Positions 1-64,000 of a stretch of 64,000 nt of DNA are shown one piece after another (position 1 is the first letter of the stretch; each line of letters opens with the position of its first letter). The stretch spans positions 62,001 to 126,000 of the IMG/VR virus record IMGVR_UViG_3300049460_000312. The stretch is one strand, 5' to 3'. Both the position numbers and the translations under genes were made by a program. The notes beneath the pieces were generated by a model. That model saw only the letters and a list, made by a program, of their open reading frames with translations, ran no database searches and had not been told where the DNA came from.

Positions 1-292
1 CACCCGTGGCCGTGACACCGACTTGACCCACCACGACGGTTAGATGTTCGCCCGGGGTCACGGGGATTTGGTTCTTCCAGCCTAGGCCACCACCACCCCC
101 TGAGGACCCCCAATGGCCTGTATCCTTGAAAGTGTTAATCCAGCCACCCCCGCCTGCACCGATACCCACCCCGCAGAGGAAGTAGACACCGCCCGGCACC
201 ACGAAGTCATACGTACCCGGCGTGGTAAAGGCCATCTGACCCGGCCCAGCCGCGACAGTCTTAGGCTTAATTGTTAAGAGCATTTCCAACAT
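1..292 (-). CDS. Glycine-rich tail-fibre-like protein (N-terminal part; runs off the window edge; not in the ORF track)
   Basis: Manual translation from the ATG at 292 gives MLEMLLTIKPKTVAAGPGQMAFTTPGTYDFVVPGGVYFLCGVGIGAGGGG...WKNQIPVTPGEHLTVVVG. This is a clear paralog of 304..1155 (AFTTPGTY...GGGGG...IPVTPGE). Confidence 0.8.
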   Translation of the reverse strand, partial: MLEMLLTIKPKTVAAGPGQMAFTTPGTYDFVVPGGVYFLCGVGIGAGGGGWINTFKDTGHWGSSGGGGGLGWKNQIPVTPGEHLTVVVGQVGVTATG

Positions 293-303
293 AGCTATCC
301 TTT

Positions 304-1155
304 TTACACATCCGGCACGTAATTGGGATAAGTGCGGCCCGTACCCCAAACAATCCGGCAAGCACCGGTCTGGGCAGGATCATTGGCGAAACCCGGTCCG
401 CCTTCGCTGGCACCACCACCGTATTCACCTGAGCCGGGATACTGAGAACCAGCCCCGCCCTTAGTATTAGCGGCCGTACCTGCCCCAGCGCCATTTGAGC
501 CAGCACCCAGAATACCTACACCACCGCCGCGGCCACCGGCCCCAGAACCACCCCGTAGCACGCCAAAGCCGCCACCGCCACCGCCACCGGTGCCGTTGGC
601 ACCCGGTGTGCCTGCGACGTTAGCGCCACCGGCCCCACCATTGCCTGAATAACCACCCGCACCACAACCGCCGCCGGCATATTCCCAGTAATAGACAGCC
701 GGTGTACCTGAGTCACCGCCGCCATCGCCGATACCGCCCGCATTGGTATTCAGAATCGTGGCACTTTCTGTTTGACCGCCCCCCGTGCCGCCATTAGCTT
801 GCAGCAGCACGGTACTGCCGCGCAGAATTTTCGTAACACCGCCATTACTAGCACGACCTGATTTCACGCTGGTGCCGCGATCACCTACGATAATGGTGAG
901 CGTTTCTCCGGGCGTCACTGGAATTGAGGTTTTCCAACGCAGTGAACCGCCGTAGCCTGCCGAACCCCACCCACCGGTGGAGCCTGGGCTACGATCCCAG
1001 CTGCCGCCACCGCCACCCACCCCGACTGCTGAAATAGAAAACACACCTGCTGGCACTACCCAGGAGTACGTACCGGGTGTCGTAAAAGCCACCTGATTAT
1101 TACCAACCGTCTGGCTAGTGCCTGTACCCTTTATCTGCAATAAGGCTTCTAACAT
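304..1155 (-). CDS. Glycine-rich tail-fibre-like / virion protein
   Basis: The probable start is MLEALL at 1155, inside ORF 304..1311 and downstream of a hairpin-TTTATGCCGC element. FTTPGTYSWVVPAGV, VGGGGG, PVTPGETLTIIVG and GGGGGG tracts are typical of glycine-rich phage fibre domains. Confidence 0.7.
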   Translation of the reverse strand: MLEALLQIKGTGTSQTVGNNQVAFTTPGTYSWVVPAGVFSISAVGVGGGGGSWDRSPGSTGGWGSAGYGGSLRWKTSIPVTPGETLTIIVGDRGTSVKSGRASNGGVTKILRGSTVLLQANGGTGGGQTESATILNTNAGGIGDGGGDSGTPAVYYWEYAGGGCGAGGYSGNGGAGGANVAGTPGANGTGGGGGGGFGVLRGGSGAGGRGGGVGILGAGSNGAGAGTAANTKGGAGSQYPGSGEYGGGASEGGPGFANDPAQTGACRIVWGTGRTYPNYVPDV

Positions 1156-1296
1156 TGCCGTACCCCGTTTGACTAATTCTTCGACATAGGATTTTGCGGC
1201 ATAAAGGAAAGAGAGGTGATCCCCTCCTTCCTTGTCTCCAAAAATTGACGGCATAAAAAGATCGAGCGGTTGCCCGCTCGATCTAGTAATTGCATG

Positions 1297-1667
1297 ATGG
1301 TGAAGCTGCACCCTGCCGCCGTAATCTCCTCGTACGTCGGGACCCTACTCGCCTATCCTGCAATCGGGGCACTCGGGAGAATGTCCTTAGGGTAGTGATC
1401 TTTTTCGCGTGGTAGCTTATCCGCCCAGGGGACGGGGTAATGCAAGGGGGTTAGGTGGCTTCGTCCTATCGCAGGATACTGCGCACCTGAACCGTACAGA
1501 TTGTCAAAGAAAGCGCTGCGTCATCCCGACGTGGGCGCTACTTGGTGGATTCTTCAGGACGTGATTGGGCTCCGGAATGATTACTTCTAAATGGCATGCC
1601 CTGCCTGCGTGTCAGTCTCGGTGTCATTGCTTTTGCTGTGTTCCCCGATGGGATTTAATCAGCCTGT
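1297..1667 (-). ncRNA. Candidate structured non-coding RNA (about 370 nt)
   Basis: No credible ORF. Long-range complementarities: 1321-1329/1574-1584, 1334-1342/1524-1532, 1354-1361/1471-1478, and a crossing 1342-1347/1388-1393 pair. The minus-strand ends AGGCUG...CAGCUU-C-ACCA can pair. Confidence 0.3.
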
Positions 1668-1719
1668 GTCGACGTTTGAGACCTTACTGCGTTTCCACAT
1701 AACATACAGCGATAGGCTG

Positions 1720-2052
1720 TTATTTTTTACCCTGCTCTTTCTTCATGTCCTGCAGCAGGTCATGGAGTTCCTGGGCCTGCTCCGGTGCACGCTTCTCCAT
1801 GATCTCTAGCATCAGGTCGCACATGTACGGGGGCTGGTTGATAAACTCGGTAAAGGACATGTGAAAGGCGGTGCCAATCTTCAGATCGGCAAACGCTTCC
1901 AGACGCTCGCGCAAGCGAGAGGCCACGATCGCATCTTCACACCAGTGATGTCTCACCAGCGCAAAGTGGTCGTCGGTTGCGGCCCGATGGTCGTAGATAC
2001 CATGTGACTGCTCATACCGCTCCCGCATCAAGATCTGCACATCGGTGCTCAC
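1720..2052 (-). CDS. Hypothetical protein
   Basis: 110-aa ORF with phage-like codon usage, co-oriented with 2163..3869. Confidence 0.7.
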   Translation of the reverse strand: MSTDVQILMRERYEQSHGIYDHRAATDDHFALVRHHWCEDAIVASRLRERLEAFADLKIGTAFHMSFTEFINQPPYMCDLMLEIMEKRAPEQAQELHDLLQDMKKEQGKK

Positions 2053-2162
2053 GAACCTTTTGGGTACGCGAGCGATGTCGCCGGTATGCTCCTCGATGCG
2101 GACCTCTTCGCCGAACTTCCAATCCCCGACATGCTTGGAATTGGCGATTTCGGCTTCTGTGG

Positions 2163-3869
2163 TTAGCGGCGGCTGATGATATCGACGCGCTGCGCGAGAA
2201 GGGTAAAAAAAGTGTTCACCACATCGATCGGAATCAGGTGCGGGAAGCGGGGCAAACCCATTTCCTTGCCGCTGGTTTCCGGGATCGCAATCAGGGCACG
2301 CGTGGAGTCGTCCTTGAACTTGTTGATCGCTTCGTCCACCAGGCGGGTCGCTTCCTCATCCACCGACAGCACGTTGAGCACTTCCGCGATATCCTCACGG
2401 CTGGTGTTCTCGTTGCCTTCGATGATGATCGACTTGACCCAGGCGCCGTTGTTGCGCAGGCGCGAAGCCCGTGCGTGCGTCTCGATCATGCGGTTGCGTT
2501 CGGCTTCGTTAGGGGCGGCCTGCGTGAACGTCGAGTCCACGGTCTGCACGATACCCGCAATCCAGTGCTCGCCATCGGCGATGTAGTTGTCCACATCGGT
2601 CGAGGCCACGAGCACTTCCAGGCCCGGCTTGATTTCCACCCGACGACCGTTGGCGAGCGACGGAATGAACGTGGCCTGGTAGTCCTTCACCTGGTCCAAG
2701 GTCATCTTGCCGCGCTGACGGTTGGCCATGTGCGCCCGGTGCTTCGGCTCGAAACTGGCGTTGTCCACCCACATCAGCTTGCCCAGGTTGATCTTGGCGG
2801 AGACCGTTTGGGTATTCTCGATCCCTTCCTTGGTCACCAGCGAGCGCACGTAGTCGAAACCACGCGGCCAGATCAAACAAGCCAGGCCCCAGAACAGGAT
2901 GTTCAGATCCTGAATCTTGATCAGTGAACGCAACTCTTGATTGCTGTCCACCCGGACGCTATGCTCGTAGATGTGCTCGAAGCAGAAGTCGAGCAGCCAG
3001 CTGTTGATGTAGCTCTGCTCGTTGGAGAACACCAGGCCGAAGGTCTCGCGACCCAGCTCGATCTTCTCTTCCTGCAGACGGCGTTGCAGCTCGATGAGTG
3101 CCGACTCGGTCGGCGTGGTGAGCGTGATCCAGAAGCCCGAGTGCCACAGCGGAATCGAGACGATGCCGCCCAGTCCCATGATTGAGCGTACGCGCAGGAT
3201 ACCCTTCTCACCAGTGTAACCACCCGCGCCGGCTTCAGCGATCTTCGGGGCCGAGAAACCCAGCTTGCCCGATTCCGCTTCCAGATACTGCAGATAATTA
3301 CTGCCGTCGAAATTCACGGAAGCTTCAAAGCGACGGTCCACGTAGACACTGCGCGAAGCAGCCGCCACGATGGACTCGTTCCAGTCAGCGCCCTTGCCGG
3401 TACGCAGCGAGTTCGGCGACACAAACGCACGGATGCGCTCGTCCACCTTCTTGCCGCGCTCCGACAGGAAGAACATCACTTCGTTCTGGCCGTTCAGGTC
3501 CGTGCGCTCCGACAGAGGCACCGGTGTACTGGTGTAGTCCATCGTGAGTGTGACGCCCTTGTTCTCCGCCGGCCCGAGCGACAGGCCGTCGAAGTCGTTG
3601 TTCTCCGGCGCGCCTGGGGTGGCCAGGTTGATCGTACCACTGGTGGTCTGACCCACGAGCACCGGACGTTCTTTCTGGTCTTGCTGCGGCGCTGCGGCCG
3701 CAGCCGCAGACGTAGCCGGGGCTGCCGGAGCAACCGCCGCAGCAGCAGGCGCGACAGCCGCGGGGGCAGGCGCCCGTACGGGCGAGTTAATCGTCACCAC
3801 CGGATCTTGCGCCGGGAGTTGCGACGGATCGATCGCGGGCGGATTGCCTTGTTCGTTGTTCTCACTCAT
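2163..3869 (-). CDS. Large hypothetical protein, probably a conserved phiKZ-like structural protein
   Basis: 568-aa ORF with strong codon bias; a Pro/Ala-rich N-terminal linker precedes a globular region. No motif recognised. Confidence 0.6.
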   Translation of the reverse strand: MSENNEQGNPPAIDPSQLPAQDPVVTINSPVRAPAPAAVAPAAAAVAPAAPATSAAAAAAPQQDQKERPVLVGQTTSGTINLATPGAPENNDFDGLSLGPAENKGVTLTMDYTSTPVPLSERTDLNGQNEVMFFLSERGKKVDERIRAFVSPNSLRTGKGADWNESIVAAASRSVYVDRRFEASVNFDGSNYLQYLEAESGKLGFSAPKIAEAGAGGYTGEKGILRVRSIMGLGGIVSIPLWHSGFWITLTTPTESALIELQRRLQEEKIELGRETFGLVFSNEQSYINSWLLDFCFEHIYEHSVRVDSNQELRSLIKIQDLNILFWGLACLIWPRGFDYVRSLVTKEGIENTQTVSAKINLGKLMWVDNASFEPKHRAHMANRQRGKMTLDQVKDYQATFIPSLANGRRVEIKPGLEVLVASTDVDNYIADGEHWIAGIVQTVDSTFTQAAPNEAERNRMIETHARASRLRNNGAWVKSIIIEGNENTSREDIAEVLNVLSVDEEATRLVDEAINKFKDDSTRALIAIPETSGKEMGLPRFPHLIPIDVVNTFFTLLAQRVDIISRR

Positions 3870-3884
3870 GTTGCGAGTTCCTGG

Positions 3885-4685
3885 TTAAGCCGGTTCTGCT
3901 TCGGCTGCGGGCGCGGCGGCCTGCGGTTCTTCGGGAACGGGCACGGGATCGGCACCAGTCGTGTCGGCGACGATATTGCGGATCTTCGCGAGATTGCTCA
4001 GCAGCTTGTGGTTCAGTTCCGCGGCGAGTTCCGGGTTCGTGTCCTTCAGCTTGAGCAGTCCTTCTTGCAGCTGTTCCGAGGCATGCACGACGAGCGGCAT
4101 CAGCGCGCTATCGTAACGCTCCATAAACTGCACGTATTCCGAGAACACCGCGCAGGAGATCATCAGGTCTTCCTGGCTGATCGCGCCCTTGTCCTTGTCC
4201 TTGTGCTGGGCACGGATCTTGCCGAGTTCTTCGACGAGCTTCTTCGTGTCGTTGGTGATCGCGTGGATGTTGCGCGAGAGCAGACGCTTGTTGGTGACGT
4301 GCACCAGCAGCTCTTCTTCCTTCAGCAGCGGCACGAGAGCCAGCGACGTACGCAGCAGGTCGATACAGGCGAAGTAGATGCCGTTGACTTCGGTCCAGGC
4401 GTCGTTGGTCGCGAAGTAATGATCCGCGTGCTTTTCCCACGAACGCTTCTCGCCCTTACGGCTGCGCTGGTTGGCACCGATCGTGCCCTTGCCCATTTCC
4501 TGGACAGCGTCCGACAGCAACTTCTTGGCGCGAGGCGACGGCACCGCTGCGGCGGCCGTCATCAGTTGTCCTACCGTGGCGATGGCCGCGACGGAGTCTT
4601 GATGCTGTTCTGCTTCCTTGAGCTGAGCGGCCGGCGTCTTGGGCCACTTGATGCCCGGATTTTTGGGTCGGGAGTTCTTTGCCAT
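3885..4685 (-). CDS. Hypothetical helical protein
   Basis: 266-aa ORF with a CACATTAC promoter-like motif upstream (4723-4730). Confidence 0.7.
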   Translation of the reverse strand: MAKNSRPKNPGIKWPKTPAAQLKEAEQHQDSVAAIATVGQLMTAAAAVPSPRAKKLLSDAVQEMGKGTIGANQRSRKGEKRSWEKHADHYFATNDAWTEVNGIYFACIDLLRTSLALVPLLKEEELLVHVTNKRLLSRNIHAITNDTKKLVEELGKIRAQHKDKDKGAISQEDLMISCAVFSEYVQFMERYDSALMPLVVHASEQLQEGLLKLKDTNPELAAELNHKLLSNLAKIRNIVADTTGADPVPVPEEPQAAAPAAEAEPA

Positions 4686-4862
4686 GGTAGTAGTTTGGTA
4701 ATTCGGGGTGGTGATGGAACATGTAATGTGGCGAATCTTTTGATACGTCGAAAATGACGTCCGCCAAATACAGCACTACAGAATTTCAGGCAAGGTAAAT
4801 AAATACATGAAAACTATTTACCAGCGCTTCTGGGTTCTATAGAAAGACATGAGGAAGTAATA

Positions 4863-5741
4863 ATGCTCGCAATCTTGCAAGACCATCTGAGTCTGTCGGT
4901 GGCGCCCGAGTTGATGGCGCTCTATGAACGGGCCAATGACCTGTTCGACAAATACGACCTGGAGGACTACCAGCTCGGCTACGAAGACCTGCTGGTCTCG
5001 GCTGACGGAGCAGGCGACGGCGTCTCGGTGATGGATAACGACGCGATCTGGCGTCTGACCATGCAGTACCTCCAACAGATCACCACCGAGCATCAGATCA
5101 CCCTCAGTGCCGAAGCGGGTCTGCTGCAATATATTCAGGTGCTGGAGTTCGTGCGGCAGATCGAAGCCACTGAGCTGACCCAGGAGTGTCTGGATGCGCT
5201 CTCCTGTGACGAGTTCGATAACAAGGATGCCTTTGAGCGCTGCATGCTGATCGTCTCGGACATTCCCGAAGAAGAGAGCATGCTCTACATCGAATCGATT
5301 CCGGACTGCGTGATTGCGACGATGCGAGAGTATTTCTTCCGTCGCACGGAGCTGGAGATTGAAACCGAACGACTCGACCCGGCTTCCAAGGAAGTCTACC
5401 GAGAGATGGACAAGTTTGCCCGGGTGATCAAGGGCCAGGACATGCGCTGCTACAAGTACCTCTTCGATGAGGAAGGGGCGCTGAACCTGCCGTTCGAACA
5501 CCACTGGCGCGAGAATGAGCAATACCTGTTGCACCTGCCCGTGGAAGCGATGGTCTACGAGTGTATCGGTTACGCACTGATTTCCGAAGACGGTCTCAAG
5601 AACCCGCAACAGACCATCATGGACTGTGTTGGCAAAGCCGTCTCCGATCTGGAACGGGTCACTACGATCCAGTACCAGATTTCCAAAACCCTGATCGAGT
5701 ACCGGAATGAAGTCGCCTCCGGGATCGGTCTCGTTGTCTAA
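4863..5741 (+). CDS. Hypothetical acidic protein co-transcribed with the virion RNAP subunit
   Basis: 292-aa ORF with a GAGGA RBS, ending 6 nt before the RNAP gene. Confidence 0.75.
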   Translation: MLAILQDHLSLSVAPELMALYERANDLFDKYDLEDYQLGYEDLLVSADGAGDGVSVMDNDAIWRLTMQYLQQITTEHQITLSAEAGLLQYIQVLEFVRQIEATELTQECLDALSCDEFDNKDAFERCMLIVSDIPEEESMLYIESIPDCVIATMREYFFRRTELEIETERLDPASKEVYREMDKFARVIKGQDMRCYKYLFDEEGALNLPFEHHWRENEQYLLHLPVEAMVYECIGYALISEDGLKNPQQTIMDCVGKAVSDLERVTTIQYQISKTLIEYRNEVASGIGLVV

Positions 5742-5747
5742 ACCGTC

Positions 5748-7088
5748 ATGAATAAACGTGAGTTTTATCTCCGCGCGCTCGCCAATGACGCGTATCTGGT
5801 TACGGCCTGGAATATCGCCTGTTACAGCCTGATCGCCGAAGGGCCAGAAGACTGGAAGCACAACGCCTATCCGTACCGGCTCGTGCAGTTGCCGAACTCG
5901 TACTACTTCGTTGACCCGGAGGACACCTCCAAGCTGATCCAGATTACGGACGGCATAGCGGGCAAGCCGCTCTTCGCCCGCAATGAGCTGATCGAGCTGG
6001 ATGTCGGCGAATTGCCCAACGTCTACGAAAAGGTGATTACCACCTATGGTAACGTGCTCGCGAACCAGATCGTGCTGGTGCGCGCATTCGGTGCCAAGAT
6101 CAAGTTCCAGGTCGGACGGATGAATATCCGTAAGATCGAGAAGATCATCGAGATGCGTCTGCAGGACAAGCGCGACGCCGAAGGACTGGTGGAAGCGGGT
6201 CTGGGTTCGGACGAGGGCAGTAACCTGCTCAAAGCGCCGATCTACGTCGACGAGTACCTGCGCTTCTGTGACGGCGCTTTCTCGCTCGTGGCTTACACCC
6301 AACTCTTCACGCCTGCGGACACGCGCAAGACCATGACCGCGCCACCTGGGGTCAAGGAACTGCGCGATATGCTGGTCAAGCAGAATAAGGATCACCTGCA
6401 TGACCGGGCTGTGGTGGCTGACATCGGGGAGAAGTTGCAGAAGCTGGACGCTGAGTATCTGAAGGGCGACCGCGGTGAGGACTTCCTGATCACGGGCAAG
6501 CTGCGTAAGATCGTGCGCCCGCGTCTGTTCCTGATGTATGGTGCGGAAACCGGCGTGGAAGAAAAGGTGGACGTCGACCTGATCCAGAATTCGCTCGCTG
6601 AAGGTTGGGACATCGACAAGTTCCCCTCGATGAACAACGCATTGCGGGCCGGCTCGTTTAACCGCGGCAAGCAGACCGAGCTCGGTGGGGAGGCGGTGAA
6701 GGATCTGTTCCGTGCTTCGGGTAACCTGAAGATCTCCAGTCCCGACTGTGGTTCGACAGTGGGTCTGCCGACCTATGTCGAGGAAGACCAGGCTGATCGC
6801 ATTATTGGCTTCAGCGTGATCGAAGCAGGTGGTCCGACCAAGGTCACGCAGGATAACGTGGGTAACTACCTGGGCAAGCAGATCTCGTTGCGCTCCTCGA
6901 TGACCTGCAAGAACTCGGTAACTGACTATTGCGCGGTGTGTCTGGGCGATCGTCTCGCTAATACGCCGACGGGGTTATCCATGGCGGTGGCGGACTATGG
7001 TTCAGCGTTCCTGGAAATCTATATGAGTGCGGCTCACTCCAAAGGTATTCAGGTAGCGAGGCTGGACATCAAGAAGCAGCTGATGTAA
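5748..7088 (+). CDS. rpoC: Virion RNA polymerase beta' subunit, middle fragment (phiKZ gp80-like)
   Basis: DCGSTVG...LRSSMTCKNSVTDYCAVCLG matches the RpoC second zinc site (DCG...RSxxxC...CxxCYG). A size of 446 aa and the position fit the split virion RNAP of phiKZ-like phages. Confidence 0.8.
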   Translation: MNKREFYLRALANDAYLVTAWNIACYSLIAEGPEDWKHNAYPYRLVQLPNSYYFVDPEDTSKLIQITDGIAGKPLFARNELIELDVGELPNVYEKVITTYGNVLANQIVLVRAFGAKIKFQVGRMNIRKIEKIIEMRLQDKRDAEGLVEAGLGSDEGSNLLKAPIYVDEYLRFCDGAFSLVAYTQLFTPADTRKTMTAPPGVKELRDMLVKQNKDHLHDRAVVADIGEKLQKLDAEYLKGDRGEDFLITGKLRKIVRPRLFLMYGAETGVEEKVDVDLIQNSLAEGWDIDKFPSMNNALRAGSFNRGKQTELGGEAVKDLFRASGNLKISSPDCGSTVGLPTYVEEDQADRIIGFSVIEAGGPTKVTQDNVGNYLGKQISLRSSMTCKNSVTDYCAVCLGDRLANTPTGLSMAVADYGSAFLEIYMSAAHSKGIQVARLDIKKQLM

Positions 7089-7089
7089 A

Positions 7090-7129
7090 GCGGCATAGCG
7101 GACGGGCCTGGGCCCGTCCTTTATGTCGC
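7090..7129. promoter_or_regulatory. CATA-hairpin-TATG intergenic element (terminator and/or late promoter)
   Basis: GCGGCATA-GC-GGACGGGCC-T-GGGCCCGTCC-TTTATGTCGC; the TATG lies about 30 nt upstream of the 7157 start. Confidence 0.65.
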
Positions 7130-7156
7130 ATTTTATGTCAAGCTGAGGAATACACT

Positions 7157-7858
7157 ATGTTAGAACTTTTATTAGCAGGGAAGGGCCAGCCTGCGCAAAT
7201 TGGTGTGCAGTATAACGGGATTATTCCGGCGGCTTCCCTCATTACGGGTTCAGCACTCTGGGCAGCCATTGGCGCCAGTGGTGGAACCGCTTTTAATGAC
7301 ACCGAAGGATGGCTCAGCTTCGTCCTCGATGGCAAGACTTTGCTAGTTGCCAAAAAAGCTTTTCGTTATAGCGTCACATGGACATCCATCTACAACGCTG
7401 GAGCAGTGTATGGACGTGATGACACGGGACCTGCCGGTCTGTCTTATGCAGGCCTGACAGCGGCGGCGCAGAACAAACGTGTCACCATTAACGGCACGAC
7501 TTACAAGGTGAGATTGCTCACCGGATCAAACACGAACCCGGCACCGAACACGACGGGGGATGCCTTGACCACCACGGCGAACTCGGAATGGGATCGTTTG
7601 ATGTATGCGGTGGCTGCTTCCCGACCGGCTATCTACACCGGTCCCGTCTTGGACAATCTCTCTGACATGGATCTGGGAATCGTCAGCAAAGATGCCGGTG
7701 AAGGCAACGGAGGTTATACCTGGTGTGTGGAACAACACGGCTATGGTGCTACGTATCGCGTCTGTCGTGGATTCTACGATGTGGGCTTTGTGTATCGTGA
7801 AACAGTGAGTTTGTCCAATATTGGCTGGGGCTGGCGTCCAGTGCTCGAAGCCATTTAA
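7157..7858 (+). CDS. Virion/tail-associated paralog-family protein (WRPVLE family)
   Basis: Aligns by eye with 13011..13742 and 60997..61692 (ITGSAL, GWLxF, YxxGAVYG, RVTING, VRL, SEWxRL, C-terminal WRPVLE). Confidence 0.7.
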   Translation: MLELLLAGKGQPAQIGVQYNGIIPAASLITGSALWAAIGASGGTAFNDTEGWLSFVLDGKTLLVAKKAFRYSVTWTSIYNAGAVYGRDDTGPAGLSYAGLTAAAQNKRVTINGTTYKVRLLTGSNTNPAPNTTGDALTTTANSEWDRLMYAVAASRPAIYTGPVLDNLSDMDLGIVSKDAGEGNGGYTWCVEQHGYGATYRVCRGFYDVGFVYRETVSLSNIGWGWRPVLEAI

Positions 7859-7915
7859 CCACACGGAAGCAGGACTTCGGTCCTGCTTTTATGCCGCTCA
7901 GTCCTTTACGAATAC

Positions 7916-7963
7916 AAAAAAAAAAGAGGCCGAAGCCTCTTAGCTCTCCGGTTTCCCGGAGAG
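7916..7963 (-). terminator. Double-hairpin intrinsic terminator after the adhesin gene
   Basis: CTCTCCGG-N4-CCGGAGAG, then AGAGGC-TTCG-GCCTCT followed by a 10-T run on the minus strand. Confidence 0.8.
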
Positions 7964-7976
7964 CGTTTAAGCCAGT

Positions 7977-10184
7977 TTAGAACTGGAAGCCAGCCGAGCC
8001 GACGGCTGCGACATCGCCGCGGGTGCTGCTGGACAGACCCGCCTTGATGACCCAACGGTTGTCACCCGTCACCGTCGACACGCCCACTGCAATGCCTTGC
8101 TGACCATGGTAGGTCGACACGGCAGCAGAGATCATCGACTTGCCCGCTTGCGTCGGTTGCGGCAGACCTGCGATCGCCAGCACCGACGCAAGACCACCGT
8201 AGTTGTCTTTCTTGTAGCTGTCGAACTGGTTCTGCAGATTGCTCACCGCCTTGTCGGTGTAAGCGTACGACTGCTGCTGTGCGTAATTCACCTGACCCAC
8301 GTTGGCGGCATCCGTCGGCGCAGTACCGGCCGCTACGTGCGTGATCTGACGTTCGTTGCCGGCAGCGCCCACCGACACCGTGTTGTCACGATCGGCCACC
8401 GAGTCGGCACCCAGCGCTACCGAGTTCTTCGACGTGACCTGAGCTTTCGCACCCATCTGGCCCTTGTTCATGCTATCGCGCCAGTTGGACAGGTTGTCGA
8501 TCGACTTGGTGTTGCCAGTGATCTGCGTTTGCAGACCTGCTTCCGCCGTGGTAGCCCGTGTCGTTTCGTTGTCGATCTTCGTGTTCAGGCCAGCTTCAGC
8601 CGTTTGCGCGCGAGTCGATTCCGAATTGATGTTGGCCTGCAGCTGGCCTTCCGCGGCTTGGGCACGACCGGACTCAGCACCGACCGCCTTGTCCGTGTAG
8701 TGGTTGGCCGAGCCGAGCGTCTTGCCTGCGACGTAGTCGGTGTAACCCGCCGACGTAGCCACTGCGCCCACGTAAGCTGCCGCAGCAGCTGCATTTGCGT
8801 GCTGGTTCGCTGACGCGAGCGTCTTGGCGTCACCCTTATCCGCATACGACTGAGCGGACTGGAGCGTCGCTGCGTCGCCCGCTTGCTGTTGGGTTTGCAG
8901 GTCATGAGCTACGTTGTTCGTGTAATCGAACGACGTATCGATGGCGGTTTGCACACCCTTGGCAACTGACGTGTCGGTGTAGCTGTTAGCCGACTGCAGT
9001 GTTGCAGCATCACCAGCAGCCCGGGCTTGGGCTTCGGCCTTGATGTCGTGGGCATTCTTGGCCGAGGAAGCCAGGGCTGCGCCACCAACGGCCAGCGCGA
9101 TGTCAGCAGTGCCTTGCGCATGCGCTGCAGCACCTGCGGCGGCGTTAGCCGTACCTTGTGCTTTGTTCACTCCCGACTGCAGACCGGCTTCTGCCGTTTC
9201 AGCACGCGACGTTTCGGACGAGATGGCTTTACCATTTGCGTCTGCCTTGGCATTGGCTGTGTTGGCCGTTGCTTGGGCGTGCTGTGCGTCGCCTTCTGCC
9301 TTCACGGCGATGGCACCCGCTACCAGACCAACACCGAGGGCGGCATCTGCCGTACCTTGTGCATGGGCGGCGGCGCTGCCCGCTGCGGCAGCGGCTGCGT
9401 CAGCATGGTTAGCCGTGCCCTGAGCAGCCGTGGCAGCCTTACCTGCTGCATCGGCCTTCGAGCCCGCGACGTTCGCTGCAGCAGCCGCACCTTCCGCGAC
9501 ACCTTCAGCGTGACCCGCGACGATTGCTGCACCCGTAGCCGTGATCGTGGCACTGGTTGCGATACCCACTGCAACGTCTGCCTTTACGTCCGCACCCTTG
9601 GCGATGGTCGAGGCTTGGTTCGCCGTCGAGACGGCCTGTTGCGAGTTAGACAAGGCCGTGCCGGCTGTGGCGCTCACGCCGTTGACTTGCGATTGCAGGT
9701 TGGCTTCGGCACCCTTGGCACGTGCGGCTTCGTTGGCGACACCGATATCGGCATGGATATTGGCAGAAGCCAGCGTACCGGCTGCGGTATCGGTCACTTC
9801 CTGATGCGTGGCGCTGTTGAGCTGCAGCTCATTGATCGCCGAGGAGTTCGCACTGGTTTGCGTTTGCACCTTAGTGACGTTGGCGTTGGTCGCGTCAAGC
9901 TGGGAGGAGGTTGCAACACCTGTTACCGAACCCGTGACCTTGGTGCCGTTCGACAGCGTCGTGGTAGACGTGTTGCCGTTGATCGACACACTCGTGACCG
10001 TTGCACCGTCTTTGCCGGCTGCACCGGTTGCGCCGATGTCACCCTTGTCACCCTTGTCGCCCTTGTCGCCCTTCGGGCCCTGCTGGCCTTCGCAGGAGAA
10101 AATGTTGCAACTCGTGGCGTGCGCACCCATCGAGAGTGCGGCGAAGGAAGCGAAGACAGCAGCAGCAATGAGATTCTTTTTCAT
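7977..10184 (-). CDS. Trimeric autotransporter adhesin (YadA/Hia family) with a collagen-like segment
   Basis: Sec signal [23 protein letters not shown]; (GXY)10 collagen repeat; Ala-rich stalk with SANxYTD motifs; NSVALG head; neck [20 protein letters not shown]; YadA anchor [14 protein letters not shown]...beta strands ending AGFQF. Confidence 0.92.
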
Positions 10185-10244
10185 GTTGTATCCTGAATTC
10201 CTGATTGAGAGAAGGTTAGATAAGCTGCAAATGGTTGGTACAGC

Positions 10245-10270
10245 TCAAGTTAAGAATATGTGGTTAAAAC
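10245..10270 (-). promoter_or_regulatory. Putative phage promoter (CATATTAC-like) upstream of the adhesin
   Basis: The minus strand reads GTTTTAACCACATATTCTTAACTTGAG; the chimallin upstream motif reads TTTTTGAGTCTCATATTACTAACTTGG. Confidence 0.55.
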
Positions 10271-10334
10271 TTTCTGGAATTGGATTTTGACGGCATAGCG
10301 GGCGGAGCCGAAGCCCCGCCCGCATGCGTTCTAC

Positions 10335-10913
10335 TTAGACCGGAAAATCCGCTTTCTTGATCTTCACCATGCGACCATCAGGATGATGCCACACGATGCC
10401 TTCAATCGGCAGATCCTGCAGGTACGCCTTCAGTGCATCAAAGGTGCGAGGACAATCCTCAATCACATCCTGCCCGTGCGGGTAGAGGCGATGTTCGGTG
10501 AGTCCCTCCGGATTGGCGCCATGGCGTGTACCAATCTTAGGCCCACACGCTTCGTAGGTGCCATCAGGGATTCCAGCAGGCCAGCTCTCACGAGCCCGGT
10601 TTACGGCCTCCATCACGTGCTTGCCCGACGGTGAATTGGCTGTGACCCAACCCGGCCAGTGACCGGTAATGCGATCAGGTTCAGCCTGGGCGGGTACGAA
10701 CGTAGCGGGACGCACCCGACCTACCTTGAGGTCGTAGCGCATGAATACTTCACCGTTCTTTATCAGAACAGCAACACCGTCCCACTTACGCGTCGCGACG
10801 CCTTCTCCGTTAGCGACCCAGAGCGCAGCGGGCATGACTTCATCACGCACACGGCGGCTACCAGTAACGTCACACTCAAGATTACGATGGAACAACGAAA
10901 CGATCTTCTTCAC
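10335..10913 (-). CDS. Compact ATP-dependent RNA ligase-like nucleotidyltransferase (DUF5565/RLIG1-like)
   Basis: A GTG start with a GGAG RBS gives MKKIVSLFHRN. Motif I TRKWDG, motif III-like GTYEACG, motif IV IEGIVW and motif V MVKIK are present. Confidence 0.75.
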   Translation of the reverse strand: MKKIVSLFHRNLECDVTGSRRVRDEVMPAALWVANGEGVATRKWDGVAVLIKNGEVFMRYDLKVGRVRPATFVPAQAEPDRITGHWPGWVTANSPSGKHVMEAVNRARESWPAGIPDGTYEACGPKIGTRHGANPEGLTEHRLYPHGQDVIEDCPRTFDALKAYLQDLPIEGIVWHHPDGRMVKIKKADFPV

Positions 10914-11044
10914 AGCAACTCCGAATGGTGGATAGAAAGTTTCGAATCCCACCACCCCCACCGGAGTATTTACAGCCTTTACTGCGACAACGTGCACAAG
11001 CGGGGCTTTCACCCCGCTTGTGGTTAGCTCGGTTTGGTCATTGC

Positions 11045-11237
11045 TTTCTGAGGGAGGACTCGAACCTCCAATCTTGGTCTGAGACCGGACCCAATGACAG
11101 GCCGACTGTGTCGATAGCATCCATTTCGCACAAGGCACCGAATGCTATCCCGCTTTAGGTGTTCACAGCCTTGCAGATCTCGGCAGAGGGGAAGTCCTGC
11201 CTACTGTCCACGTGTATACCAATTCCACCACTCATCC
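11045..11237 (-). ncRNA. tRNA-Leu-like RNA scaffold with a 115-nt insert in place of the anticodon loop
   Basis: 5' GGATGAG-TG-GTG-GAATTGGTATA-CAC-G (class II D-arm); anticodon stem TGGAC/GTCCG; 16-nt variable region; perfect T-arm GGAGG-TTCGAGT-CCTCC. Only 4 of 7 acceptor pairs form and no CCA is encoded. Confidence 0.55.
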
Positions 11238-11303
11238 TGCTAACGAGCACGGCTGCATGCGACTGCAAGTGCTCCATCAGATCTCTACTGCGGTAAAAAA
11301 ATG

Positions 11304-11612
11304 CTAGATGCTGTTTCTCGGCACCAGCACTTCTTCGAGGACCACTGCTGGCGAATACATCTGCAGCGTCTTGTCGTAATCACTGCCTTGTTCGATCCGC
11401 ATCTCGGCGAGCGTATAGTCATTTTCCAGCGCGACCTTGATGCCCTTCGCTTGCAGCATTTCCTGGATCAGCGAGAGGATCGCGGTCTTGGCGCTACCCA
11501 CGCTGCCGGCCACCGTGATCTTGACGATCGGTCGGTCGGTGCCAGTGAGAACATCAGTGGCCAGACTCAGTTCCGGACGAACGCGTACTTCTGCTACGGG
11601 GATGTCAGACAT
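11304..11612 (-). CDS. Small protein with a degenerate P-loop (kinase-like N-terminus)
   Basis: AAGGAG RBS. ITVAGSVGSAKTAILSLIQEMLQAKGIKV resembles a beta-strand/Walker A/helix of NMP-kinase-like proteins, but has A in place of the G before KT. Confidence 0.55.
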   Translation of the reverse strand: MSDIPVAEVRVRPELSLATDVLTGTDRPIVKITVAGSVGSAKTAILSLIQEMLQAKGIKVALENDYTLAEMRIEQGSDYDKTLQMYSPAVVLEEVLVPRNSI

Positions 11613-11667
11613 GTGGCTCTCCTTGGATTAGGGTCGTTTACATCAATAACTACCCCTCGGAGTAAAA

Positions 11668-12330
11668 TCATGATGTCGGTCTGGAGAGCTTGAGGTACTT
11701 CAGATATCCAGGAAACATGTAATTACCTGTCTTGTGTCCACCAATGGTCAGTTCAGTGTCGCGCGGCACCGGGAAACTGGCAAAGGACTGGACAGCGTTA
11801 GTCGTCAGGTTCTTGATCGTCATGCCATTAGTACGCTTCTGGATTAGGAACTCCTGATAAGTCTGGGGGTTAGCACCAAAACCCTGGTTACGCTGGAAGG
11901 TGGTATCGCCCTTACTGAGAAAAACCTGGAACCACGTACTGGTGAACTGGTCAAACAGGACCGAGCTTCCGGGGTCTGCAACGTTGGCATACGTGCCTGA
12001 GTTGAAAATATAGACCGAGGGTGTGGTGTTCGGTTTTAGGATACCCAGCTGCAGATCATAATCCTGCGTAGAAAAGTTATTCAGTGGATTATTCGGATTA
12101 TGAAAGCAATTGATTGCATTGAACTGGAAACAACGCCCTACACCCGCCACATCCACCACACCAAAATTGGTAGCCTGGCTGGCTGCTGCACCGAGGGTAG
12201 TAAATGTGATACCCTGCGCGCGGTCCACGATGGTCTTGGTGCCCAGGGCCACATCTTCGAAATGCAGATCAAGCAGGCTCGGCGGCGCCGGAGCGGCCTG
12301 ATTGCGTCGGATAAGTAAGGATTCAAACAT
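11668..12330 (-). CDS. Putative virion lectin-like (ConA/LamG-type beta-sandwich) protein
   Basis: Probable start MFESLL. LLDLHFED...GRCFQFN...LTIGG...FPGYLKYLKL follows the LamG-like pattern. Confidence 0.5.
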   Translation of the reverse strand: MFESLLIRRNQAAPAPPSLLDLHFEDVALGTKTIVDRAQGITFTTLGAAASQATNFGVVDVAGVGRCFQFNAINCFHNPNNPLNNFSTQDYDLQLGILKPNTTPSVYIFNSGTYANVADPGSSVLFDQFTSTWFQVFLSKGDTTFQRNQGFGANPQTYQEFLIQKRTNGMTIKNLTTNAVQSFASFPVPRDTELTIGGHKTGNYMFPGYLKYLKLSRPTS

Positions 12331-12714
12331 CGCACTAGCCTGTAAGAAATAACATAGGATGCAGTAATCACCTTTGTATGAGATTCCTCTCATAACCCGG
12401 AGACACCCGATGCTGTATATGCCGACCATTGTTGCGTTCATGGGCGCACGTGCCATGTTTCAAATGAGCTGGATGCTGCCCATGACCTTGATGCAGATGG
12501 CAATGCCGGCTTTGCCGGTGCAAGAGAAGCAGGCTAAGGCTTAATTTACCCGGTCTCCCTATCAGATGCGAGTGCGTGACACCACTCGTGGGGATGGAGC
12601 GAAATGCCCACCAGAGGTGGGGGAAATATTAAGTTATTATACCTAGTGCGTGAGCACTCTGGAATCTTATAGAGCAACAAGAACAACAACACCCCACCTA
12701 ACGGAGGTTAGACC

Positions 12715-12936
12715 ATGAGCAGCACTGCAATCGCTCCGGATACGACGGAGCTGGAAGAAGAATGCATGGACCGGCTACTGCCGTGGAAGTGCTACTCGGA
12801 CAATCTGCGTCGCTACGAGGAGTATCCCTCACTCCAGGCACTGGCAGAAGCGAAGAGCATGAGTGTGAGTGTCATCATGGATGCCATTGCCAATCACAAG
12901 GGCAATCTGTACGACATGCATATCGTCAAGCGATGA
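12715..12936 (+). CDS. Small hypothetical protein
   Basis: 73-aa ORF with a GGAGG RBS, followed by a hairpin. Confidence 0.6.
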   Translation: MSSTAIAPDTTELEEECMDRLLPWKCYSDNLRRYEEYPSLQALAEAKSMSVSVIMDAIANHKGNLYDMHIVKR

Positions 12937-12944
12937 TCGCATCG

Positions 12945-12978
12945 ATAGCGGGAGGGTCATTCCCTCCCGTTTATGCCG
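12945..12978 (+). promoter_or_regulatory. Hairpin-TTTATGCCG element
   Basis: GCGGGAGGG-TCATT-CCCTCCCGT followed by TTATGCCG, about 35 nt upstream of the 13011 start. Confidence 0.6.
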
Positions 12979-13010
12979 GAATTTTATGTACAATCTTTAG
13001 GCAGAACGCT

Positions 13011-13742
13011 ATGTTGGAGCTATTACTGGCTAGTCCTAAAAAGGCCATCGTAGGATTACCGAGTAACACCGGCCCAGGCCCAACTACTTTAGTTGGCTCG
13101 AACGCCACGGCAGGGTTCTACGGGGAACTCACCTCGGCCAGCTTTATCAGTGGGAGTGCGCTGGCGGCAGCCTGCGGTCTCGTTGCAGGCACCCTGATGA
13201 ATGACACCGCGTCGTGGCTGAAGTTCTTTCTGGATGATAAAGTTCTCTTTATTCCTAAATTGGGCATTCGCACCAGTTTTTACTGGCAAGACCTGTATCA
13301 GGCTGGTGTAGTCTATGGCGACGGGACTATTGGTAAGAACCCGGCAGGTGCAAATCGATTACAGAATGCCCGAGTCTCCGTGCAGGGTTATACCTTTATT
13401 GTTCGCCTCATGAAGTGTGCGAACAGCGATCCCTATGTCGATTACACAACTAACGATCCGGTATCCAGCACGACTTCGGAATGGAATCGGTTGATGTACA
13501 ACATCTGCGATACCGCTGCGTCTAAAAGCTCGCAGGTGGGGCCGAACTGGACGCACTATACCGAGGCGCAGCTCGGGATGAACTACTACACCTGGGGGCA
13601 GGAGACGCCGTCTAACTCGGGGGCTCAAGCTCGCATCGTCCGTGCGGCGAGCTCGCTTTCGTACGCGACCTATGGCTGGCTCACCACCCCCTATAACACC
13701 TGTGTCTGGCGACCCGTGCTGGAACTGGTGCCACCCGCATAA
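13011..13742 (+). CDS. Virion/tail-associated paralog-family protein (WRPVLE family)
   Basis: Start MLELLL inside ORF 12762..13742; paralog of 7157..7858 and 60997..61692. Confidence 0.7.
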   Translation: MLELLLASPKKAIVGLPSNTGPGPTTLVGSNATAGFYGELTSASFISGSALAAACGLVAGTLMNDTASWLKFFLDDKVLFIPKLGIRTSFYWQDLYQAGVVYGDGTIGKNPAGANRLQNARVSVQGYTFIVRLMKCANSDPYVDYTTNDPVSSTTSEWNRLMYNICDTAASKSSQVGPNWTHYTEAQLGMNYYTWGQETPSNSGAQARIVRAASSLSYATYGWLTTPYNTCVWRPVLELVPPA

Positions 13743-13778
13743 AAGACGGAGGGAGTGACGTCCCTCCGTTTATGCCGC
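13737..13778. promoter_or_regulatory. CATA-hairpin-TATG element
   Basis: GCATAAAAG-ACGGAGGGA-GTGACG-TCCCTCCGT-TTATGCCGC. Confidence 0.65.
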
Positions 13779-13828
13779 CTATTTAGTGGAGTGTTTCTCC
13801 ATCCATCAACTTCAACAACAAAATCACC

Positions 13829-14188
13829 ATGCATGCCTTTTTCCATTTCTCCTTTCCCGTCCTGCTGTTTGTGCTGATCGGCTGTCATTTCTTCGGGGAC
13901 TTCGTGTTCCAGAATGATTTTGTCGCCAAAGCCAAGAACTTCAAACTGACGCCCGATCCGTGCTTCTGGGTGCCGGTGCTGCTCTCGCACTGCTGGGTGC
14001 ATGCGATGCTGGTGCTGCTCGCCACCGGAGTATTCTGGACTGCGCTCTTTATGCTGGTCACGCACTGGTGCATCGACTGGTTCAAATGCGCCGGCCTGCT
14101 TGGTCAGAATGGCCTGGGCTTTGTGATCGATCAACTGCTGCACCTTCTCGTGATCGTCATGATTGCGTGGGCGGTGGCACCGTTCTAA
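13829..14188 (+). CDS. DUF3307-family membrane protein
   Basis: HFFGDFVFQ, H..HA, H..ID..K and DQLLH motifs with hydrophobic helices. Confidence 0.8.
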   Translation: MHAFFHFSFPVLLFVLIGCHFFGDFVFQNDFVAKAKNFKLTPDPCFWVPVLLSHCWVHAMLVLLATGVFWTALFMLVTHWCIDWFKCAGLLGQNGLGFVIDQLLHLLVIVMIAWAVAPF

Positions 14189-14269
14189 ACGCGCTCTATT
14201 CTGTGCTAGAGCAAAGTCCATCAATTTTGCTCGCATTTTTCTATTTTCCTATTCTCGGAGTCCATTTCC

Positions 14270-15064
14270 ATGGGTAAGCAAAACGTCAAGGCTGGCGGCT
14301 TCCAGCTGGCGCAACAAGTCGCTCAACAACAAGCGGCTGAGCAGGCCAAGCAAGATGCGGCCTCGCAGGAAAGCACCACCCCGGCGGTGACGCAAGAAGG
14401 CGTGAACGACCAGAGCAACGAAGGCTCGCAAGAGCAAAGCAAGGACGTCGCGCAAGACAGCGCGCAGGAATCGAGCGAATCGAAGGAACAGGCATCGGAC
14501 GACATCGTGATCCAGCCGACCGTCGTCACGCCGGCGCCGGCGGCTGCCCCGGTCGTCGCCAAGGCTATCGTGGTTGAGAAGTCGCAACCGGCTCCGGCTA
14601 ACGCCACGCTCACCGAAAAGCTCGGCGAGATCCTGAAGGACGTGCCGCCGGCGCACCAGACGGACATCAACCGCGTGGTGCTGTATCTCGAACGCATGAC
14701 CCCGAAGCGTCCGATCGACGCGAAGACGGGTATCGCCGAACAGGTCGCCCTGTACCGTTCGATCCAGAACATCATCAACCGTCAGGAAGACTACTTCACG
14801 CAGCTCTTCTCGGCTCTGCTCTTTATCTTCAAGAGCGAAGCCAAGGGCGCGTTGAGCGATCGTTACCGTCTGCGCTTCATGGACAACGTCACGCTCGCGA
14901 CCGGTGACCGCAAGGCCTTCGCGAACATCACGCACGCGCTCGCCCTGCTTGCTGATGCGCAAAGCCGTCCGCTGGCAATGCGCCAGCTCAATCTGGGCAA
15001 AGCACTGGAAAACGGTCTCACGGCCGCGGGCCAGCAGCGCGTACTGCATTACTTCGACGCGTAA
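14270..15064 (+). CDS. Hypothetical protein with a low-complexity Q/E/S-rich N-terminus (possible head protein with a propeptide)
   Basis: 264-aa ORF. The N-terminal ~100 aa carry several S/A-x-E sites and precede a helical domain. Confidence 0.6.
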   Translation: MGKQNVKAGGFQLAQQVAQQQAAEQAKQDAASQESTTPAVTQEGVNDQSNEGSQEQSKDVAQDSAQESSESKEQASDDIVIQPTVVTPAPAAAPVVAKAIVVEKSQPAPANATLTEKLGEILKDVPPAHQTDINRVVLYLERMTPKRPIDAKTGIAEQVALYRSIQNIINRQEDYFTQLFSALLFIFKSEAKGALSDRYRLRFMDNVTLATGDRKAFANITHALALLADAQSRPLAMRQLNLGKALENGLTAAGQQRVLHYFDA

Positions 15065-15080
15065 GCTTCGTTTTAATAGC

Positions 15081-15116
15081 CTCCTTCTACTCCTGCGGGG
15101 GTAGAAGGAGTTTATG
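15081..15116 (+). promoter_or_regulatory. Hairpin-TTTATG element upstream of the endolysin
   Basis: CTCCTTCTACTCC-TGCG-GGGGTAGAAGGAG-TTTATG. Confidence 0.6.
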
Positions 15117-15138
15117 TTTGGTATTTTGGAGAACGACT

Positions 15139-15981
15139 ATGGCAATGACTAAGTCACAGGTCAAACAGTTGCAGCGCGCTTTGCGCGAAACGGTCATGCC
15201 CAGTATCGGCGTAGACGGCGCCTGGGGCGCTCAGTGCGACCAGGGCTTGGCTGCGTATGCCAAGGCTACGGGAACCGACACAGCGGGCGCTACGGCCCTC
15301 CTGCAGGCCTATGCAGCGCTGCGCTTCGTGAACGACGACGCCTTCGCGACGGCAGCGGCTGCATTGAGCGTGCCGGAGAGCTATGTGCGGGCAATTGCAC
15401 AGGTGGAAACCAATGGCGATGGTTTCTTGAAGGACGGCCGGGTCAAGATCCTGTTCGAGCGTCACTGGTTCTACAAGGACCTCACGGCAGCGCTGGCATC
15501 GTCGGCTGATGCGCGCGCTCACGTGGCAGGTAAGCTGGGGATTGCAACGAGCTCCACGGTCACGCAGTTGATGGCCGAAATGGTCAAGCAACAGAACAAC
15601 ATCTGCAACCCGGAGCGTGGTGGTTATCTCGGTAACGAGAAAGAGTGGGATCGCCTGAACCTGGCGATGGACTTCGATGTGGAAGCCGGTGCACAGTCGG
15701 CCAGCTACGGCGGCTTCCAGCTGATGGGCTTTAACTTCAAGCAGTGCGGCTACCCCAACGCCCGTTCGATGATGATTGATCTGGCGGGTTCGGAATCCAA
15801 ACAGTTCCTGGCGGTGGTCGCGTTCATCAAGGCCAATCCCAACCTGCTCTCCGCAGTCCGGGCAGCTGACTGGGCCAAGTTCGCCATGGGCTATAACGGT
15901 TCCTCGTACAAGGAAAACAAGTACGACACCAAGCTCGCAGACGCGGTCAAGTCTTTCAACAGCAACACTGCTTTGGCCTAA
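15139..15981 (+). CDS. Endolysin, N-acetylmuramidase (DUF3380/PF11860 type) with a peptidoglycan-binding-like N-terminus
   Basis: AIAQVETNG..F...GRVKILFERHWF and SASYGGFQLMGFN motifs; N-terminal LQRAL...VDGAWG. Confidence 0.9.
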   Translation: MAMTKSQVKQLQRALRETVMPSIGVDGAWGAQCDQGLAAYAKATGTDTAGATALLQAYAALRFVNDDAFATAAAALSVPESYVRAIAQVETNGDGFLKDGRVKILFERHWFYKDLTAALASSADARAHVAGKLGIATSSTVTQLMAEMVKQQNNICNPERGGYLGNEKEWDRLNLAMDFDVEAGAQSASYGGFQLMGFNFKQCGYPNARSMMIDLAGSESKQFLAVVAFIKANPNLLSAVRAADWAKFAMGYNGSSYKENKYDTKLADAVKSFNSNTALA

Positions 15982-15993
15982 GCAAAAAAAAAA

Positions 15994-16047
15994 GCGGACA
16001 TAAGCAGAGAGAAGCGACCGTGTGGTCGCTTCTCTCTTTATGCCGTC
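15994..16047. terminator. Bidirectional CATA-hairpin-TATG element between convergent genes
   Basis: A10 tract, then GACATAA-GCAGAGAGAAGCGACC-N4-GGTCGCTTCTCTCT-TTATGCCGTC. Confidence 0.75.
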
Positions 16048-16053
16048 ACGGTC

Positions 16054-17208
16054 TTACTTCGCGGCTTGGGCGCCCGAAGCGAAATCGGTCAGTTCCTTCA
16101 GCAGACGTGCCGAGTACGTCGCCGACAGATGCGTCGGGCTGAACCAGCGCACGTGTTGCGGATCACGATCCGAGAGACCTGCCATGTAAATCGCGATGCT
16201 ATCCGGTTCGAGGGTAAACGACCAGATCACAATCGTGCTTTGCAAACGCAACACCACACAGGCCGGGACCGAGTCACCGCCGAAGAAACCTGCCGGCAGG
16301 GTGGAACGGTCTTCAGCTGCGAGTTGCAGCGGATTGGCGCGCTTATACCACTGGAAGCCAGCCGAGCCCACCGTGATAATCCCGCGACCGTCAGGCAACC
16401 ACGGACCCGCAGCGAAGATGTCGAGCAGGGGCGAAGCCTGACCCAAGAGGATATCCACGCTGTTTTGCGGCGGGCGAGCCACTTGCAGTTCGCCCAGGGC
16501 CTTCACCGGGGGCAAGCCTGCAGAAGTCGATTGGATACCCAGATCCACCGGTGAGTGCATCGGCACACCACCGGACGAATGACCCATCGGTTCGTCATCG
16601 AGGCTGGCGAGTTGCTCGCGCCGGGCGGCCAGTTGATCTGCCGGTGTGCTGGCCAGTGCAGCGATTTCAGCCAGATGCGCTGCTGCAGCGGCACGTGCAC
16701 CGCTCACGGTCGGCGTACCATCGGGCATCGCAGCCGGGGCAACAGGCGGGATACTGCGCAACGGCGGTTCCGGTGTCAGATCGACGGGCGGCGTGATGTC
16801 GAGGGCTTCCACGGGCGGCGGACGACGCGAGGCAATGGCGGCATCGTGCGTGGCTTGACGCAGACGCGCGACCGCGGCTTCGACATCCACGGGTGCCGCT
16901 TCGTCAGCCGGCGCAACAGCCGTTTCGACGACATCTGACAGACCGACCGACTTCTTGTAGTTTTCGATGTGGTTGACGTAATAGCCTGCCATCGACGACA
17001 GGTTGTGCTGGATGTTCTGGATGCTGATCAAGCCTTCCTGCGTGAGAATCGTCGGGCAGGTGGCACCACCCGATTGCTGCCAGGTCACCGCGTCACGCAA
17101 GACGGTTTCGAGCACCTTGTCGGTGTTCTCCAGCGCCTTGGTGATAGCGTTGCTCAGGAACTGCAAACGACCCAGAACTGTTTGATGCGTGTTGTTCGTT
17201 TCGGACAT
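16054..17208 (-). CDS. Hypothetical protein
   Basis: ORF directly downstream of the helicase, with a Pro/Ala-rich central linker. Confidence 0.65.
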   Translation of the reverse strand: MSETNNTHQTVLGRLQFLSNAITKALENTDKVLETVLRDAVTWQQSGGATCPTILTQEGLISIQNIQHNLSSMAGYYVNHIENYKKSVGLSDVVETAVAPADEAAPVDVEAAVARLRQATHDAAIASRRPPPVEALDITPPVDLTPEPPLRSIPPVAPAAMPDGTPTVSGARAAAAAHLAEIAALASTPADQLAARREQLASLDDEPMGHSSGGVPMHSPVDLGIQSTSAGLPPVKALGELQVARPPQNSVDILLGQASPLLDIFAAGPWLPDGRGIITVGSAGFQWYKRANPLQLAAEDRSTLPAGFFGGDSVPACVVLRLQSTIVIWSFTLEPDSIAIYMAGLSDRDPQHVRWFSPTHLSATYSARLLKELTDFASGAQAAK

Positions 17209-17253
17209 GATGAAAGAGAAGATGCCCAACGGAATCGCTTCCGTCAGGCTGGG

Positions 17254-18837
17254 TTAGTGGACAGTGGCGTTGCCTTGATGAAATACTTTCTCGCCCACGA
17301 TAAACGGCAGCGTGAGCAGGTGACACTCTGCGGCTTTCTCAGCCAGCAGTAATTCCTTGCGGATGTGATACTCCATGTGCTTGGCGATGTCCTCACACGT
17401 GAAATACTCAAACTCCACATCGACGCCATCGATCTTGCGCAGACGACCAAAGCCCTGAATGTTGGCAGCCGAAGCATTGATGGCATTGGTCAGAATCACG
17501 GTAATAAGTCCCTTGATATCGTGACCGGTGCCTGCCGAGCCAATCGTTGAGACACAGACGGTGGCACTCATCAGGTTGTCGTACGGATCATCCTCCACGT
17601 AGCGCCGGACATCGAGGTCCGGATACCGGCGTTTCAGATAGTCCTTGATCGCTGTACACATCTGGATCGAGGCGGCGTAAATCAGACACTTCTGCCCAGG
17701 CTCGTAACGCGTTAAGAAGCGCTCCTGGAACCGCTCGTCAATGAAGTCCAGGTAATGCCGGAGCAGCCAGCTAAACCGGTTGCCAAAGAAGTTCTTCTCA
17801 AACGCCATGTGCGAGTAGTTCGCTGAACCCATCTCGGTCGTGCGCAACTGGTCACCGTGCTTGATCCGGTAACGCATCGCATACGACTTGACGTACTTGT
17901 CTTCCACCACCACCTTGCACCGTTCTTCCGGCGGGTAGGCGATTTCCTGCATCTTACGGATAAACTGGTCATCCGCAATCAGCGTGGCAGACAAAGAGAT
18001 GGACCACTCGATGTGGGTGTACAGGTCGATCTTGAAGTTGCAATGGAAGTCTTCGTGCACTTCATCGATGATACGCAGACCGGCCTGAATCACCTGACAG
18101 AACTGTTCAGGCAAACAGTCGTAGCCCAGATCCAGAATCGCATCGCCCTTCTGTTCATAAAGGTCGATATAGTTCTGGAACGTGCGGTTGGACACGAGGA
18201 TCGCTTTCGCCTCCAGCGTGCCTTCCTTGGCAGCCCGAATCACTTCCATCAACATGGCAGAGCCCTGCACGACAATCACGTCACGCGAAGGCGTCATCCC
18301 CAGCAACTCTTCCAAGTCACTCGGCCACTTCTTCAGATACTTCGGCTTCAGAAACGCAACAATGCGCTTATCCAGCTGCGACGCAAACCACGACGCCACA
18401 AAGGTCTTCCCCTTGCCTGGAGGAATCCCCACAAACTTACGTCGGGAAGGTTCAGTCGAGATGTTGTACTTATTGATCTCGACCTGATAGTCACGCGGTG
18501 TTTTCTCCTTGGTGATCTCGCAGTCAAGCTTGGCGGCTTCAACGTATCCGAATTCTTGCACAGTCCAGCCGTGCTCGGGTACGCCGGTGTCTGCGAGATA
18601 ATGCTGAAAAGCCTTCCACTGGCCAATGTGGAGACGGATGTGATTCTTGCGGACAACCTTCGCCGCAAACACCTTGACGGGACCACGCTTAAAGAAGCGC
18701 CCGACTTTGATCATGCCGAACTGGATATAGTTGCGGACAAATTTCTCCACAATGGCCTGTCCAGACGGGGACATGTTCCGCACCACAAAGTGATGCGAGA
18801 ACCGGTCGACCTCGAAATACTTGCTCACAGCACTCAT
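17254..18837 (-). CDS. Superfamily 2 DExH helicase (phiKZ gp75-like)
   Basis: Walker A GIPPGKGKT, DEVH, SLSAT, STIGSAGTGHDI and motif VI QGFGRLRK. Confidence 0.9.
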   Translation of the reverse strand: MSAVSKYFEVDRFSHHFVVRNMSPSGQAIVEKFVRNYIQFGMIKVGRFFKRGPVKVFAAKVVRKNHIRLHIGQWKAFQHYLADTGVPEHGWTVQEFGYVEAAKLDCEITKEKTPRDYQVEINKYNISTEPSRRKFVGIPPGKGKTFVASWFASQLDKRIVAFLKPKYLKKWPSDLEELLGMTPSRDVIVVQGSAMLMEVIRAAKEGTLEAKAILVSNRTFQNYIDLYEQKGDAILDLGYDCLPEQFCQVIQAGLRIIDEVHEDFHCNFKIDLYTHIEWSISLSATLIADDQFIRKMQEIAYPPEERCKVVVEDKYVKSYAMRYRIKHGDQLRTTEMGSANYSHMAFEKNFFGNRFSWLLRHYLDFIDERFQERFLTRYEPGQKCLIYAASIQMCTAIKDYLKRRYPDLDVRRYVEDDPYDNLMSATVCVSTIGSAGTGHDIKGLITVILTNAINASAANIQGFGRLRKIDGVDVEFEYFTCEDIAKHMEYHIRKELLLAEKAAECHLLTLPFIVGEKVFHQGNATVH

Positions 18838-19036
18838 GTTTTCTCGCCTTCATACAGAACTCTATGGGATGTGTCTCGCAGGTAAGAAAATATGGGCTGT
18901 TGTTTAACCAGGCACATGACAGTCATGACCCCAGCAATCCGGACACGGGCCCGGTACTCGGGTATCGTATCGCGGACAGTAATAACGACGCTGGGGTGGC
19001 GGCTCCTGTTGCTGTACTGGTTGGGGCTTGGCTTCG

Positions 19037-19669
19037 TTAGGCGTCACTTTCGGTTTCCTCCCGATCCATGTGCGCGTGCATGATACAACTCCACACGCGA
19101 CGATTACCGTCATCGCCGTCATTGCGATAAGCGACGAGATCGCCATTACGGTTGTAACACTTCACCAGACGTCCGGTGCATTCGGCAATGGCCAGTGCCG
19201 CTGCTTTCGAACGCGACTGACCCATATTGCAATGGACCACGATGGTCGGAGCGTCCTTGTGCTTGAGCACGAAGTCGACGATGGCTTCTCCGTCTTCGAT
19301 CCGACACCAGCGGTCCCCCTGCGCCTCGCTACGAATGCTCACGTGGTCATGGAAGCCACGGTGCAATACTTCGACATCATCCGGCTTGCGGAAGAACGTA
19401 GGCGGCTCTGCGTGCGTGTCAGTGATGCTGATGATCGCATCACTCGAACGATACGGATAGCCGGAGGCATCGTTGCGCGACATGAAGATCACGCGCTTCG
19501 TGCCGGGTGCGTCTGGAGCGGGCTTTTGTTTGTTCTCTTCAGCCTTAGCATTCTCTTGCGGACTCAAGAAAGCCTTCTCAGGTTTGGCTGGGTCGTGGAA
19601 CGCCACCCCCGCACGTTCAGCCTGACGCTTCTGTGCAGCGCGTTGTTCATATTTGCTAATCTTCGGCAT
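19037..19669 (-). CDS. Protein-tyrosine/dual-specificity phosphatase-like protein (CX5R)
   Basis: VVHCNMGQSRSKAAALAI P-loop, upstream AIISITD and an FHD acid loop; basic N-terminal extension. Confidence 0.8.
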   Translation of the reverse strand: MPKISKYEQRAAQKRQAERAGVAFHDPAKPEKAFLSPQENAKAEENKQKPAPDAPGTKRVIFMSRNDASGYPYRSSDAIISITDTHAEPPTFFRKPDDVEVLHRGFHDHVSIRSEAQGDRWCRIEDGEAIVDFVLKHKDAPTIVVHCNMGQSRSKAAALAIAECTGRLVKCYNRNGDLVAYRNDGDDGNRRVWSCIMHAHMDREETESDA

Positions 19670-19704
19670 GGTTGTATCCAAAAGAAAAAAGAGGCAACAC
19701 AAAA

Positions 19705-19724
19705 CCCGGAGGTTTCCCTCCGGG
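19705..19724 (-). terminator. Intrinsic terminator after the Lys/Ala-rich protein gene
   Basis: CCCGGAGG-N4-CCTCCGGG followed by T-rich sequence on the minus strand. Confidence 0.75.
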
Positions 19725-19739
19725 CTTCGCGACGCGAGA

Positions 19740-20753
19740 TTACTTCTTGATCGGATCACGGTAGTTGAAGATGAGGGCAGCGAGTTGCAGGTCACCATTC
19801 AGTTTGCCGCCTGCCGCACGGATTTCCTTCACCAGTGCGTCGAAGCGGTTCAGCAGGTCGAGGTTCTTTTTCGCTTCGTCCGTAGCAGTCAGTGACTTGA
19901 TGAGCGCCGGCGAGGCGTTGATAGCTTCCGTGACCTTTGGCTGAGCTTTCTCGGCGGCGAAATGCTGCGCCGTTTGCTTGGTGAGCACCGAGATTTCGCT
20001 GGTGGAAACTTCGCCGTCGTTCATGGCGGCGTTGTGACCGATTTCGATGACGAAGCCTTCAGCAGCGGCCTTAGCGATCAGTTGCGTGGCTTCGAATGTC
20101 AGGTCCGCACGCATTTGCGTTTGTTCCTGCGTGAGTTCGCCCGTCGGCTTGACACGCTTGGCGGCTGCTTTTTTGGCCGGAGCTTTCTTCGCTGCTTCAG
20201 CCGGCTTGACCGGAGCCTTCAGTGCATCTGCCGCCTTCTTGATGGCCTTCTTCGCGGCCGGTGCGATGTCCGACTTCACCGCATCGACCTTCGGCTTGGC
20301 GACCTTCTTGGCGGGCGTAGCACGCACTTCGGCAGCCTTCTGTTCCGTGTCCGCCGGCAGCTTCACCAGTGCGCGCTTATTGCTGCGCGAGACGCGCTTG
20401 ACGGTCGACGGTGTCGCGACCTTGGCGGCCGGATCGGGTACGGCGTTGGCCTTGTCGAACAGTGCCTGCTTCTTCGCAGCACGACTCTTCGGTGCTGGCT
20501 TGTCTGCGGGGATGTCGATCTTCTGCGCAGTGACAACAGCTTTCGCAGCCGCGCCTGCCGGATCGTTCACGAGACCCGTCTGCGAAGCCGGCGTGGCGCG
20601 CGTCACGCGCTTCACAGCGGGTTTCTTCACAGGCACCGAGGTCTTGTCAGCGGTCTTGGCCATCGCGGGCTTCGGGAGCTTGTCCGTAGCTTGTTGTGCG
20701 GTGACGCGTTTAGCGACTTTCGAACCGAATTGTTTCTTTGCTGCAGTGGCCAT
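19740..20753 (-). CDS. Histone H1/AlgP-like Lys-Ala-Pro-rich basic protein
   Basis: About 200 aa of KKPAVK / AAKKAIKKAA / KKAPAKKAAAK repeats, then a globular C-terminal region; AAGGAG RBS. Confidence 0.7.
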   Translation of the reverse strand: MATAAKKQFGSKVAKRVTAQQATDKLPKPAMAKTADKTSVPVKKPAVKRVTRATPASQTGLVNDPAGAAAKAVVTAQKIDIPADKPAPKSRAAKKQALFDKANAVPDPAAKVATPSTVKRVSRSNKRALVKLPADTEQKAAEVRATPAKKVAKPKVDAVKSDIAPAAKKAIKKAADALKAPVKPAEAAKKAPAKKAAAKRVKPTGELTQEQTQMRADLTFEATQLIAKAAAEGFVIEIGHNAAMNDGEVSTSEISVLTKQTAQHFAAEKAQPKVTEAINASPALIKSLTATDEAKKNLDLLNRFDALVKEIRAAGGKLNGDLQLAALIFNYRDPIKK

Positions 20754-20821
20754 TTTTCTCTCCTTTAGAGCTATGTGGCGTGGTGATATTTGTTCTCTGC
20801 AAAGGATGCAGATGGGGGTAA

Positions 20822-21262
20822 TTAATTCCAGTGATACTCTAGCCGGTTGCGTCGATACTCACCTTTGGTCACATCGCTGAGATGAAAACCATAACGCTTG
20901 ACGAACACCCGACTGTAATCATGAAACAGTTCTTCAGCTACGGTGCAGTGGGGCATCTCGGAGTCCAGTTGCTCCAGCATCCGGTCAATGAGTTTGACAC
21001 CGAGCCCACTACCCTGGTGCGACTCCTGCACTCGCACACAGCGCAGCTTGGTTTCATGGGCGTTGCGCTTACCGAGCGCCAGACCCACGACCCGTTCATT
21101 CTCTTTGGCCAGCAGGAGAATGTCTTTGCCGACCACAATCCCCGGCATCACGCTGTTGGTGTACCAGTATTCAAACTCCGGGTAGTAGGTGTCCAATCCC
21201 CGTAACAGCTTCAGACCGACTAGCGCTTCGGTAAAGGTGTGACCACGCACAAACGTCAGCAT
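20822..21262 (-). CDS. GNAT-family acetyltransferase
   Basis: KLRCVRVQESHQGSGLGVKLI is the GNAT motif A (Q/RxxGxG); RYGF near the C-terminus; GAGGAG RBS. Confidence 0.85.
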   Translation of the reverse strand: MLTFVRGHTFTEALVGLKLLRGLDTYYPEFEYWYTNSVMPGIVVGKDILLLAKENERVVGLALGKRNAHETKLRCVRVQESHQGSGLGVKLIDRMLEQLDSEMPHCTVAEELFHDYSRVFVKRYGFHLSDVTKGEYRRNRLEYHWN

Positions 21263-21311
21263 CTTTTCTCCTCATCAGCATAAGACGGGGACCGAAGTCC
21301 CCGCCGTACGC

Positions 21312-23342
21312 TTAGTAGTTGCCGCGACCGCCAGCCCGCTTGTCCTCGTGATCTGCTACCTCACGCGGCATCAGGATGCCATCGAACGGATGGTTCGGTC
21401 GGTTACGCAAGGCAAACGACTCCGGTGCGTAAATCCCTTCCGCATGATGTTCGTAAGCCATAAACGGCGCCAACGAACGATACATGATGATGTTTCTCAG
21501 CACGCCCAGGCCGTTTTCCGTCCACGGCTTCGGCATCGAGTAATCGTAACGTTCAGCAGAACGGATCAACGCCCCACGCAACGTCACGGACACCACGGCG
21601 AGATTCACCCGGGCTTTCCGGTTCATCAGCTCCACCAGCTCCACGAGGGTCGAGGCAGGGTCGACCAGGCGGTCGCGCTCCACCACTTCCTTCACGGTCG
21701 ACTCCAGCACCTTCGCGATGTCACGCGAGTGGTCCGACATACTAAAGTCACGCATCGGCAACGACGCAAACGGTACATTCCACTTCCAGCCTTTCAGCGG
21801 AATCACGTAACAGCCCGTTTCCTCATCAACCGTATAATTCACGGCCTTGATGTGTTCCAGGAACTCGTACGTGAGAAAGGGCAGACGCTTGCCATCGCGC
21901 AGACTGATTTCCTCGCCATCGCCATTCGCTTGCCGGATCGTGACTTCCGAAAGCTCTGACATGCGCGATTCCATCAACACCCGCACGTTATCCACGTTGT
22001 AGATGTCCGACAGGTTCGGCGCAGCTTCACAGTCAAACAGCAGACTGAGATCGCCGTTCTTGCCGTTCTGCTTAAGCGTATCCGCAAACAGATAGCGATT
22101 GCCGTCGGTGGAGAGCTTGACGAACAACTGCGTGCGCGCATCGATCGAGGCGCCCTTGATGCTCTTGGACGAATCCAAGTGCTTCGTGGACAACACGCCC
22201 TGCGCGTTCTTTTCTGTCACGTGTGTGCAGTTCGCATGACCGATGTTGCTGTTGGACGGAATCAACTCGCTCATCAGCCCGTAACACGTCGAGCAGATGC
22301 CGTTTGGATCGGGCGACGCGCAGTACAGCACATTGCGCAGCTTGATGTTCTTGCCGATCAGGTACTTGTCATCGCGATGCACCGTCTTGAGCATGCCATC
22401 GTCATCGACGTAGTGGTTGCCGTCGAGGATTTCCAGATCGCTCGGCTTGTCCTCGTGCTTGCCCTGTACCCGCCAGTTAAGAAAGCGGGTCGTACCACAG
22501 TCGGTATGGTGAAGTGTTTCCACCCCCATGTCCATGGTGCGCAGCTTGCGCGAGAAATACTCCGTATCCTGCAGGTCGCCCTTGGAGGCATTCAAGGCCT
22601 TCGCTGCCGAGCGCGACTCGATCTGGATGTCCCGTTGTGAGCGGATACCCTGATAATAGCCGCGCATGATCGGAATGCCGAAGCGTTCGTTGTTGATGTC
22701 GGTCAAGAAACCCCGCGGGCCCAGACACTGATGGACCTGCTTGCTCGACACCAGTCCCGAGCGATACAGTTTCGACAATGCATTGTCACGCAGTTCCGGC
22801 TTGCGCTGCAACACCTGATCGATCGTGTAGTAGATGTCCGCAATCGACTCTTCGTCGGGTTTGGCCCGCTCGTACGACGCCACCACATCGGGGTCCTTGA
22901 ACACCGCGTGGAAGTCGAACAGATTCAGCGACGTGATATATGCGCCGAGATAGCGCACCATGTCGTTGTAATGCTGGTTCGAGATGTTGTACGCCAGCTC
23001 CGCCAGTTCAAAGCGCAGATCCACCATGCGCTCGACCGTATGGGTCGCGCTCAGATAATCCGCACAATCCCAGAGGATGTTCTGGATCAGCTTGATGTGC
23101 GTTTCCATGCCGAGCCGTCGCCCATTCAGGACCGCCGCGACATGATGCTTCTTCAGGATCGGTAGTCCCGGATAGTTCGCATGGAATTCCCAGAAATACC
23201 GGCTGTAGATGACCTCCTTGTGGTTGGTCAACAATTCCTCGCCGTCATCGAAGACGAGGATGAGGGGTCCGGCGAGCGAGCGCCAGGTATCCTCGATACT
23301 CAGGCCGAGAACGGTCCGAGCGGCAAGACGTTTTAGTGACAT
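21312..23342 (-). CDS. rpoC: Non-virion RNA polymerase beta' subunit, C-terminal part (phiKZ gp74-like)
   Basis: QCLGPRG, bridge-helix-like KGDLQDTEYFSRKL, DCGT...RNVLYC...GICSTCYG zinc site, trigger-loop-like NAQGVLSTKH. Confidence 0.9.
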   Translation of the reverse strand: MSLKRLAARTVLGLSIEDTWRSLAGPLILVFDDGEELLTNHKEVIYSRYFWEFHANYPGLPILKKHHVAAVLNGRRLGMETHIKLIQNILWDCADYLSATHTVERMVDLRFELAELAYNISNQHYNDMVRYLGAYITSLNLFDFHAVFKDPDVVASYERAKPDEESIADIYYTIDQVLQRKPELRDNALSKLYRSGLVSSKQVHQCLGPRGFLTDINNERFGIPIMRGYYQGIRSQRDIQIESRSAAKALNASKGDLQDTEYFSRKLRTMDMGVETLHHTDCGTTRFLNWRVQGKHEDKPSDLEILDGNHYVDDDGMLKTVHRDDKYLIGKNIKLRNVLYCASPDPNGICSTCYGLMSELIPSNSNIGHANCTHVTEKNAQGVLSTKHLDSSKSIKGASIDARTQLFVKLSTDGNRYLFADTLKQNGKNGDLSLLFDCEAAPNLSDIYNVDNVRVLMESRMSELSEVTIRQANGDGEEISLRDGKRLPFLTYEFLEHIKAVNYTVDEETGCYVIPLKGWKWNVPFASLPMRDFSMSDHSRDIAKVLESTVKEVVERDRLVDPASTLVELVELMNRKARVNLAVVSVTLRGALIRSAERYDYSMPKPWTENGLGVLRNIIMYRSLAPFMAYEHHAEGIYAPESFALRNRPNHPFDGILMPREVADHEDKRAGGRGNY

Positions 23343-23399
23343 AGTGCTTTACCTGTGAGAGAACGGGTCCGGGTGGTTAGGCCGGACCCGAGGAGGTTG

Positions 23400-25700
23400 T
23401 CACGCGACAAACGTGATTGCCGACGGCTTCGGCTCCAGTTCCTGGTACGGCGCATACGTAAACTTCCATCCGTTACAGAGAGCCAAGTGCTTCACCAGCT
23501 CCAACGGTTTCGCGTTCCCCAGCGGAATCTTGCTGCGATCCACGAGCATATCGATGTTGGTTGGCTTGTCGGCCCGCAGGATGTTGTACACGCCCATGCG
23601 GTGTGCGGCGATATTATTGTTGCGATCAATCAACTCCGCCATCGGACGCCACCCCATATACGAGGTGCCAATGGCAGTTTCCGTTTCACCCCAGGCCCGG
23701 ATCGCTTGCTGGCGCCACGGCGACGCATGCTTATCCTGGTTGTTGATGTGCGACAGAATGCCGAAGTTTTGCAGCTTGCCCGAGGACACCGAAGTCCAGT
23801 CATCACCGGTCTTCTCCAGCAGGATGAAGTACACCTCGCCGACGATGATCTTTTCCTGGGTGGTGACGAACTTGCCCGTATGGTCACGATACGTAATGTG
23901 ACCAATCTGTGGCATGAAGTGCTTCTGGATTTCGTCGACGACGTCAGGCAGCTCCGGATCGTTGTTGCTCGGATGGTAGATGTAGATGCCATCCTCCAGG
24001 AACGAGGTCATGTGTTCATGAATCAACCCCGCTGCGGCTTCGCGCTCATAGAACTCAGCCTGCTCCGGACTCACGGTGCGCATGAAGTGCATGAAGCGAT
24101 CCCAGGCGGCCACGGCTGCCGGTTCCTGCTTCTTGTAAGCAATCTCCACCCGTGTTTTCTCCGCGAGACTGAGCTTCTGACCGTGCACGCCGGGATACTG
24201 CACTCCAAACAAGTTACAGAACTCCTTGTTCAGATCCCGGCCTGCTGCGTTAAAGCCCTGCTCGTAGAGACGACCCAGATTCTGCCGTGACACGGTAGCA
24301 CCGCCGTCCATCGCGATATGCGCGCGATTGCCGAACTCGTCCACCGGCATGTCTTCCTTCGGCACAATCTTCACCACCACGCCCTTACCACCCCAGCAGT
24401 CGGTGATCTTGTAGCCTTCCGTCGGTGTCGCTTCATACTCGACCACGAACTCGATGGTAAAGTCATCCATCGGGGAGGCCCGGTAGATCATCTGCACACG
24501 CTGTTCTTCGTTGATGGCTTCCTGTTGCGTCACCGCATACGCATGCTTGAGCAGGTTCTTGAAGTTGTGCGAGACCTTGTAACGGCCTTTAGGCTTATTC
24601 GCCTTCATCACGTTCGACTGACGCAGCACTTCGCGATAAAACACGCGTGCGGCCTGGTCGTACTTCAATGCCTGATCGTTACAGATGCTCGGCGCAAACG
24701 GTGCCCGGGATGCATCATGGCTCACGCGAATGTCGATCACCCGACCGCGGCTCATCACCTGACCGGTTTCCCGATCGGTTTTGGCCGACGGCACATACGT
24801 GAGCTTGTCGAACACGTAGTTCACTTCGCGAGAAGCTGTAGTCGACATTTCCACCGCCGAGTAGACATCGCTGTAACTGCGCAACGCCATCAGCAGGCCA
24901 TCGGGTCGGACATAATCGCCAATGTCCGGGAACGGCTTATAAATCGTTTCGTCCCCGTACAGGTTCAGCGGGAAGTGCGTCGAGCCATATGCCACCGTGC
25001 GCTTTTCATACTTGTGAATCTTCAGCCACGGTACTGCCTCGTCCGAGAGCAAGACACCGTCCTCAGCCACTTCCGGGAAGCTGCCAAAGACGACATTCAA
25101 GTTAATACCGTAACAGTAATTGCCATCCGGGCGTTTGGACGGCGAATCCTGCAAGATGGTATCGGCGGGCAGCATCGAGCCGCGTGAACCCGGCGTGGGC
25201 TGACGCAGCTGGCGAGCCTTTTCGGTATTCTTCAGCGGGAAGCCGAAATACTGGTGGTTGGAGAAATACTCCCGCATCGAAATACAGTCGACTTCACTTT
25301 CCCTGCCCGGCCCTTCATCCGGGTATTCGACAATCAGCATCGTTTCAGGGTTGTGGCGAATTGCATCCGTGCCCACGACTCTGGTGTTATAAAACGGGAT
25401 CATGGCCAAGATCTCGCAGTCACGTTCGACTTTCGTCGAGAACGTGGCTTTACCGTACTGGATCTCGGCCCCGGTTTGAATCCGTCGCGGTGTGGACTTC
25501 TCGAATACCAGGCACTGGGAAGTGTGGCTGGCGCCGAACATCTGCTTACGTGAAGCGGAGACTGTGCCGTCAAACGGCGACAAGCTCATCACGTTAGCCA
25601 ACTCGGGATAGAGTTGATTCGGCTCGTAGTGATAGTTCCAGACCGACGAAAGCGCTTGGGTCAGTGTGGTGTTACTGACACTTGTGTTGTCCTCTGCCAT
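23400..25700 (-). CDS. rpoB: Non-virion RNA polymerase beta subunit, C-terminal part (phiKZ gp71-73-like, uninterrupted)
   Basis: SRKQM, EDGVLLS, GYKITDCWGGKGVV (equivalent to GDK...HGNKG), RQNLGRLYE, YFILLEK and AWGETE (equivalent to RFGEME). Confidence 0.92.
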   Translation of the reverse strand: MAEDNTSVSNTTLTQALSSVWNYHYEPNQLYPELANVMSLSPFDGTVSASRKQMFGASHTSQCLVFEKSTPRRIQTGAEIQYGKATFSTKVERDCEILAMIPFYNTRVVGTDAIRHNPETMLIVEYPDEGPGRESEVDCISMREYFSNHQYFGFPLKNTEKARQLRQPTPGSRGSMLPADTILQDSPSKRPDGNYCYGINLNVVFGSFPEVAEDGVLLSDEAVPWLKIHKYEKRTVAYGSTHFPLNLYGDETIYKPFPDIGDYVRPDGLLMALRSYSDVYSAVEMSTTASREVNYVFDKLTYVPSAKTDRETGQVMSRGRVIDIRVSHDASRAPFAPSICNDQALKYDQAARVFYREVLRQSNVMKANKPKGRYKVSHNFKNLLKHAYAVTQQEAINEEQRVQMIYRASPMDDFTIEFVVEYEATPTEGYKITDCWGGKGVVVKIVPKEDMPVDEFGNRAHIAMDGGATVSRQNLGRLYEQGFNAAGRDLNKEFCNLFGVQYPGVHGQKLSLAEKTRVEIAYKKQEPAAVAAWDRFMHFMRTVSPEQAEFYEREAAAGLIHEHMTSFLEDGIYIYHPSNNDPELPDVVDEIQKHFMPQIGHITYRDHTGKFVTTQEKIIVGEVYFILLEKTGDDWTSVSSGKLQNFGILSHINNQDKHASPWRQQAIRAWGETETAIGTSYMGWRPMAELIDRNNNIAAHRMGVYNILRADKPTNIDMLVDRSKIPLGNAKPLELVKHLALCNGWKFTYAPYQELEPKPSAITFVA

Positions 25701-25844
25701 ACAGCTTTCCTTTTATAGTCAGTCGCAGTAACGATGATATGTACGCTTGAACTCCAGAAATCCTCGTAAATTACGACGAATCGCACCTGGCTATTCAAAG
25801 CACACCATACCAGAGCGCAGTAAATTTCCTACTCGTCTGGTGCG

Positions 25845-25872
25845 TTCACTTGGTAATATGTGATTAGAATCA
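25845..25872 (-). promoter_or_regulatory. Putative phage promoter, CATATTAC motif
   Basis: The minus strand reads ATTCTAATCACATATTACCAAGTG, about 150 nt upstream of the nvRNAP beta start. Confidence 0.65.
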
Positions 25873-25889
25873 TTTCCACTAGGACACTC

Positions 25890-26234
25890 ATGCAAGCCTC
25901 CATTGAAAAGTTGCTCCAAGCCCCGTCGGCAACCACCTTCGATGATCCGGCCTTTCGGGCCATTCTCGAAGATCACCTGACTTGGCTGATCAACCACAAT
26001 ACCACCACGTCGCGCCCAGTTACGGCGCATCAGATCGAGGTGTACGACTTTGACTGGATTGGTCTCTTGCAAGACCTGAAGATCCATCCTGACCTGCACT
26101 GGCTCACGATCCGCATGAATGGCGGTACATCACTGACCGATGTGCCGATCAATCTGCGCTCGCTACGCGTGGCGGACTACAGCATCGTCAAGAATCTGGT
26201 GATGTTGAATGCCAGTAGCAAGAAGATCAAATAA
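25890..26234 (+). CDS. Small conserved-type hypothetical protein (possibly virion)
   Basis: ORF on the opposite strand between the gp70-like and RNAP genes, with an AGGA RBS and a downstream hairpin. Confidence 0.65.
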   Translation: MQASIEKLLQAPSATTFDDPAFRAILEDHLTWLINHNTTTSRPVTAHQIEVYDFDWIGLLQDLKIHPDLHWLTIRMNGGTSLTDVPINLRSLRVADYSIVKNLVMLNASSKKIK

Positions 26235-26247
26235 CAAAAAAGAAAAA

Positions 26248-26318
26248 CGACATAAGTACCCCATCCCCGCCAGTGCATCCCGAAGGACGCACCGGTGAGG
26301 ATGGGGCGCTATGCCGCC
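26248..26318. terminator. Bidirectional CATA-hairpin-TATG element
   Basis: CGACATAA...CCCCATC...GGTGAGGATGGGG...CTATGCCGCC between convergent genes. Confidence 0.7.
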
Positions 26319-26324
26319 TTTACA

Positions 26325-28112
26325 TCAACGTCCGTTGAAGAAACCACGCGAGGCAAACTGATTCTGCTGTGCGGTTTCCACGGCGCTGCGCAGATAACGC
26401 GGCACGGTGGTTTGACGTTGCATCTGCTGCTGTTGCATTTGCGCCGCGCCGGCGACATGCATTTGCGACAGATAGTTCTGGAACATCACCGGGTTGCCGC
26501 GATACATCTGGATTTCAGCCTCGCTCAAACCCGGGATCTGTGCCGGATCGGTGATCGCCTGCACGGGCATGCCCATGCGCGGCGCCATCGGATTGAACGG
26601 CTGACCCATCGGCACCATGCCCGGTGCAGCTTGTGCCTGGTTGAGCGGGATGTAGACCTTACCATCGATCAGCATCGCGTTCGGCGGCATGGTGCTGACG
26701 CCTTGTGCTTCGACCGGGATATACAGCTGGCCGTTGAACAGACGTGCGCTTTCCGGCACTTTCATCGCTACCGGTTGCTGTTGCACCATCTGCTGCTGCA
26801 TCGGCACCATGCCGGCCTGCATCCCCGGCAACACGTTACCCGGCATGCCCATTTGCTGCTGGGGCGGTTGCTGAGCAGCCAGCAACGAACCCACCGGCGG
26901 CGTCACGGGTACGTGCGCGGTGAGCGGCGGTTGGTGATACGACAAACCCGCCACTTGTTTGGCCTGCTGGTCAGTGATGTGGTGAGTGGTGTGCTCGACG
27001 GTCGGGGCAGACACGCCCAGTTTGAATCGCGGCTTCACGGCATGGCCCTCGTGTTGAGCAGGTTGTTGTTGTTGGACAGCCGATACGCTGACTGCTTGTG
27101 CCGTGCTGACCGGCGTTTGCACCATCGACGCCGAGATCATCGGGGCGACATCAGCGCCCACGACCGTACGCGCCATCGGCGAATCGCTGATCTTCACCGG
27201 TGCATGCGCTTGGGCGATCCGCTCGGTCGGCGCATTACCTTCGAGCAGCGGAATCTTGCGGATTTCCGGCAACAGTGGCGTCAGATCGACGAAATCATCC
27301 CGCCAGTCGTTGACTATCAGCAAGGCATTCGCTGTATTGATCACCGGTTCCAGAATCGACACCGCCTGGTTCTGCACTTCCGTATAACGGCCGTACAAAG
27401 CCATCAGCGCTTCCAGCGACGGAGCAATCTTCGAGTCCGAACCGACTTCGTAGAAACCCGGCTCACGAATTCCGGTGAACAGGAACTCGTACATGTTGCG
27501 CAGCATCTTGACGTCAGCGATGCGCAGCTTGTGACCGGCGATTTCCGTCGGCTTGTTGTCTTTCGGCAACAGTTCGTACAGCGGGAAGTGACACACAGCC
27601 ACGCGCGAGCGTTTCTGACCCTGCCACACGCGTCCCTTGATAACCGAGAAGCGGATGAATTCCGCATTCTTCTTCGACACGCGCTTGGTGCCCACCAGAT
27701 CCGTGAGCAGCTTGACAAACTTCGCATCCGAATCCGAGAACGGGCCGAGATACGCAGCCTGTTCCGGTGTCAGGTCCTTGTGCATGTCCTTCTTGATGCC
27801 GAGTTGCGCGATGTCCACGAGCAACATGCCGAGCATGAAGTCGGCGTACGCGTTCATGCGCTCACGGAACTTCTCCAGCACACGCGACTCGCCACCCGCG
27901 ACGTTTTGCAGCAGCGGATGGAAACCGATACGGCTCGACCAGTCGGGTTGCTTCAGTTGCGTGTCAGTCGGCAACACCACCCGCTTGGAATCGACCAGCA
28001 GCGGCTTGGGGGTATCGCCACCGGGCAGGATCGTCGAGACGAATCCTTCGCTATCGGAGACCATGCCGACGCTTGCCTGAATACTCTTATACAGTTCGAT
28101 GAGGGTTTTCAT
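26325..28112 (-). CDS. Chimallivirus core protein (phiKZ gp70 position) with a Q/M/P-rich disordered C-terminus
   Basis: Lies between the PicA-like gene and nvRNAP beta; low-complexity tail. Confidence 0.6.
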   Translation of the reverse strand: MKTLIELYKSIQASVGMVSDSEGFVSTILPGGDTPKPLLVDSKRVVLPTDTQLKQPDWSSRIGFHPLLQNVAGGESRVLEKFRERMNAYADFMLGMLLVDIAQLGIKKDMHKDLTPEQAAYLGPFSDSDAKFVKLLTDLVGTKRVSKKNAEFIRFSVIKGRVWQGQKRSRVAVCHFPLYELLPKDNKPTEIAGHKLRIADVKMLRNMYEFLFTGIREPGFYEVGSDSKIAPSLEALMALYGRYTEVQNQAVSILEPVINTANALLIVNDWRDDFVDLTPLLPEIRKIPLLEGNAPTERIAQAHAPVKISDSPMARTVVGADVAPMISASMVQTPVSTAQAVSVSAVQQQQPAQHEGHAVKPRFKLGVSAPTVEHTTHHITDQQAKQVAGLSYHQPPLTAHVPVTPPVGSLLAAQQPPQQQMGMPGNVLPGMQAGMVPMQQQMVQQQPVAMKVPESARLFNGQLYIPVEAQGVSTMPPNAMLIDGKVYIPLNQAQAAPGMVPMGQPFNPMAPRMGMPVQAITDPAQIPGLSEAEIQMYRGNPVMFQNYLSQMHVAGAAQMQQQQMQRQTTVPRYLRSAVETAQQNQFASRGFFNGR

Positions 28113-28180
28113 CTTTTTTGTCCTTTCGTTTTCTGAGGGAAGAAAAGGGAAACGGGTTGCCCCGTTTCCCCATTCAGGCT

Positions 28181-29872
28181 TTAGTAATCGCCTGCCAGAC
28201 CACCAGCGCGACCATTCCCGTCACCTTGGACGGCAATGAGGTTCGACAGTGAGTCATGGCTTCCCGGGCTGAGGATAGACTTGCATGCGTCGACTACCTG
28301 ATCGATAGCCTGGGCCATTCCCGAGAGTCGGCTCAAATCGTTCGTCACGATCGGAGCGAGTGAGGAAGATGCGAAAGCCGGAATGACGTAATCGCGACGC
28401 TCGTTCTCCCAAGCGAGCTGGATATACACGTCATTGAACGCGTCAGCGAACACATCCACCTCGAACGGACGTTGGTCATGTTCACTCACGATGTTCAGGC
28501 ACTCCAGAATCAGGCGGCTCTTCAACACTTCCAGTCGCTGGAAGAGCGCACCATCATTGTCCATGCCATCCACGGCTTGGAGCGTCAGCTCGGTCTGACC
28601 GCTCATGTTGTTGGCGTTGTACGCCAGCGTCGCCACTCCCGACGTCGACATCAGGGCGAGGGTGGACTGCGCAATCGCCGTCGCATGCAACGCGATGGTT
28701 TCTGCCGCACCCAGCGAGCTCACGTCACGACCGTCCGGAATCACGATCGCACCGGTTTCGTACGCACGACCAAACACATCCGCACGATCATCGATGGTCG
28801 GATCGAGCATCAGCAGATCGCTGTAGGTGAACTGCGCCGTGGTGCCCACGCCATTCGCCAGTTTGCGATTCATCACGTGGATGAAACCGCTATTGGAAAA
28901 CGGCGTATCCTGAATGCGCTGGCTCGCCAAGGACCCGGCTGCCGAACCGTCCATGTTCATCGGATCGTATTCGTTCAGCGAGTTCTCGAACAGCCCCTTC
29001 ACCATACGGCTGGTAAAGGTCGGCACCATCAGGTTGGCGTCATTCGACATCATCGGCACATGCGTGAGCAGGCTATCCAGGTCCTGATACGTCATGGCCG
29101 TCGGGTCACCGACTGCTGCGGCTTGTTGCATGCCCGCGTACAACTGAACCTTGTCCACCGCTTTCAGGACATCCGACGGCCGCGTGAGGTACAGGCTTTC
29201 ACCCATACCGTTCAAGCCGCCGAAGCCCTGATTGCGCACCACCGAATTCGAACGCGTGACGAGCGGAATCGGATTCCCGTATCCGTCCATCCGACGCATG
29301 CGCGCTTCGGTGACGTGGTTGATCGTGAACACCATGCGCGGGCTGATCTTCACACTGGTCATGCCGATCTGCGTGGCTGCCGCTTCGTCCGTGTGGCCCG
29401 AGACGAACTCGGTACGGGCAAACCGGCCATTACGGAACACGTCGACCACCATCGTGAAACGGAAACGCTCCGCCCACCAGCCGTTATCGATGTCCACTGC
29501 GCCATCGGGCGTACCCGAAAAGCGGACGAAGTTACCGTTTTCCTGACTGAACACGTTGCTGATTGCTGCCGTGTCGAGCGCGGCCACGCCGTTACGACCA
29601 ATTTCGTCGGCGAGCAGGTTCAGACTGACGTCGCTGGCCACCACGTCGTACGAACGACGATGCTGGTCGGCTTGCGGACGGGTAAGACCCATATACAGCT
29701 TGCGGATCTCGATGTGCATCACACCAGCTGCTTCCACGGAAGCGTGGGCGGCAGGCGAACCGAAGTTATACGCTTGCTGGATCAAACTCGGCTGACCCTG
29801 GGCATCCAAGCTTCCGAAGCCCTGAGCTTGACCGATCTGGGAGTCGAGGCTACCGAAGTTGAAATTCTGCAT
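28181..29872 (-). CDS. picA: Putative phage-nucleus protein importer PicA/Imp1 (phiKZ gp69-like)
   Basis: 563 aa, immediately downstream of the gp68-like gene in the conserved gp68-gp69-gp70-gp71 order. Assignment by synteny only. Confidence 0.6.
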   Translation of the reverse strand: MQNFNFGSLDSQIGQAQGFGSLDAQGQPSLIQQAYNFGSPAAHASVEAAGVMHIEIRKLYMGLTRPQADQHRRSYDVVASDVSLNLLADEIGRNGVAALDTAAISNVFSQENGNFVRFSGTPDGAVDIDNGWWAERFRFTMVVDVFRNGRFARTEFVSGHTDEAAATQIGMTSVKISPRMVFTINHVTEARMRRMDGYGNPIPLVTRSNSVVRNQGFGGLNGMGESLYLTRPSDVLKAVDKVQLYAGMQQAAAVGDPTAMTYQDLDSLLTHVPMMSNDANLMVPTFTSRMVKGLFENSLNEYDPMNMDGSAAGSLASQRIQDTPFSNSGFIHVMNRKLANGVGTTAQFTYSDLLMLDPTIDDRADVFGRAYETGAIVIPDGRDVSSLGAAETIALHATAIAQSTLALMSTSGVATLAYNANNMSGQTELTLQAVDGMDNDGALFQRLEVLKSRLILECLNIVSEHDQRPFEVDVFADAFNDVYIQLAWENERRDYVIPAFASSSLAPIVTNDLSRLSGMAQAIDQVVDACKSILSPGSHDSLSNLIAVQGDGNGRAGGLAGDY

Positions 29873-29932
29873 GATACTTTCCTTTCAGGTGGTTGACCCG
29901 CGAGTTCGCTTGCTCGCGGATCTGTGGTGATA

Positions 29933-31699
29933 TCAGTGAGTGTACTGCCAGGGCACGAACGGTTGGTTGATCTTGGAACCACCGTCACGCGCCACCAATG
30001 CTGCATAAACCGCATCCGGATCAATTCGGACCATGGGACGCTCGGCCAGCCACTTGGCGTACTCCATGAACATCGTCACCGCTTTGGACGGAATGACGTA
30101 GGTGCGGTTGGGAATGTTACCTTGCACGCGCTTGAGCGTCGCTTCACTGAAGGTACAATTGATATCGTACTCTTGTAAAGAACGCGCCAGCTCGTACACG
30201 TCTTCAAAGACGAAGTTGCGGACTTTCTTCTGGTTACGGCTGCGTTGCTCCATCGGGAAGATGGAACGATACGTTTCTCGATCGGCCGCTCGCAACGGCG
30301 CAATCGATTCCCCGATAAACCGGGTGCCTTCCCCAGACGTGCTCATGCGCTCGTAAGCGCCGGTGACCAGACGGGCCAGGTCGATCTTGTTGTGGTGCAA
30401 CAGCACCGCTTGCGCCAGACCCAACAACGCCACAATCCGATCCTTACGCAGGTTACCGACGGTGCGGGCCTGACTGTACGGATGGAACAACCACGCGGCG
30501 ATGGTGATTTGCTCGTCGGCGATCGAGGCGTTATGCAGCGCCTTCGACGACTCCAGCGCATCCTTGACCAAGGCATGGTCAATCCCCGGTGCTACCCGTT
30601 CGAGCAAGGAGAAGGGATCGCGATTACCGACCACAAAGAGACTGTGAACGGCATTGCGCGCACCCAGCACCAGGTCGATCTGTCGCTCCAGATACTGATC
30701 GCCCAACGCTTCCTGACCCACGGTCAACGCAATCCGGTTCCGGAAGCCTTCCAGATAGGACTGGTTGTTTTCATCCGCGGAATACGAGGTTTCCGCAAAC
30801 TTGTTCTTGATCGCCGGCTGCGAGGACGCGATCGTGGTGACCCGATGCCGCACGTAGTTATACAGCGCCGAGACGACCGGTGTGAGGTTATTCACCCCCA
30901 TGACATCCACCACCGGCAAACGGTTGATCACGAGACTGGTCAATGCCCAGTACACGAAATCGTCCGAACCGATCCCCATCAGCACGGCTGCCGGGTTGTT
31001 GCGATCGGCACCGATCGTGTGGTCGACAAACTGTTCGAGTCGCGCCATCGCATCGGACTGCGCCGGCCACGATTGTTCGATCAGGCTATACGTGAGCATA
31101 TCTTTCAGCTCACGCGAGAGCACCGACTTAGTCAGTGCTGCAAAGTCGAACCAGAACGGACACGCCGCCCGCACGATAATCGCGAGTGGAATGAGGCCCT
31201 TGTAGTCCTCCAGCAAGTAAGTACGCTCACGCGTACCGGGCATGGTCTCCGGATTGAAGATGACGTTGATGTCCGCGGGGATGCGCGGTTTCAACGACGT
31301 CCACACCCAGTTGTAGAAATGCTGGGGATCGATCTGGTCAAACAGCGCCCTGGCCATCGGCCGAATGGCTTCGATCAGATCCTCGCAGTCGTCCTGCTGC
31401 ATGTTCGTCGAGCGCAGCACCTGATGGATGTTGCGATACTCGGCGAAGATCGCTGCCTGCTTGTCCATCGACAGCAGACCGAAATACAGGTTGACCTGAT
31501 CGAATGCATCCGCGTTCGTATCCGGGTCGGAATTCCACGTACGGGGCGGGAAATTCCATTGCAACTGATCGTTCCCGTGTTCGATGATCATGAATCGCTT
31601 GCTACGGGCTTTGCCATACGCATGCGAGAACATCGCGAGATCCGGATCGTCTGAGCCATCGAGCTGAAAGTCAGCTTGGCTCACCACTTTGATCTTCAT
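29933..31699 (-). CDS. Non-virion RNAP fifth (promoter-specificity) subunit (phiKZ gp68-like)
   Basis: 588-aa helical protein at the gp68 position, with its own CATATTAC motif upstream. Assignment by synteny and size. Confidence 0.6.
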   Translation of the reverse strand: MKIKVVSQADFQLDGSDDPDLAMFSHAYGKARSKRFMIIEHGNDQLQWNFPPRTWNSDPDTNADAFDQVNLYFGLLSMDKQAAIFAEYRNIHQVLRSTNMQQDDCEDLIEAIRPMARALFDQIDPQHFYNWVWTSLKPRIPADINVIFNPETMPGTRERTYLLEDYKGLIPLAIIVRAACPFWFDFAALTKSVLSRELKDMLTYSLIEQSWPAQSDAMARLEQFVDHTIGADRNNPAAVLMGIGSDDFVYWALTSLVINRLPVVDVMGVNNLTPVVSALYNYVRHRVTTIASSQPAIKNKFAETSYSADENNQSYLEGFRNRIALTVGQEALGDQYLERQIDLVLGARNAVHSLFVVGNRDPFSLLERVAPGIDHALVKDALESSKALHNASIADEQITIAAWLFHPYSQARTVGNLRKDRIVALLGLAQAVLLHHNKIDLARLVTGAYERMSTSGEGTRFIGESIAPLRAADRETYRSIFPMEQRSRNQKKVRNFVFEDVYELARSLQEYDINCTFSEATLKRVQGNIPNRTYVIPSKAVTMFMEYAKWLAERPMVRIDPDAVYAALVARDGGSKINQPFVPWQYTH

Positions 31700-31744
31700 G
31701 GCCTTCCTTTATGGGTGAATAGTGACCTTGTCGCACCAAGGTTC

Positions 31745-31770
31745 ACATTGGTAATATGTGCTCAGAAAAC
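31745..31770 (-). promoter_or_regulatory. Putative phage promoter, CATATTAC motif
   Basis: The minus strand reads GTTTTCTGAGCACATATTACCAATG, about 50 nt upstream of 31699. Confidence 0.7.
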
Positions 31771-31876
31771 CATCGATTCGAACCGGGTTTCTTTAGCCTG
31801 TTTGGCGCACGAAGGCTTTTAAGCCTGCGGCCCGTTTTGGGCCGCAGGCTCGTTTATGCGCTGAAGTACCGCTGGC

Positions 31877-32614
31877 TTACCAGGGGATATCGTCGCTGGC
31901 CATGTCGGCGCCCGCGCCAGCATTGCTGTAGCTGCGACCGCCACCACCATTGCCACCACCACCACCGCCGCCGTAGCTACCGCCACCTTGACCGCCGCGA
32001 TTGCCGCCACCGCCACCACCGAAGTTACCACCTTGCTTCGGTTCCGGATGCTTGTACTGTTCCTTCAGGAGCAGTGGCATCAGTTGACGCAGCGAAGCCA
32101 CCTGACCGAGGGCCAGGAACTTCGATTCGAGCGCCTTCGGCATTTCATTGCCGTCGCCGTCCTTGAAACGCGTCTTGGTGTCCGGCATGAAGCTGAACTT
32201 GATGTTCGGGCGCTTTTCCAGCACGATCGAGATGAACACCACGCCGTTTTCTTCACGGCCGACCACGAGGCGGTAAATCAGAACCGGACCGTCGGTCATC
32301 TTGCCCGGGCCGATGAACTTCTTGTCGTGATGCTCGTACGCCCAGCGGAACGGCTGGTCGGCCATCGCTGCGTGTTCGATCATCGACAGGAACATGTTGA
32401 ACTTGTCGAGCGGCACGTTTGCCTGAATTCGACCATAGTCGTTGTTCGCGTCGGCGGCGATATTCGTGCGCACCGTGATGATGGGATCGTTCTTCTTGAT
32501 GTCGAACGACATGTTGGCAAACTTGCCTTCACCATTGGGCGCGTACAACGAGAGGGCGCGATGGTTGAGGACAGTCTTCGGGCGCTGGTTGGGTTGGTTG
32601 TTGAATTCAGACAT
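31877..32614 (-). CDS. chmC: ChmC-like nucleus-associated nucleic-acid-binding protein
   Basis: A beta-rich N-terminal domain plus a Gly/Asn/Arg-rich disordered tail ending DDIPW, at the position just before the gp68-like gene where ChmC is encoded in chimalliviruses. Confidence 0.6.
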   Translation of the reverse strand: MSEFNNQPNQRPKTVLNHRALSLYAPNGEGKFANMSFDIKKNDPIITVRTNIAADANNDYGRIQANVPLDKFNMFLSMIEHAAMADQPFRWAYEHHDKKFIGPGKMTDGPVLIYRLVVGREENGVVFISIVLEKRPNIKFSFMPDTKTRFKDGDGNEMPKALESKFLALGQVASLRQLMPLLLKEQYKHPEPKQGGNFGGGGGGNRGGQGGGSYGGGGGGGNGGGGRSYSNAGAGADMASDDIPW

Positions 32615-32678
32615 GGTATCGAGGTTGTAAAGTTATCCTATTCATGCAATGAAAGGACAGGGTAAAAAACGGCCGTGG

Positions 32679-33509
32679 TCACCCGTGTCTCAGGTAGAGA
32701 CGCAGCTTCTCGGCGAGGAATTTGTCCGACAGGGAATTGAGCCCGTAGTTGATCTTATCCTGGCTCGTGGCGAAGCTCCAGTGGTACTTGGTGCCCAGTT
32801 CGATCAGCGTTTTGCGATACGTGCCGCCAATCGGACGAAACAACTGGTTGTCACCAAAGATGGACAGGAAGCCTTCACGGAATGGGATCATGGGCAGATC
32901 CTTGCCGTTGTAGAACTTCGTGTACCACATGCTCTTGTCCTTGATGTTCCCGGTGTGGGATTCCAGCAGAGACAGCGCAGGAAACGCTTTGGTGGTGAGG
33001 TCAAACGGATAATGGGTCAGCATCACCGTATTGCCCACCTGTTCGTCAGTGATCTTGAGCGGGTAGAGTTTGATCAGCTCCTTTTCGTTCTTGATGATTT
33101 CACCCAGCACGGTGGCAAGGCTCTTGGCAAACAGAATCTGGTTCGGCGTGCTGTCGACCCGCAACAGTGCGTGCGGAAAGCGTCGTTCCAGACCGATGTA
33201 GTCCGGACAGTACAGCACGGTCTTGAACTGACCCTGACTCTGCTCGTCCGCAATTTCCTTGTACGTATCGAGCTCGTGACGGAAAGAATCGATGAGATCC
33301 TTCTGCGCCACATCCGGGATGTGATCCCGACCGATCGACTCGTAGTAGTTGCGAAAGAGCGTCTTCACATTCACCCAGTGCGCCGAGAAGTCCTTGAGAA
33401 CTTTCGGCCCAGCTGGATGATCGGGGTGGATACCAATAGCGCCTTCCACCGCCAGTGACGTGGCGATAGACAGCGGAAAGTATCCCGTGGCGCGTTCGGA
33501 TGCATTCAT
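32679..33509 (-). CDS. Conserved-type chimallivirus hypothetical protein
   Basis: 276-aa ORF tightly coupled to the SbcD-like gene. Confidence 0.7.
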   Translation of the reverse strand: MNASERATGYFPLSIATSLAVEGAIGIHPDHPAGPKVLKDFSAHWVNVKTLFRNYYESIGRDHIPDVAQKDLIDSFRHELDTYKEIADEQSQGQFKTVLYCPDYIGLERRFPHALLRVDSTPNQILFAKSLATVLGEIIKNEKELIKLYPLKITDEQVGNTVMLTHYPFDLTTKAFPALSLLESHTGNIKDKSMWYTKFYNGKDLPMIPFREGFLSIFGDNQLFRPIGGTYRKTLIELGTKYHWSFATSQDKINYGLNSLSDKFLAEKLRLYLRHG

Positions 33510-33512
33510 GTT

Positions 33513-34718
33513 CTATACCAGTTCCGCGAGCTTGCGCTCGGCGAGATTAAAGATCTCTGGGTCCAGCCCCATCAGACTCAGCTTCTCCGACATCAGCTTC
33601 TGGACATTCTGCCGGGTAATTTCAATCGGCGTATAGTCCATGGCGTTTTGCAGCATTTCTGTCTGCTCGGCGAGGCTTTTGTCTTCATCGGCTTTACCCA
33701 GTCCCGTCCAGAAGAAGTGCGGACAATCCTTCTCATACTGCGCGACTGCCTGGAGAATCGGGTTACCCGTATCAGCGAGAATCCGGATGTGCGAACCATC
33801 CGGCAACGGTTCAATCTCCGTTAGAATCTTCTCGTGACACTCTTCCACTCCGAGTCCGCGACAATCCACGGTATGGAAAATCTTCGCGTCTTCTGTCTCC
33901 ACAAACTGGATCTCGTAATCGTCCTCACTGCGGACAATTGCTCGCACGTGACCCTTGGGCATTTCTTCGCCATGGCTGATGCGGTCAAACGAGCCCTGCG
34001 CGATAATCCGATCCAGGCGGTTGAACAGGTGCACGTGACCGATAAAGATCAGATAACGCACCAGGGCCAGATACGCAGCGGAGGAATGCTTCTGCGCTTT
34101 CACCACCGGCGGCAGCTGGAACTCAAACTGCCCGTGCATGACCGCGTAATCCACCTTGTCGATGCCCTGCTGGCGCATCAGGTCTTTCACTTCTTCCAGC
34201 GTCTTGTCCGCGTCGTCGGTCCACTCATCCGGGACAAACAACACATGAATGCTAAACTTCGGCATCCAGACAATCCGCAACGTATCCACGTACAACAGAT
34301 CACAGCCAATCTCCAGCGTCTCGTTCAACCACACAAAACGCGCCGACTGATCCCGGTCGTGGCTGGGTGTGCCGCGCAAGACCCACAGCTGAATGCCCAG
34401 CGCCTTACACAACCTGAGCATGTAGATGATCCAGTCATCGATCACGCTCACGTGGTCCTGCGGCAGATTCAGCAGGTGGTCGTACACATCGCCGGCTAAA
34501 ACAATTACATCCAACTTGGCGGTTTCCGCATCGCGCGGAAACCGCTTTTTCAACCGCTCCACCATTTCCTCGGGCGGGTTTTTGCCGTGCCCGAGGTGGA
34601 GGTCGCTCGCCGACGCAATACGGAAATCGCGCCGTGTCGCCGGCTGGGGATAGATCGCTTGAATCTCTTGCGCTATGCCCGTGAGCTGAGGCTCTTGTTG
34701 TTCAGAGGAGGTCGCCAT
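33513..34718 (-). CDS. sbcD: SbcD/Mre11-family metallophosphoesterase nuclease
   Basis: SDLHLG, LAGDVYD, GTPSHD, MHGQF and GHVH motifs. Confidence 0.85.
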   Translation of the reverse strand: MATSSEQQEPQLTGIAQEIQAIYPQPATRRDFRIASASDLHLGHGKNPPEEMVERLKKRFPRDAETAKLDVIVLAGDVYDHLLNLPQDHVSVIDDWIIYMLRLCKALGIQLWVLRGTPSHDRDQSARFVWLNETLEIGCDLLYVDTLRIVWMPKFSIHVLFVPDEWTDDADKTLEEVKDLMRQQGIDKVDYAVMHGQFEFQLPPVVKAQKHSSAAYLALVRYLIFIGHVHLFNRLDRIIAQGSFDRISHGEEMPKGHVRAIVRSEDDYEIQFVETEDAKIFHTVDCRGLGVEECHEKILTEIEPLPDGSHIRILADTGNPILQAVAQYEKDCPHFFWTGLGKADEDKSLAEQTEMLQNAMDYTPIEITRQNVQKLMSEKLSLMGLDPEIFNLAERKLAELV

Positions 34719-35295
34719 CTTCAAAGTCGAGTTGCGGCTTCTCTTTGCTGCCCTGCGTGCCTTCGGGAGGATTACCTTCACCGACCGTGCCGTCGAGCTT
34801 CAGAGATTTGCCGTAGCGAGCCAGGATAGCGTTCCAGCGTTCCTGTCGCTTTTTGATGAGTTCTTCGCGGTTGCTTGCAATACCACGTCCATTAAATTCA
34901 TGTTCGAGGTACATTTCTGCGCGCTTGGGCGACTGATGCGACAGCATCCCGACGGTGATCATCATCGACGCGAGCGAACCACGACGTTCGGCTTGCGCTC
35001 GGCTAAAGATATTGCGCTCCAGCAGGGCTGGCATTCTGAAGAGTACGTTTCCTTCGGCATCACAGACATCGATTTCAGAGAAGGGACTGCCCGCCACGGC
35101 CGCCATCAGCAACGGAAATTCCGTGCTGACGACGTCACCGGTGAGGATGGGCAAGATTTCTTTTACGAATGTACCTTCGGGAATTTTCTTCACTTCCGCA
35201 TCCACCACCAATGCACGGTGGATGTTTTCAATATCGCTTGCGAGCTTCTGTTCTTTGAAACTCTGCAAACCACTCTTGGGCTGCTGTTGGGACAT
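34702..35295 (-). CDS. Hypothetical protein
   Basis: 197-aa ORF overlapping the SbcD-like start. Confidence 0.7.
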   Translation of the reverse strand: MSQQQPKSGLQSFKEQKLASDIENIHRALVVDAEVKKIPEGTFVKEILPILTGDVVSTEFPLLMAAVAGSPFSEIDVCDAEGNVLFRMPALLERNIFSRAQAERRGSLASMMITVGMLSHQSPKRAEMYLEHEFNGRGIASNREELIKKRQERWNAILARYGKSLKLDGTVGEGNPPEGTQGSKEKPQLDFEDGDLL

Positions 35296-35386
35296 AGCGG
35301 CACAAAACCTTTATAAAAAGGGAGAGGGAATGGGAGTAGGAGTATGTTTGCATACAATACTACTCCCGGTATGAACTTACGTGTGA

Positions 35387-35992
35387 TTACAGCAGATCGT
35401 GGTTCACCGCGGGCAACACACCCGGTGCTTCGGCCACGTCTTCCACGCGAGCTTGCGTGGTATCCTGCGGCGGGGTTTGCGGCGGCACAGTCGGTTGTTC
35501 TTCGTCGGGCTTGAAGTAATCCGGCACGATCGTGCAGCACAGCAACACCACGCCATCATTCTTGACGACGTTGGCCAGCTGGCGAATCACTTCATTGCCG
35601 ATCGGCGGCGGCAGTGCGAGGAACTTCGTCTGGTTCAGATCGAATTCATCCGGTTGGTAAGCGTAGATGCTGAACGCACGGTGGTTGCCTTCCGACGTGG
35701 AACCGATGCCCAGCACATAGAAGCTTTGCTTGGCAACCAGCACGCGCCGCGTGAGCAGGACAGCCGAGCCATCTTCCGCGTCGACCCGTTCGGGTTGACA
35801 GAGGATTTCTTCCGGACGAATCGGCAAGTAACCTGTCGATTGCGAGAACAGCATGCCGCCGATATGGCGCATCGCTTCACCAACCGTGCGGTTGATGTGG
35901 TGGGGATCGTCGATTGCGTGACCGACTTCGTGTTCGACCAGACTACTGATGAACTTGTGGACTTCGGCGAGTTGTTGATCGGGTTTATCCAT
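35387..35992 (-). CDS. Hypothetical protein
   Basis: 201-aa ORF, translationally coupled to the upstream gene. Confidence 0.65.
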   Translation of the reverse strand: MDKPDQQLAEVHKFISSLVEHEVGHAIDDPHHINRTVGEAMRHIGGMLFSQSTGYLPIRPEEILCQPERVDAEDGSAVLLTRRVLVAKQSFYVLGIGSTSEGNHRAFSIYAYQPDEFDLNQTKFLALPPPIGNEVIRQLANVVKNDGVVLLCCTIVPDYFKPDEEQPTVPPQTPPQDTTQARVEDVAEAPGVLPAVNHDLL

Positions 35993-36389
35993 TATTGACC
36001 TCGGTAATAGCTTTGAACTTACCGTTAAAGAAACTCAGCAAACGGTTGGCGGTGTAGGACACACCCTCCTCTGTAAAATTCAGAGCGAGTGTAATTTTTA
36101 CCGTCGTTTGTGATTCGGTCGGATTTTCCAACTCAAACTTCGCCTCCGCAATCACGTTCTCGTAATAACGACCCAGGAAACTCTGGATCGAGCGGGCAAT
36201 TTCATCTGCCGTCGTGAGCGGATCACCCGAATGCTGTTCGATGATGTACTGCAGATTCGACAGATTGCCACGGTAGCAGTTGGATTGGTCATAATCGGTG
36301 CTGATGTAATGGGACAGCAGCAAATCGATTTTGGTCGACAATTCGGTCACCCAGCCTTGGGTGGACATCGAAGGAACTGGAATGGTCAT
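35985..36389 (-). CDS. Conserved-type hypothetical protein (possibly virion)
   Basis: Probable start MTIPVPSMSTQGWV, just downstream of the TATG element at 36411. Confidence 0.65.
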   Translation of the reverse strand: MTIPVPSMSTQGWVTELSTKIDLLLSHYISTDYDQSNCYRGNLSNLQYIIEQHSGDPLTTADEIARSIQSFLGRYYENVIAEAKFELENPTESQTTVKITLALNFTEEGVSYTANRLLSFFNGKFKAITEVNNG

Positions 36390-36407
36390 GGTAAAAGAAA
36401 AAAGAGT

Positions 36408-36478
36408 TGACATAAGAGCCCATACCATGCGCGCCACCCCAGAAGGGAGCGCACACGGTATGGGCGGCCTATGCCGGC
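36408..36478. promoter_or_regulatory. CATA-hairpin-TATG element
   Basis: GACATAAGAGCCCATACC...GGTATGGGCGGCCTATGCCG. Confidence 0.65.
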
Positions 36479-36487
36479 TTTTCTCTT

Positions 36488-36784
36488 TTACAGCGATAGC
36501 GGGCACTCAAAGGCCCATTCGTAACGCGCGGCCAGTTGGCGACCGTAGGCGGACGCTTCGGCATGGGAGCCAAAGTCAGCCACTGCCAGTGCACGACCGT
36601 CCTTGTGACGCACGTACACCGAAATGAACTGGGGCGCAACATTGTCGACAACGATTTCTTCATTGCCGGCAGCATCTTTGCTAAACACGCGCACGCCTTC
36701 GACTTCGACACAGACAAAGTCTTCCTTGACGGGGTTTTCGCCGAGGACTTTCGAAGCGTAGATACGGGGTTCCAGCATTTGCAT
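36488..36784 (-). CDS. Small hypothetical protein
   Basis: About 98 aa with an AAGGA RBS. Confidence 0.6.
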   Translation of the reverse strand: MQMLEPRIYASKVLGENPVKEDFVCVEVEGVRVFSKDAAGNEEIVVDNVAPQFISVYVRHKDGRALAVADFGSHAEASAYGRQLAARYEWAFECPLSL

Positions 36785-36850
36785 GGTATTGCTTCCTTTT
36801 AGAGGTGTAGAAGGCATAGAACGGCGGGTTTCCCCACCGCTCCATGGATG

Positions 36851-37471
36851 TTACAGGCTTGCGCCGTACTGGCTGGTCGGGTCTTGCTCGGCCGCCGCGT
36901 ACGCAGCTTCTGCCGCGTCGTGCGTATCGAGAATAGCCGCCACCTTACGCAAGGTCAGCATCTTGTCGCGATCGTCAGGACGGTCTGCGTACAGACTGTA
37001 CTGCCACGATTGGGTTTCGTGCTCCACAAACACGCCATTCATCAACTGACGATAGGCTTCCTGTTCGTGACCGACGCGACCGGGTTCCGGATCGACGTAC
37101 GTGTCGCTGTACCCTTCGAGTTTGCCGTCGTACCATGCCTGTCGGATGACCGGGCTAGTCATCACCCAACCTTGCATCTGGCTTTGGGCAGACTGCAATT
37201 GCGGAATCGTCAGCAATGTCTCAATCATGTCTTGTCCCATCATGGACTCGACCTGCGTGAGCACAGCTTCTGCGGCGAGCACCGCCGCATCACTGTTAAT
37301 TGCATCGAACATGGCCATCGATCGTTCATAGACCTTCTTGCCATATTCCGTTCCCGCACTTGCCAGCGAACTGATCTGGTTCTGCAGATACTGAACCGTA
37401 TTACTGCTCAGCGTGCCAAACAAGCCTTTCCCGAACAAGGAACCTGTCGGGGCGGAGACGAGTCGTGCCAT
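36851..37471 (-). CDS. Conserved-type chimallivirus hypothetical protein
   Basis: 206-aa ORF with an AAAGGA RBS, downstream of nvRNAP beta'. Confidence 0.7.
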   Translation of the reverse strand: MARLVSAPTGSLFGKGLFGTLSSNTVQYLQNQISSLASAGTEYGKKVYERSMAMFDAINSDAAVLAAEAVLTQVESMMGQDMIETLLTIPQLQSAQSQMQGWVMTSPVIRQAWYDGKLEGYSDTYVDPEPGRVGHEQEAYRQLMNGVFVEHETQSWQYSLYADRPDDRDKMLTLRKVAAILDTHDAAEAAYAAAEQDPTSQYGASL

Positions 37472-37512
37472 TTCTTTCCTTTAAATGCCGAAATCCAAAC
37501 TTCGCTCGCCGA

Positions 37513-39042
37513 TCAGTGCATTTGTGCTCTGGGTGGTGGTGCGTCGGGTAATGCGTTCATACGCTCCAGAGCCGCCTGATCAAGTTCTTCATCCGTGGTT
37601 TCCATCCAGTTGGATGTCGTACCCACCACCGTCTTGGAATGCTCCAATGCCGACGAGATGGCCCGAATGTTGTCCAGACTAAACGAGTTCTTGTACGGTG
37701 CCAGATTCTTCAGTGCATTCGCAATGTAGCCATCCAGTGCGAGCGTGAACTGGAGTGCATCACCGTCAAAGTCGCAGTTAAGCGGCCTGACGATCAGAAT
37801 CGACATCGAAACCGTTTGTCCCTCGTCCGGCGCTTTCACGCGGGCGATGAACACAGCCTGAATAGAACCCCGCTTCAGTGACGGAGGACGGTTCAGCGTC
37901 GCGGCGATGCCACGCGAGTCCGGGGACTCTTCGATCATCTCCTTGAAGAGATAATCCATCAACGGATGGTACGTGGTAGCGTAGCGATGCAGGAAGTCCT
38001 GCGCCTCGTTTGGCGTGAATCCCAACTTGTACAGCTTGTTGGTCAAATGCAGCTGGAACACCGAAGTGGCCACACCCCACGGGATATAAATCTGCTCGTG
38101 ATGATGCGGTTCAGTGATGGAGGCCACCACCGCCCGGAAGCTGAAGTGACTCCGCGTTGCGAACACGTGCTTCCGGAAGATCCCTTCCTTCTTCGCGAGT
38201 CGCTTACTGCACACGTAGTAGTAATACTCGGCGAGACGCGCAACTGCCCGCACCGCACGAGATTCCCGCAACCGCAAGCTCGTGGTGAGCTCGCCCTTTG
38301 ACGAAGGTGTATCGATGCCCGCCAGCGTGAGCACCGCATTGATCGCTTTCGGCGTGAATTCGTCGAGATACACGCCGCCTGAGGTGCCATCTTCCACCAC
38401 CAACAGCGAACGGTGGGGAATCGGCAGATGCGACGAGAACAAGCAGTCCGGATTCTCGTCCAGCATCTTGCGCAGGAAGTCGGTCGTGACGCGACCCTTG
38501 ACCCGCGATTTGAAGATATTCAGCGAAAACAGGAACTCTTTGATCCCGTTCGGACCATTCCAGTTCTCGATGAAGTGATTCAGTCCACGCTCAAACGGCA
38601 ACTGGTCCGTGATCGGCGTGAACTTGCCCACCTGATTCTCAGGAACGCGATATTGCGTATCCGTAAGATATTGAATCAGGTTAAAAGAGCCAATACTGAA
38701 GCGCTCGCTCAGCATCGTCCAGACGATCGGGTTGATCAGTCCGTGAACGCCTGCTGGGGCGCGAATCCATGTAACCGTCTCCAGTTCTTCCGCAACGACT
38801 TCTCGCACTTCGTCATGGCAGAAGGGGCACGTAGTCCCTAGTCGAAATTCCCCTTTGCTTTTCCCGCATGTGCACGAGGGCACATTCGAGAGCATGTCCG
38901 GTGTATGGCGCGTGTAGATCGTCTTGTGGATCAACTCCATGTTCTGCTCGGTAAATGCGGGCAGATCATTGACGATTACAGGCTCGACGGACAGGGTGCT
39001 GTGGACGTGATTAAAGTCCACGAGGCTCTGGTGAATACCCAT
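37513..39042 (-). CDS. rpoC: Non-virion RNA polymerase beta' subunit, N-terminal catalytic part (phiKZ gp55-56.1-like, uninterrupted)
   Basis: CTCG...CPFC zinc site, KEGIFRKHVFATRSHFSFRAV, LNRPPSL and the catalytic NCDFDGD motif. Confidence 0.93.
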   Translation of the reverse strand: MGIHQSLVDFNHVHSTLSVEPVIVNDLPAFTEQNMELIHKTIYTRHTPDMLSNVPSCTCGKSKGEFRLGTTCPFCHDEVREVVAEELETVTWIRAPAGVHGLINPIVWTMLSERFSIGSFNLIQYLTDTQYRVPENQVGKFTPITDQLPFERGLNHFIENWNGPNGIKEFLFSLNIFKSRVKGRVTTDFLRKMLDENPDCLFSSHLPIPHRSLLVVEDGTSGGVYLDEFTPKAINAVLTLAGIDTPSSKGELTTSLRLRESRAVRAVARLAEYYYYVCSKRLAKKEGIFRKHVFATRSHFSFRAVVASITEPHHHEQIYIPWGVATSVFQLHLTNKLYKLGFTPNEAQDFLHRYATTYHPLMDYLFKEMIEESPDSRGIAATLNRPPSLKRGSIQAVFIARVKAPDEGQTVSMSILIVRPLNCDFDGDALQFTLALDGYIANALKNLAPYKNSFSLDNIRAISSALEHSKTVVGTTSNWMETTDEELDQAALERMNALPDAPPPRAQMH

Positions 39043-39150
39043 AAGGCAGTGGTGAGGTGACTTGTGGAAGGAAAAAAAGAAAGCCGCCGAAGCGGCTTCC
39101 GACTACTTCAGAACACTGGGCCGGGGTTTTCACCCCGGCTTGCATGCTCC

Positions 39151-41265
39151 TTAGTAGTTGCCTGCACCACCCGTGTTGGTGGCACGCTGATGCGCGTAGC
39201 GGCCGAACGAGCCCGCTGCCACACCTGCGGCTGCATTGCGACGCATGCCCGACGGCACGAACGAACCAGCCGTGCCGAGGTTCGTCGGCAGGTTGCGCAT
39301 GTACGGAGCAACCATACGTGCGGTGCCCTGCGGAGCCGAGACGCCGACCTTCGTTTCGTACACGATACCTGCTTCCGCAACTGCTGCGGCGATAGCGTAG
39401 ATGAACGTCGGGTTGAACGTCACGCGAACCGAGCGACCGGTGATGGTCATCGATTCGAACAGGCCTTGCTGGATACGACGCGTTTCGGTCAGACGGAACA
39501 TCGGATCGACTTCTGCGTTGGCCTGCAGGTTCGACCAGTCGTTGATGGTTTCCAGCTCGCTGTCGCCCGTGGCGTTCAGCACGCAGAGGTAGTCGCCGTC
39601 GCGGATGTCGCGCTTGCCGCCTTGTGCGAAGTAGAAACCGTTGTTCACGTACATGTTGTCGTTGAACACCGGAGCCTTCATCACACCGCCGTTGGCCGCC
39701 TTGTAGATCGGCGAGAACTTGCCGCCCGTCAGCAGGTCTGCTGCGTCGAACAGGTCCTTGATCGCGTTCTGGTCACCGCGTGCAGCTGCGGCGAACACGC
39801 CCGTGATCCAGCTCGACGGACCGCTTTCCGGCACGTCCATGGAGATGAGCAGCGGTTCCAGATGGAAGTACGTCTGGATGACAGCGGCGAGCGCTGCATC
39901 GTTGACGTTCGCGCTGTTCAGCGGCAGACGGCCAGCCTTCGGCAGTTCGCCACCCATGTAGCCCATCGGCATTTGCTGCGGTGCTTCCAGACCGATTGCC
40001 GACAGGTCGCGGATGTTCATGCCGCCTTCCTGATGGCTCGCGCCGTTCTTGTGCTGCTGGATCAACGCGCCGATCCAACGGTTGTCGTTGTACAGCGCTT
40101 GCGTGGTCGCGAGACCTTGCAGGATCACCGGCAGTTCGCACACGTCGTCCGGTGCATCGATGTTCGTGATGACCAGGCGCGGCGTGTAGATCTTCAGCTG
40201 ATCCGGCGTTTGCGCCATGTTGCCCATACCGCCGAACTGCGCAGGCGACGAAGCCGTCGACGGCGTCGAGGTCAGGTCGATGTAGCCGAGCAGCTGCGTG
40301 AGCAACGTCTTCGCTTGCGACGTGTTGTACTGGAACTCACCGGTGTTCTGGTTGTTCTGCTGCTTGCCCGTCAGCATCGACATTTCCAGCACGACGTCGC
40401 CGCGTACCGGCTGGCCGTTCAAGTCGACGAAGTGACCCCAGCTCGACTTGATTTCGTTCTGGAACGTCTGTTGCGCCATTTCCGGCGTGATCGTCCAGCT
40501 GTCTTCTGCGACCATCGTGGCGAGCATCACCGACGTTGCCGTCGTCGCGTTGGCGATGACGTTACGCACCGCTTCTTCCGAACGCAGGTCCAGATCCGCC
40601 GGCACGACGTTCGATTCTGCGTCGATCAGCGTGTAGCCGCGGTAGTTGTCCGAGATGATCTGCACGACACGGGCGCGCAGCGTTGCGTCGTACGCGTCAG
40701 CCGGGACGACCAGGCGTTCGTACTTGATGCCGTTGCCGAACTGCGCTTCGACAGCGGTCTGACCGCGGGCGGTTTGCGCGAGCAACAGCGTGTGGTAGGC
40801 GACGTACTTTTCGCCGGCGTTTTCCTGGCCCTTCAGGACCGCTGCGACGACCAGTGCCGAGATGAGCAGGCCTTCCTTTTCACCGTCGAGCGCGAAGAAC
40901 GCGAACTTGACGGGCTGGTCGACTTCACCTTCGGCGATCTTGTCGGTGACTTCGACGATGGCGCGCATGGCTTGCGAAGTGGCCGCGCGCGAGATGCCGT
41001 AGTTTTGACGGGTGGAGATCATGGAACGGGTTCCTTGCGATTGAGTATTGTTGGTGGTTTGATGCGAAGCTTGCTGGGTTTGCGGTGCGGCACCCTGCGT
41101 GCCGGTGTTGCTAGCAGCGGCTGCGGCGGCGGCGAAGGTATTCTTCTTGCCCGGCGCCTGCGGCGGCTGCTTGTTCGGTTCGGAAGGCGTCGAAGCCGAC
41201 GTGTCGGCAGCCTTTTCACCATTGTTGTTTCCGTCGCTACCGTTGTCGTCGACTTGGATGGCCAT
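39151..41265 (-). CDS. chmA: Chimallin, major nuclear shell protein (phiKZ gp54-like)
   Basis: 704 aa with very strong codon bias, a disordered N-terminus and an extended C-terminal tail. It lies immediately upstream of nvRNAP beta'-N and downstream of the DNA polymerase, the conserved chimallin locus. Confidence 0.78.
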   Translation of the reverse strand: MAIQVDDNGSDGNNNGEKAADTSASTPSEPNKQPPQAPGKKNTFAAAAAAASNTGTQGAAPQTQQASHQTTNNTQSQGTRSMISTRQNYGISRAATSQAMRAIVEVTDKIAEGEVDQPVKFAFFALDGEKEGLLISALVVAAVLKGQENAGEKYVAYHTLLLAQTARGQTAVEAQFGNGIKYERLVVPADAYDATLRARVVQIISDNYRGYTLIDAESNVVPADLDLRSEEAVRNVIANATTATSVMLATMVAEDSWTITPEMAQQTFQNEIKSSWGHFVDLNGQPVRGDVVLEMSMLTGKQQNNQNTGEFQYNTSQAKTLLTQLLGYIDLTSTPSTASSPAQFGGMGNMAQTPDQLKIYTPRLVITNIDAPDDVCELPVILQGLATTQALYNDNRWIGALIQQHKNGASHQEGGMNIRDLSAIGLEAPQQMPMGYMGGELPKAGRLPLNSANVNDAALAAVIQTYFHLEPLLISMDVPESGPSSWITGVFAAAARGDQNAIKDLFDAADLLTGGKFSPIYKAANGGVMKAPVFNDNMYVNNGFYFAQGGKRDIRDGDYLCVLNATGDSELETINDWSNLQANAEVDPMFRLTETRRIQQGLFESMTITGRSVRVTFNPTFIYAIAAAVAEAGIVYETKVGVSAPQGTARMVAPYMRNLPTNLGTAGSFVPSGMRRNAAAGVAAGSFGRYAHQRATNTGGAGNY

Positions 41266-41344
41266 GGTACTTTCCTTTTACGGTTGATGGTTTAGACAAA
41301 CAGGCTTTGCAAAGCTGTCTTTTGGAGCATAGCGCACTGTACTC

Positions 41345-41371
41345 CAAGTTAGTAATATGAGACTCAAAAAT
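41345..41371 (-). promoter_or_regulatory. Putative phage promoter for chimallin, CATATTAC motif
   Basis: The minus strand reads TTTTTGAGTCTCATATTACTAACTTGG, about 85 nt upstream of the start; the leader contains a GCTTTGCAAAGC hairpin. Confidence 0.7.
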
Positions 41372-41613
41372 CTTTGAATCCAATTCCACTCGGTAGACAG
41401 GGTTGCTAAGTTCCCACGACATCATAGTCGTGGGGCAGAGGAGGGCTCGATGGCTGTTCTCTTCTACACAATATATAACGGTGTAAATTTATACCTTTGT
41501 TCTTATTCTCCGTACGAAACGTGGGACTACAGCCCAATCTTGTAGACAATTTCAGCGGGACTCCCACTCTTAAGAGGCCCAGCATCCAGAACTCACTATA
41601 GTCAGCTCCAGCC

Positions 41614-42693
41614 ATGCAAAACCTCTTTCGCCTTGAGCCCGATACCAATACGGGAAGTATTGAATTGCGGCAATGGCACTACGCTGCGGACGGACTACTC
41701 GCAAACGTCGACAAAGTCGAACAGTTCTATCGCGATTACCCCATCGCCGTTTCCGGCTCCCACCTGCTGGTTCGCTTGATCCAGTCGGTCAACGTGAGCC
41801 GCACACTTCCCTTTGATCGCTACGTTGCGAACTGCAGCGCTCGGTCATTGAATGTCGCGCAGGCGTTAAAAATCACCTCAGCCCTCGGTAAGGGTCAGAT
41901 GTGGGACGGCGTCTTCCACGGTGGTGCGCAAGAGATTATCCTCGCCCATGACACGTATTTCAATCTGCAGGATGCATACACCAACTGGAAGGACCTGCAA
42001 CCCATCACGGTACTGCTGCATAGCCAGTCGAATACCAACCTGCTGATTCCGGATGGCCGCAAGAACTCACTCGACACCGGCGTGGCGATGATTGCGATCA
42101 ATGTGCCGATGCTTCTCGCGCAGTATTATCGCTTTAACCAGGAACAGGACCTGGTCGAACAGAATGGTGGGGCACGGCGTACCCTGTATCAGTTTCTCCA
42201 CAGCTATCCGCTCACGAACATGGTGCGTTCACAGCTGGATAGCGCGGTATTCAACCGTCTGTACAACCGGGTAACCGGTGTGCCGAACGTGGACGCCATT
42301 CGTAAGCACAGTTTCTTCCTGGTGGACTACGATCAGGCGTTGGATACCTCAGCTGAGCAGCAGATTACTTGGCTGCGTCAACAGAAGCGACGCTTTCCGG
42401 GTCTGATGGCAGGGACAAAACTACCCGTGAGTGGTGATCTGTGGGAATTCTCCCGACTGCCGACCGTGCCGTACACGTTACAGGTGTTCTGGGCGCTTAC
42501 GGTTGCCCGCATGAAGGAAGTGGCGTTCATGTGTCTAGCCATGAAAGACATTGAAGCCAGTAACAAGCGGGAATTGGACACGATTCGTTGGTTGATGAAG
42601 CTGCACCAGACCAAACAGGTCGTGAAAAACTCGATGGGCTTAGAAGCCTGGTTTGAAGTAGCACCTTACTTTGACATCGTCGGGATTGAATAA
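41614..42693 (+). CDS. Conserved-type chimallivirus hypothetical protein (possibly virion)
   Basis: 359-aa ORF divergent from chimallin. Confidence 0.7.
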   Translation: MQNLFRLEPDTNTGSIELRQWHYAADGLLANVDKVEQFYRDYPIAVSGSHLLVRLIQSVNVSRTLPFDRYVANCSARSLNVAQALKITSALGKGQMWDGVFHGGAQEIILAHDTYFNLQDAYTNWKDLQPITVLLHSQSNTNLLIPDGRKNSLDTGVAMIAINVPMLLAQYYRFNQEQDLVEQNGGARRTLYQFLHSYPLTNMVRSQLDSAVFNRLYNRVTGVPNVDAIRKHSFFLVDYDQALDTSAEQQITWLRQQKRRFPGLMAGTKLPVSGDLWEFSRLPTVPYTLQVFWALTVARMKEVAFMCLAMKDIEASNKRELDTIRWLMKLHQTKQVVKNSMGLEAWFEVAPYFDIVGIE

Positions 42694-42702
42694 AAGAAAA
42701 AG

Positions 42703-42748
42703 GCGGCATAAAAACGAGAGCGGGCGAAATGCCCGCTCTCTATGCCGC
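42703..42748. terminator. Bidirectional GCGGCATA-hairpin-TATGCCGC element
   Basis: Perfect outer inverted repeat GCGGCATA/TATGCCGC around GAGAGCGGGC-GAAAT-GCCCGCTCTC. Confidence 0.8.
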
Positions 42749-43092
42749 TATTTGACAATATCGTACTTGGCGTGGAACGCCATAACGATGGCCTGCTCTT
42801 CGGGCTTCAGGGGATCAACTTCCACACTGTAGTGCGGAGCCCAACCCCGGTGCAGAATGACCAGCGCAGTCAGTTGATTGCTGTACTGGCCATCTTCCCG
42901 ACGCCAGCCCTCCAAACGCCAGGGATACTCGGTCAGCGTATACTCTGCTTCTGAATCAATCCTTCCATTCACCCACAGCTGGCGGATCTCGTCCTCGTTG
43001 TAGGAACATTCCAGGATGTCTTGCGACAGATCCCCGATATACTCCCACAACGTGCCTTCCGGAATCTTAAATGCTTTCTTGTCGCTGGACAC
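42748..43092 (-). CDS. Hypothetical protein
   Basis: 114-aa ORF with an AGGAGG RBS. Confidence 0.7.
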   Translation of the reverse strand: MSSDKKAFKIPEGTLWEYIGDLSQDILECSYNEDEIRQLWVNGRIDSEAEYTLTEYPWRLEGWRREDGQYSNQLTALVILHRGWAPHYSVEVDPLKPEEQAIVMAFHAKYDIVK

Positions 43093-43106
43093 GCACCCTC
43101 CTTTTG

Positions 43107-45338
43107 TTAATAGTAGTCGCTCGCGAGCTCCGAGATCTTGTCATCCAGGCAGTAATATCCGAGTGTCTCAAGAATTAAATAAAACACCGCCGTACAGTCG
43201 AGCACCGTACGACGCAAATCCATCGCCTGAACGATTTCAGTCGGCACACCGTGGACGGCCAGACGCTGCTGCGGGAGCAGGAACGTCGAAATCGTCTTTT
43301 TGCCGGTTTCCTTGAAGTATTTGTCAAGTTCCGTCTTGATGTGCTTGTCCTCAATCCCTTCCAGCCACGAGGTGATCACGCGTTGGTTCGGCAAATGCAC
43401 CGGCACCTTGAACACCGCATACGGCGGCTCGTCCATATGGCCATACTTCTGGGCAAAGATGCGTTGCCAGAGCATGTAGTGCACATACGGCGACTGTTCC
43501 GGCTCTTTCGTGTACGAACCCTTGGACTTGATCTGCTGCGAACGGAAGTACGTCGAGTCACCCGCAATCGCCGCCGCGATAATGTCGCGTTCGATCTGGG
43601 CAACCTGCTCCAGCTTCTCGGCAATGGAAATCTTCTCACCCTGAGCCGCAGCATCCATGATAGCCTGCATCATTTTCTCTGCTTTCTTCATGATCGCGGC
43701 CGGCACGTTTGATGACTTCAAGTGCACGCCCTTGATTTCCATGTCGTACTCGATGAAGAGGTTACCTTCCTGGCAGCCGATATAGGCGAAGTAGTGCTTC
43801 CCTACCTGGGTCGGCACAAACACGTCGAACTTGAACTCGTTTTTCATTGCCACCTGATAAATACGCTTGGTAACAATGCCGAAGTTCGCGGACATCCGCG
43901 CCAGAATGTGGGTGATCGATTCCGCCGCCAGCCAGATCATCGTGGCCGCTACTGCATTGGTTTCGTCGTCCACCAGCATCTTGCCGGTTTGCCACTTCAC
44001 CCAGTCCTGCACGGTGAAAATGGTCGAGTCGGTGTCCGAGGTCAAGGCCGCACGACGGATCGAGGTCGGGAAGAACGCGAGTGAAGCCGGGACGTTCTGC
44101 GTCACCAGCAGCGTTTCGATCAGGGTACGTTGTTCGATCACCACGCGATGGATGTTGACACAGGTGGCTGCGATATGACTCAGCTTGACGCGATCCTTTT
44201 CCATCCGGATCACTTCATCGGCTTTGAACTTCGCGATCTCTTCCTCCGAAGCCCCATCCTTGATCAGCTTCGCCAGGGCTTTCTCGTCCGGCTTCTCCGA
44301 GAGCTTCTTCCAGTCGACGCCCTTCATCACATCGGGAATCAACTGCACGGCAAGCAACACGTACTCGCCCCGCAGACCCTTGATGATCTTCGACGGTTCT
44401 TCAAAGTCACCGTAGCAGGGCGTTGAAAGCTCGCCGATAAACTTGCGAATCGGTGCATCGTTATACATCGCGACGTGGAACAGGTCGCCGATATACACGA
44501 AGGCTGCACGTTCGATGGGCGTGAGCTTGTCGAGCAGCTCGGCAATTATGCGTTCCTGCTTGGCGCTCTTCCAATAGAAGCGTGTGGAGAACAACACGCA
44601 CTGCATCGCCTCTTCGGTCGTCGGGTAATGCAGTTGGTACTCGTCCATCAGCTTCTGCATCTGGGCGAGATCTGTGCGGTTCGCGATCGAGACGATGTTG
44701 TTGATCACAATCGACGGATGGTGATAGTGCCGGTTACCCGACAGCATCTTCTCGTTATTCGCGTTACCGTAACCCGAGGTCGAGCGGCAGTTCGAGGTGA
44801 GCGTTGAGTGCGCGGTCTTGTTGTTCAGCGGCGTCGACGTTGAGACATGGCCGCCGGAGATCGCGTTATTCGCAATCTTCGCATTCGACTGCTCGGAATT
44901 CTTGAAGGTTTCCAGTTCGTTATTGCCCGCCATCTTCGCGGCAAACATGGCATGCTTCGCTTTGGAGCGGATTGCCACGTTCTCGTCGACAAATTCCACC
45001 AGGATCGATTGCTTCTCGTCCGGATGCACGTAGGTGGTCAGCGTCGGCGCAATCAGTTCACGGTTCTTCAGGGAGTCGGTGATATACCCGAGCAGCGTCC
45101 CTTCCTTTTCCACCCGGTCTTCGTAATCTTCACGTTCGAGATACGTGATCTTCGGGTCCTTGAACTCAAAGAGTCCACCCGGCTTCAGGTTTGCCTTGAT
45201 AAATTCGGCGCACTTCTCAATAGGGTCGCCCGTCATGATTGACAGGAACTTCGACACGTCTTCCACGTAGTGCTTCAGCGGATTGATATCGCGCTGATAG
45301 TCACCTTGTTCCAGAACAAAAGGGTTTTCGACAGTCAT
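43107..45338 (-). CDS. Family B DNA polymerase, polymerase domain (phiKZ gp50-like)
   Basis: KIANNAISG (motif B, KxxxNxxG), LTSDTDST (motif C), KHYFAY and EIKGVHLK. Confidence 0.88.
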   Translation of the reverse strand: MTVENPFVLEQGDYQRDINPLKHYVEDVSKFLSIMTGDPIEKCAEFIKANLKPGGLFEFKDPKITYLEREDYEDRVEKEGTLLGYITDSLKNRELIAPTLTTYVHPDEKQSILVEFVDENVAIRSKAKHAMFAAKMAGNNELETFKNSEQSNAKIANNAISGGHVSTSTPLNNKTAHSTLTSNCRSTSGYGNANNEKMLSGNRHYHHPSIVINNIVSIANRTDLAQMQKLMDEYQLHYPTTEEAMQCVLFSTRFYWKSAKQERIIAELLDKLTPIERAAFVYIGDLFHVAMYNDAPIRKFIGELSTPCYGDFEEPSKIIKGLRGEYVLLAVQLIPDVMKGVDWKKLSEKPDEKALAKLIKDGASEEEIAKFKADEVIRMEKDRVKLSHIAATCVNIHRVVIEQRTLIETLLVTQNVPASLAFFPTSIRRAALTSDTDSTIFTVQDWVKWQTGKMLVDDETNAVAATMIWLAAESITHILARMSANFGIVTKRIYQVAMKNEFKFDVFVPTQVGKHYFAYIGCQEGNLFIEYDMEIKGVHLKSSNVPAAIMKKAEKMMQAIMDAAAQGEKISIAEKLEQVAQIERDIIAAAIAGDSTYFRSQQIKSKGSYTKEPEQSPYVHYMLWQRIFAQKYGHMDEPPYAVFKVPVHLPNQRVITSWLEGIEDKHIKTELDKYFKETGKKTISTFLLPQQRLAVHGVPTEIVQAMDLRRTVLDCTAVFYLILETLGYYCLDDKISELASDYY

Positions 45339-45459
45339 TGTTGTTGCGTGGTAGGTAAGAGGGTGGCACTCACTTCGTGCCTAGCAGATAATGCTCCGAA
45401 AAAATAAAAAAGGCATAAAGGCGCAGCAGACGACCGAAGTCGCCCACCGCGCTCTCTGC

Positions 45460-45672
45460 TTACACGCCCAAGCCTTCTGAACGCATGCTGTCCTCAATCG
45501 ACCAGCCGAGGTTCCAGGCGACGGCCTTGTCATGCCACGATTCAATCGTTTCACCCGTGGCGGCCGGCATCATCACCGGTTTGTAATAGGGGTTATCCAC
45601 AAAGCTGGAATTCAGCGCCCGTGCATTGGCGCCTTGCTTTTCGATATCGGGATGTTGCATAGCCTCACTCAT
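45460..45672 (-). CDS. CrpP-related / RMF-like small protein
   Basis: GANARA...DNPY...W...AWNLGW pattern shared with CrpP-related proteins and ribosome modulation factor. Confidence 0.6.
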   Translation of the reverse strand: MSEAMQHPDIEKQGANARALNSSFVDNPYYKPVMMPAATGETIESWHDKAVAWNLGWSIEDSMRSEGLGV

Positions 45673-46141
45673 TCGGTAATCTTTTTGGCAGCAAAAGACG
45701 CCACCTGTCTTTGAGATAAACGAGAAGCGCCCGGAGCTTGGCCTGGAACCGGCCATGTCTGAAACGCTTCCGGATGTAGTGCGGGTGAACACGCACGCTC
45801 TCCAGATTCATCCACCGAAGAATGTCGACGAGATCGTCTTGCGGATCTTCTGAACCACCGTTGGTGAATTTGATACGCAGACCGTACAGCAAATCATCGC
45901 CCGCACAAGAATAGCGGATCTGCAGCCTGACTTCATTCGTCGGGGTATCGTATTCGACGAGGGCCACGTGAATAAAGTCCTGCTCCACGGGGTAGATATA
46001 GAAGTAATCCTTGTTGACCTCGTACTGCTGGAACTCCTTGCGTAGATGGTGGAGCACTACCGGATGGGTAATCCGGTAGAAGCCTTTTTCGCGCAGGATC
46101 TCGCGCGCCTTTTCAATCGTGAGAGAAATCGTGAGAGACAT
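45665..46141 (-). CDS. Hypothetical protein
   Basis: 158-aa ORF with an AAGGA RBS, coupled to the next gene. Confidence 0.65.
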   Translation of the reverse strand: MSLTISLTIEKAREILREKGFYRITHPVVLHHLRKEFQQYEVNKDYFYIYPVEQDFIHVALVEYDTPTNEVRLQIRYSCAGDDLLYGLRIKFTNGGSEDPQDDLVDILRWMNLESVRVHPHYIRKRFRHGRFQAKLRALLVYLKDRWRLLLPKRLPNE

Positions 46142-46524
46142 GGGTTAGTTTTCCTTTAATTTGCGGCATAAACCAGAAACAGACCCCACGCCCGTGAGGA
46201 ATCTGTTCCTGGTTCAGAGGCGCTCCACAAGTACCACTCAACAACCGTTCCCGATAAATCTACACCAAAGAAGGAGTGCGAGACCTTCCCTGGCGGATCT
46301 ACCTAACCCACACGGGATTCTTTCCTACGTGCTTCACCGCGCGTAGAAGTCAGCAGAGTATCAGAACGATCGTTAGTCCTAGGCTTCACCACAAAGCCGC
46401 TCGTCACGCTCTAAAGGAAAGAGAAAACTTCGTGACGGGAACGAGGGTGACCAGTCCCTCGGTCTTTGCATCAAATATTGCTCGCCGTAAAAAATAACCA
46501 ACGAGCCCTATCCTTACTACATTG

Positions 46525-46550
46525 CAACTTGGTAATGTGTTGCTGAAAAC
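46525..46550 (-). promoter_or_regulatory. Putative phage promoter (CACATTAC variant)
   Basis: The minus strand reads GTTTTCAGCAACACATTACCAAGTTG. Confidence 0.55.
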
Positions 46551-46557
46551 ATCTGCA

Positions 46558-48381
46558 TCAGAGCGAGGCGATCGACTGGTCCACGTACTTGAACACCGAG
46601 TACATCACGTCATGGGCTCGGTCTTCGATCCGCGAGAAAATCGTGGCGGACGTGTCTTCGTGCGCGTAGATCATGCCGATGGCGTTGCGCTGTTCTTCGC
46701 TCATCATGTCCCACAGATGGCGGACCGGACGATCCCACTCGAACCAGGCATCGACTTCGCCGAGTTCTTCGTCATTGAGCGCGCCTTTGAGCATCGGGAA
46801 ACTGACGTCGACGTCGATATACTCGAACAGCACGGTGAGGATGTCTTGCAGCTGCTTGACATCCCGAGCCTTACCCACGGCAACCGGAATCGGCTTGAGA
46901 TCGTAATCGATGTCCAGGTGCGCGTGGCCGCGAAAGTCCACCTGCTTCGGATGCACGGGGTTACCACCGATCCAGCCGTCGTACTTGCTCGCTTCCTTTT
47001 CCATGAAGGCTACGAAACCATTGCTGTCACGTACCCGTTCTGCATTGGCGACCAACGGCTTCATCGCTTCGTCCAGTACCTCCTGGGGCAGGTTGCCTTC
47101 GCGATCCATGGCACCTACCACCGTGCGTTCGAACTTCTGCACCAGCGGGCCAGCAAGACGTGCATAAGCCTTGACATTCTTGGCCATGCGCTCGTTCACA
47201 GCCGAGGCTTCCTTGAACATCTTGGCAAGCGCCGGAGCGATCTCTTCCGGCCGCGGACCCTGCCCGTTGATCGAGAGCTTCAGTTTATCGCCGGGCGTGA
47301 ACGATTTACTTGTCAACTGGAACTGGCTCGGATCAGCCAGGAACTTGCTGCAGCGCTTCCAGGCCGACTGGATGTCGAAGCGCTCGATCGGCTGTGCCGT
47401 CGGACCCGTCTTCACTTTGCTACGGAAGTAATCCATCAGGCCTTCGGTCGCCGGCTGCTTCGTGATCAACGTCTTGTCGAACATGGCGATATACAAGCCG
47501 CTCATGATCGGCGCAAGCTCGTACTCGATGAAGCTGGCGAGATCGCTGACGTTATTATCGTCCTGGCTGGAAAAGAGACTGCGGAAGATGTCATCGCCGT
47601 GTTTGAGATTGTCGTACTCGATCTCATCGGCCACACTATCCCAATAGGGAATGTAGTTCTCGTCACGAATCTTGTCTGCTTCGAGCGCCACAGCCATCAG
47701 AGCGCGCAGTGCATCGGCAAAAGCCTTGGCGTTGTGCTGGTTCGGCGCTTCGAGCTCGCCCGTGGTTTTCACCCGACCATAGGTGGTAAAGGAGAAATCC
47801 TTCGGGTCGGCAAAATTGATCGGGAAGGTGCACGAGCGGTCATCACACCCGAACGCCGGAGCCGGCCGTTTGAACGCCTTGCGAGCACGATCCACCGGTG
47901 ACTCATTGAGTTCTTTAGCGTGAGCTTCCCAGAACTTGTCGAGCTCGCCATTGTTCTTGATCCCTTCAGCTTGCTTACACAGCCGCTTGCGCAGCTCCGT
48001 ATGCGGCTTCTCAGTATGCGCAATCGTCTTCACGGTCGCGAGCATCTCGCCAGCGACCTTGGCGATCGCTTGCGGATTGGTGAGGGCCTTGCCGAACACG
48101 TTGGCCTGTGTCAGCCCGGCCACGTGAATCGTTTCCTGAGCTTCACCGAGGTTCTTCTTCACCCAGTCCGGATTGTCGTAGGTGCTGCGCAAGTCGCCTT
48201 CCAGATCACGGGAGAGCTTTTGCGCTGCATTCCAACTGTCCTTATGCAACAGCTCGGCGCGGGCCTGCTGCTTGCTCTTTTTTGCAAAAAGCTTTTTGAT
48301 CGTGTCGACAAACCCTTCGCACGCGGGTCCGTACTCGCCGAAGTCGCGTGCGTGTTCGTCTTGCAGTTGGAGGATCTTCAT
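46558..48381 (-). CDS. Putative internal head/ejection protein with two protease-site-led domains
   Basis: ACE|GFVDTIKKLF near the N-terminus and ATE|GLMDYFRSK mid-protein fit the S/A/G-x-E prohead-protease pattern of phiKZ-like head proteins. Confidence 0.5.
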   Translation of the reverse strand: MKILQLQDEHARDFGEYGPACEGFVDTIKKLFAKKSKQQARAELLHKDSWNAAQKLSRDLEGDLRSTYDNPDWVKKNLGEAQETIHVAGLTQANVFGKALTNPQAIAKVAGEMLATVKTIAHTEKPHTELRKRLCKQAEGIKNNGELDKFWEAHAKELNESPVDRARKAFKRPAPAFGCDDRSCTFPINFADPKDFSFTTYGRVKTTGELEAPNQHNAKAFADALRALMAVALEADKIRDENYIPYWDSVADEIEYDNLKHGDDIFRSLFSSQDDNNVSDLASFIEYELAPIMSGLYIAMFDKTLITKQPATEGLMDYFRSKVKTGPTAQPIERFDIQSAWKRCSKFLADPSQFQLTSKSFTPGDKLKLSINGQGPRPEEIAPALAKMFKEASAVNERMAKNVKAYARLAGPLVQKFERTVVGAMDREGNLPQEVLDEAMKPLVANAERVRDSNGFVAFMEKEASKYDGWIGGNPVHPKQVDFRGHAHLDIDYDLKPIPVAVGKARDVKQLQDILTVLFEYIDVDVSFPMLKGALNDEELGEVDAWFEWDRPVRHLWDMMSEEQRNAIGMIYAHEDTSATIFSRIEDRAHDVMYSVFKYVDQSIASL

Positions 48382-48383
48382 GA

Positions 48384-48785
48384 TCAGCTGATCAGTTGCA
48401 GGTCGATGTTGTTATAGCCGTTCTGTGTGAGACAGATCCGGATGCGTTCGAGGTCGGCCGAACCCACGCCGTCGATGATGGCCTGGACCTTGAGGGCCTC
48501 GACCAGTTCCACGGTGTCGTCGATAATCCAGGGAATCCCGACCACAGTCTGATCGCCGCTTTCGGTGCGCAGCAACAGGTAGTCGAAGTCCTGGGGACGA
48601 TTGGGGGTGCCCGCAGGCAGATAGGGGTAGACGTTGATGTGCAACGCTTCGATATCAGCAAAGCCCAGGGCCGTGTTGTAATCGAGAATTGCGAGCGCGG
48701 TCACTTTCTTGAACGACGTCCCGATGACAGCACTCGGGTACACGTCGAATGAATAAACCTTGCGGTTAACGAATGCGTAAGCCAT
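48384..48785 (-). CDS. Conserved-type phiKZ-like small beta-rich (virion) protein
   Basis: Start MAYAFVNRKVYSFDVYP, coupled to 46558..48381. Confidence 0.65.
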   Translation of the reverse strand: MAYAFVNRKVYSFDVYPSAVIGTSFKKVTALAILDYNTALGFADIEALHINVYPYLPAGTPNRPQDFDYLLLRTESGDQTVVGIPWIIDDTVELVEALKVQAIIDGVGSADLERIRICLTQNGYNNIDLQLIS

Positions 48786-48850
48786 AGTAAAAATGGGTCC
48801 ATGAGGGAAACATAAAATTACCCCCATTCGCTACGGCAAAAAAGAAAAGA

Positions 48851-48898
48851 GCCGACATAGAGCGAGCGGGGCTTACGCCTCGCTCGCCTTATGCCGTC
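48851..48898. promoter_or_regulatory. CATA-hairpin-TATG element
   Basis: GACATA-GAGCGAGCG...CCTCGCTCGCC-TTATGCCGTC. Confidence 0.65.
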
Positions 48899-49277
48899 AA
48901 TAGAACAGAACTGCCGCATTGTTCACCCGTGCCATTTCATAGCGTCTTGCATGAAACACGTCGTAAATCCCGCGTTCCAGCAGATAAGCGTTGAAATCAT
49001 TGGTCAGATCGTCGAACACCTTCGCGATATACTTCCTCGTGAAGGTATCGTGGATATGTAACTCATCCAGCAAGTCGTCACTGGGGAACACCGACGCCTC
49101 GTTATCGAAGTACGTCAGCTGCCGCCAGTGTTCGAACATCGCTTCGACGATGCGATTAAAGCATGATGCACTGATCGGTTTTGGCAGAATAATCCGTTCG
49201 ATAGCTCGCTTGCATTTGCTGAGCGGCAAATGAAGGCTGAGTGACAACGGTTGGTCTGAAGGTTGGTAAGTTTGCAT
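48897..49277 (-). CDS. Hypothetical protein
   Basis: 126-aa ORF; start uncertain because it overlaps the upstream ORF. Confidence 0.55.
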   Translation of the reverse strand: MQTYQPSDQPLSLSLHLPLSKCKRAIERIILPKPISASCFNRIVEAMFEHWRQLTYFDNEASVFPSDDLLDELHIHDTFTRKYIAKVFDDLTNDFNAYLLERGIYDVFHARRYEMARVNNAAVLFY

Positions 49278-49725
49278 CGAACACTATTTTTGTCAAAAAC
49301 AAGTATCTACCTTTGTGCAGCTGATAGAACTCGTAAGGGAAGAACTCTGCATGTGATTGCATGCAAGTGTCAAAACTTGCCAGCAGGAAATTGCAGACGC
49401 TCTCGACGCCCCGGATCAATGCGTTCACTTCCCAGATCCCGCCGTCTTCATCCAGACCACCGTCCAGACCGGTTTCCAGGCACAGCGCGGTGAGCTCCAT
49501 ACGGAACGCGGCCTTGCTGATTTCATAATTGCTCCGCGCGGAGATTAACTCCAGCGCTTTCTTGATGCACAACTCGTGGGGGGCGCTCAGTGCTTGCAGC
49601 GTGTTGGTGAATATGTGGAGCTCGCGCAGCGCCTCCAACATATCCAGACTCACAATGCCTGGAAGGACTGGGTTGGGGGAAAACCCACCCACGAGGTCAT
49701 CGCCTGCGCTCAGTAGAGATTGCAT
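49156..49725 (-). CDS. Hypothetical protein
   Basis: Probable start MQSLL with a GAGG RBS inside ORF 49156..49935. Confidence 0.55.
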   Translation of the reverse strand: MQSLLSAGDDLVGGFSPNPVLPGIVSLDMLEALRELHIFTNTLQALSAPHELCIKKALELISARSNYEISKAAFRMELTALCLETGLDGGLDEDGGIWEVNALIRGVESVCNFLLASFDTCMQSHAEFFPYEFYQLHKGRYLFLTKIVFDANLPTFRPTVVTQPSFAAQQMQASYRTDYSAKTDQCIML

Positions 49726-49747
49726 GTCAAATGCCTCGTCTCGGTAA

Positions 49748-50149
49748 TCATAGACTCCGGAGATAAATAACTCGGCCGTCAAAGGAGTGGAATTCATAGG
49801 GAAACTTCCCGGAAGCGTCATAACGCCCAGCATTCTGGAGCGTCGTGTGTAGGTATTGGGCAACGATTTTTGTTCTTTCCGCGACGCTAAACATAAACTG
49901 CTGGGTACGCTCCGCGTGCTTCGCGGGCTCCCCATTGGACAGACAGTGGTGGTAGTATTCGCCTTCCGTCATATCGTACAACAGGTCGTTCAGATCAGTG
50001 GTAAACTCAGCATCGTACTTTAACGTGCCCACCAGATCGCTCATGAAGTAAAATTCAGGAGCGCCTACAGAATCTAGTTCTTTCAACAGTTGTTTCAACT
50101 CAGGTGCCTTCGGACCTGCGTGAATGATGGCGTAATGTTGGTCCATCAC
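49748..50149 (-). CDS. Hypothetical protein
   Basis: 133-aa ORF with a GGAGAG RBS. Confidence 0.65.
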   Translation of the reverse strand: MMDQHYAIIHAGPKAPELKQLLKELDSVGAPEFYFMSDLVGTLKYDAEFTTDLNDLLYDMTEGEYYHHCLSNGEPAKHAERTQQFMFSVAERTKIVAQYLHTTLQNAGRYDASGKFPYEFHSFDGRVIYLRSL

Positions 50150-50155
50150 ACTCTC

Positions 50156-50557
50156 CTATTTGAGGAGGAACGACCCTGAATCAAACTTGCAGTTAGCTGC
50201 AATGCGCTTCACCTCAGAGAGGCCTGCATTCTCACCCAGGCGTTTGAGGGAAGTCTTGGCAAATCGATACACGTCGAAGGTGCGACGATAGAATTCACGC
50301 TTATCAGCCTGATACATTTCCATTGTCGCTGTATTCTCATCCAGACGCATCTGGTAATACGACTCGAAGACATTATCGATCTGCTCGAAAAAGTGCAGCA
50401 TGTCACCATCGAGGACGTTTTCCAGCGCCACTCCAAAGACAGCACTGGCCCCGCCATCGAAGCGACTGAAGAAATCCCGTTGATCCCGCAGCGAGTAACG
50501 CCCCGCGTCACCGATGGGATTCGGGTAATTGACGACGATTGCGTTCCTGGCGATCAT
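50156..50557 (-). CDS. Hypothetical protein
   Basis: 133-aa ORF with a GAGG RBS. Confidence 0.65.
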   Translation of the reverse strand: MIARNAIVVNYPNPIGDAGRYSLRDQRDFFSRFDGGASAVFGVALENVLDGDMLHFFEQIDNVFESYYQMRLDENTATMEMYQADKREFYRRTFDVYRFAKTSLKRLGENAGLSEVKRIAANCKFDSGSFLLK

Positions 50558-50639
50558 GGGTTTCTACCTCGCGAAAGTTATCGACATAAAAAGAAGATGC
50601 TCAGCGTAAATTCACGCCGAGCTTTCTCGTTTTCTTGGC

Positions 50640-51065
50640 TTAGCCGAAGACACGGCCCATCATGCGCACGACCCACGGAATGGGCGGCACCACACGACGG
50701 TTCAGGTTCTCGCGGTTCACGTACAGCGTCAGCTCACCGAGCTTGTGCAGCGGCACGGTGTTGTAGCCGATTTTATACTCACCCGTCTGCTTGTTCAGAC
50801 TCATGGACAGGAATTGCCCCTGCCAGGTGAACACGTTCACCTGCGGCTGCCCGGTCGGAAACAGTGCCGGATCAATACTGGGGAACAACCCCGTCAGACG
50901 CATCAGCCAGGGCCTAGCGAACTGCACGCTATGGATGCTATCAGTCATGTCGAAGCTGTCGCGCACCGCGTCCAGTTCCTGCAATTCCGTCAGCGCCAGC
51001 AGGTTGCCCTGCAGTTGGTCTTTATCAGCGAGGCTGATCTTGATTTTAGTTTTTGAGGTGATCAT
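50640..51065 (-). CDS. Hypothetical protein
   Basis: 141-aa ORF within a tight operon. Confidence 0.65.
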   Translation of the reverse strand: MITSKTKIKISLADKDQLQGNLLALTELQELDAVRDSFDMTDSIHSVQFARPWLMRLTGLFPSIDPALFPTGQPQVNVFTWQGQFLSMSLNKQTGEYKIGYNTVPLHKLGELTLYVNRENLNRRVVPPIPWVVRMMGRVFG

Positions 51066-51068
51066 CTT

Positions 51069-51620
51069 TCAGGTGGAGGGAAAAGCAGACGCCAGCCACG
51101 AAGGCAAATATCCGAGGCAACCCGTGATCACAGCACGACCGTCCAGCGGAACGAAGCCGGGGTAGGTCACGCCTTGCAGGACTGGCGTATAGATCACCAG
51201 GTCACGGGTTTCGGGATAGAACTTGTACAAACATTCGTTCGGCCGATGGTTGTACGCCTGATTACCAGGCAACTGCACCATCAACGCACGATGGGTGATC
51301 ATATCCGCCAGCGACCAGAAGATCTCTCCCAGTGCCTCAATGGCGCCGGCGAGTTCCTGCTGGTTCAACGGCACGACCGGACCTTGGGGAGCAATCCCGC
51401 CAGTCGTAAAGAAGGGAAACACCAGCGTGCGATCTTCCACGGTGTAATGTGGTTTGCTGGTGCTGGGCGGCTCTCCATAGAAGTAGTCACCCAGCATCAC
51501 CCGCAGGGTTTCGCCGATATCGATCACCGACGCGGCGCCGATGTACTCGGTGAACTGGTGGTCGAGCTCCTGAAGCGACAAGCGCTTCTCGTGATACTGC
51601 GGAATGGCACTCTGGCTCAT
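51069..51620 (-). CDS. Hypothetical protein
   Basis: ATGA overlap with the upstream gene's stop codon. Confidence 0.65.
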   Translation of the reverse strand: MSQSAIPQYHEKRLSLQELDHQFTEYIGAASVIDIGETLRVMLGDYFYGEPPSTSKPHYTVEDRTLVFPFFTTGGIAPQGPVVPLNQQELAGAIEALGEIFWSLADMITHRALMVQLPGNQAYNHRPNECLYKFYPETRDLVIYTPVLQGVTYPGFVPLDGRAVITGCLGYLPSWLASAFPST

Positions 51621-52555
51621 TGATTCAGTTCCCAATGCAGAATGCGATAGTCACCCAGACACAACACGGTCACGCCGCGCTCGTGTGTCGGTATCGCGTA
51701 ATAGACGTCGTAGCCCCGGGCCGGATGCAACGAGAGTTCGGCCAGATCCCGCATCGTCGGGAAGTGGGCAGTCATGATGCGCTCCAGGCTCACCGCAAGC
51801 TCACGCAACACGCACTGAACCTGTTGCTTGTCCCAGAACTCCTGACGGATACGCAGCTCCGCTTCCACAGCACGGGCATCGTAGCCCGCCATACCCAGCT
51901 CACGCGGCACATCCGCACCCTGCAAGCGGTAACGGGTCTGCTCGCCACCAGCGTCCTGATACATCAGCTCCAGATCGCTCTTGAGCTCGGGCAGTTCCAG
52001 CTCGACCAGCCGATCCAGATTCAGATACTTCTGCAAGAAATGCTGGGTCGGTTCACGATGGTTGTGCGTCCAGATCTGATCGACGTTCAGCGACCAGTTC
52101 AGGAAGTCGGCCACCAGTTCGCACATCACCGGATTCATCATGAAATCGTACATCCGGTCCTGCCAGACGTGCGCGATATGTGTCCGACTGGAAAGTGCGT
52201 AGGGTGCACCGACGCGAAAGATATTGCCGTCGGGCATGTCATCGACTGCAAACGGATTGATCGGGTAGATCTTGCCGTCCGTTTCCTGCACATACTGCCA
52301 GTCTTCGCGGAAAAGCATCGTGCCATTGGGTGAGCGGATGACTTCCAGCTGCGGCTTGAAGTCCAGTACCTGTTCCAGAGCGCTAGCGATCGGCCCCGCG
52401 ACGTTAGCGAGCGAGGTGTGAGCGAGATTGGTCGCGAACTTCTGCAGCGCACTAGCGCGGTGCGAGCAGTACGCGATATCGGTGAAGCTCAAGTCTCGAT
52501 TCGAAAGAAAGGTCTGCGGAACCGAGGTATGGGAATAGTTTGTTTGATCCGACAT
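51617..52555 (-). CDS. Hypothetical protein
   Basis: Long ORF with biased codons; start uncertain. Confidence 0.6.
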   Translation of the reverse strand: MSDQTNYSHTSVPQTFLSNRDLSFTDIAYCSHRASALQKFATNLAHTSLANVAGPIASALEQVLDFKPQLEVIRSPNGTMLFREDWQYVQETDGKIYPINPFAVDDMPDGNIFRVGAPYALSSRTHIAHVWQDRMYDFMMNPVMCELVADFLNWSLNVDQIWTHNHREPTQHFLQKYLNLDRLVELELPELKSDLELMYQDAGGEQTRYRLQGADVPRELGMAGYDARAVEAELRIRQEFWDKQQVQCVLRELAVSLERIMTAHFPTMRDLAELSLHPARGYDVYYAIPTHERGVTVLCLGDYRILHWELNQ

Positions 52556-52811
52556 CTTCTTGAAGGGTGTAGGTTTCCTCGCCCTCAATGCGGCGATAAT
52601 TCGAGCGTACCAACGTTGCAATAGGCTCCATCCTCGGATCATACGGAGGGTCAAGGTCTATTAGCATCACGTCTTCTACCGCCCGGGCGATGATATATGT
52701 CAGCCACTTTTCAAGTGGGATCGTCTTCGTGTCCGCACTGAAAAGAATCAGATCCTGACAGATCTGCTGAATAATCTCTTTCGCAGTGAAGGCTATGGCA
52801 ACTTGAGACAT
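52452..52811 (-). CDS. Hypothetical protein
   Basis: Start MSQVAIAF with an AAGGGAG RBS. Confidence 0.55.
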   Translation of the reverse strand: MSQVAIAFTAKEIIQQICQDLILFSADTKTIPLEKWLTYIIARAVEDVMLIDLDPPYDPRMEPIATLVRSNYRRIEGEETYTLQEDVGSNKLFPYLGSADLSFESRLELHRYRVLLAPR

Positions 52812-52935
52812 CAGGGCTCTCCCTTGAGTCACACATGAGATTGGCCACGGCGGTAAAAAACAATCGACAGCATAACTACCCCTCCCCGGACCGCGCGAGC
52901 GGCCTGGAGAGGGGTTTTAAGCCGCCTGAGGGCTA

Positions 52936-53958
52936 TTACTCCGCGAGGAACCCACCAACCAGCTGTTCATCACCGTCGAGCACCTCGCTCTGGGTGGTGT
53001 AAGCGGCTGCCGCCTTTTCCATGTCGGCCAGGATACCCTTAAGCCGCGCCGAGATATCGTTGAACGGATAGGCTTTCGTCACCAGGTGCAGCGGTGCACG
53101 TTCCGTGACTTCCTTTTCAATGGCCGACGGCATCACGCCGTAGCAGGTGTAGGGAATCACGAAGTCGATGCCACGCGCATCCTTGTTCACGACAGCGGAC
53201 GCGACCGTGATCGTGTCCTTGTGCTCTTCCGCGTCGAGCTTGCCGACGAACGTCTGCAGGCCAGCTGCATGCGTCTTGAACGCCGTCATGCGATCGAAGT
53301 TCAGGAAGTTGTACATGTCGCGGGTGTCGAGCCCTTCGTTCTGACGCGAGAACAGCACGGAGAGCGCCACCACCAGATCGTTGATCTCCGTATCGACTTC
53401 CGAGGGCGGAGTGTCCTTGTTGTTCTCGAAGTACGCGACGGCGATCGACTTCTTGTTCGCCGCGACCAGGCCTTCGAACGTCTTGAACGTCGCGAGCGTG
53501 TTCTTGATCTCGGTGCCCGAGTCCAGCACGCCAACCGTGATCGCGACCACCAGCTCGTCCTGCGCGAGCAGTTCATTGATGACGGCTGCTGCCATCGGCG
53601 CACCCGTGCCGCCCGAGGCCGACGAGAGCACAACGTTCAGGTAACCCGGCTTGTGCTTTTGCAGCATGTCCTTCGCGTGCTTGAGCATCGCCGCCGACAG
53701 GTGCTTGCGCTCCTTGCCTGCGCCGTCCGGTTCCTTGCCCGACGCATCGGTCTTCGGCAGCTTGTAGATCTTGTCCTGTGGCAGGCTCGGCTTCAGGTTC
53801 GAGTTCGACGAATCGAAGTAGACGACATCGATCGTGGCCATGCCCGCTTCGACGTGGCTGCGGTAGTTCTCGAAGTTCGAGCCGATATTGATCCCTGCGC
53901 CACCGCAGGCATACAGCTTGATCGTGCCCAGCTCCGGTGCTTGTGCTTGTTGTTCCAT
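52936..53958 (-). CDS. phuZ: PhuZ/TubZ tubulin-like spindle GTPase
   Basis: IKLYACGGAGINIG, FDSSNSN, GAGKER, the tubulin signature SASGGTGA and a D-DM loop. Confidence 0.93.
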   Translation of the reverse strand: MEQQAQAPELGTIKLYACGGAGINIGSNFENYRSHVEAGMATIDVVYFDSSNSNLKPSLPQDKIYKLPKTDASGKEPDGAGKERKHLSAAMLKHAKDMLQKHKPGYLNVVLSSASGGTGAPMAAAVINELLAQDELVVAITVGVLDSGTEIKNTLATFKTFEGLVAANKKSIAVAYFENNKDTPPSEVDTEINDLVVALSVLFSRQNEGLDTRDMYNFLNFDRMTAFKTHAAGLQTFVGKLDAEEHKDTITVASAVVNKDARGIDFVIPYTCYGVMPSAIEKEVTERAPLHLVTKAYPFNDISARLKGILADMEKAAAAYTTQSEVLDGDEQLVGGFLAE

Positions 53959-54044
53959 GATCCTTCCCTTTAATGCGTGGTTATAAAAAAAGAAAAAGTG
54001 CCCGACTGTTCTCGTACACACAAGAAAAGGTCGGGCTGTAAAAC

Positions 54045-54254
54045 TTAATCATCCCAGTTCTGGTTGTCAGCCAGTTCCTGAGCCCACGATGCAATCGCAG
54101 CGCGCTGGATTGCGGACAGCGTTGACCAGATTAGCTGAACCTGACTGGGAACTTCCCAACGCCAGTCATGAACCTTGTGGGCTTCACTCCAGGCCGGATC
54201 ATGATAGTCGCTGGGTACAGCGCAGGGGTTGCCCCGGGCGTTGTGGATTTCCAT
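54045..54254 (-). CDS. Small hypothetical protein
   Basis: 69-aa Trp-rich ORF between two core genes. Confidence 0.55.
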   Translation of the reverse strand: MEIHNARGNPCAVPSDYHDPAWSEAHKVHDWRWEVPSQVQLIWSTLSAIQRAAIASWAQELADNQNWDD

Positions 54255-54255
54255 C

Positions 54256-55137
54256 TCAGGGCTTCAGCGCGAAGGTTTCATCCTTGGCGCTGTCTTCGTC
54301 ATCCTTGATCACCGTCACCTTGACACCTTTCGTACCGTCAGCGTTGGTAATCATCAGCGGACCATCTGCAGGAACGACTTCGTTGATGTCCGGGAACTTC
54401 TTGTACTTGATTTCGTCACCGTAGAGATTCAGCGGATAACGACCCGGTTCACCGAACTCGATCGGAGTACGGATCATGCTTTCGCCACCGATGACGAGAC
54501 CGTCTTCCGTAATCATCGGCTTGTCTGCCATGATGACCGCGAGATCGGTGCCGTAACGATAACCTCCGGCTGGCACCCGCTCGATCGACTCGTCGACAGC
54601 CTTCTGCATGTCTTCCGGACGGATCACCAACCCCTTCGACTCTGCATCGAAGCTGACTGCAACGGACGAGGCGGGTTTGGAGAAGTCGACCACACCACCC
54701 AGGGCAGGGAAGTAGGCTTCACCGTGATGCTGGCTCAGATCCAGAAACTCGTGGGTCGCCATCATCTCGACATTGGCGGGGGTGTGTTCGTGGCCGAGAT
54801 CAGCCCGCTCGGGAATATTCGTTTCCGGATCGACTTTCGGCAGGTTGTCACCGAACAGGGCCTGCAATGCATCGGCCCCTTCCTGGACCACCGGCTGCGC
54901 AGTCGCCGCTTCCGTGTACACGGTACGCTGCTGGTCGATCATCGCCTGCTTGTGTTTGTTGACCAGCTTGAAGTGGGCTTCGCGACGGTCCTGTTCGCGC
55001 TGCACTTTGGCGCGATTCTTCATCAAACGCTTCTGCACACCCTTGTTGCGGAACTTGGCGTGCGTGATGCCGGCAGCGACAGCCTCGTCGACTTGACCCT
55101 TGGTGATCTTGGTGTTCAGCAGTTTAGCTTGGCTCAT
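54256..55137 (-). CDS. Hypothetical protein carrying an RNAP-beta-derived segment near its C-terminus
   Basis: Basic N-terminus. YPLNLYGDEIKYKKFPDINEVVPADGPLM matches FPLNLYGDETIYKPFPDIGDYVRPDGLLM in the nvRNAP beta of this window. AAAAAGGA RBS. Confidence 0.75.
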   Translation of the reverse strand: MSQAKLLNTKITKGQVDEAVAAGITHAKFRNKGVQKRLMKNRAKVQREQDRREAHFKLVNKHKQAMIDQQRTVYTEAATAQPVVQEGADALQALFGDNLPKVDPETNIPERADLGHEHTPANVEMMATHEFLDLSQHHGEAYFPALGGVVDFSKPASSVAVSFDAESKGLVIRPEDMQKAVDESIERVPAGGYRYGTDLAVIMADKPMITEDGLVIGGESMIRTPIEFGEPGRYPLNLYGDEIKYKKFPDINEVVPADGPLMITNADGTKGVKVTVIKDDEDSAKDETFALKP

Positions 55138-55219
55138 GATACTTTCCTTTTTGTGGTGTAAAGGGGATTGGCGATATAATTGCGCCATACTGTAGAAAAC
55201 AACTCACGTTGCACTAGTT

Positions 55220-55245
55220 CAGATTAGTAATATGTGGGCAACGTT
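55220..55245 (-). promoter_or_regulatory. Putative phage promoter, CATATTAC motif
   Basis: The minus strand reads GCCCACATATTACTAATCTG, about 90 nt upstream of 55137, the head of the PhuZ operon. Confidence 0.65.
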
Positions 55246-55508
55246 GCTTTGAATTGAGCAATGGTTTTCGCTTGAGCGTCGTGAACTTATCTCACGGCTG
55301 GTTACCAAAGTGTTGCCTCGATGGCACGTCTAACTTTTGGTTTTATGAAACTCACACACCCTCCGCCTATGGCTACCGTGCGTGAGTGAACCGGTTATCT
55401 GAAAGAAGTGATTGCCGAGCGGGTTCGGTCTCCTCGGAATCGCAATCTCCTTTCCTTCTCTGACCTGTTTGCTCGCCACGAGCACTACAACGCGAAAAGA
55501 GATTGAAC

Positions 55509-56318
55509 ATGAATGCCCTTCGCAAAGCGCTGGACGAAATCAAATTCGTTATTCCGCGCTCGGTCCTTGAGACTGTCTTTATCAAGCGCCACTCGAACTA
55601 CCGAGTGGCTCAGGCACCGACGAGCTTGGATGACCAAGTTCTGAATGCCGTAATCCGTCCGCGCGTCTTTATCGACACCAACCTGGTGGGTGGTGCGGAA
55701 ATCCTGGTTTCTCTGGAAGGTCTGGACGGCGACGAAGTCAACACCACGGATATGGTGTACCGCATTCCGAAGAACCGTACCCAGAACCGCTCCATCATGA
55801 GCGTGCTCAACGTGACCTACGTGGATGCACAATCGATGGCGGCCGCTGGTCAGTACGCCTCCTGCGGCGTGTCTGCTGAGCAAAGTGCAGCCCAGCAGCT
55901 GCTCGATGCGGTATCACCCCTGCCACTGATCTCGACCGGCCGCATCACGTTGATCGGTGAGAACGTGGTGCTGATCCGTGACTCGATCCGCATTCCGTCG
56001 AACAGCTACCTGCGGTGTATCGTCGCGCACGATGAGGCGATGAGCCACATCCAGCCGCGTAGCTACAAGGCCTTCTGCAAGCTGGTGGAGTACGCCGTCA
56101 AGTCCTACATCTACAACGAGTACATCGTTGAACTGGATATGGGCGAGCTGCGTGGGGGTCACAATCTCGGCAAGTTCAAGGACATCATCGAAGGTTACTC
56201 GGACGCCGAGGAACTCTACGAGACGTACCTCGCTGAGAAGTGGGCCAAGATCAGTTTCCAGAATGATCGGGAAGGCATGAACCGGTGGATGAAGCTGCTC
56301 ATCGGTGGTCCGCGCTAA
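55509..56318 (+). CDS. Conserved-type chimallivirus protein (probably virion structural)
   Basis: About 269-aa ORF with strong codon bias, ending at a bidirectional hairpin. Confidence 0.7.
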   Translation: MNALRKALDEIKFVIPRSVLETVFIKRHSNYRVAQAPTSLDDQVLNAVIRPRVFIDTNLVGGAEILVSLEGLDGDEVNTTDMVYRIPKNRTQNRSIMSVLNVTYVDAQSMAAAGQYASCGVSAEQSAAQQLLDAVSPLPLISTGRITLIGENVVLIRDSIRIPSNSYLRCIVAHDEAMSHIQPRSYKAFCKLVEYAVKSYIYNEYIVELDMGELRGGHNLGKFKDIIEGYSDAEELYETYLAEKWAKISFQNDREGMNRWMKLLIGGPR

Positions 56319-56334
56319 GCAAGAAAAAAAGCAA

Positions 56335-56382
56335 CGACATAGAAGCGGAGTGGGCTTGCGCCCACTCCGCTCTTTATGCCGC
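56335..56382. terminator. Bidirectional CATA-hairpin-TATG element
   Basis: CGACATAGAA-GCGGAGTGGGC-TT-GCGCCCACTCCGC-TCTTTATGCCGC. Confidence 0.75.
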
Positions 56383-56383
56383 T

Positions 56384-56623
56384 TCACCAAACACTGCGAT
56401 AAACCCGGTGAATATAACGATGGAAGACAGATCGTGCGTGAGCCTGCCAGTCACTGCGGTAACCCCACCAGCTGTCAGTGTAAAGCGCGCGCAGCAGGCA
56501 CTCGTATTCAACCGAATCGATCCGGGAGTGATGCTCTTCCCCCGTCTCATCGATAATCGTCACCATCGACGGCTCAAACACGATATGCATCTCGTTCTCC
56601 TTAATGCTCTTCGACGGATTCAT
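56384..56623 (-). CDS. Small hypothetical protein
   Basis: 79-aa ORF at the end of an operon. Confidence 0.5.
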   Translation of the reverse strand: MNPSKSIKENEMHIVFEPSMVTIIDETGEEHHSRIDSVEYECLLRALYTDSWWGYRSDWQAHARSVFHRYIHRVYRSVW

Positions 56624-57173
56624 CCGTCATTAGCCAGGGTGAGAGTTTGCCGAGATAAGCATTCTCTTCGATCTTGAAGATGACGTAGCCTTCTTCCGAA
56701 GCCACCGTGATATTCACCACCCGTTCTTTGCCGTACATGGTGCGCAGATGCTGCACGTTAATATACGCCTTATGCGGGCCGCCTGACGGACCTCCTGCCA
56801 CCCGCGCATTGGGCGTAGCCATCACCAGCGCCTTCTCGGTACGCACCGAGCAATACTGGGTGAGCAACTGCAGCAGCGTTTTGGTGCCTTCGCAATACAG
56901 CACGTTTTCGTCGTGCGTGCTGAACTGGGCCTCACTCAGGCTTTTGGCCGTCTCAGCAAGCTCGTCCCAGGTGCTCTTGCGCTTGAGCACCATCACGTGG
57001 CCGTGGATGCTGTAAAAAGAACGCGCACTGAGATCGCCTGAATGCGTCTCGGTCATGCGGTTGAACGGTTTAAGCTGCTTGATCAGATCGGTAACGATCT
57101 CATTAGCCTGGTCATCCAGTGCTGTCGTAAGAGGAAGAAGCGCCCCGTTCAGGCGCAGTTGGATTGGACTCAT
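56601..57173 (-). CDS. Hypothetical protein
   Basis: 190-aa ORF with an ATGA overlap. Confidence 0.65.
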   Translation of the reverse strand: MSPIQLRLNGALLPLTTALDDQANEIVTDLIKQLKPFNRMTETHSGDLSARSFYSIHGHVMVLKRKSTWDELAETAKSLSEAQFSTHDENVLYCEGTKTLLQLLTQYCSVRTEKALVMATPNARVAGGPSGGPHKAYINVQHLRTMYGKERVVNITVASEEGYVIFKIEENAYLGKLSPWLMTDESVEEH

Positions 57174-57709
57174 TTTTCAGTTTTAACAGAGAAATAGCTA
57201 GTGATAACACAATGCGGCGCTCCTTCCGGTCCAAATTCGTGAACAACAGCCATCGAGTGCGTAGTGGTTCCTTCGCAGGTGTGTGGCATGTAGTAGTACG
57301 CGATCTTGTCGGCTTTGATACCGCTCAGCGTGGAAAGCAGATCCAGCAACGTATGCTCGCCCGCTTCATCAAATGCGGCGTCCCGAACGCTCGGGAGAAT
57401 CTCCTTCAAGATAGTCTCCTTGTCCCGGCAGCAGTGCGCGTGAACCAACCGAGCACAGGGGCGGTCATCTTTGGGTTTCTGGGCATACGCTACCATCCGG
57501 CACGAGACGATCGTTTCGCGCTTGGCTTTGCCCACAAAGACTTTCTTCGGTTTGAATCGCACAATCGGAAGCTGCAACGGTGCTTTGTCGTCCGGCGCTT
57601 CCGGCTTATCCTGCTCGTAGGACTTGAAAACCTCCTTGAGGGTGACTGCGATAGCGGTGAAAGCTTTGTTGGCCTCCTTGGGGAAGTCCTTACCGATTTT
57701 GATGTGCAT
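57170..57709 (-). CDS. Hypothetical protein
   Basis: About 180-aa ORF; start uncertain (57709 or 57733). Confidence 0.6.
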   Translation of the reverse strand: MHIKIGKDFPKEANKAFTAIAVTLKEVFKSYEQDKPEAPDDKAPLQLPIVRFKPKKVFVGKAKRETIVSCRMVAYAQKPKDDRPCARLVHAHCCRDKETILKEILPSVRDAAFDEAGEHTLLDLLSTLSGIKADKIAYYYMPHTCEGTTTHSMAVVHEFGPEGAPHCVITSYFSVKTEK

Positions 57710-57796
57710 GATTGTGGCGAGGTGGCGTGACAAAATAAAAGACAGGCAGGCCAGTGCCGGGAAACCCCTTGACGGGTCTCCCGGTCTGGTCAGTTG

Positions 57797-58345
57797 TTAT
57801 TTGAACAGCGAGTGGATGCCGCTGCGCGTATGGGGTTTCACCAGGTCGACGTCATCGATGGTGATCTCCCAGCACAGCTGGTCTTCCACTTCGACGTCTT
57901 TCAGCTTCACATAGATGCTGAACACGTCGGTCATGCTATTGCGGTTGCGATAGACACCAGCGAACACGTCGAGCGAGTCTGCGTACTTGGCAATCACCGC
58001 GAGAATCGGGCGTAGGTAGTCTCGGGTCGTGACCACCGTATCACCACGGGCCCACGCCTTACCCTGCACGAAACTGTCGCGCAACATCGCGTCAAGACGA
58101 ATCGGTTGTACGTGGTGCAGCCGGTGCTTGTTCTTCAGGATCTTCCCTTCCAGGATTTCCGAGAGGGGGATGAAGTCCAGATTGTAATTCAGATAACCGC
58201 TCCGGGCGAAAAGAGCAGTGTGCTTACTGTCCGCAAAGCCTTGTTCAAAACGGAAGTGCTCGCCAAACTGATTCGCAGCAGCGTAGGCGGCGTGGTTCGC
58301 TTCCTTGGTGATGGCTTTGATTGCGGCGCGGGAGATAGTCTTCAT
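57797..58345 (-). CDS. Hypothetical (probably early) protein
   Basis: 182-aa ORF with a CATATGAC promoter-like motif at 58403-58410. Confidence 0.65.
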   Translation of the reverse strand: MKTISRAAIKAITKEANHAAYAAANQFGEHFRFEQGFADSKHTALFARSGYLNYNLDFIPLSEILEGKILKNKHRLHHVQPIRLDAMLRDSFVQGKAWARGDTVVTTRDYLRPILAVIAKYADSLDVFAGVYRNRNSMTDVFSIYVKLKDVEVEDQLCWEITIDDVDLVKPHTRSGIHSLFK

Positions 58346-58625
58346 AACGGGCTGATTTAGAGTTAGTGTACAGTGAGTCCATGGCTAGCATAGCTCAGAA
58401 CAGTCATATGCGTTTGAAACGAATTTCACTTCACTACGACAAGGGGTACAGCTGACTGACTCTCAGATCAATTACGCGAAGTGATAAAAAATGTCCCTAG
58501 CGGCAAAAAAAAAAAGAACTTCGACACCGGCGCGGTCAGGCGCCGTGTGTCGAAAGCCGTTATGTGCGCTTGATCAACTTCCTAGCAAATCACTCTTGTT
58601 GGCTGTTAGGGCGTCAGGATGTGAC

Positions 58626-59135
58626 TCACTCCTCCGTGAACGTCAGGATGCAGTTCAACTTGACGCCGTTGAACTCATCCACCACGGTGATGGCGCGCGT
58701 GCCGTCCAGGCCCGAGTAGTGGTAGTACCGGGTGTAGGGCGGCAGGGTCGCTGCGAAGTTGGCGATAGCGCGAAGCCGCCACGAGATCAACGGGCTTGCT
58801 TCGTTATTCGCCAACTGCTGCAGCTGAAGAATTTGTATTTCGTTCAGCGGATTGGAATCGGCTGCAAACCACGGGTAATCTAGACTACCCACCGAAACGT
58901 CCAGCACCGATTGACCTCGGTAGATGAACTTCTCGTGGATGCCTTCCCCGTTGTAGGAGTCGACTGCGTTATTGAACACACGGTAGAAAATCTCAGGGCT
59001 GTTCGTGTCGATCAGACCCATAGCCATGTCACGGTATCGCGTGTACATGGTGAACGAGGTTTCCGGGTTCACGCGTTGCGAGAACTGTGCGTTCGGAAAG
59101 AAGTTAAATGCGTTTGGAGCTGTAGCGGTCAACAT
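58626..59135 (-). CDS. Hypothetical protein
   Basis: Start MLTATAP with a GAGGA RBS. Confidence 0.7.
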   Translation of the reverse strand: MLTATAPNAFNFFPNAQFSQRVNPETSFTMYTRYRDMAMGLIDTNSPEIFYRVFNNAVDSYNGEGIHEKFIYRGQSVLDVSVGSLDYPWFAADSNPLNEIQILQLQQLANNEASPLISWRLRAIANFAATLPPYTRYYHYSGLDGTRAITVVDEFNGVKLNCILTFTEE

Positions 59136-59139
59136 GGTA

Positions 59140-59680
59140 TTCCTCACCTGTGGTCGGTATAGTCAAGCGGATAAGGCTTTAATGCCTCTTATAACTGGTC
59201 ACGATCTGGCCATTGCCGTAACCTTGGGTCCTGACTTACTTGGCACTTCAAAGAACACGAATTTCCCGTACTCTGCAATGAAAGTGTGTTGTCTCAACAC
59301 GGCGCTGTTGTCTGGGTGGGCTAGTAGCACCCGTAGGTCTCGTACCAGGCAACAAGGCATTCATTGTCTTTCACCACTTTTATTGTCCAGCTTTATTGCT
59401 GACCTATGGTGTTACAAAGAGCAGTACACTGCGCGTCAGATTCTCTGGACTTCATGACTAGGCGGTCCTCCTAGTCCCAGAGACCGATTCGCATTTGGGA
59501 GAATCGATGGATGGTTTCAAGAGCGGTCTTTATTTGTCGAATTTAGTCATCGTAGCTCATCCTGATGGAGTGTCTACTGCGCTGAGAGTGAAACGTGTTA
59601 GGTGTGCGAGAGGTCGTACTGGTTCGTATAGTCCTTAAACGGTAAAGTGTTAGAAAATTTTGCGCATAAAGCGAGAAAAA
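59140..59680 (-). ncRNA. Candidate long structured leader or ncRNA
   Basis: About 540 nt with no convincing ORF. Hairpins include GACTAGG-N7-CCTAGTC, CGATTC-N10-GAATCG, GTGTTG-AGA-CAACAC and GGGTG-N9-CACCC. Confidence 0.3.
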
Positions 59681-59846
59681 AGTGTGGTATCCAAGAAGAC
59701 ACGCTACAAGGAAGAGCGGAGTTAGTGGATACCACGAAGCCTGTTTGTCTTACCTTCAACATCGCAAAGCCAGCACCTCGCTCATGCTCTGCAATGGATA
59801 CATGGATGTAGTAAAAAATCTCTATTCCTCATGTACCACGAAGTAT

Positions 59847-60551
59847 TTAGACGATGACCCAGTCCAGACGCGTGTAATACGAGAGTACACTCGGCGACAC
59901 TAGGGCCAATGAAATAACAATCCCGGAGGGACCATGTGAGCATGCAAAGGTGTGCACGCGCACCGTATTCTTGACGGCCTTCAGGAAAGCGATGATTTCA
60001 AGCAATACGGGCAGTGCTTCCTGGCCAGATTTCATCTTGGCGCCTGCCCACTTGTGATTTTCGTTTTCCAAAGAGTCTTCCAGATACGTGACAACATTCG
60101 CCACCGGCTGGGTGGGGTTGCTTGCGTCCTCTGCGAAGCACTGCTGAAAGGCCCGACGCTCGTCAGCCGTCGTCGGCTGGATGGTCAGGTTCAAGCCCTG
60201 GTCATCTCCTACGTCACGCAGACTCTCCTGAATGACATAGCGGTTGTTGGCCTTGCGTGTGTAGTGCGTCAGGTGGTATTCAAATACCCCTGGTTCACAC
60301 AACCGCGTAATCTTGGCGCAAGCTCGGTGCAACTGTTTCGTAAGCTCGCCCATGGCCTTGGGATAAAAGCGCCGACCATAGCGTTCTACAAACGCTACGT
60401 CCGAATCTTCCATGACACCACCGTATGGTTTAAACCACAGGTGCAAGGTATCGTTCTCAGTCATGATGTGTTGTTTCCAAAAAGTCGATTTCAATCCGGC
60501 GTATGCAGCCTCATGCATACGAGCGAACAATAAAGTCATAGAACCAGACAA
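59847..60551 (-). CDS. Hypothetical protein
   Basis: ORF of up to 234 aa; start uncertain (60551, 60539 or 60464). Confidence 0.6.
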   Translation of the reverse strand: MSGSMTLLFARMHEAAYAGLKSTFWKQHIMTENDTLHLWFKPYGGVMEDSDVAFVERYGRRFYPKAMGELTKQLHRACAKITRLCEPGVFEYHLTHYTRKANNRYVIQESLRDVGDDQGLNLTIQPTTADERRAFQQCFAEDASNPTQPVANVVTYLEDSLENENHKWAGAKMKSGQEALPVLLEIIAFLKAVKNTVRVHTFACSHGPSGIVISLALVSPSVLSYYTRLDWVIV

Positions 60552-60699
60552 CCCTTATAGTTGTTACAGTCGAAGTCCGAACTACTGGACAGAATAGACT
60601 CCTGCCTCATAAAAGAGCCGTAAATTACGTTGACAGCATAAAGGAGAGGCTAAACCTCTCCCTTTAATATCTTTTTTACCTATTCTATTGATCTTGTGT

Positions 60700-60945
60700 A
60701 TGCTTAGACGCTACTCGTAAGCTTGGTGGGCCTTCGGCCCCACCTGCGCCTATGCTGGGTATGTTGGATCACCTGCGATGATGAGACTATCATCATGCTC
60801 ACAGTCTGACGCATGGGGCGTCAGCCTGGAATAGATAGTCACCTAACACTAAGTTATTTCTCCAACCCTAGCGCAGCTCACTTCTATCCCCTCTACCAGT
60901 GCATTCACTCCTGACCACACTGATCAAAACATAGGGGAAGGAGTG
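60700..60945 (+). ncRNA. Candidate small structured RNA (strand uncertain)
   Basis: Consecutive hairpins GGTGGG...TTCG...CCCACC, GATGAT...ATCATC, CTGACGC-N5-GCGTCAG and CACTCC...GGAGTG; no ORF. Confidence 0.3.
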
Positions 60946-60996
60946 TAAAAAAATGAAAAGCCTAGAACGAATCGTATGTAACCTGAGGATTCGATT

Positions 60997-61692
60997 ATGC
61001 TCGAAGCATTACTACAAATACCCGCCGGTGCTGCCGCTGGAGGTGGCTCTGGCCTCAATGGCAATCCTACCACCCTTATCGCTGGTGATTCAAACGCAGG
61101 CTTCTATGGCGAGACTGATGGCAGCCAACTGATCACTGGCACTGCCCTGGCTAGCGCGATTGGTTTAGGCGCCGGCACCGATATCAATTCAACCGGTGGC
61201 TGGCTCAAGTTCTCCTGGAAGGGAAAGCCGCTGTACATTGCCAAGATGCCGTTCCGCGATAACTGTCCTTGGCAATACATCTACCAGAGCGGCGCTGTCT
61301 ATGGTGACGATACTGTCGGCACTTATCCTAGTGGCTTTAACCGCGTGCAGGACGCACGAGTTACCATCAACGGTGTCGTGCATCGAGTGAGACTGATGCA
61401 CATGGCTCTAACCGCCACCTCGCCACACGGCGTCCGTCCGGTTGCTGGAACCGAAGCCAATGATCTCTGGCTTGCGATCAAGGCCAATGCGGGCGGGCTT
61501 GCTAGCTATACCGATGCCCAGGTCGGACAGCCCACCGGGTCTTACTACTTCTCCGGCATTGAGTCCATGACCGGCACTACGACGATGTGTCTGTTGATGA
61601 ACAACGCTCTTCAGCTGTCGAACGACAACAAGACGCAAGGCAACGTCAACGGCGTTCACTTCCTGTGGCGACCGGTCCTGGAACCGATTTAA
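60997..61692 (+). CDS. Virion/tail-associated paralog-family protein (WRPVLE family)
   Basis: MLEALL start; paralog of 7157..7858 and 13011..13742. Confidence 0.7.
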   Translation: MLEALLQIPAGAAAGGGSGLNGNPTTLIAGDSNAGFYGETDGSQLITGTALASAIGLGAGTDINSTGGWLKFSWKGKPLYIAKMPFRDNCPWQYIYQSGAVYGDDTVGTYPSGFNRVQDARVTINGVVHRVRLMHMALTATSPHGVRPVAGTEANDLWLAIKANAGGLASYTDAQVGQPTGSYYFSGIESMTGTTTMCLLMNNALQLSNDNKTQGNVNGVHFLWRPVLEPI

Positions 61693-61751
61693 GCATTTCC
61701 TTATGAGAGCGCCTGAGCGCTTGCCAAACAACCCCCTAGTGGTGAGTCATC

Positions 61752-62363
61752 ATGAAGAGCTTCATGTCTGCTGCATTGCAGAATACCGAACCAACCAAGA
61801 GCATCAAGCCCGCTGCAGAATGCAGCGACTGCGGTAACACCAAAGCCACGGCCACGGCTGGTGGTCTGGAATCCACCGAACAACAAGCGCCGGCTACTGA
61901 CAAACCTGCAGCCCCGCAACAGGAGAGCGCCGTCGTGGTTATGCAAGGACCGTTGGGCACCGCAATCACGGAAGCCCTGAACAAGTCACTCTCGAAGAAG
62001 AACCTCTCCGAGCCGGTGCAAGTCCCGGGGGTGGCGACCGAGTCGCTCACGACCGAGTATGTGCAAGCGAACGGTCAAATCAACAACCCGACCCAGCTCT
62101 TCGCCAAGATCAGCAAGGCCGTCGGGCTGGTGCCCGCTGTCGACGAGAAGCCTACCGCGATCAACACCATGCTCGACGCTGCAAGCAAAGTGGACGACAT
62201 CGACTTCATCATGGTCGAACACGTGGACGACGCTAACCCGTCGGCATCCGTCGTTCCGCAAAAAAGCACGATGCAGATCATGACCCCGGGTCAGGCCGCA
62301 TGCGAAAGCATCGCGATCGAGTCGGTGCAGATGGTGGTCACGTATCGCCGCCTGAAGGGATAA
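61752..62363 (+). CDS. Putative head-associated protein with multiple x-x-E processing sites
   Basis: GLE, ATE, ACE and AIE motifs in a 203-aa Ala/Thr/Glu-rich protein. Confidence 0.55.
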   Translation: MKSFMSAALQNTEPTKSIKPAAECSDCGNTKATATAGGLESTEQQAPATDKPAAPQQESAVVVMQGPLGTAITEALNKSLSKKNLSEPVQVPGVATESLTTEYVQANGQINNPTQLFAKISKAVGLVPAVDEKPTAINTMLDAASKVDDIDFIMVEHVDDANPSASVVPQKSTMQIMTPGQAACESIAIESVQMVVTYRRLKG

Positions 62364-62489
62364 CCTTGTAAGGCGCTCAGAGCCCCGTCAAGCGTTTCCA
62401 TCTGGATGGGGCAGCATTGCCCTGTCCATATGTCGCTCAGCCGCACACAGGGCCTCTGAAGCCTTCTCACCTTACAAGGACACCGATCC

Positions 62490-63794
62490 ATGTTTGAAAC
62501 CAACACAACGCAAGAAGCGCTTGATCTCGAACTGACGGCCGCTATGGAGTCAGGGCACGAGAGCCTGTACCGGACGGTGCGGGACGTGTTCGATGCCGAA
62601 GCCAAGGATCTGGAATTCGACAAGCGCATGGCCGAAGCGATCCATCGCTACAAGCAAAGCTTTATCAACCGCAACAAGGAACACGCGGCCTTTTTCGGTG
62701 GTAACCTGCTGGGTGCCAACGTGGTGCGCTTCGTGGACTCGGACAAGGACGCCTGGTTCGACAACATCATCCAGGCCGACGAAGAGCTGTTGCGCGAACA
62801 CCTGCATAACCTGCCCGGGATCAATCCTGAGTGGCACGTATCGTCCAACGTGATGAACCTCTCGTGTGCTTACCTGGTGCACAAGTTCTTTCACTCGGCG
62901 CTGCCGGCTGCCCAGAAGATGCAAGCGATGGTGGATGTCTTGCTGGTGCTCCAGTTCAAGTATATCTCTTCGATCCTCTACCGCTTCTTTCCGTATCCGG
63001 CGCCGCGTGAAGTCGCGGAAGCGACCTACGCCGCGCTGAACATGAAATTCATCCTGAAGGAGAAAGGCTCGTGGCTCGGATTGCTGCAACACCGCTGCGA
63101 CGAAATTCTCTCGCGCAACTCACCGCACTACAACGCTATCTCGCGCATGGATTCCGACAAGGAAGTCGTCGACATGCTCAACGCAATTCACGGGGCCCTG
63201 AAGGGTTACGTGAAGAACATGCGGGAAGTGATGGAGCGCATCCGTCTCACGGGCGGCAAGGTGAGCTCAGTGTCCTCAGTAGCTGGTGTGGATGGTGAGG
63301 AGATCCTGAAGGACAAGACGCGTGGTCCGATGGTCTACACCAACTACCTGAAGTCGATCCTCTCGGATAAGAATTCCTTTATCCGGGAAGAGCTGCTGCT
63401 GGTGGTGACCAAGATCATGCCGTCGGCCAACTACCGGCATCTGCGTGCAGCGCTTGAACACGTGTCGGGCAACTACTTCAAGTCCGATCACCAGAAGATC
63501 GAGAAGATTGTCAATTTGGCGATGGTGCACGCGTTTGCCTATCTGTCGGATAACCGTATCAGTCTGCGCTCGAACGTGGACCTCTCGGCGATGTTGATCC
63601 GGCTGAAGGGGGCCTACACTTCGTCGCGCTCTACTGATCCCGATCTGCTGGAGCTGAGGGACCTGGTCGAAGAAGTGATTCGGCCTTCCGTGGACTCCCG
63701 TACCCCGGCGGTGGTCGCTTCGGTGCGCACGGGAGTGCTGTTGTATCTGGTGTCGCGCGCATACACCATGTCGTACTACTCAGGCGGCCGTTAA
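62490..63794 (+). CDS. Conserved-type chimallivirus protein (probably virion structural)
   Basis: 434-aa helical ORF with an AAGGA RBS and strong codon bias. Confidence 0.7.
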   Translation: MFETNTTQEALDLELTAAMESGHESLYRTVRDVFDAEAKDLEFDKRMAEAIHRYKQSFINRNKEHAAFFGGNLLGANVVRFVDSDKDAWFDNIIQADEELLREHLHNLPGINPEWHVSSNVMNLSCAYLVHKFFHSALPAAQKMQAMVDVLLVLQFKYISSILYRFFPYPAPREVAEATYAALNMKFILKEKGSWLGLLQHRCDEILSRNSPHYNAISRMDSDKEVVDMLNAIHGALKGYVKNMREVMERIRLTGGKVSSVSSVAGVDGEEILKDKTRGPMVYTNYLKSILSDKNSFIREELLLVVTKIMPSANYRHLRAALEHVSGNYFKSDHQKIEKIVNLAMVHAFAYLSDNRISLRSNVDLSAMLIRLKGAYTSSRSTDPDLLELRDLVEEVIRPSVDSRTPAVVASVRTGVLLYLVSRAYTMSYYSGGR

Positions 63795-63799
63795 TTACC

Positions 63800-63843
63800 A
63801 GCATAAGCGCCGGAGGGGTCACCCCCTCCGGCCTTTATGTCGC
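63800..63843. terminator. Bidirectional CATA-hairpin-TATG element
   Basis: GCATAAGC-GCCGGAGGGG-TCAC-CCCCTCCGGC-CTTTATGTCGC. Confidence 0.75.
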
Positions 63844-63851
63844 TCTGAAAC

Positions 63852-64000
63852 TTACGAGCCCCAGCGACGCTGGGTTGAACCATACCCGTTCCAGCTGCCT
63901 GCAGCATTGCGGCTGTTCCAGTTATGGCCAGTGTTGCTACCGCCACTGACCCGGTCGGTGCGCTTCTTCTCCTTCGCTTCCTTGATCAGGTTATCCACGT
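63852..64000 (-). CDS. C-terminal end of a gene entering from the window edge
   Basis: Open frame ...VDNLIKEAKEKKRTDRVSGG...RRWGS* converging on the hairpin. Confidence 0.5.
   Translation of the reverse strand, partial: VDNLIKEAKEKKRTDRVSGGSNTGHNWNSRNAAGSWNGYGSTQRRWGS

What the first reader, a model, noticed from the sequence alone, without database searches (positions are those of the whole stretch)
1..61692. Six dispersed fibre-like genes of three different fold types share an N-terminal M(L/F)ExLL tag
Seen: the likely starts at 292 (MLEMLL), 1155 (MLEALL), 7157 (MLELLL), 12330 (MFESLL), 13011 (MLELLL) and 60997 (MLEALL) are nearly identical. What follows the tag differs: glycine-rich domains (two genes), a LamG-like sandwich (one gene) and the WRPVLE family (three genes). 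At least three (1155, 7157, 13011) sit just behind a hairpin-TATG element. Inference: the 6-residue tag is a common docking or assembly peptide that plugs interchangeable receptor-binding heads into the same virion site. This would make a modular, genome-dispersed adsorption toolkit.
Basis: partly seen in the sequence, partly recalled or inferred. Interest (0 to 1): 0.72.

Follow-up and report, generated by a model that had tools for sequence, protein, structure and literature searches.

The report
Shared address tag on phage lectins
A giant soil phage gives a dozen small sugar-binding virion proteins of unrelated folds the same six-residue N-terminal tag, M(L/F)ExLL; relatives as distant as phiKZ use the same tag, including on a protein shown by experiment to be needed for adsorption to some hosts, so the tag is most likely a common plug for interchangeable adhesins.

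Summary
The window lies in a 283-kb phiKZ-like (chimallivirus) genome from a rhizosphere metagenome. M[LF]E.LL occurs 13 times in the six-frame translation. Twelve of these begin ORFs of 220-432 aa; shuffles give about 0.25 hits and none on a long ORF. Synonymous codons vary, so the peptide is what is conserved.

The tag sits on three folds. One is a C-type-lectin-like domain, the N-domain family of phiKZ gp83. The second is ConA/LamG-like sandwiches. The third is a glycine-rich domain. AlphaFold leaves the tag as a free, low-confidence tail.

The same tag heads phiKZ gp83 and gp298, six PhiPA3 genes, 201phi2-1 gp452/gp456 (virion proteins by mass spectrometry) and 11 FLC1-1B genes. RP31 and SPN3US have none. 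Published transposon work shows gp298 is needed for adsorption to two wild Pseudomonas isolates.

A composite hairpin-TTTATG...TATGT element occurs seven times in the genome, always in front of a tagged gene.

The proteins are globular lectin modules, not fibres. The docking role of the tag and its virion site remain inferred, and no socket was identified. I rate this a new variant of modular receptor-binding systems.

The parts
1..292 (-). 5' part of tagged gene 1 (MLEMLL, glycine-rich domain). The full gene is 280 aa and runs off the window start. It has no promoter box of its own and begins 11 nt after the stop of the 1155 gene.
   Evidence: phrog_4474 E 9e-48 for the full protein; PF21722 is below its cut-off
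304..1155 (-). Tagged gene 2 (MLEALL, glycine-rich domain, 283 aa plus stop).
   Evidence: phrog_4474 E 3e-47; homologues beginning MFELLL, MIEMML or MLEFLM
1184..1233 (-). Upstream cassette of gene 2: hairpin at about 1233-1204, box 1 TTTATG at 1205-1200, box 2 TATGT at 1188-1184 (28 nt before the ATG).
7100..7138 (+). Upstream cassette of gene 3: GC hairpin at 7100-7119, box 1 TTTATG at 7120-7125, box 2 TATGT at 7134-7138 (18 nt before the ATG). A GAGG lies 8 nt before the ATG.
7157..7858 (+). Tagged gene 3 (MLELLL, WRPVLE C-type-lectin-like domain, 233 aa). It has no counterpart at this site in FLC1-1B. Its 3' half is the most diverged stretch in related metagenome populations.
11668..12330 (-). 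Tagged gene 4 (MFESLL, ConA/LamG-like beta-sandwich, 220 aa).
   Evidence: phrog_6011 E 4e-30; hhalign to the tagged Laminin_G_3 paralogues, E 9e-5 and probability 60%; the model (pLDDT 64) matches ConA-like lectin sandwiches
12352..12356 (-). Box 2 TATGT of gene 4 (21 nt before the ATG). There is no box 1.
12949..12989 (+). Upstream cassette of gene 5: hairpin at 12949-12969, box 1 TTTATG at 12970-12975, box 2 TATGT at 12985-12989 (21 nt before the ATG). It lies inside the longer possible ORF that begins at 12762.
13011..13742 (+). Tagged gene 5 (MLELLL, WRPVLE C-type-lectin-like domain, 243 aa).
   Evidence: AF2 pLDDT 93 with residues 1-10 at 56; VIA-align Z 5-7 to PvdO, TvpA, Lcl C-terminal domain, Mtd, Bd2740 and many CTLDs
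60975..60979 (+). Box 2 TATGT of gene 6 (17 nt before the ATG). A GAGG lies 8 nt before the ATG.
60997..61692 (+). Tagged gene 6 (MLEALL, WRPVLE C-type-lectin-like domain, 231 aa).

Best explanation
The six genes (twelve in the whole genome) encode small, globular, glycan-binding-type modules. The folds are a C-type-lectin-like 'WRPVLE' domain, ConA/LamG-like sandwiches and a glycine-rich domain. The proteins are carried on the virion as accessory, strain-specific adhesins.

Each begins with Met-(Leu/Phe)-Glu-x-Leu-Leu, followed by a short linker of 5-15 residues rich in Gly, Pro and Lys. The tag has the spacing of an LxxLL-type amphipathic turn of helix. I infer that it inserts, together with the free N-terminus, into a hydrophobic groove of a conserved core virion protein, so that any module bearing it is mounted at the same kind of site.

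Most of the genes travel as self-contained cassettes: terminator-like hairpin, TTTATG(C/T)CG, AATC(G/C)TATGT, SD, then the tag. This lets them be inserted anywhere in the genome, gained and lost between close relatives, and diversified in the binding half.

Shown:
- peptide-level conservation of the tag across folds and across chimalliviruses;
- the tag is not part of the fold;
- the lectin-type folds;
- the tag-specific upstream element;
- gene turnover between close relatives.

Taken from the literature: tagged homologues are present in virions, and one tagged homologue has an adsorption role.

Inferred: the tag is what docks the proteins, the socket is shared, and where the socket lies.
For: - Enrichment and exclusivity. 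Twelve of the 13 six-frame hits start long ORFs, and all 12 are lectin-type proteins.
- Peptide-level selection. Codons vary synonymously. Paralogue pairs are 80% identical in the tag and 21% elsewhere.
- The tag is a free tail. pLDDT is 56 for residues 1-10 against 97-98 in the domain. Residues 1-15 of the ConA-like model are below 50.
- The same tag occurs on further folds in distant relatives. phiKZ gp83 has the WRPV domain plus a Kelch propeller, and gp298 has a Kelch propeller. PhiPA3 has six tagged genes. 201phi2-1 gp452 and gp456 are virion proteins by mass spectrometry.
- phiKZ orf298::Tn fails to adsorb to two wild isolates but adsorbs to PAO1 (PMC12676376).
- The domains are modular. 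The WRPVLE and glycine-rich domains occur with other N-terminal modules or tags in other lineages: Mtd_N, collagen, an FN3-like module, MLADRVRM and MDDTIFKIMFGA. Phage CBB puts its own tag, MLPFxRLxEYGN, on Kelch/LamG virion proteins.
- TTTATG-N6-14-TATGT is found 7 times in the genome, always in front of a tagged gene, and is conserved in FLC1-1B.
- Turnover. Six of the 12 genes have no close orthologue in FLC1-1B, and RP31 has none at all.
- The 3' half of gene 7157 is about 20% diverged in related populations, against 1-2% in the flanks.
Against: - No direct evidence that this phage's proteins are in its virion. It is an uncultured metagenome genome and no RNA run was listed.
- No socket was found. 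No gene other than the WRPVLE genes themselves is present in all four tag-bearing genomes and absent from RP31. One complex prediction gave no answer.
- The cryo-EM atlas of phiKZ and the phiKZ capsid paper do not place gp83 or gp298.
- phiKZ gp83 carries a 'structural head protein' note in RefSeq. SPN3US paralogues whose C-termini resemble WRPVLE were found in tailless particles. The site may therefore not be on the tail.
- Tag codons are unusually AT-rich and use rare TTA, so an mRNA-level constraint acts as well.
Confidence: 0.55

Rival explanations
1. The tag is a head-incorporation signal, like the capsid-targeting sequence of the T4 internal proteins. The proteins would be packed in or on the capsid rather than mounted on the tail. 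If they are internal, they are ejection proteins, not adhesins.
For: phiKZ gp83 is noted as 'structural head protein' in RefSeq. SPN3US gp146/149/152, whose C-termini resemble WRPVLE, belong to a paralogue family detected in tailless particles. T4 internal proteins share a short N-terminal targeting peptide (established knowledge; recalled in PMC5694885).
Against: The same RefSeq notes also label gp145, gp146 and gp157 as head proteins, yet the atlas places gp157 in the baseplate, so the notes are unreliable. Lectin, LamG, discoidin and Kelch modules are extracellular binding folds. gp298 acts in adsorption. The tag has M at P3, which does not fit the S/A/G-x-E protease motif. The SPN3US proteins lack the tag.
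Confidence: 0.12
2. The tag is a handle for folding, chaperone capture, stability or self-association of the modules, for example a short hydrophobic helix that clusters several modules. It would not be a plug for a virion socket.
For: The tag is a short hydrophobic amphipathic peptide left unplaced in the monomer models. A DUF4376 protein, a family found in tail-fibre assembly proteins, sits in the lectin gene array and is absent from RP31 along with the array. No socket was found.
Against: Three unrelated folds that are modelled without help from the tag are unlikely to share a folding need. The same domains fold with quite different N-termini in other phages. The strict position at residue 1 fits end-on insertion better.
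Confidence: 0.15
3. The conservation serves the mRNA or translation start: an open, AT-rich initiation region, a slow rare-codon ramp, or a regulator binding site tied to the special upstream element. The peptide would be a by-product.
For: GC of codons 2-6 is 0.33 in tagged genes against 0.48 in other genes. TTA makes up 12 of 33 Leu codons in the tags against 2% genome-wide, and CTG 1 of 33 against 45%. The upstream element is private to these genes.
Against: Nucleotides differ freely at synonymous sites while the residues stay fixed. The same residues are kept in phiKZ, described in the literature as AT-rich, and in this 56% GC genome. E3, L5 and L6 are 31, 30 and 31 of 33. AT-richness alone would allow K, N, I or Y.
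Confidence: 0.08
4. The tag is an inherited leftover of one ancestral gene start, spread by recombination at the shared promoter and 5' end, with no present function.
For: The shared upstream cassette could serve as a recombination site.
Against: Proteins that are otherwise about 20% identical or unrelated in fold keep the tag at 80% identity. The tag is kept across genera that share no nucleotide similarity here. A neutral hexapeptide would have decayed.
Confidence: 0.05

Closest known systems
phiKZ gp298 (and gp83), PhiPA3 gp080-083, 201phi2-1 gp452/gp456
   Same: They carry the same N-terminal tag (MFELLL, MLELML, MIDLLM). gp83, gp452, gp456 and PhiPA3 gp081-083 have the same WRPVLE domain. 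gp452 and gp456 are virion proteins by mass spectrometry. gp298 is a dispensable, strain-specific adsorption factor whose gene lies away from the tail genes.
   Different: The phiKZ proteins add Kelch propellers. phiKZ has 2 tagged genes against 12 here. None of the papers read mentions the shared N-terminus, and a full-text search for the tag strings found no phage paper.
Conserved docking peptide of secondary receptor-binding proteins in Klebsiella podophages (KP32/KP34 type; PMC6872550, PMC13352976)
   Same: A short conserved N-terminal peptide mounts an exchangeable receptor-binding protein on the particle, giving a modular host range (abstracts seen).
   Different: [quoted passage not shown] The cargo there is a trimeric depolymerase spike. 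Here the cargo is small lectin-type domains of several folds, there are up to 12 per genome, the genes are dispersed, and the partner is unknown.
Shared N-terminal modules of chimallivirus fibres: phiKZ gp131/133/134/135 N-domains (PMC13250141) and DUF7941 modules of Goslar (bioRxiv 10.64898/2026.04.21.720040)
   Same: Paralogous virion proteins share an N-terminal attachment part and differ in the distal parts, which bind carbohydrate or cells.
   Different: Those attachment parts are folded domains of 100 residues or more. Here the shared part is six residues plus a linker. The tagged proteins give no DUF7941 hit.
Pectobacterium phage CBB gp425-431, gp442, gp443
   Same: A set of small Kelch, LamG_3 and phrog_6011-like virion proteins that all share one short N-terminal peptide.
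   Different: The peptide is different (MLPFxRLxEYGN) and the phage is unrelated (Rak2-like). The published paper does not describe it in the passages read.
LxxLL / FxxLF helical docking motifs of eukaryotic co-activators (established knowledge)
   Same: L(F)-x-x-L-L spacing, which forms one amphipathic helical turn that fits a hydrophobic groove.
   Different: This is only an analogy of mechanism. There is no homology and no test here.

Membership tests
phiKZ gp83 N-domain family (PHROG 16120/1062/3589; 'WRPVLE' domain) | Profile match over the domain, with a C-terminal G-W-R-P-V-L-E motif | tested here: met
   Genes 7157, 13011 and 60997 match phrog_1062 at E 2e-28 to 4e-48. W233, P235 and L237 are invariant in 47 sequences. 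phiKZ gp83 matches phrog_16120 at 8e-288.
phiKZ gp83 N-domain family | Presence in the virion | not testable with these tools
   Known only for homologues: 201phi2-1 gp452/gp456 by mass spectrometry. This genome is uncultured.
C-type lectin fold (Mtd / TvpA / Lcl C-terminal domain / FGE-like) | Fold match of a confident model | tested here: inconclusive
   The model has pLDDT 93. Foldseek E-values are only 0.03-0.2. VIA-align Z is 5-7.2, and nearly all of the top 50 rows are CLec/FGE-type folds. A Z below 8 is not decisive on its own.
Diversity-generating retroelement target (Mtd-like variable protein) | A reverse transcriptase encoded in the genome | tested here: not met
   No PF00078 match in the 283-kb genome; the controls did match.
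Pfam Laminin_G_3 (ConA-like lectin/glucanase) | Pfam match above the gathering score | tested here: not met
   Gene 12330 has no Pfam hit. Five tagged paralogues outside the window do match, at E 3e-8 to 5e-31.
Pfam Laminin_G_3 (ConA-like lectin/glucanase) | Remote homology or fold likeness of the 12330 protein | tested here: inconclusive
   hhalign to the tagged LamG paralogues gives E 9e-5 and probability 60%, and the alignment includes the tag. The low-confidence model (pLDDT 64) matches ConA-like sandwiches at TM about 0.55.
Pfam Gly_rich_2 (PF21722) | Pfam match above the gathering score (24.3 bits) | tested here: not met
   Scores are 19.3 and 13.7 bits. However, phrog_4474 matches at E 3e-47, and most database homologues carry PF21722.
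Docking-peptide RBP systems (Klebsiella KP32/KP34 type) | A short conserved N-terminal peptide on exchangeable binding proteins | tested here: met
Docking-peptide RBP systems (Klebsiella KP32/KP34 type) | An identified partner domain that receives the peptide | tested here: inconclusive
   The profile search found no candidate. The complex job scored 0.00, which is no answer.
T4-type capsid targeting sequence | An N-terminal peptide followed by a prohead-protease site (S/A/G-x-E in phiKZ-like phages), and an internal head location | tested here: not met
   The tag reads M-L/F-E, with M rather than S/A/G at P3. Location was not testable.
DUF7941 filament proteins (PF25613) | Pfam match | tested here: not met
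   None of the tagged proteins match. The genome has a separate DUF7941 gene at genome position 254276-254827.

The most novel reading that the evidence does not exclude
Chimalliviruses would use a six-residue, LxxLL-like 'address code' at the extreme N-terminus. This code lets any small glycan-binding domain be plugged into one conserved socket on the virion. Other jumbo-phage lineages would do the same with different tags: MLPFxRLxEYGN in CBB, and MLADRVRM in uncultured phages. Combined with a private promoter class, this would make free-standing adhesin cassettes that are gained, lost and diversified, and that set host range strain by strain. This would be a general rule of jumbo-phage host recognition that has not been described.
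Probability: 0.35. Interest if true: 0.75.

Novelty: new variant of a known kind. Interest (0 to 1): 0.62.

Why it matters
Host recognition by phiKZ-like nucleus-forming phages is poorly understood. Their cryo-EM atlases leave the flexible outer parts unassigned, and gp298 was only recently found to be an adsorption factor whose gene lies away from the tail genes.

A shared tag gives three things. First, it is a simple sequence rule for finding all such accessory adhesins in any chimallivirus genome: 12 here, 11 in FLC1-1B, 6 in PhiPA3, 2 in phiKZ and none in RP31. Second, it links gp298 to gp83 and their relatives. Third, it makes the question 'where do they attach?' directly testable with tag mutants and tag fusions.

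The finding also shows that the principle of a conserved anchor plus a variable head can shrink to a hexapeptide, and that different jumbo-phage lineages appear to have arrived at it with different peptides.

Tried and rejected
- Reading all six starts on the + strand. Starts 292, 1155 and 12330 give stops there and lie on the - strand.
- Nucleotide-level repeat as the cause. Rejected because of synonymous variation.
- Hairpin-TATG as the general late promoter. The hairpin-TATGCCG part is general in the genome, but the composite with a second TATGT box is private to the tagged genes.
- DGR targeting of the C-type-lectin-like domain. The genome has no reverse transcriptase.
- A phage tRNA-Leu(UAA) to explain the rare TTA codons. 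This genome has none.
- Phylogenetic-profile search for a socket gene present in tag-bearing phages and absent from RP31. Only the WRPVLE genes themselves fit. The 217-aa neighbour is a DUF4376 protein, a family found in tail-fibre assembly proteins, and was not considered a likely socket.
- One complex prediction: DUF7941 protein, DUF7941-like protein and gp130 homologue 1-390, against the 13011 protein. The score was 0.00 and the verdict 'no answer', so it is evidence neither way.
- RNA-seq support for the starts and promoters. No RNA run was listed.
- Literature search for the tag strings. No phage paper was found.
- A guessed PMC id for the phiKZ head-proteome paper was not held, so the source of gp83's 'head' note could not be read.
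- The first attempt to fold the 12330 protein used an alignment containing sequences from annotated-record loci.
- MIETLL at window 37228(-) is internal to a longer ORF and was not counted.

Full report
**What the window is.** The window is bases 62,001-126,000 of a 283,373-bp, 56% GC virus genome with direct terminal repeats. Its nearest public relatives are the Ralstonia jumbo phages FLC1-1B and FLC4-3B (83% nucleotide identity over about half of the first 14 kb), followed by RP12 and RP31 (76%). These are phiKZ-related phages (PMC5468394). The DNA occurs in rhizosphere and soil metagenomes, and no RNA run was listed.

**Check of the observation.**
- All six starts are real. Starts 7157, 13011 and 60997 are on the + strand. 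Starts 292, 1155 and 12330 are on the - strand.
- Across the genome, M[LF]E.LL occurs 13 times in the six-frame translation. Twelve occurrences head ORFs of 220-432 aa. The other six lie at genome positions 243312, 244030, 245338, 246737, 249881 and 278890.
- Twenty shuffles of the genome gave 0 or 1 hit each, never on an ORF of 60 aa or more.
- The codons for Leu2, Glu3, Leu5 and Leu6 differ synonymously from copy to copy.
- Over 33 tagged genes from five genomes, position 3 is E in 31, position 5 is L in 30 and position 6 is L in 31. Positions 7-16 are a variable stretch rich in S, T, G, K, P and A.
- Among the 12 paralogues, the tag is 80% identical on average and the remainder 21%. The conserved object is therefore a peptide.

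**Are these the true starts?** The tag ATG is the likely true start, for these reasons.
- Where a longer ORF is possible (12762 for gene 13011, 1311 for 1155, 12456 for 12330), the terminator-like hairpin and the TATG boxes lie inside the extension.
- A GAGG/AGGA sits 5-8 nt before three of the six starts (292, 7157, 60997). The scan found none within 50 nt of 1155, 12330 or 13011.
- Homologues from phages and metagenomes begin at the tag.

**What the proteins are.**
- Genes 7157, 13011 and 60997 match PHROGs 1062, 16120 and 3589, which are annotated 'virion structural protein'. phrog_16120 is the family of phiKZ gp83.
- With a 47-sequence alignment, AlphaFold2 models the 13011 protein at pLDDT 93. 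Residues 1-10 score only 56 and form no contact-rich structure.
- Foldseek gives only weak hits for this model. An exhaustive VIA-align search gives Z 5-7.2. The hits are PvdO, Treponema TvpA, the Legionella Lcl C-terminal domain, the Bordetella phage Mtd, Bdellovibrio Bd2740, TaqVP and dozens of animal C-type lectin domains. I read this as a C-type-lectin-like fold with moderate confidence.
- Gene 12330 matches phrog_6011 ('virion structural protein'). It aligns by hhalign to the tagged Laminin_G_3 paralogues (E 9e-5, probability 60%). Its low-confidence model (pLDDT 64) matches ConA-like lectin sandwiches. The matches include the lectin-like sub-domain of clostridial neurotoxin binding fragments, carbohydrate-binding modules and a cyanophage tailspike. 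This is a generic fold likeness only.
- Genes 292 and 1155 match phrog_4474 strongly and PF21722 (Gly_rich_2) below its cut-off.
- Outside the window, five tagged genes are Laminin_G_3 proteins, one of them with an added F5/8 type C domain. A fourth WRPVLE gene is also tagged.
- None of the proteins looks like a fibre. They are compact binding domains on a tether of 5-15 residues.

**Reach of the tag.**
- A degenerate DNA pattern and whole-genome scans found tagged lectin-type genes as follows: 12 here, 11 in FLC1-1B, 6 in PhiPA3, 2 in phiKZ (gp83 and gp298, both MFELLL), 2 in 201phi2-1 (gp452 and gp456, MIDLLM/MIDLML), and none in RP31 or SPN3US.
- In phiKZ and PhiPA3 the tag also heads Kelch propellers.
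- The annotated starts of 201phi2-1 gp452 and PhiPA3 gp082 miss the tag start.
- The binding domains are themselves modular. The WRPVLE domain is found behind Mtd_N, collagen and prepilin-type N-termini. It is also found behind an FN3-like 'W.N...VYR' module, in two genes of this genome. SPN3US gp146/149/152 have a similar N-terminus and C-termini ending ...ELVE.
- Other lineages use other short starts on the same domains. MLADRVRMGSGG appears on WRPVLE proteins and MLADKLRAASK on a glycine-rich protein. MDDTIFKIMFGA and MTTFRLRRAAAVTKR appear on glycine-rich proteins.
- The unrelated jumbo phage CBB begins nine small Kelch, LamG_3 and phrog_6011-like proteins, most of them annotated as virion or structural proteins, with MLPFxRLxEYGN.

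**Experimental anchors from papers.**
- 201phi2-1 gp452 and gp456 were identified in virions by mass spectrometry (record notes).
- A transposon study of phiKZ found that orf298 is dispensable on PAO1. An orf298::Tn mutant neither plaques on nor adsorbs to two wild isolates. gp298 is a low-abundance virion protein, and its gene lies away from the tail genes (PMC12676376). That paper does not mention gp83 or the shared N-terminus.
- The phiKZ structural atlas and the phiKZ capsid paper do not place gp83 or gp298.
- RefSeq notes call gp83 a 'structural head protein'. The same notes call gp145, gp146 and gp157 head proteins, while the atlas puts gp157 in the outer baseplate.
- In SPN3US, the paralogue family that contains the proteins with WRPVLE-like C-termini was detected in tailless particles. 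A head or neck location therefore cannot be excluded.

**The upstream element.**
- Hairpin-(T)TATGCCG units are common in this genome.
- The composite TTTATG-N6-14-TATGT occurs exactly seven times, against 0.6 expected. All seven lie 15-30 nt upstream of a tagged ATG.
- Tagged genes 12330 and 60997 carry only the second box, AATC(G/C)TATGT. Genes 292, 243312 and 244030 follow another tagged gene directly and carry none.
- FLC1-1B keeps the same arrangement.
- TATG is the core of phiKZ late promoters. I state this from my own knowledge of the phiKZ transcription literature and did not test it here. The private second box suggests a promoter sub-class of its own.

**Turnover and diversification.**
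- Six of the twelve genes have FLC1-1B orthologues at 50-83% identity. The other six, including 7157, 12330, 13011 and 60997, have none above 39%.
- Gene 7157 lies between the RNA polymerase beta' gene and the RNA ligase gene, together with the neighbouring 735-aa collagen/YadA-anchor gene. In FLC1-1B those two genes are adjacent.
- RP31 lacks the whole lectin array that lies downstream of the collagen-like gp146 homologue at genome 243-250 kb.
- Contigs from two related rhizosphere populations differ by about 1-2% in the flanking genes. In the 3' half of gene 7157 they differ by about 20%, or are scored 'same length, diverged'. These are assembler contigs only.
- The genome encodes no reverse transcriptase, so this is not DGR mutagenesis.

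**Mechanism.** The best reading is that these are accessory virion adhesins, and that the tag is a docking peptide. M-L/F-E-x-L-L has LxxLL spacing, which is one amphipathic helical turn. It lies at the very N-terminus, outside the fold, on a short flexible linker. I infer that it inserts into a hydrophobic groove of a conserved structural protein. The profile search found no gene limited to tag-bearing phages, so any socket must belong to the core set.

The rivals are these:
- a head-targeting signal;
- a folding or self-association handle;
- an mRNA-level start element;
- a neutral leftover.

The mRNA rival has one real observation behind it. Tag codons are AT-rich, and TTA makes up 36% of their Leu codons against 2% genome-wide. 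The genome has no tRNA-Leu(UAA). The invariance of the residues against freely varying bases, and their retention in phages as different as phiKZ and this one, show that this constraint is at most an added one.

**Novelty.** Conserved N-terminal anchors on exchangeable receptor-binding proteins are well known. Examples are the Klebsiella podophage docking peptides, the phiKZ gp131 paralogues and the DUF7941 modules. What seems undescribed is a hexapeptide shared across at least four folds and across chimallivirus genera. It links gp298 and gp83, comes with its own upstream cassette, and has parallels built from different peptides in other jumbo phages. A full-text search for the tag strings found nothing relevant. 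I therefore rate it a new variant of a known kind. The docking step and the site are still open.

Noticed in passing
window 7977-10184 (-): A 735-aa protein with collagen repeats and a C-terminal YadA-like membrane-anchor domain (PF03895, E 2.7e-14). This is unusual for a phage. It lies next to tagged gene 7157 and is absent at this site in FLC1-1B. Part of the gene attracts very high depth in metagenomes, because its collagen/repeat sequence is shared with other organisms.
   Followed up: partly
tag codons of all 12 tagged genes (e.g. window 7160-7174, 13014-13028): The tags use rare AT-rich codons. TTA is 12 of 33 Leu codons against 2% genome-wide, and CTG is 1 of 33 against 45%. GC of codons 2-6 is 0.33 against 0.48 in other genes. 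The genome has no tRNA-Leu(UAA), unlike phiKZ, PhiPA3 and 201phi2-1.
   Followed up: partly
window 1184-1205, 7120-7138, 12970-12989; genome 245389, 246782, 249926, 278845: The composite motif TTTATG-N6-14-TATGT occurs 7 times in 283 kb, always directly upstream of a tagged gene. The single hairpin-TATGCCG unit is widespread in the genome.
   Followed up: yes
window 7509-7858: In contigs of related rhizosphere populations (runs X2, X4), the 3' half of the 7157 gene is about 20% diverged or 'same length, diverged', while flanking genes differ by 1-2%. This is a local hot spot in the predicted binding half.
   Followed up: partly
L019 (Pectobacterium phage CBB) 3049-8317 and 12824-14145: Nine small proteins, most annotated as virion or structural proteins (Kelch, Laminin_G_3, phrog_6011-like), all begin MLPF[PSAT]R[LMI].[EQK]Y[GA]N. 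A different N-terminal tag is used in the same way in an unrelated jumbo phage.
   Followed up: partly
proteins P0029, P0032-P0037, P0056, P0066 (WRPVLE family) and P0132 (glycine-rich family): Metagenomic members of two different domain families begin with MLADRVRMGSGG or MLADKLRAASK. The glycine-rich family also has groups that start MDDTIFKIMFGA and MTTFRLRRAAAVTKR. These look like lineage-specific tags.
   Followed up: no
L001 5962-6714 (201phi2-1 gp452); L002 6001-6672 (PhiPA3 gp082): The annotated starts do not coincide with the tag ATG. gp452 is annotated 13 codons too long and gp082 55 codons too short.
   Followed up: yes
genome 239000-255000 (L015): An adhesin locus. It holds a DUF7941 gene, a 1193-aa collagen-like gp145/146 homologue with a fibritin-C-like part, and a DUF4376 protein. 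These are followed by one tagged WRPVLE gene, two WRPVLE genes with an FN3-like N-module, and four tagged LamG genes. The array and the DUF4376 gene are absent from RP31.
   Followed up: partly
L004, L037, L038 (phiKZ RefSeq record): The notes 'structural head protein' are attached to gp145, gp146 and gp157 as well as gp83. The 2026 cryo-EM atlas places gp157 in the outer baseplate, so these notes are not a safe guide to location.
   Followed up: partly
window 37228 (-): MIETLLTIPQ... resembles the tag but lies 84 codons inside ORF 36851-37471. It was not counted as a tagged gene.
   Followed up: no

What the first reader, a model, noticed from the sequence alone, without database searches (positions are those of the whole stretch)
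19037..21262. GNAT acetyltransferase, H1-like Lys-rich protein and CX5R phosphatase inserted between nvRNAP beta' and the helicase
Seen: three co-oriented genes between the gp74-like and gp75-like genes, which are numbered consecutively in phiKZ. They encode a GNAT, a protein with about 200 aa of KKxPAK/AAKK repeats, and a PTP/DSP-family phosphatase. Hairpins separate them, so they need not form one operon. Inference: a writer/substrate/eraser-like set that could tune DNA compaction inside the phage nucleus through lysine acetylation and dephosphorylation, a chromatin-like regulatory layer. Alternatively, the GNAT and phosphatase are independent anti-defence enzymes.
Basis: inference. Interest (0 to 1): 0.65.

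Follow-up and report, generated by a model that had tools for sequence, protein, structure and literature searches.

The report
Accessory gene island in Ralstonia jumbo phage
Between the RNA-polymerase and helicase genes of a nucleus-forming Ralstonia jumbo phage lies a lineage-specific island of four small genes; the strongly basic disordered protein and the cysteine phosphatase travel together in relatives, but the acetyltransferase comes and goes independently, so the proposed "chromatin writer/substrate/eraser" set is not supported as a unit.

Summary
The genes are real and lie at the stated coordinates, all on the minus strand.
- GNAT acetyltransferase, 20822-21262.
- A 337-aa protein, 19740-20753. 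Its first 205 residues are a K/A/P-rich disordered polycation (net +35). This is compositional bias, not true repeats.
- A DSP-fold Cys phosphatase, 19037-19669, with an invariant HCNxGQSRS loop.
It overlaps the phosphatase stop codon and is fused to the phosphatase in one relative.

The window comes from a complete 283-kb RP12-like (Ripduovirus-like, Chimalliviridae) phage from rhizosphere metagenomes. In 201phi2-1 and FLC9 the beta' and helicase genes are adjacent, so this is a clade-specific insertion.

Across about 12 related lineages the basic protein and the phosphatase stay together. The GNAT is present in only three of them. It is absent from the whole genomes of the closest isolates, FLC4-3B and FLC1-1B. 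It belongs to a conserved family found in many chimalliviruses that lack the basic protein, and in this window it is a different allele type from RP12's. The phage encodes no kinase and no sirtuin-type deacetylase.

Most likely this is an accessory island with a basic-protein/phosphatase/mini-protein core, where the basic protein is inferred to bind polyanions such as nucleic acid, plus an independent GNAT cassette. All functions are untested.

The parts
21312..23342 (-). nvRNAP beta' subunit gene (phiKZ gp74-like); upstream border of the island
   Evidence: phrog_3015 E 1.9e-198; 90% identical to FLC4-3B gp293 and 86% to RP12 ORF274
21278..21311 (-). Strong RNA hairpin directly after the beta' stop codon
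   Evidence: MFE -24.7 kcal/mol, z -4.47, 0 of 200 shuffles fold as well
20822..21262 (-). GNAT acetyltransferase, 146 aa, of the chimallivirus-wide family phrog_13728 (201phi2-1 gp209 type)
   Evidence: Pfam Acetyltransf_1 31.8 bits against cut-off 20.7. phrog_13728 E 1.2e-51. Motif A Q83-G-S-G-L-G88 with Q83 and G88 invariant. ESM Atlas model pTM 0.86, TM 0.9 to GNAT clusters. 23 phage records carry homologues.
20796..20812 (-). Weak hairpin in the spacer between the GNAT and the basic-protein gene
   Evidence: -10.6 kcal/mol for the spacer, z -2.46, 2 of 200 shuffles fold as well
20139..20753 (-). Basic-protein gene, codons 1-205: K/A/P-rich disordered polycationic region (net +35, pI 10.7). 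Hot spot of in-frame indels in natural populations.
   Evidence: Composition. No secondary structure predicted for residues 1-164 and pLDDT below 50. No tandem repeats. Population indels: 24-nt insertion behind 20225, 117-nt insertion near 20376-20431, skips between 20270 and 20376. Conserved short motifs in the family.
19740..20138 (-). Basic-protein gene, codons 206-337 plus stop: acidic C-terminal part (pI 5.4) made of small helix-plus-hairpin modules. The best conserved is LLNRFDALVKEIRAAGGKLNGDLQL..F.Y. The window copy lacks the last module that 99%-identical P0016 carries.
   Evidence: Alignments A2/A3. Low-confidence AF2 secondary structure: helices 209-231 and 282-313 plus hairpins. 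The A3 profile finds only 10 proteins among 1.84 billion representatives. Sequences of relatives.
19694..19735 (-). Intrinsic-terminator-like hairpin (CCCGGAGG-GAAA-CCTCCGGG core) followed by a U-rich tract, between the basic-protein gene and the phosphatase gene
   Evidence: -32.1 kcal/mol, z -4.92, 0 of 200 shuffles fold as well; sequence read
19037..19669 (-). Cys-based DSP/PTP-fold phosphatase, 210 aa. Residues 1-57 form a basic helical/disordered extension and residues 58-205 the catalytic domain. The P-loop H146-C147-N-M-G-Q-S-R153-S154 lies at 19208-19234.
   Evidence: Invariant HCNxGQSRSKAAA plus invariant D84, D108 and D126. AF2 pLDDT 82. VIA-align: STYX Z 8.5, DUSP28 8.3, slingshot-2 8.1, MKP-2 8.0, PTPMT1 7.9 over residues 58-205. 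phrog_34657 E 7e-64. Pfam DSPc only 17.1 bits against cut-off 33.5.
18904..19047 (-). Previously unnoticed 47-aa Cys-rich ORF (...YYCPRYDTRVPGPCPDCWGHDCHVPG). It has a GTG start behind a GGGAGGA Shine-Dalgarno sequence and overlaps the phosphatase stop by 11 nt. It is probably a small metal-binding partner of the phosphatase.
   Evidence: Sequence. The Cys motif is identical in FLC4-3B, FLC1-1B, L009 and L010, and is fused in frame to the phosphatase C-terminus in L011/L012 (P0006, 272 aa). No Pfam hit.
17254..18837 (-). SF2/RAD2-type helicase (phiKZ gp75-like); downstream border of the island
   Evidence: phrog_16 E 3.3e-29; 91% identical to FLC4-3B gp289; 43% to FLC9 gp368

Best explanation
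This is a lineage-specific accessory island inserted at the otherwise tight junction between the nvRNAP beta' gene and the helicase gene in Ripduovirus-like Ralstonia chimalliviruses. It is not one regulatory module.

Its stable core has two parts.
(a) A fast-evolving modular protein. Its N-terminal ~200 residues are a disordered polycation, and its C-terminus carries one to three small helix-plus-hairpin modules.
(b) Behind a terminator of its own, a VH1/DUSP-like cysteine phosphatase translationally coupled to a 47-aa Cys-rich mini-protein.

Inferred mechanism. The basic protein binds polyanions non-specifically through charge, most probably nucleic acid. The small modules give self-association or partner binding, so the protein acts as a bridging, coating or condensing factor. 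The phosphatase, with its mini-protein, hydrolyses a phospho-substrate through Cys147/Arg153 and is functionally tied to the basic protein, either as its substrate or as its recruiter. That tie rests only on the conserved linkage.

The GNAT is an independent, exchangeable cassette of a family conserved across chimalliviruses. Its substrate is therefore something common to those phages or hosts, not this hypervariable protein.

Shown: gene content, folds and motifs, the insertion, and the co-occurrence pattern. Inferred: all biochemical activities, polyanion binding, and the coupling between the basic protein and the phosphatase.
For: Insertion. Beta' and helicase are adjacent in 201phi2-1 and FLC9, and RSL2 has one unrelated gene between them.

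Core pair.
- The basic protein is directly followed by the phosphatase in the window, L009, L010, L008, FLC4-3B, FLC1-1B, L012, L016, L023 and L026.
- L013 has a non-basic variant in the same position.
- RP12, RP31 and L015 have only a hydrolase gene inserted between the two.
- The pair persists down to 43% phosphatase identity and 28% basic-protein identity.
- RP12 ORF270 is a short family member (K18 A24 P10 %; profile E 6e-10).

Polycation. Net +35 over 205 aa, predicted disordered. It tolerates in-frame indels in natural populations and module gain and loss. That is the behaviour expected of a composition-constrained binder. K/A/P-rich (PAKKA) tails of bacterial proteins bind DNA (M. smegmatis Ku, PMC3553676).

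Phosphatase. Invariant P-loop and DSP fold.

Mini-protein. Overlapping start and stop, its own Shine-Dalgarno sequence, and a fusion in L011/L012.

GNAT independence.
- Absent from the whole FLC4-3B and FLC1-1B genomes.
- Homologues in 23 records from 17 different phages, at other loci.
- No relative of the basic protein in 201phi2-1, RSL2 or FLC9.
- The window allele groups with the RSL2/201phi2-1/FLC9 type, whereas RP12 and L008 form a separate clade with 100/99 support.

No Pkinase and no SIR2 in the complete genome.
Against: - There is no direct evidence for nucleic-acid binding, for any enzymatic activity, or for localisation.
- The AF2 model of the basic protein is poor (mean pLDDT 39), so its modules have no assigned fold.
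- A strong terminator separates the basic-protein gene from the phosphatase gene, so they may be expressed separately.
- Adjacency among fairly close relatives can be simple descent.
- Two family members of the basic protein, in other jumbo-phage contigs (L024, L025), have no phosphatase within 5 kb.
- S/T-P motifs that could be phospho-sites are not conserved across the family.
- Where the GNAT is present in this clade it always sits immediately upstream of the basic-protein gene, in three lineages and with two allele types. That could reflect selection for linkage rather than an insertion hot spot.
- Most comparison loci are metagenomic fragments.
Confidence: 0.5

Rival explanations
1. The GNAT acetylates lysines of the basic protein and the phosphatase removes phosphates from it. 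Together they tune compaction of phage DNA inside the phage nucleus, as a chromatin-like layer.
For: Where the GNAT is present in this clade (window/L009/L010, L008, RP12/RP31) it lies immediately upstream of the basic-protein gene. The basic protein has 40 lysines in 205 residues. The phage belongs to the Chimalliviridae. The phosphatase is constantly linked to the basic protein.
Against: The closest isolates, FLC4-3B and FLC1-1B, have the basic protein and the phosphatase but no GNAT anywhere in the genome. L015, L016, L013 and L023 also lack it. GNAT orthologues are 52-58% conserved in phages without any relative of the basic protein. High GNAT conservation against a hypervariable proposed substrate (16-45% identity) argues for another substrate. 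The phage has no kinase and no deacetylase. There is no evidence on compartment or DNA binding.
Confidence: 0.08
2. There is no functional coupling at all. The beta'/helicase junction is a recombination hot spot that collects unrelated cargo. The GNAT and the phosphatase would be separate host-takeover or anti-defence enzymes, for example acetylating a host defence protein or reversing a host kinase signal. The basic protein would be a third, unrelated factor.
For: Island content varies between lineages: DUF8308-like gene, ORF273, PHA depolymerase, a 94-aa gene, GNAT present or absent. GNAT alleles have been exchanged. Hairpins or terminators flank the genes. The basic protein evolves very fast, as arms-race proteins do.
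Against: The basic-protein/phosphatase pair stays together while everything else in the island varies, down to about 43% and 28% identity. No similarity to any characterised anti-defence protein was found. PADLOC and anti-defence libraries were not searched.
Confidence: 0.22
3. The basic protein targets host storage granules or their tether to the nucleoid (PHB or polyphosphate), like PhaM, PhaF or AlgP. The island would be a host-metabolism module working with the PHA depolymerase seen in relatives.
For: RP12, RP31 and L015 carry an alpha/beta-hydrolase gene exactly between the basic-protein gene and the phosphatase gene; in RP12/RP31 it is annotated poly(3-hydroxyalkanoate) depolymerase, and in L015 it is a Pfam Abhydrolase_1/Hydrolase_4 gene at the same position and orientation whose homology to the RP12 gene was not tested. 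Ralstonia and Cupriavidus store PHB, and PhaM links granules to the nucleoid (PMC3556143).
Against: The window, FLC4-3B, L008 and L016 have no depolymerase. There is no phasin or PhaM-like domain (no Pfam hit at all). The depolymerase is on the opposite strand.
Confidence: 0.07
4. The basic protein is an internal virion protein packaged with the DNA to neutralise charge, and is ejected with it.
For: It is a strongly basic disordered protein, and jumbo phages package many internal proteins (general knowledge).
Against: None of the RP31 homologues (ORF265 phosphatase, ORF267 short basic protein, ORF268 GNAT) appears in the RP31 virion mass-spectrometry table of 32 proteins (PMC5468394 Table S3). 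That gel-band survey was not exhaustive. The gene lies among early-type polymerase and helicase genes rather than structural modules.
Confidence: 0.05

Closest known systems
Histone H1 C-terminal domain and bacterial H1-like K/A/P-rich proteins (chlamydial Hc1/Hc2, Pseudomonas AlgP, PhaF/PhaM tails, PAKKA tails of mycobacterial HupB and Ku)
   Same: A long disordered Lys/Ala/Pro-rich polycationic tract (K 19.5%, A 25%, P 10%, net +35 over 205 aa), expected to bind polyanions by charge. One relative (P0027) gives a sub-threshold Pfam HC2 hit. JGI's pipeline even labelled a 99%-identical protein 'HU-beta'.
   Different: There is no linker-histone winged-helix domain and no HU, phasin or HC2 domain (no Pfam hit). 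Lysine density is about half that of an H1 tail (from general knowledge). There is no real repeat unit. It carries novel small helix-plus-hairpin modules, found in only 10 representative proteins among 1.84 billion.
VH1-like / atypical dual-specificity phosphatases (DUSPs, vaccinia VH1, PTPMT1, archaeal and viral DSPs)
   Same: (I/V)VHCxxGxSRS P-loop with invariant Cys and Arg, and the DSP alpha/beta fold over residues 58-205 (Z 6.5-8.5).
   Different: Sequence similarity is confined to the P-loop (PDB profile E 0.006; Pfam DSPc 17.1 bits against 33.5). It has a 57-residue basic N-terminal extension and a coupled or fused Cys-rich mini-protein. The family is restricted to Ripduovirus-like phages (11 proteins in 5.8 billion), plus a weak hit in Pseudomonas phage D6. 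The substrate is unknown.
Chimallivirus GNAT family phrog_13728 (201phi2-1 gp209, RSL2 ORF020, RP12 ORF271)
   Same: A full-length member: 52-61% identity and all invariant motifs, including KLRCVRV and Q-x-x-G-x-G.
   Different: Only in Ripduovirus-like phages does it sit at the beta'/helicase junction. No member has a known substrate. The nearest solved structures are only weakly similar (serotonin N-acetyltransferase, E 0.017).

Membership tests
GNAT acetyltransferase superfamily | Profile match above the curated threshold | tested here: met
   Pfam Acetyltransf_1 31.8 bits (cut-off 20.7), Acetyltransf_7 30.3 (27), Acetyltransf_10 26.5 (23.6)
GNAT acetyltransferase superfamily | Motif A acetyl-CoA pyrophosphate-binding loop Q/R-x-x-G-x-G/A | tested here: met
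   Q83-G-S-G-L-G88; Q83 and G88 invariant in six phage homologues
GNAT acetyltransferase superfamily | GNAT fold | tested here: met
   ESM Atlas's own model pTM 0.86; TM 0.87-0.91 to GNAT clusters
GNAT acetyltransferase superfamily | Acetyl transfer to a defined acceptor | not testable with these tools
   Needs biochemistry; no equivalog-level NCBIfam match (best is rimI, 28 bits against 86)
Cys-based PTP/DSP phosphatase superfamily | Signature H-C-X5-R-(S/T) P-loop | tested here: met
   H146-C-N-M-G-Q-S-R153-S154; H, C, N, G, Q, S, R and S invariant in 11 homologues
Cys-based PTP/DSP phosphatase superfamily | DSP alpha/beta fold with the P-loop between a central strand and a helix | tested here: met
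   AF2 pLDDT 82. The top ~26 VIA-align rows are all PTP/DSP-fold chains, Z 6.5-8.5, 118-128 residues aligned. Z near 8 is only moderate, and Foldseek E-values are all above 0.003.
Cys-based PTP/DSP phosphatase superfamily | Profile match above the curated threshold (Pfam DSPc) | tested here: not met
   17.1 bits against 33.5; only 26 residues around the P-loop align
Cys-based PTP/DSP phosphatase superfamily | General-acid Asp on a loop upstream of the Cys | tested here: inconclusive
   D84, D108 (F-H-D) and D126 are invariant; which one, if any, is the general acid was not resolved
Linker histone H1/H5 | Winged-helix globular domain (Pfam Linker_histone) | tested here: not met
   No Pfam family at E <= 0.1 for the 337-aa protein, nor for P0016 at E <= 1
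Linker histone H1/H5 | K/A/P-rich basic tail with S/T-P-x-K motifs | tested here: inconclusive
   The composition is similar but less lysine-dense. There is a single TPAK motif, and such motifs are absent from several family members.
Bacterial histone H1-like HC2 (PF07382) / HU | Profile match | tested here: not met
   No hit for the window protein. Relative P0027 scores 26.8 bits against cut-off 40. JGI's 'HU-beta' label on P0016 is not backed by any HU domain hit.
   Basic protein plus phosphatase occur without the GNAT in FLC4-3B and FLC1-1B (whole genomes) and in L013, L015, L016 and L023. The GNAT occurs without either in 201phi2-1, RSL2 and FLC9.
   No Pkinase and no SIR2 match in the complete 283-kb genome. 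Other kinase and deacetylase families were not searched.

The most novel reading that the evidence does not exclude
The basic protein is a genuine chromatin- or condensate-forming factor of the phage nucleus. In this reading it is a polycationic scaffold that coats or bridges phage DNA or nascent RNA next to the nvRNAP. Its charge would be tuned by host-kinase phosphorylation, reversed by the linked phosphatase/mini-protein pair, and in some lineages additionally by GNAT acetylation. That would be the first post-translationally regulated 'histone-like' layer described in a bacteriophage.
Probability: 0.08. Interest if true: 0.85.

Novelty: new variant of a known kind. Interest (0 to 1): 0.4.

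Why it matters
Nucleus-forming phages enclose their DNA in a protein shell, but almost nothing is known about proteins that organise the DNA or RNA inside it.

This analysis defines three things:
- a small, clade-specific family of polycationic disordered proteins with novel mini-modules;
- its constant partner, a divergent DSP-fold phosphatase with a Cys-rich mini-protein;
- an acetyltransferase that is shown not to be part of that unit.

This turns a speculative three-gene 'chromatin' story into a narrower, testable pair. Cultivable relatives provide natural controls: RP12 carries the GNAT, while FLC4-3B and FLC1-1B lack it.

It also corrects annotations. The mini-ORF is missed or mis-framed in FLC4-3B, and RP12 ORF270 can now be recognised as a family member. 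If the functions turn out to be ordinary host-takeover activities, the region is simply a variable accessory island.

Tried and rejected
- AF2 on the full basic protein with a 10-sequence alignment gave mean pLDDT 39, so no fold search was attempted.
- ESM Atlas feature search with the C-terminal half of P0016 gave no usable hit.
- Foldseek against the PDB with the phosphatase model gave no match at E <= 0.001 and mixed ATPase and DSP rows. VIA-align wide was needed.
- Complex prediction on the phosphatase (residues 50-210) plus the 46-aa Cys-rich ORF product (first, GTG-encoded, residue omitted) returned no verdict (score 0.00). This is not evidence either way.
- Scans of IMG/VR and of metagenome contigs with the phosphatase profile added only RP12 itself and two short contigs.
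- The sigma-70 promoter and simple terminator scan was at shuffle level and missed the two strong hairpins.
- tblastn with the basic protein missed RP12 ORF270 because of low-complexity filtering. A profile search found it.
- Literature searches for histone-like or lysine-rich proteins, acetyltransferases or phosphatases in chimalliviruses found nothing on these genes.
- No RNA-seq run holds the region, so expression and transcript ends could not be examined.
- The long form of the phosphatase ORF (start at 19798) was rejected. It overlaps the upstream gene and terminator, and homologues start at the internal Met.
- A rhodanese/Cdc25 reading of the CX5R protein (JGI label on P0013, Pfam Rhodanese E 0.07) was rejected because the fold matches are DSPs.


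Full report
WHAT IS THERE

On the minus strand of the window, the ORF listing and the sequence itself show the following order:
- nvRNAP beta (23400-25700)
- nvRNAP beta' (21312-23342)
- a 146-aa gene (20822-21262)
- a 337-aa gene (19740-20753)
- a 210-aa gene (19037-19669)
- a 47-aa ORF (18904-19047)
- an SF2 helicase (17254-18837)

The flanking genes are securely identified: phrog_3015 at E 2e-198, phrog_3295 at E 2e-237, and phrog_16 at E 3e-29.

The window is bases 62001-126000 of a complete 283,373-bp virus record with direct terminal repeats. Its nearest isolates are Ralstonia phages FLC4-3B and FLC1-1B (85% nucleotide identity), then RP12 and RP31. RP12's genus, Ripduovirus, is placed in the Chimalliviridae in the taxonomy copy. 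Near-identical DNA occurs in several rhizosphere and soil metagenomes, and no RNA run holds it.

THE GNAT

It passes three Pfam GNAT models above threshold and matches phrog_13728 at E 1e-51. It has the Q-x-x-G-x-G acetyl-CoA loop. The Atlas model (pTM 0.86) superposes on GNAT clusters at TM about 0.9.

Homologues at 50-61% identity exist in 23 phage records: RSL2, RSF1, FLC8, FLC9, 201phi2-1, Viktualia, Kc263, AH04, AH06, Proteus phage 10, Phosso and others. In those phages the gene lies elsewhere. In 201phi2-1, for example, it sits between homologues of phiKZ gp125 and gp126. Its neighbours there are not basic proteins. No substrate can be assigned. The best NCBIfam and PDB similarities are generic.

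THE BASIC PROTEIN

Residues 1-205 are 25% Ala, 19.5% Lys and 10% Pro, with pI 10.7 and net charge +35. Residues 206-337 are acidic, with pI 5.4.

- TRF finds nothing meaningful.
- The best internal similarity equals that of shuffled sequence.
- KKxPAK occurs once.

AF2 predicts no structure for residues 1-164 and only low-confidence helices and hairpins afterwards, with mean pLDDT 39. There is no Pfam, PHROG or NCBIfam family for it.

Homologues are very few. The word-indexed search of 5.8 billion proteins finds 8. A profile search of 1.84 billion representatives finds 10. The family is modular:
- Conserved short motifs in the basic part: KTADKTSVPVKKPA, TPASQTGLVNDPAGA and DIAPAAKKAIKKAADAL.
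- A conserved module: LL.RFDA.VKEIRAAGG.LNGDL.L..L.F.Y.
- One or more helix-plus-strand modules of the type A..LI..AK..GW.L.I...G...KLYETK.

The window copy ends before the last module, whereas the 99%-identical P0016 (387 aa) and P0015 (426 aa) carry it. RP12 ORF270 (144 aa; K 18%, A 24%, P 10%) is a minimal member, consisting of a basic tract plus the last module.

In rhizosphere metagenome contigs, indels are confined to the basic tract; the two whose length is known are in frame. There is a 24-nt insertion behind 20225 and a 117-nt insertion near 20376-20431.

It is the fastest-evolving gene of the region. Identity to relatives is 16-45%, against 79-90% for beta'.

THE PHOSPHATASE

The P-loop HCNMGQSRSKAAA is invariant in 11 homologues, as are D84, D108 and D126. 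The AF2 model (pLDDT 82) aligns over residues 58-205 with DSP/PTP-fold chains in essentially all of the top 26 rows. These include STYX (Z 8.5), DUSP28 (8.3), slingshot-2 (8.1), MKP-2 (8.0) and PTPMT1 (7.9). Those Z values are moderate. Sequence similarity to known DSPs is limited to the P-loop.

I therefore file it as a divergent member of the Cys-based DSP superfamily with unknown substrate. The 'SRS' P-loop resembles protein-directed DUSPs more than RNA triphosphatases; this comparison is from established knowledge and was not tested. The family is confined to Ripduovirus-like phages, plus a weak hit in Pseudomonas phage D6.

A FOURTH GENE

A 47-aa ORF starts at a GTG nine bases after GGGAGGA and overlaps the phosphatase stop by 11 nt. 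It ends in YYCPRYDTRVPGPCPDCWGHDCHVPG. That peptide is identical in FLC4-3B, FLC1-1B, L009 and L010. In L011/L012 it is fused in frame to the phosphatase (P0006, 272 aa).

This gene fusion, together with the translational coupling, suggests a small, probably metal-binding, partner of the phosphatase. A complex prediction gave no verdict.

IS IT AN INSERTION?

Yes. Beta' and helicase are adjacent in 201phi2-1 (gp130/gp131, annotated as homologues of phiKZ gp74/gp75) and in FLC9. RSL2 has one unrelated 270-aa gene between them.

HAIRPINS

There is a strong hairpin after beta' (-24.7 kcal/mol, z -4.5). There is a canonical terminator-like hairpin with a U tract after the basic-protein gene (-32.1, z -4.9). 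The GNAT/basic-protein spacer has only a weak one, and there is none before the helicase.

Island content from beta' to helicase in each lineage:

| Lineage | Island content |
|---|---|
| window, L009, L010 | GNAT, basic protein, phosphatase, mini-ORF |
| L008 (beta' 83% identical) | DUF8308 gene, GNAT, basic protein, phosphatase |
| RP12, RP31 | two small genes, GNAT, short basic protein, PHA depolymerase (opposite strand), phosphatase |
| FLC4-3B, FLC1-1B | basic protein, phosphatase, mini-ORF |
| L015 | basic protein, hydrolase, phosphatase |
| L016 | 94-aa gene, basic protein, phosphatase |
| L023 | basic protein, phosphatase |
| L013 | a non-basic 297-aa variant, phosphatase |
| L026 | basic protein, phosphatase (upstream not sampled) |

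Sources.

FLC4-3B and FLC1-1B lack the GNAT genome-wide. 201phi2-1, RSL2 and FLC9 have the GNAT but no relative of the basic protein. Two family members of the basic protein in other jumbo-phage contigs (L024, L025) have neither enzyme within 5 kb.

In a GNAT tree, RP12 and L008 form one clade (68% identical, with a shared 3-aa deletion, support 100/99). The window allele sits with the RSL2/201phi2-1/FLC9 type. A 45-nt stretch of the window's GNAT gene is 93.5% identical to FLC9's. So the GNAT at this site has been exchanged or acquired more than once.

The complete genome has one GNAT, no Pkinase and no SIR2.

INTERPRETATION

The GNAT is not an obligate partner. Its strong conservation in phages without the basic protein points to a different, conserved substrate.

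The one observation that still favours some GNAT connection is position. Whenever the GNAT is present in this clade it lies immediately upstream of the basic-protein gene, with two allele types. This may be selection, or merely an insertion hot spot behind the beta' terminator.

I commit to the following reading, at about 0.5 confidence:
- The basic protein is an electrostatic polyanion binder, most likely of nucleic acid, with small association modules.
- The phosphatase, together with its mini-protein, is functionally linked to it.
- The GNAT is an independent cassette.

Alternatives are three unrelated takeover or anti-defence genes (about 0.22), the full triad (about 0.08), granule targeting suggested by the PHA depolymerase in relatives (about 0.07), and a packaged internal protein (about 0.05). 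On the last, the RP31 virion proteome lists none of the three homologues.

COMPARISON WITH WHAT IS KNOWN, AND NOVELTY

The GNAT is an ordinary member of a known phage family. The phosphatase is a divergent, clade-restricted DSP. The basic protein resembles H1-like K/A/P tails only in composition. It fails every domain-level membership test (H1, HC2, HU) and carries modules with no detectable relatives.

The genes were already deposited as 'hypothetical' in RP12 and FLC4-3B, and no paper in the library discusses them.

I rate the region as a new variant of a known kind (a phage-borne H1-like polycation with a dedicated phosphatase partner) and of moderate interest. All biochemistry remains to be done.

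Noticed in passing
window 18904-19047 (-); L001 4894-5037 region: A conserved 47-aa Cys-rich ORF overlaps the phosphatase stop. In FLC4-3B the deposited annotation (gp290, L001 4824-4958) is in a different frame and misses this peptide. In L011/L012 the peptide is fused to the phosphatase.
   Followed up: yes
L002 4369-5184 (+) (RP12 ORF269); L015 1710-2534 (-): RP12/RP31 (poly(3-hydroxyalkanoate) depolymerase) and L015 (Pfam alpha/beta hydrolase; homology to the RP12 gene not tested) carry a hydrolase gene on the opposite strand, exactly between the basic-protein and phosphatase genes. It is absent from the window. It hints at a link to host PHB metabolism.
   Followed up: partly
window 21029-21073 (GNAT gene): A 45-nt stretch is 93.5% identical to the GNAT gene of Burkholderia phage FLC9 (H6). 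The window's GNAT groups with the RSL2/201phi2-1/FLC9 type rather than with RP12's. This suggests allele exchange between chimalliviruses of different hosts.
   Followed up: partly
window 19740-19760 (3' end of the basic-protein gene): The window's basic protein ends at ...NYRDPIKK and lacks the last ~50-aa module present in 99%-identical P0016 and in P0015. P0017 and P0018 share the short ending, so it is a circulating natural variant, not an assembly error.
   Followed up: yes
window 20150-20500: Metagenome contigs from four rhizosphere samples show indels only in the basic tract (24-nt and 117-nt in-frame insertions, plus several skips of undetermined net length). Many short unrelated contigs also match the AAKKA-coding stretches at 20157-20192 and 20246-20279. 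Similar K/A-coding sequence is therefore common in soil organisms.
   Followed up: partly
L008 6918-7376; L002 6213-6623 (RP12 ORF272): L008 carries a DUF8308 (PF26975) gene and RP12 a similar-sized gene (ORF272, no Pfam result; it shares an HFFLG motif with the L008 protein) upstream of the GNAT. The window has none. This is another variable island component of unknown function.
   Followed up: no
L024 5001-5816; L025 5001-5693: Family members of the basic protein (with the EIR[AS]AGG module) occur in other jumbo-phage contigs (243 kb and 12 kb). Their neighbours include T4_Y16D, thymidylate synthase and DHFR genes, and there is no phosphatase or GNAT nearby. The family is a little wider than the Ripduovirus-like clade.
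   Followed up: partly
window 16054-17229 (-): The 391-aa gene after the helicase (phrog_36639, unknown function) has a long Pro/Ala-rich, probably disordered, central region. It is conserved in position in all relatives.
   Followed up: no
window 19670-19700 (-): The phosphatase gene has no recognisable Shine-Dalgarno sequence. It starts 25-30 nt after the U-rich tail of the terminator hairpin. Its transcription and translation signals are unexplained.
   Followed up: no
P0016 (metagenome homologue): JGI's automatic name 'DNA-binding protein HU-beta' for a 99%-identical homologue is not supported by any HU domain match. It is probably a low-complexity artefact.
   Followed up: yes

Follow-up and report, generated by a model that had tools for sequence, protein, structure and literature searches.

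Nucleus-forming jumbo phages encode a non-virion RNA polymerase (nvRNAP) made of split subunits, in which the C-terminal half of beta is represented by phiKZ gp71-73 (PDB 7ogp and 8que, chain C). Regulators such as sigma region 4, T4 gp33 and AsiA, and possibly gp68 in the case of nvRNAP, act through the SBHM/flap domain of beta (PMC7824862). Jumbo-phage nvRNAPs are, however, reported to lack the flap-tip helix that sigma factors bind, and gp68 lies along the flank of gp71-73 (PMC12809450). Import of nvRNAP in phiKZ depends on subunit-subunit contacts and on Imp7 (gp166), a small, poorly conserved and clade-restricted helper (bioRxiv 10.64898/2026.09.21.753271), while the DNA polymerase of Chimalliviridae is a split three-subunit enzyme (PMC13648698). 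Viruses also use molecular mimicry by short motifs and decoy or sponge proteins, for example the DNA mimic Ocr and nucleotide sponges like Tad1. Finally, genes for RNAP beta and beta', DNA polymerase, RNR and TerL are the classic hosts of introns, inteins and homing endonucleases, which can leave exon remnants. Here we describe a phage gene, called X in the following, that carries short copies of motifs of the phage's own core enzymes and compare it with these systems.

The window is a stretch of 64,000 nucleotides (positions 62,001 to 126,000 of IMG/VR record IMGVR_UViG_3300049460_000312) and comes from a 283-kb nucleus-forming jumbo phage with direct terminal repeats, related to Ralstonia phages FLC4-3B, FLC1-1B, RP12 and RP31. 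The first-pass annotation had pointed out that 29 codons of the gene upstream of PhuZ match the nvRNAP beta gene at 19 of 29 residues without gaps. This observation is confirmed, with coordinates and residues as given, and it turned out to be understated: X is not a one-off duplication but belongs to a family of jumbo-phage proteins. The interpretation, that an otherwise unrelated protein had captured an RNAP surface and could act as a mimic or decoy competing for gp68, a host anti-phage sensor or the PicA import-recognition site, is only partly supported; a beta-derived segment does sit in an otherwise unrelated protein with a basic N-terminus. Features of the locus are collected in the table. 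The start of X is most likely M18 of the 310-aa ORF, in agreement with the orthologues and with the database entry for this protein, P0001 (P numbers designate family members throughout).

Features of the window discussed in the text; coordinates are positions in the window
Feature	Coordinates	Strand	Remarks
Gene X	54256..55137	-	293 aa plus stop (P0001); phrog_36316 family; start at 55137
Basic N-terminal domain	54853..55137	-	residues 1 to about 95; small hairpin and helix, then one long helix (residues 32-95), as predicted
Beta-like segment	54352..54597	-	P0001 residues 181-262; 'ED' strand of the beta barrel plus start of the flap/SBHM (PLNLYGD..YK.FPDI)
The 29 codons of the first-pass annotation	54352..54438	-	core of the LNLYGD bead; Y251-M279 of the 310-aa ORF, matching beta F243-M271 (24888-24974)
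GxKGV bead	54298..54363	-	P0001 residues 259-280; copy of the beta active-site lysine motif region
Acidic C-terminal tail	54259..54297	-	ends in FALKP
nvRNAP beta C-half gene	23400..25700	-	phiKZ gp71-73 homologue; PDB 7ogp_C E=2e-114; phrog_3295 E=2e-237
Beta residues 183-271	24888..25154	-	counterpart of the beta-like segment
Beta residues 429-448	24357..24416	-	GGKGV motif; counterpart of the second bead
gp74 homologue	21312..23342		beta' C-half
gp55 homologue	37513..39042		beta' N-half
DUF7484 gene	55503..56318	+	phrog_3179; chimallivirus core gene; divergent neighbour on one side of the locus
PhuZ tubulin gene	52936..53958	-	downstream neighbour on the other side; start taken at the MEQQ methionine (listed ORF 52936..54021); phrog_4733 E=2e-94

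The similarity between X and beta is far beyond chance and about three times longer than first reported. BLASTP against the phage's own beta gives an 89-residue alignment at 38% identity (E=7e-15), and an HMM built from 24 nvRNAP beta sequences hits X at E=2e-22. In the whole 283-kb genome the only other match to this part of X is the nvRNAP beta gene; the virion polymerase does not match. A second, collinear match follows directly: '...ITNADGTKGVKVTVIKDDED' of X corresponds to '...ITDCWGGKGVVVKIVPKED' of the beta GGKGV motif. The beta C-part HMM detects this bead at E=0.004, and a motif HMM built from family instances, X's own among them, finds the beta motif at E=6e-8. The protein thus reads like the beta barrel with the flap body deleted. 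At the DNA level the 12-mer GTTCCCGGACAT is present in both genes, as had been noted, but the flanks are not near-identical as claimed: nucleotide identity in the block is 61/90, only 15 of 30 third positions agree and dS is about 1.2. For X against the phage's own beta dS is given as 1.2-1.6 and, more broadly, as 1.2-3. This is what an old copy conserved at the protein level would show. Synonymous sites are saturated, so the copy has survived a long time while keeping the beta-conserved residues.

X is not a beta subunit in the catalytic sense. No Pfam match was found for X, or for its C-terminal part at E up to 10, and a PDB sequence search with X returned only phiKZ gp71-73, weakly. The phrog_3295 match (E=3e-6) covers 74 of 293 residues, and the rest of X has no similarity to beta. 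Both halves of the double-psi barrel and the two catalytic lysines are required for a complete barrel, whereas the first lysine position is M in X and the protein ends before the last barrel strands. Beta residues 150-320 could not be mapped onto Pfam Rpb2_6 (PF00562) either, as no match was found; the correspondence with E. coli RpoB therefore rests on the structural superposition described below and on background knowledge of RNA polymerase.

An exhaustive search of 1.84 billion representative proteins found two groups of hits, namely jumbo-phage beta subunits, matching at residues about 180-265, and 37 clusters at 50% identity that share the N-terminal 70 residues, so that the family comprises at least 37 such clusters. 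A word-indexed protein search, limited in length and words, had given only two hits, and a scan of IMG/VR with the family alignment gave only RP12. The shared N-terminal domain is phrog_36316, so far annotated as of unknown function, with the pattern KITKxQ.D.A.AAG.THAKF.NKGVQKRL.KNQ; it matches the window protein at E=1e-25 and is present in all 34 aligned members. The beta HMM hits about 25 of the 37 members, with E down to 1e-25, and 17 of 34 members hit the PHROG beta families. The gene order is constant in all 12 phages and contigs examined, i.e. the window, four Ralstonia phage isolates and seven independent metagenome contigs (7 contigs and 5 isolates in another count): a divergent DUF7484 gene, X, zero to two small ORFs and PhuZ. 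RSL2, FLC9 and phiKZ-like phages have the flanking genes but no X at this locus. A scan for sigma-70-type promoters and terminators around the gene was uninformative.

Both ends of the protein are conserved. AlphaFold models the N-domain confidently (pLDDT above 90 over residues 10-90), with its long helix being basic. Searches of the ESM Atlas and, with Foldseek, of BFVD returned only long-helix look-alikes and the RP31 orthologue for this domain. The acidic C-terminal tail, which in the window protein ends in DETFALKP, is common but not universal: the terminal motif [ST]F[SAGM]L[KPNE][PASD], also written in the narrower form [ST]F[SA]L[KP][PA], occurs in 14 of 39 members. The idea that the tail mimics the chimallin tail was rejected, because the ChmA termini show no similarity. 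Two conserved ends explain why everything between them must stay in frame.

Between the ends, the largely unstructured and variable middle carries short conserved beads that copy invariant motifs of core enzymes: four or five motifs of nvRNAP beta, motifs of both beta' halves and a motif of DNA polymerase. The window protein has three beads, all from the beta C-half: the ED barrel strand, the start of the flap/SBHM (LNLYGD) and GxKGV. Among relatives, the beta fork motif (..NPF..SRKQMF.., beta residues 25-56) is found in 13 members, and the family-built HMM finds beta at E=5e-9 with the next best hit at 0.6. GGKGV is found in 6 members and the FGILS..WGETE region of the beta C-half in one (E=6e-5). 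RPDHxFDPLL, from the C-terminus of the gp74 homologue, occurs in 9 members (E=2e-4). AHSTLT..CR, from DNA polymerase residues about 164-190, occurs in 5-8 members (E=4e-9, with three independent tblastn hits at about 1e-3). Three gp55 motifs in P0011, P0009, P0036 and P0010 are mostly weak, the strongest being that of P0011 (tblastn E=1.5e-4). P0018 has a TerL piece (phrog_2, E=3e-7) and P0029 a piece of the RNR large subunit (phrog_84, E=2e-5; PF02867, E=1e-4). It is important to note that detection is biased towards conserved motifs, because only these stay recognisable across distant phages, that some regular expressions used to collect motif instances were written after the target had been seen, which makes the reciprocal E-values partly circular, and that the non-beta pieces rest on one to a few members each (the TerL, RNR and beta C-terminal pieces on single members). 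Bead order differs between members: P0041 has fork and then LNLYGD, P0017 LNLYGD and then fork, P0007 GGKGV and then LNLYGD, and FLC4-3B has ED, LNLYGD, DNA polymerase, RPDH and GSKGV.

The first-pass annotation had named two outcomes that would refute it, a segment unique to this genome and decaying, or one belonging to a generic domain unrelated to RNAP function, and these conditions do not hold. The segment is found in other genomes, and the 29-codon block is under purifying selection: among three X copies (window, FLC4-3B and P0004) pN is 0.29-0.32 against pS 0.48-0.81, with Fisher p of 0.007, 0.09 and 0.0002. Between the window phage and FLC4-3B (dS about 1) dN/dS is 0.24 for this block, 0.22 for the N-domain and 0.05 for beta itself, but 0.76, close to neutral, for the upstream ED block. 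Among 12 members the mean identity is 60% over a 52-residue stretch of the N-domain, 44% in the LNLYGD module and 22% in the linkers between the N-domain and the module, while real beta sequences show the same 44% to each other over this segment. A 29-codon capture by this phage is not supported, since the module is old and family-wide. In a 65-column tree 12 of 16 X modules form one clade (91/78, inner node 100/89), the window's module and three others are unresolved among the beta sequences, and none joins its own phage's beta clade (99/98). A single origin of all X modules is not rejected (AU p=0.07).

Turnover of the beads is fast, even between near-identical phages. FLC1-1B differs from FLC4-3B by a clean in-frame 192-nt indel that removes the whole beta-like segment, and by module replacements further on. 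RP12 and RP31 lack all of the window's beads except an ED remnant (..VGEDGV..) in proteins of 171 and 159 aa. A relative that is 80% identical over the first ~104 residues has a complete 150-aa protein with only a fork bead. The segment is dispensable in nature.

In the window's own protein the bead region is shorter and is modelled with pLDDT below 50; it may be truncated past the point of folding. In P0009, whose module is longer, residues 170-255 reach pLDDT 86-95 without any beta sequence in the alignment, and the best PDB matches of Foldseek are phiKZ and AR9 nvRNAP beta (E=7e-4 and 3e-3). Residues 175-260 of this model superpose on gp71-73 residues 201-285 (Z 5.9, rmsd 4.3 A, 32% identity), and a weaker, high-rmsd (about 13 A) superposition on bacterial RpoB begins at about residue 834. 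The earlier placing of the segment at the base of the flap, i.e. at the start of the flap (SBHM) domain inserted in the beta double-psi barrel, is supported by this predicted structure of one family member. An explanation tied only to the flap or to gp68 is nevertheless too narrow, because relatives carry copies from beta', DNA polymerase, TerL and RNR.

Our analysis establishes the homology, the family, its fixed locus, the modular and permuted architecture, selection on the beads and their rapid turnover, whereas any function of the beads, binding included, is inferred. Our best guess, which remains tentative, is self-mimicry by a lineage-specific, fast-evolving accessory protein. In this view the beads are displayed on a flexible chain as competitive binding sites for whatever recognises these invariant elements in the real enzymes. 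This could be a host or rival-phage factor that targets them, which would make X a decoy or sponge, or the partner subunits themselves, which would make X a holdase, an import hitch-hiker or a dominant-negative against a co-infecting relative. The N-domain and the C-tail would anchor or localise the protein. A complex prediction of X residues 170-293 with the gp55 homologue scored 0 and is not counted as evidence either way. Rapid gain, loss and reshuffling of beads fits a conflict-driven accessory function rather than a housekeeping one, although the dispensability of the segment, the near-neutral ED block and the low-confidence model of the window's bead region speak against this reading. 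We cannot exclude a still bolder possibility, unlikely on present evidence, that X-family proteins soak up a host defence factor or a rival phage's weapon directed at exactly the unmutable active-site-cleft motifs of the RNA and DNA polymerases (and sometimes TerL or RNR). Reshuffling of beads would then be the footprint of that arms race, and the bead repertoire a map of the elements under attack.

Two other explanations are less likely and about equally so. The first is a neutral mosaic, in which a disordered linker tolerates insertions and pieces of other phage genes land there by illegitimate recombination or as filler during double-strand-break repair, perhaps at homing-endonuclease cut sites in conserved genes, and persist only while in frame, without function of their own. 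Frequent clean in-frame indels and module swaps between near-identical phages, absence of the bead in viable relatives, the ED block, the low-confidence model and the identity of the source genes agree with this. The phiKZ group I intron splits beta inside the GGKGV motif, HGGK|GV (gp71 ends at residue 394), which may explain how fragments arise, but not why they are maintained. This reading is weakened by the conserved-island pattern, by recurrence of the same beads in 13-25 members, by the old clade of 12 modules, by pN below pS in the 29-codon block and by the long survival of beta-conserved residues. The second is an assembly or import helper, in which the beads would bind complementary surfaces of orphan nvRNAP or DNA-polymerase subunits and X would shield these surfaces, or ride with them into the phage nucleus, as a clade-specific accessory factor comparable to Imp7. 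The beads come mainly from three of the four beta/beta' nvRNAP pieces and from DNA polymerase, both of which are split enzymes in these phages, and the work on nvRNAP import and on the split DNA polymerase gives context but no direct link. However, a housekeeping helper should not lose and reshuffle its binding elements between sister phages, many chimalliviruses (RSL2, FLC9, phiKZ) have no X at this locus, and the TerL and RNR pieces do not fit. A decaying paralogue of the beta C-half fused to an unrelated N-terminal domain is improbable, because, although the significant beta pieces are collinear with beta in most members (for example P0009, P0011, P0012, P0041, P0026 and the window protein) and P0009 keeps a module predicted to fold, followed by a weaker match further along beta, bead order is permuted in P0007, P0029, P0013, P0017, P0020 and P0027, beads from gp55, gp74, DNA polymerase, TerL and RNR are interleaved with the beta beads, and the beads are kept under selection rather than decaying. 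A DNA-level role as recombination donor or antisense was rejected as well, because nucleotide identity to beta is only about 60-68% with saturated synonymous sites, and JADA/Avs5 (phiKZ gp124) was found to be unrelated.

Full-text literature searches and the main comparative study of jumbo phages (PMC7824862) contain no description that we could find of this family or its architecture, or of a phage protein built as a string of selectively maintained copies of its own core enzymes' invariant motifs; what was known is phrog_36316 as a family of unknown function, which now gains a defined architecture and a set of testable predictions. If the beads are functional mimics, some unknown factor, be it a host defence, a rival phage's weapon or the assembly and import machinery, must recognise invariant elements of the nvRNAP and DNA polymerase of nucleus-forming phages, and the bead repertoire offers a handle to fish it out. 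If they are not functional, the locus would still be an unusually clear record of how gene fragments are captured, kept in frame and shuffled in a phage genome.

Compared with the nvRNAP beta C-half, the window's beads are homologous to two parts of the subunit, and the P0009 module is predicted to adopt the same local fold as the corresponding part of gp71-73, but X has no complete double-psi barrel, no Rpb2_6 match and no flap body, lacks about 80% of beta and cannot be a polymerase subunit in the catalytic sense. With Imp7 it shares being a small, poorly conserved, lineage-specific accessory protein, functionally tied to the nvRNAP in the case of Imp7; there is no sequence relation, Imp7 is not described as built of polymerase motif copies, and a link of X to import is only a hypothesis. 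Flap-binding regulators act through the domain from whose base the main bead derives, but X copies the flap base rather than binding it, and most other beads have nothing to do with the flap. Like mimics and decoys such as Ocr and Tad1, X has conserved short elements in a flexible, fast-evolving protein that resemble a binding surface found elsewhere, yet here the copied elements come from the virus's own enzymes, not the host's, and mimicry is inferred from sequence without a known target. Exon remnants of mobile introns, inteins and homing endonucleases involve the same set of source genes, and the GGKGV bead coincides with the phiKZ intron insertion site. We rejected the idea that X is a homing-endonuclease or intein remnant, since no nuclease or Hint domain (LAGLIDADG, GIY-YIG, HNH or intein blocks) was matched in Pfam or PHROG in any of the 34 members, and the beads span the known insertion site instead of ending at it. 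The beads are conserved at the protein level, not the DNA level.

Between gene X and PhuZ lies an ORF of 69 aa that matches phrog_9546, 'RecX-like filament modulator' (E=8e-12). This ORF is absent from the corresponding position in FLC4-3B, FLC1-1B, RP12 and RP31, where X and PhuZ are only about 86 bp apart. A filament modulator next to a tubulin gene may be worth attention. It is important to note that long ORFs also run antisense to real genes in the window, for example a 310-aa mirror ORF opposite gene X and a 743-aa one opposite ChmA. Such ORFs are what G+C-rich coding DNA produces and are not evidence of genes. Positions of the features considered here are collected in the table.

Positions of additional features in the window and in related sequences
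Feature	Sequence	Position	Strand
69-aa ORF between gene X and PhuZ	window	54045-54254	minus
Chimallin (ChmA) homologue	window	39151-41265	minus
nvRNAP gp74 homologue	window	21312-23342	minus
Interrupted beta gene (gp71, group I intron with gp72)	phiKZ, NC_004629 (L026)	63275-66595	
gp15 (gene X)	FLC4-3B (L001)	2643-3596	
gp15 (gene X)	FLC1-1B (L002)	2643-3578	
595-aa protein, phrog_29213	window	26325-28112	minus
607-aa protein, phrog_28669	window	46558-48381	minus
310-aa mirror ORF opposite gene X (and similar)	window	54229-55161	plus
X-family member P0009, model		residues 1-73	

Comparison of gene X in FLC4-3B and FLC1-1B (gp15 in both) shows that these two closely related isolates differ by a clean in-frame 192-nt indel that removes the whole beta-like segment, by a replaced middle section, and by a 75-nt insertion near the 3' end. 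The indel junctions share a short TTCG. In phiKZ, gp71 is 394 aa long, so the group I intron, which carries gp72, interrupts the beta gene inside the HGGK|GV active-site motif. Note that this motif is one of those copied in the X family.

Regarding other possible sources of the beads, we noticed that a protein of unknown function encoded near the DNA polymerase (607 aa, phrog_28669) shares a short motif (NP..Q.D.RGHA.LDID) with the X-family members P0014 and P0015, and more weakly with P0013. It may be another bead source, although the E-values are only 0.3-2. The protein encoded just upstream of the nvRNAP beta gene (595 aa, phrog_29213), also of unknown function, has a long Q/P/M-rich low-complexity C-terminal half. 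By position alone it could correspond to a phiKZ gene in the region upstream of gp71, which holds the import factor gp69/PicA and the nvRNAP subunit gp68. The chimallin homologue and the nvRNAP gp74 homologue both end in a glycine-rich tail, finishing in ...GGAGNY and ...GGRGNY, respectively. We cannot exclude a possibility that this similarity is due to chance, but it may also be a shared C-terminal signal.

A Foldseek search with the predicted structure of P0009 gave a very weak match (E=4.9, aligned range not reported) between some part of the model and the DNA-binding domain of the pSK1 Par partition protein. Given the position of gene X next to PhuZ, this match is a lead only. Par has a DNA-binding head, a coiled coil and a disordered tail, as X may have.
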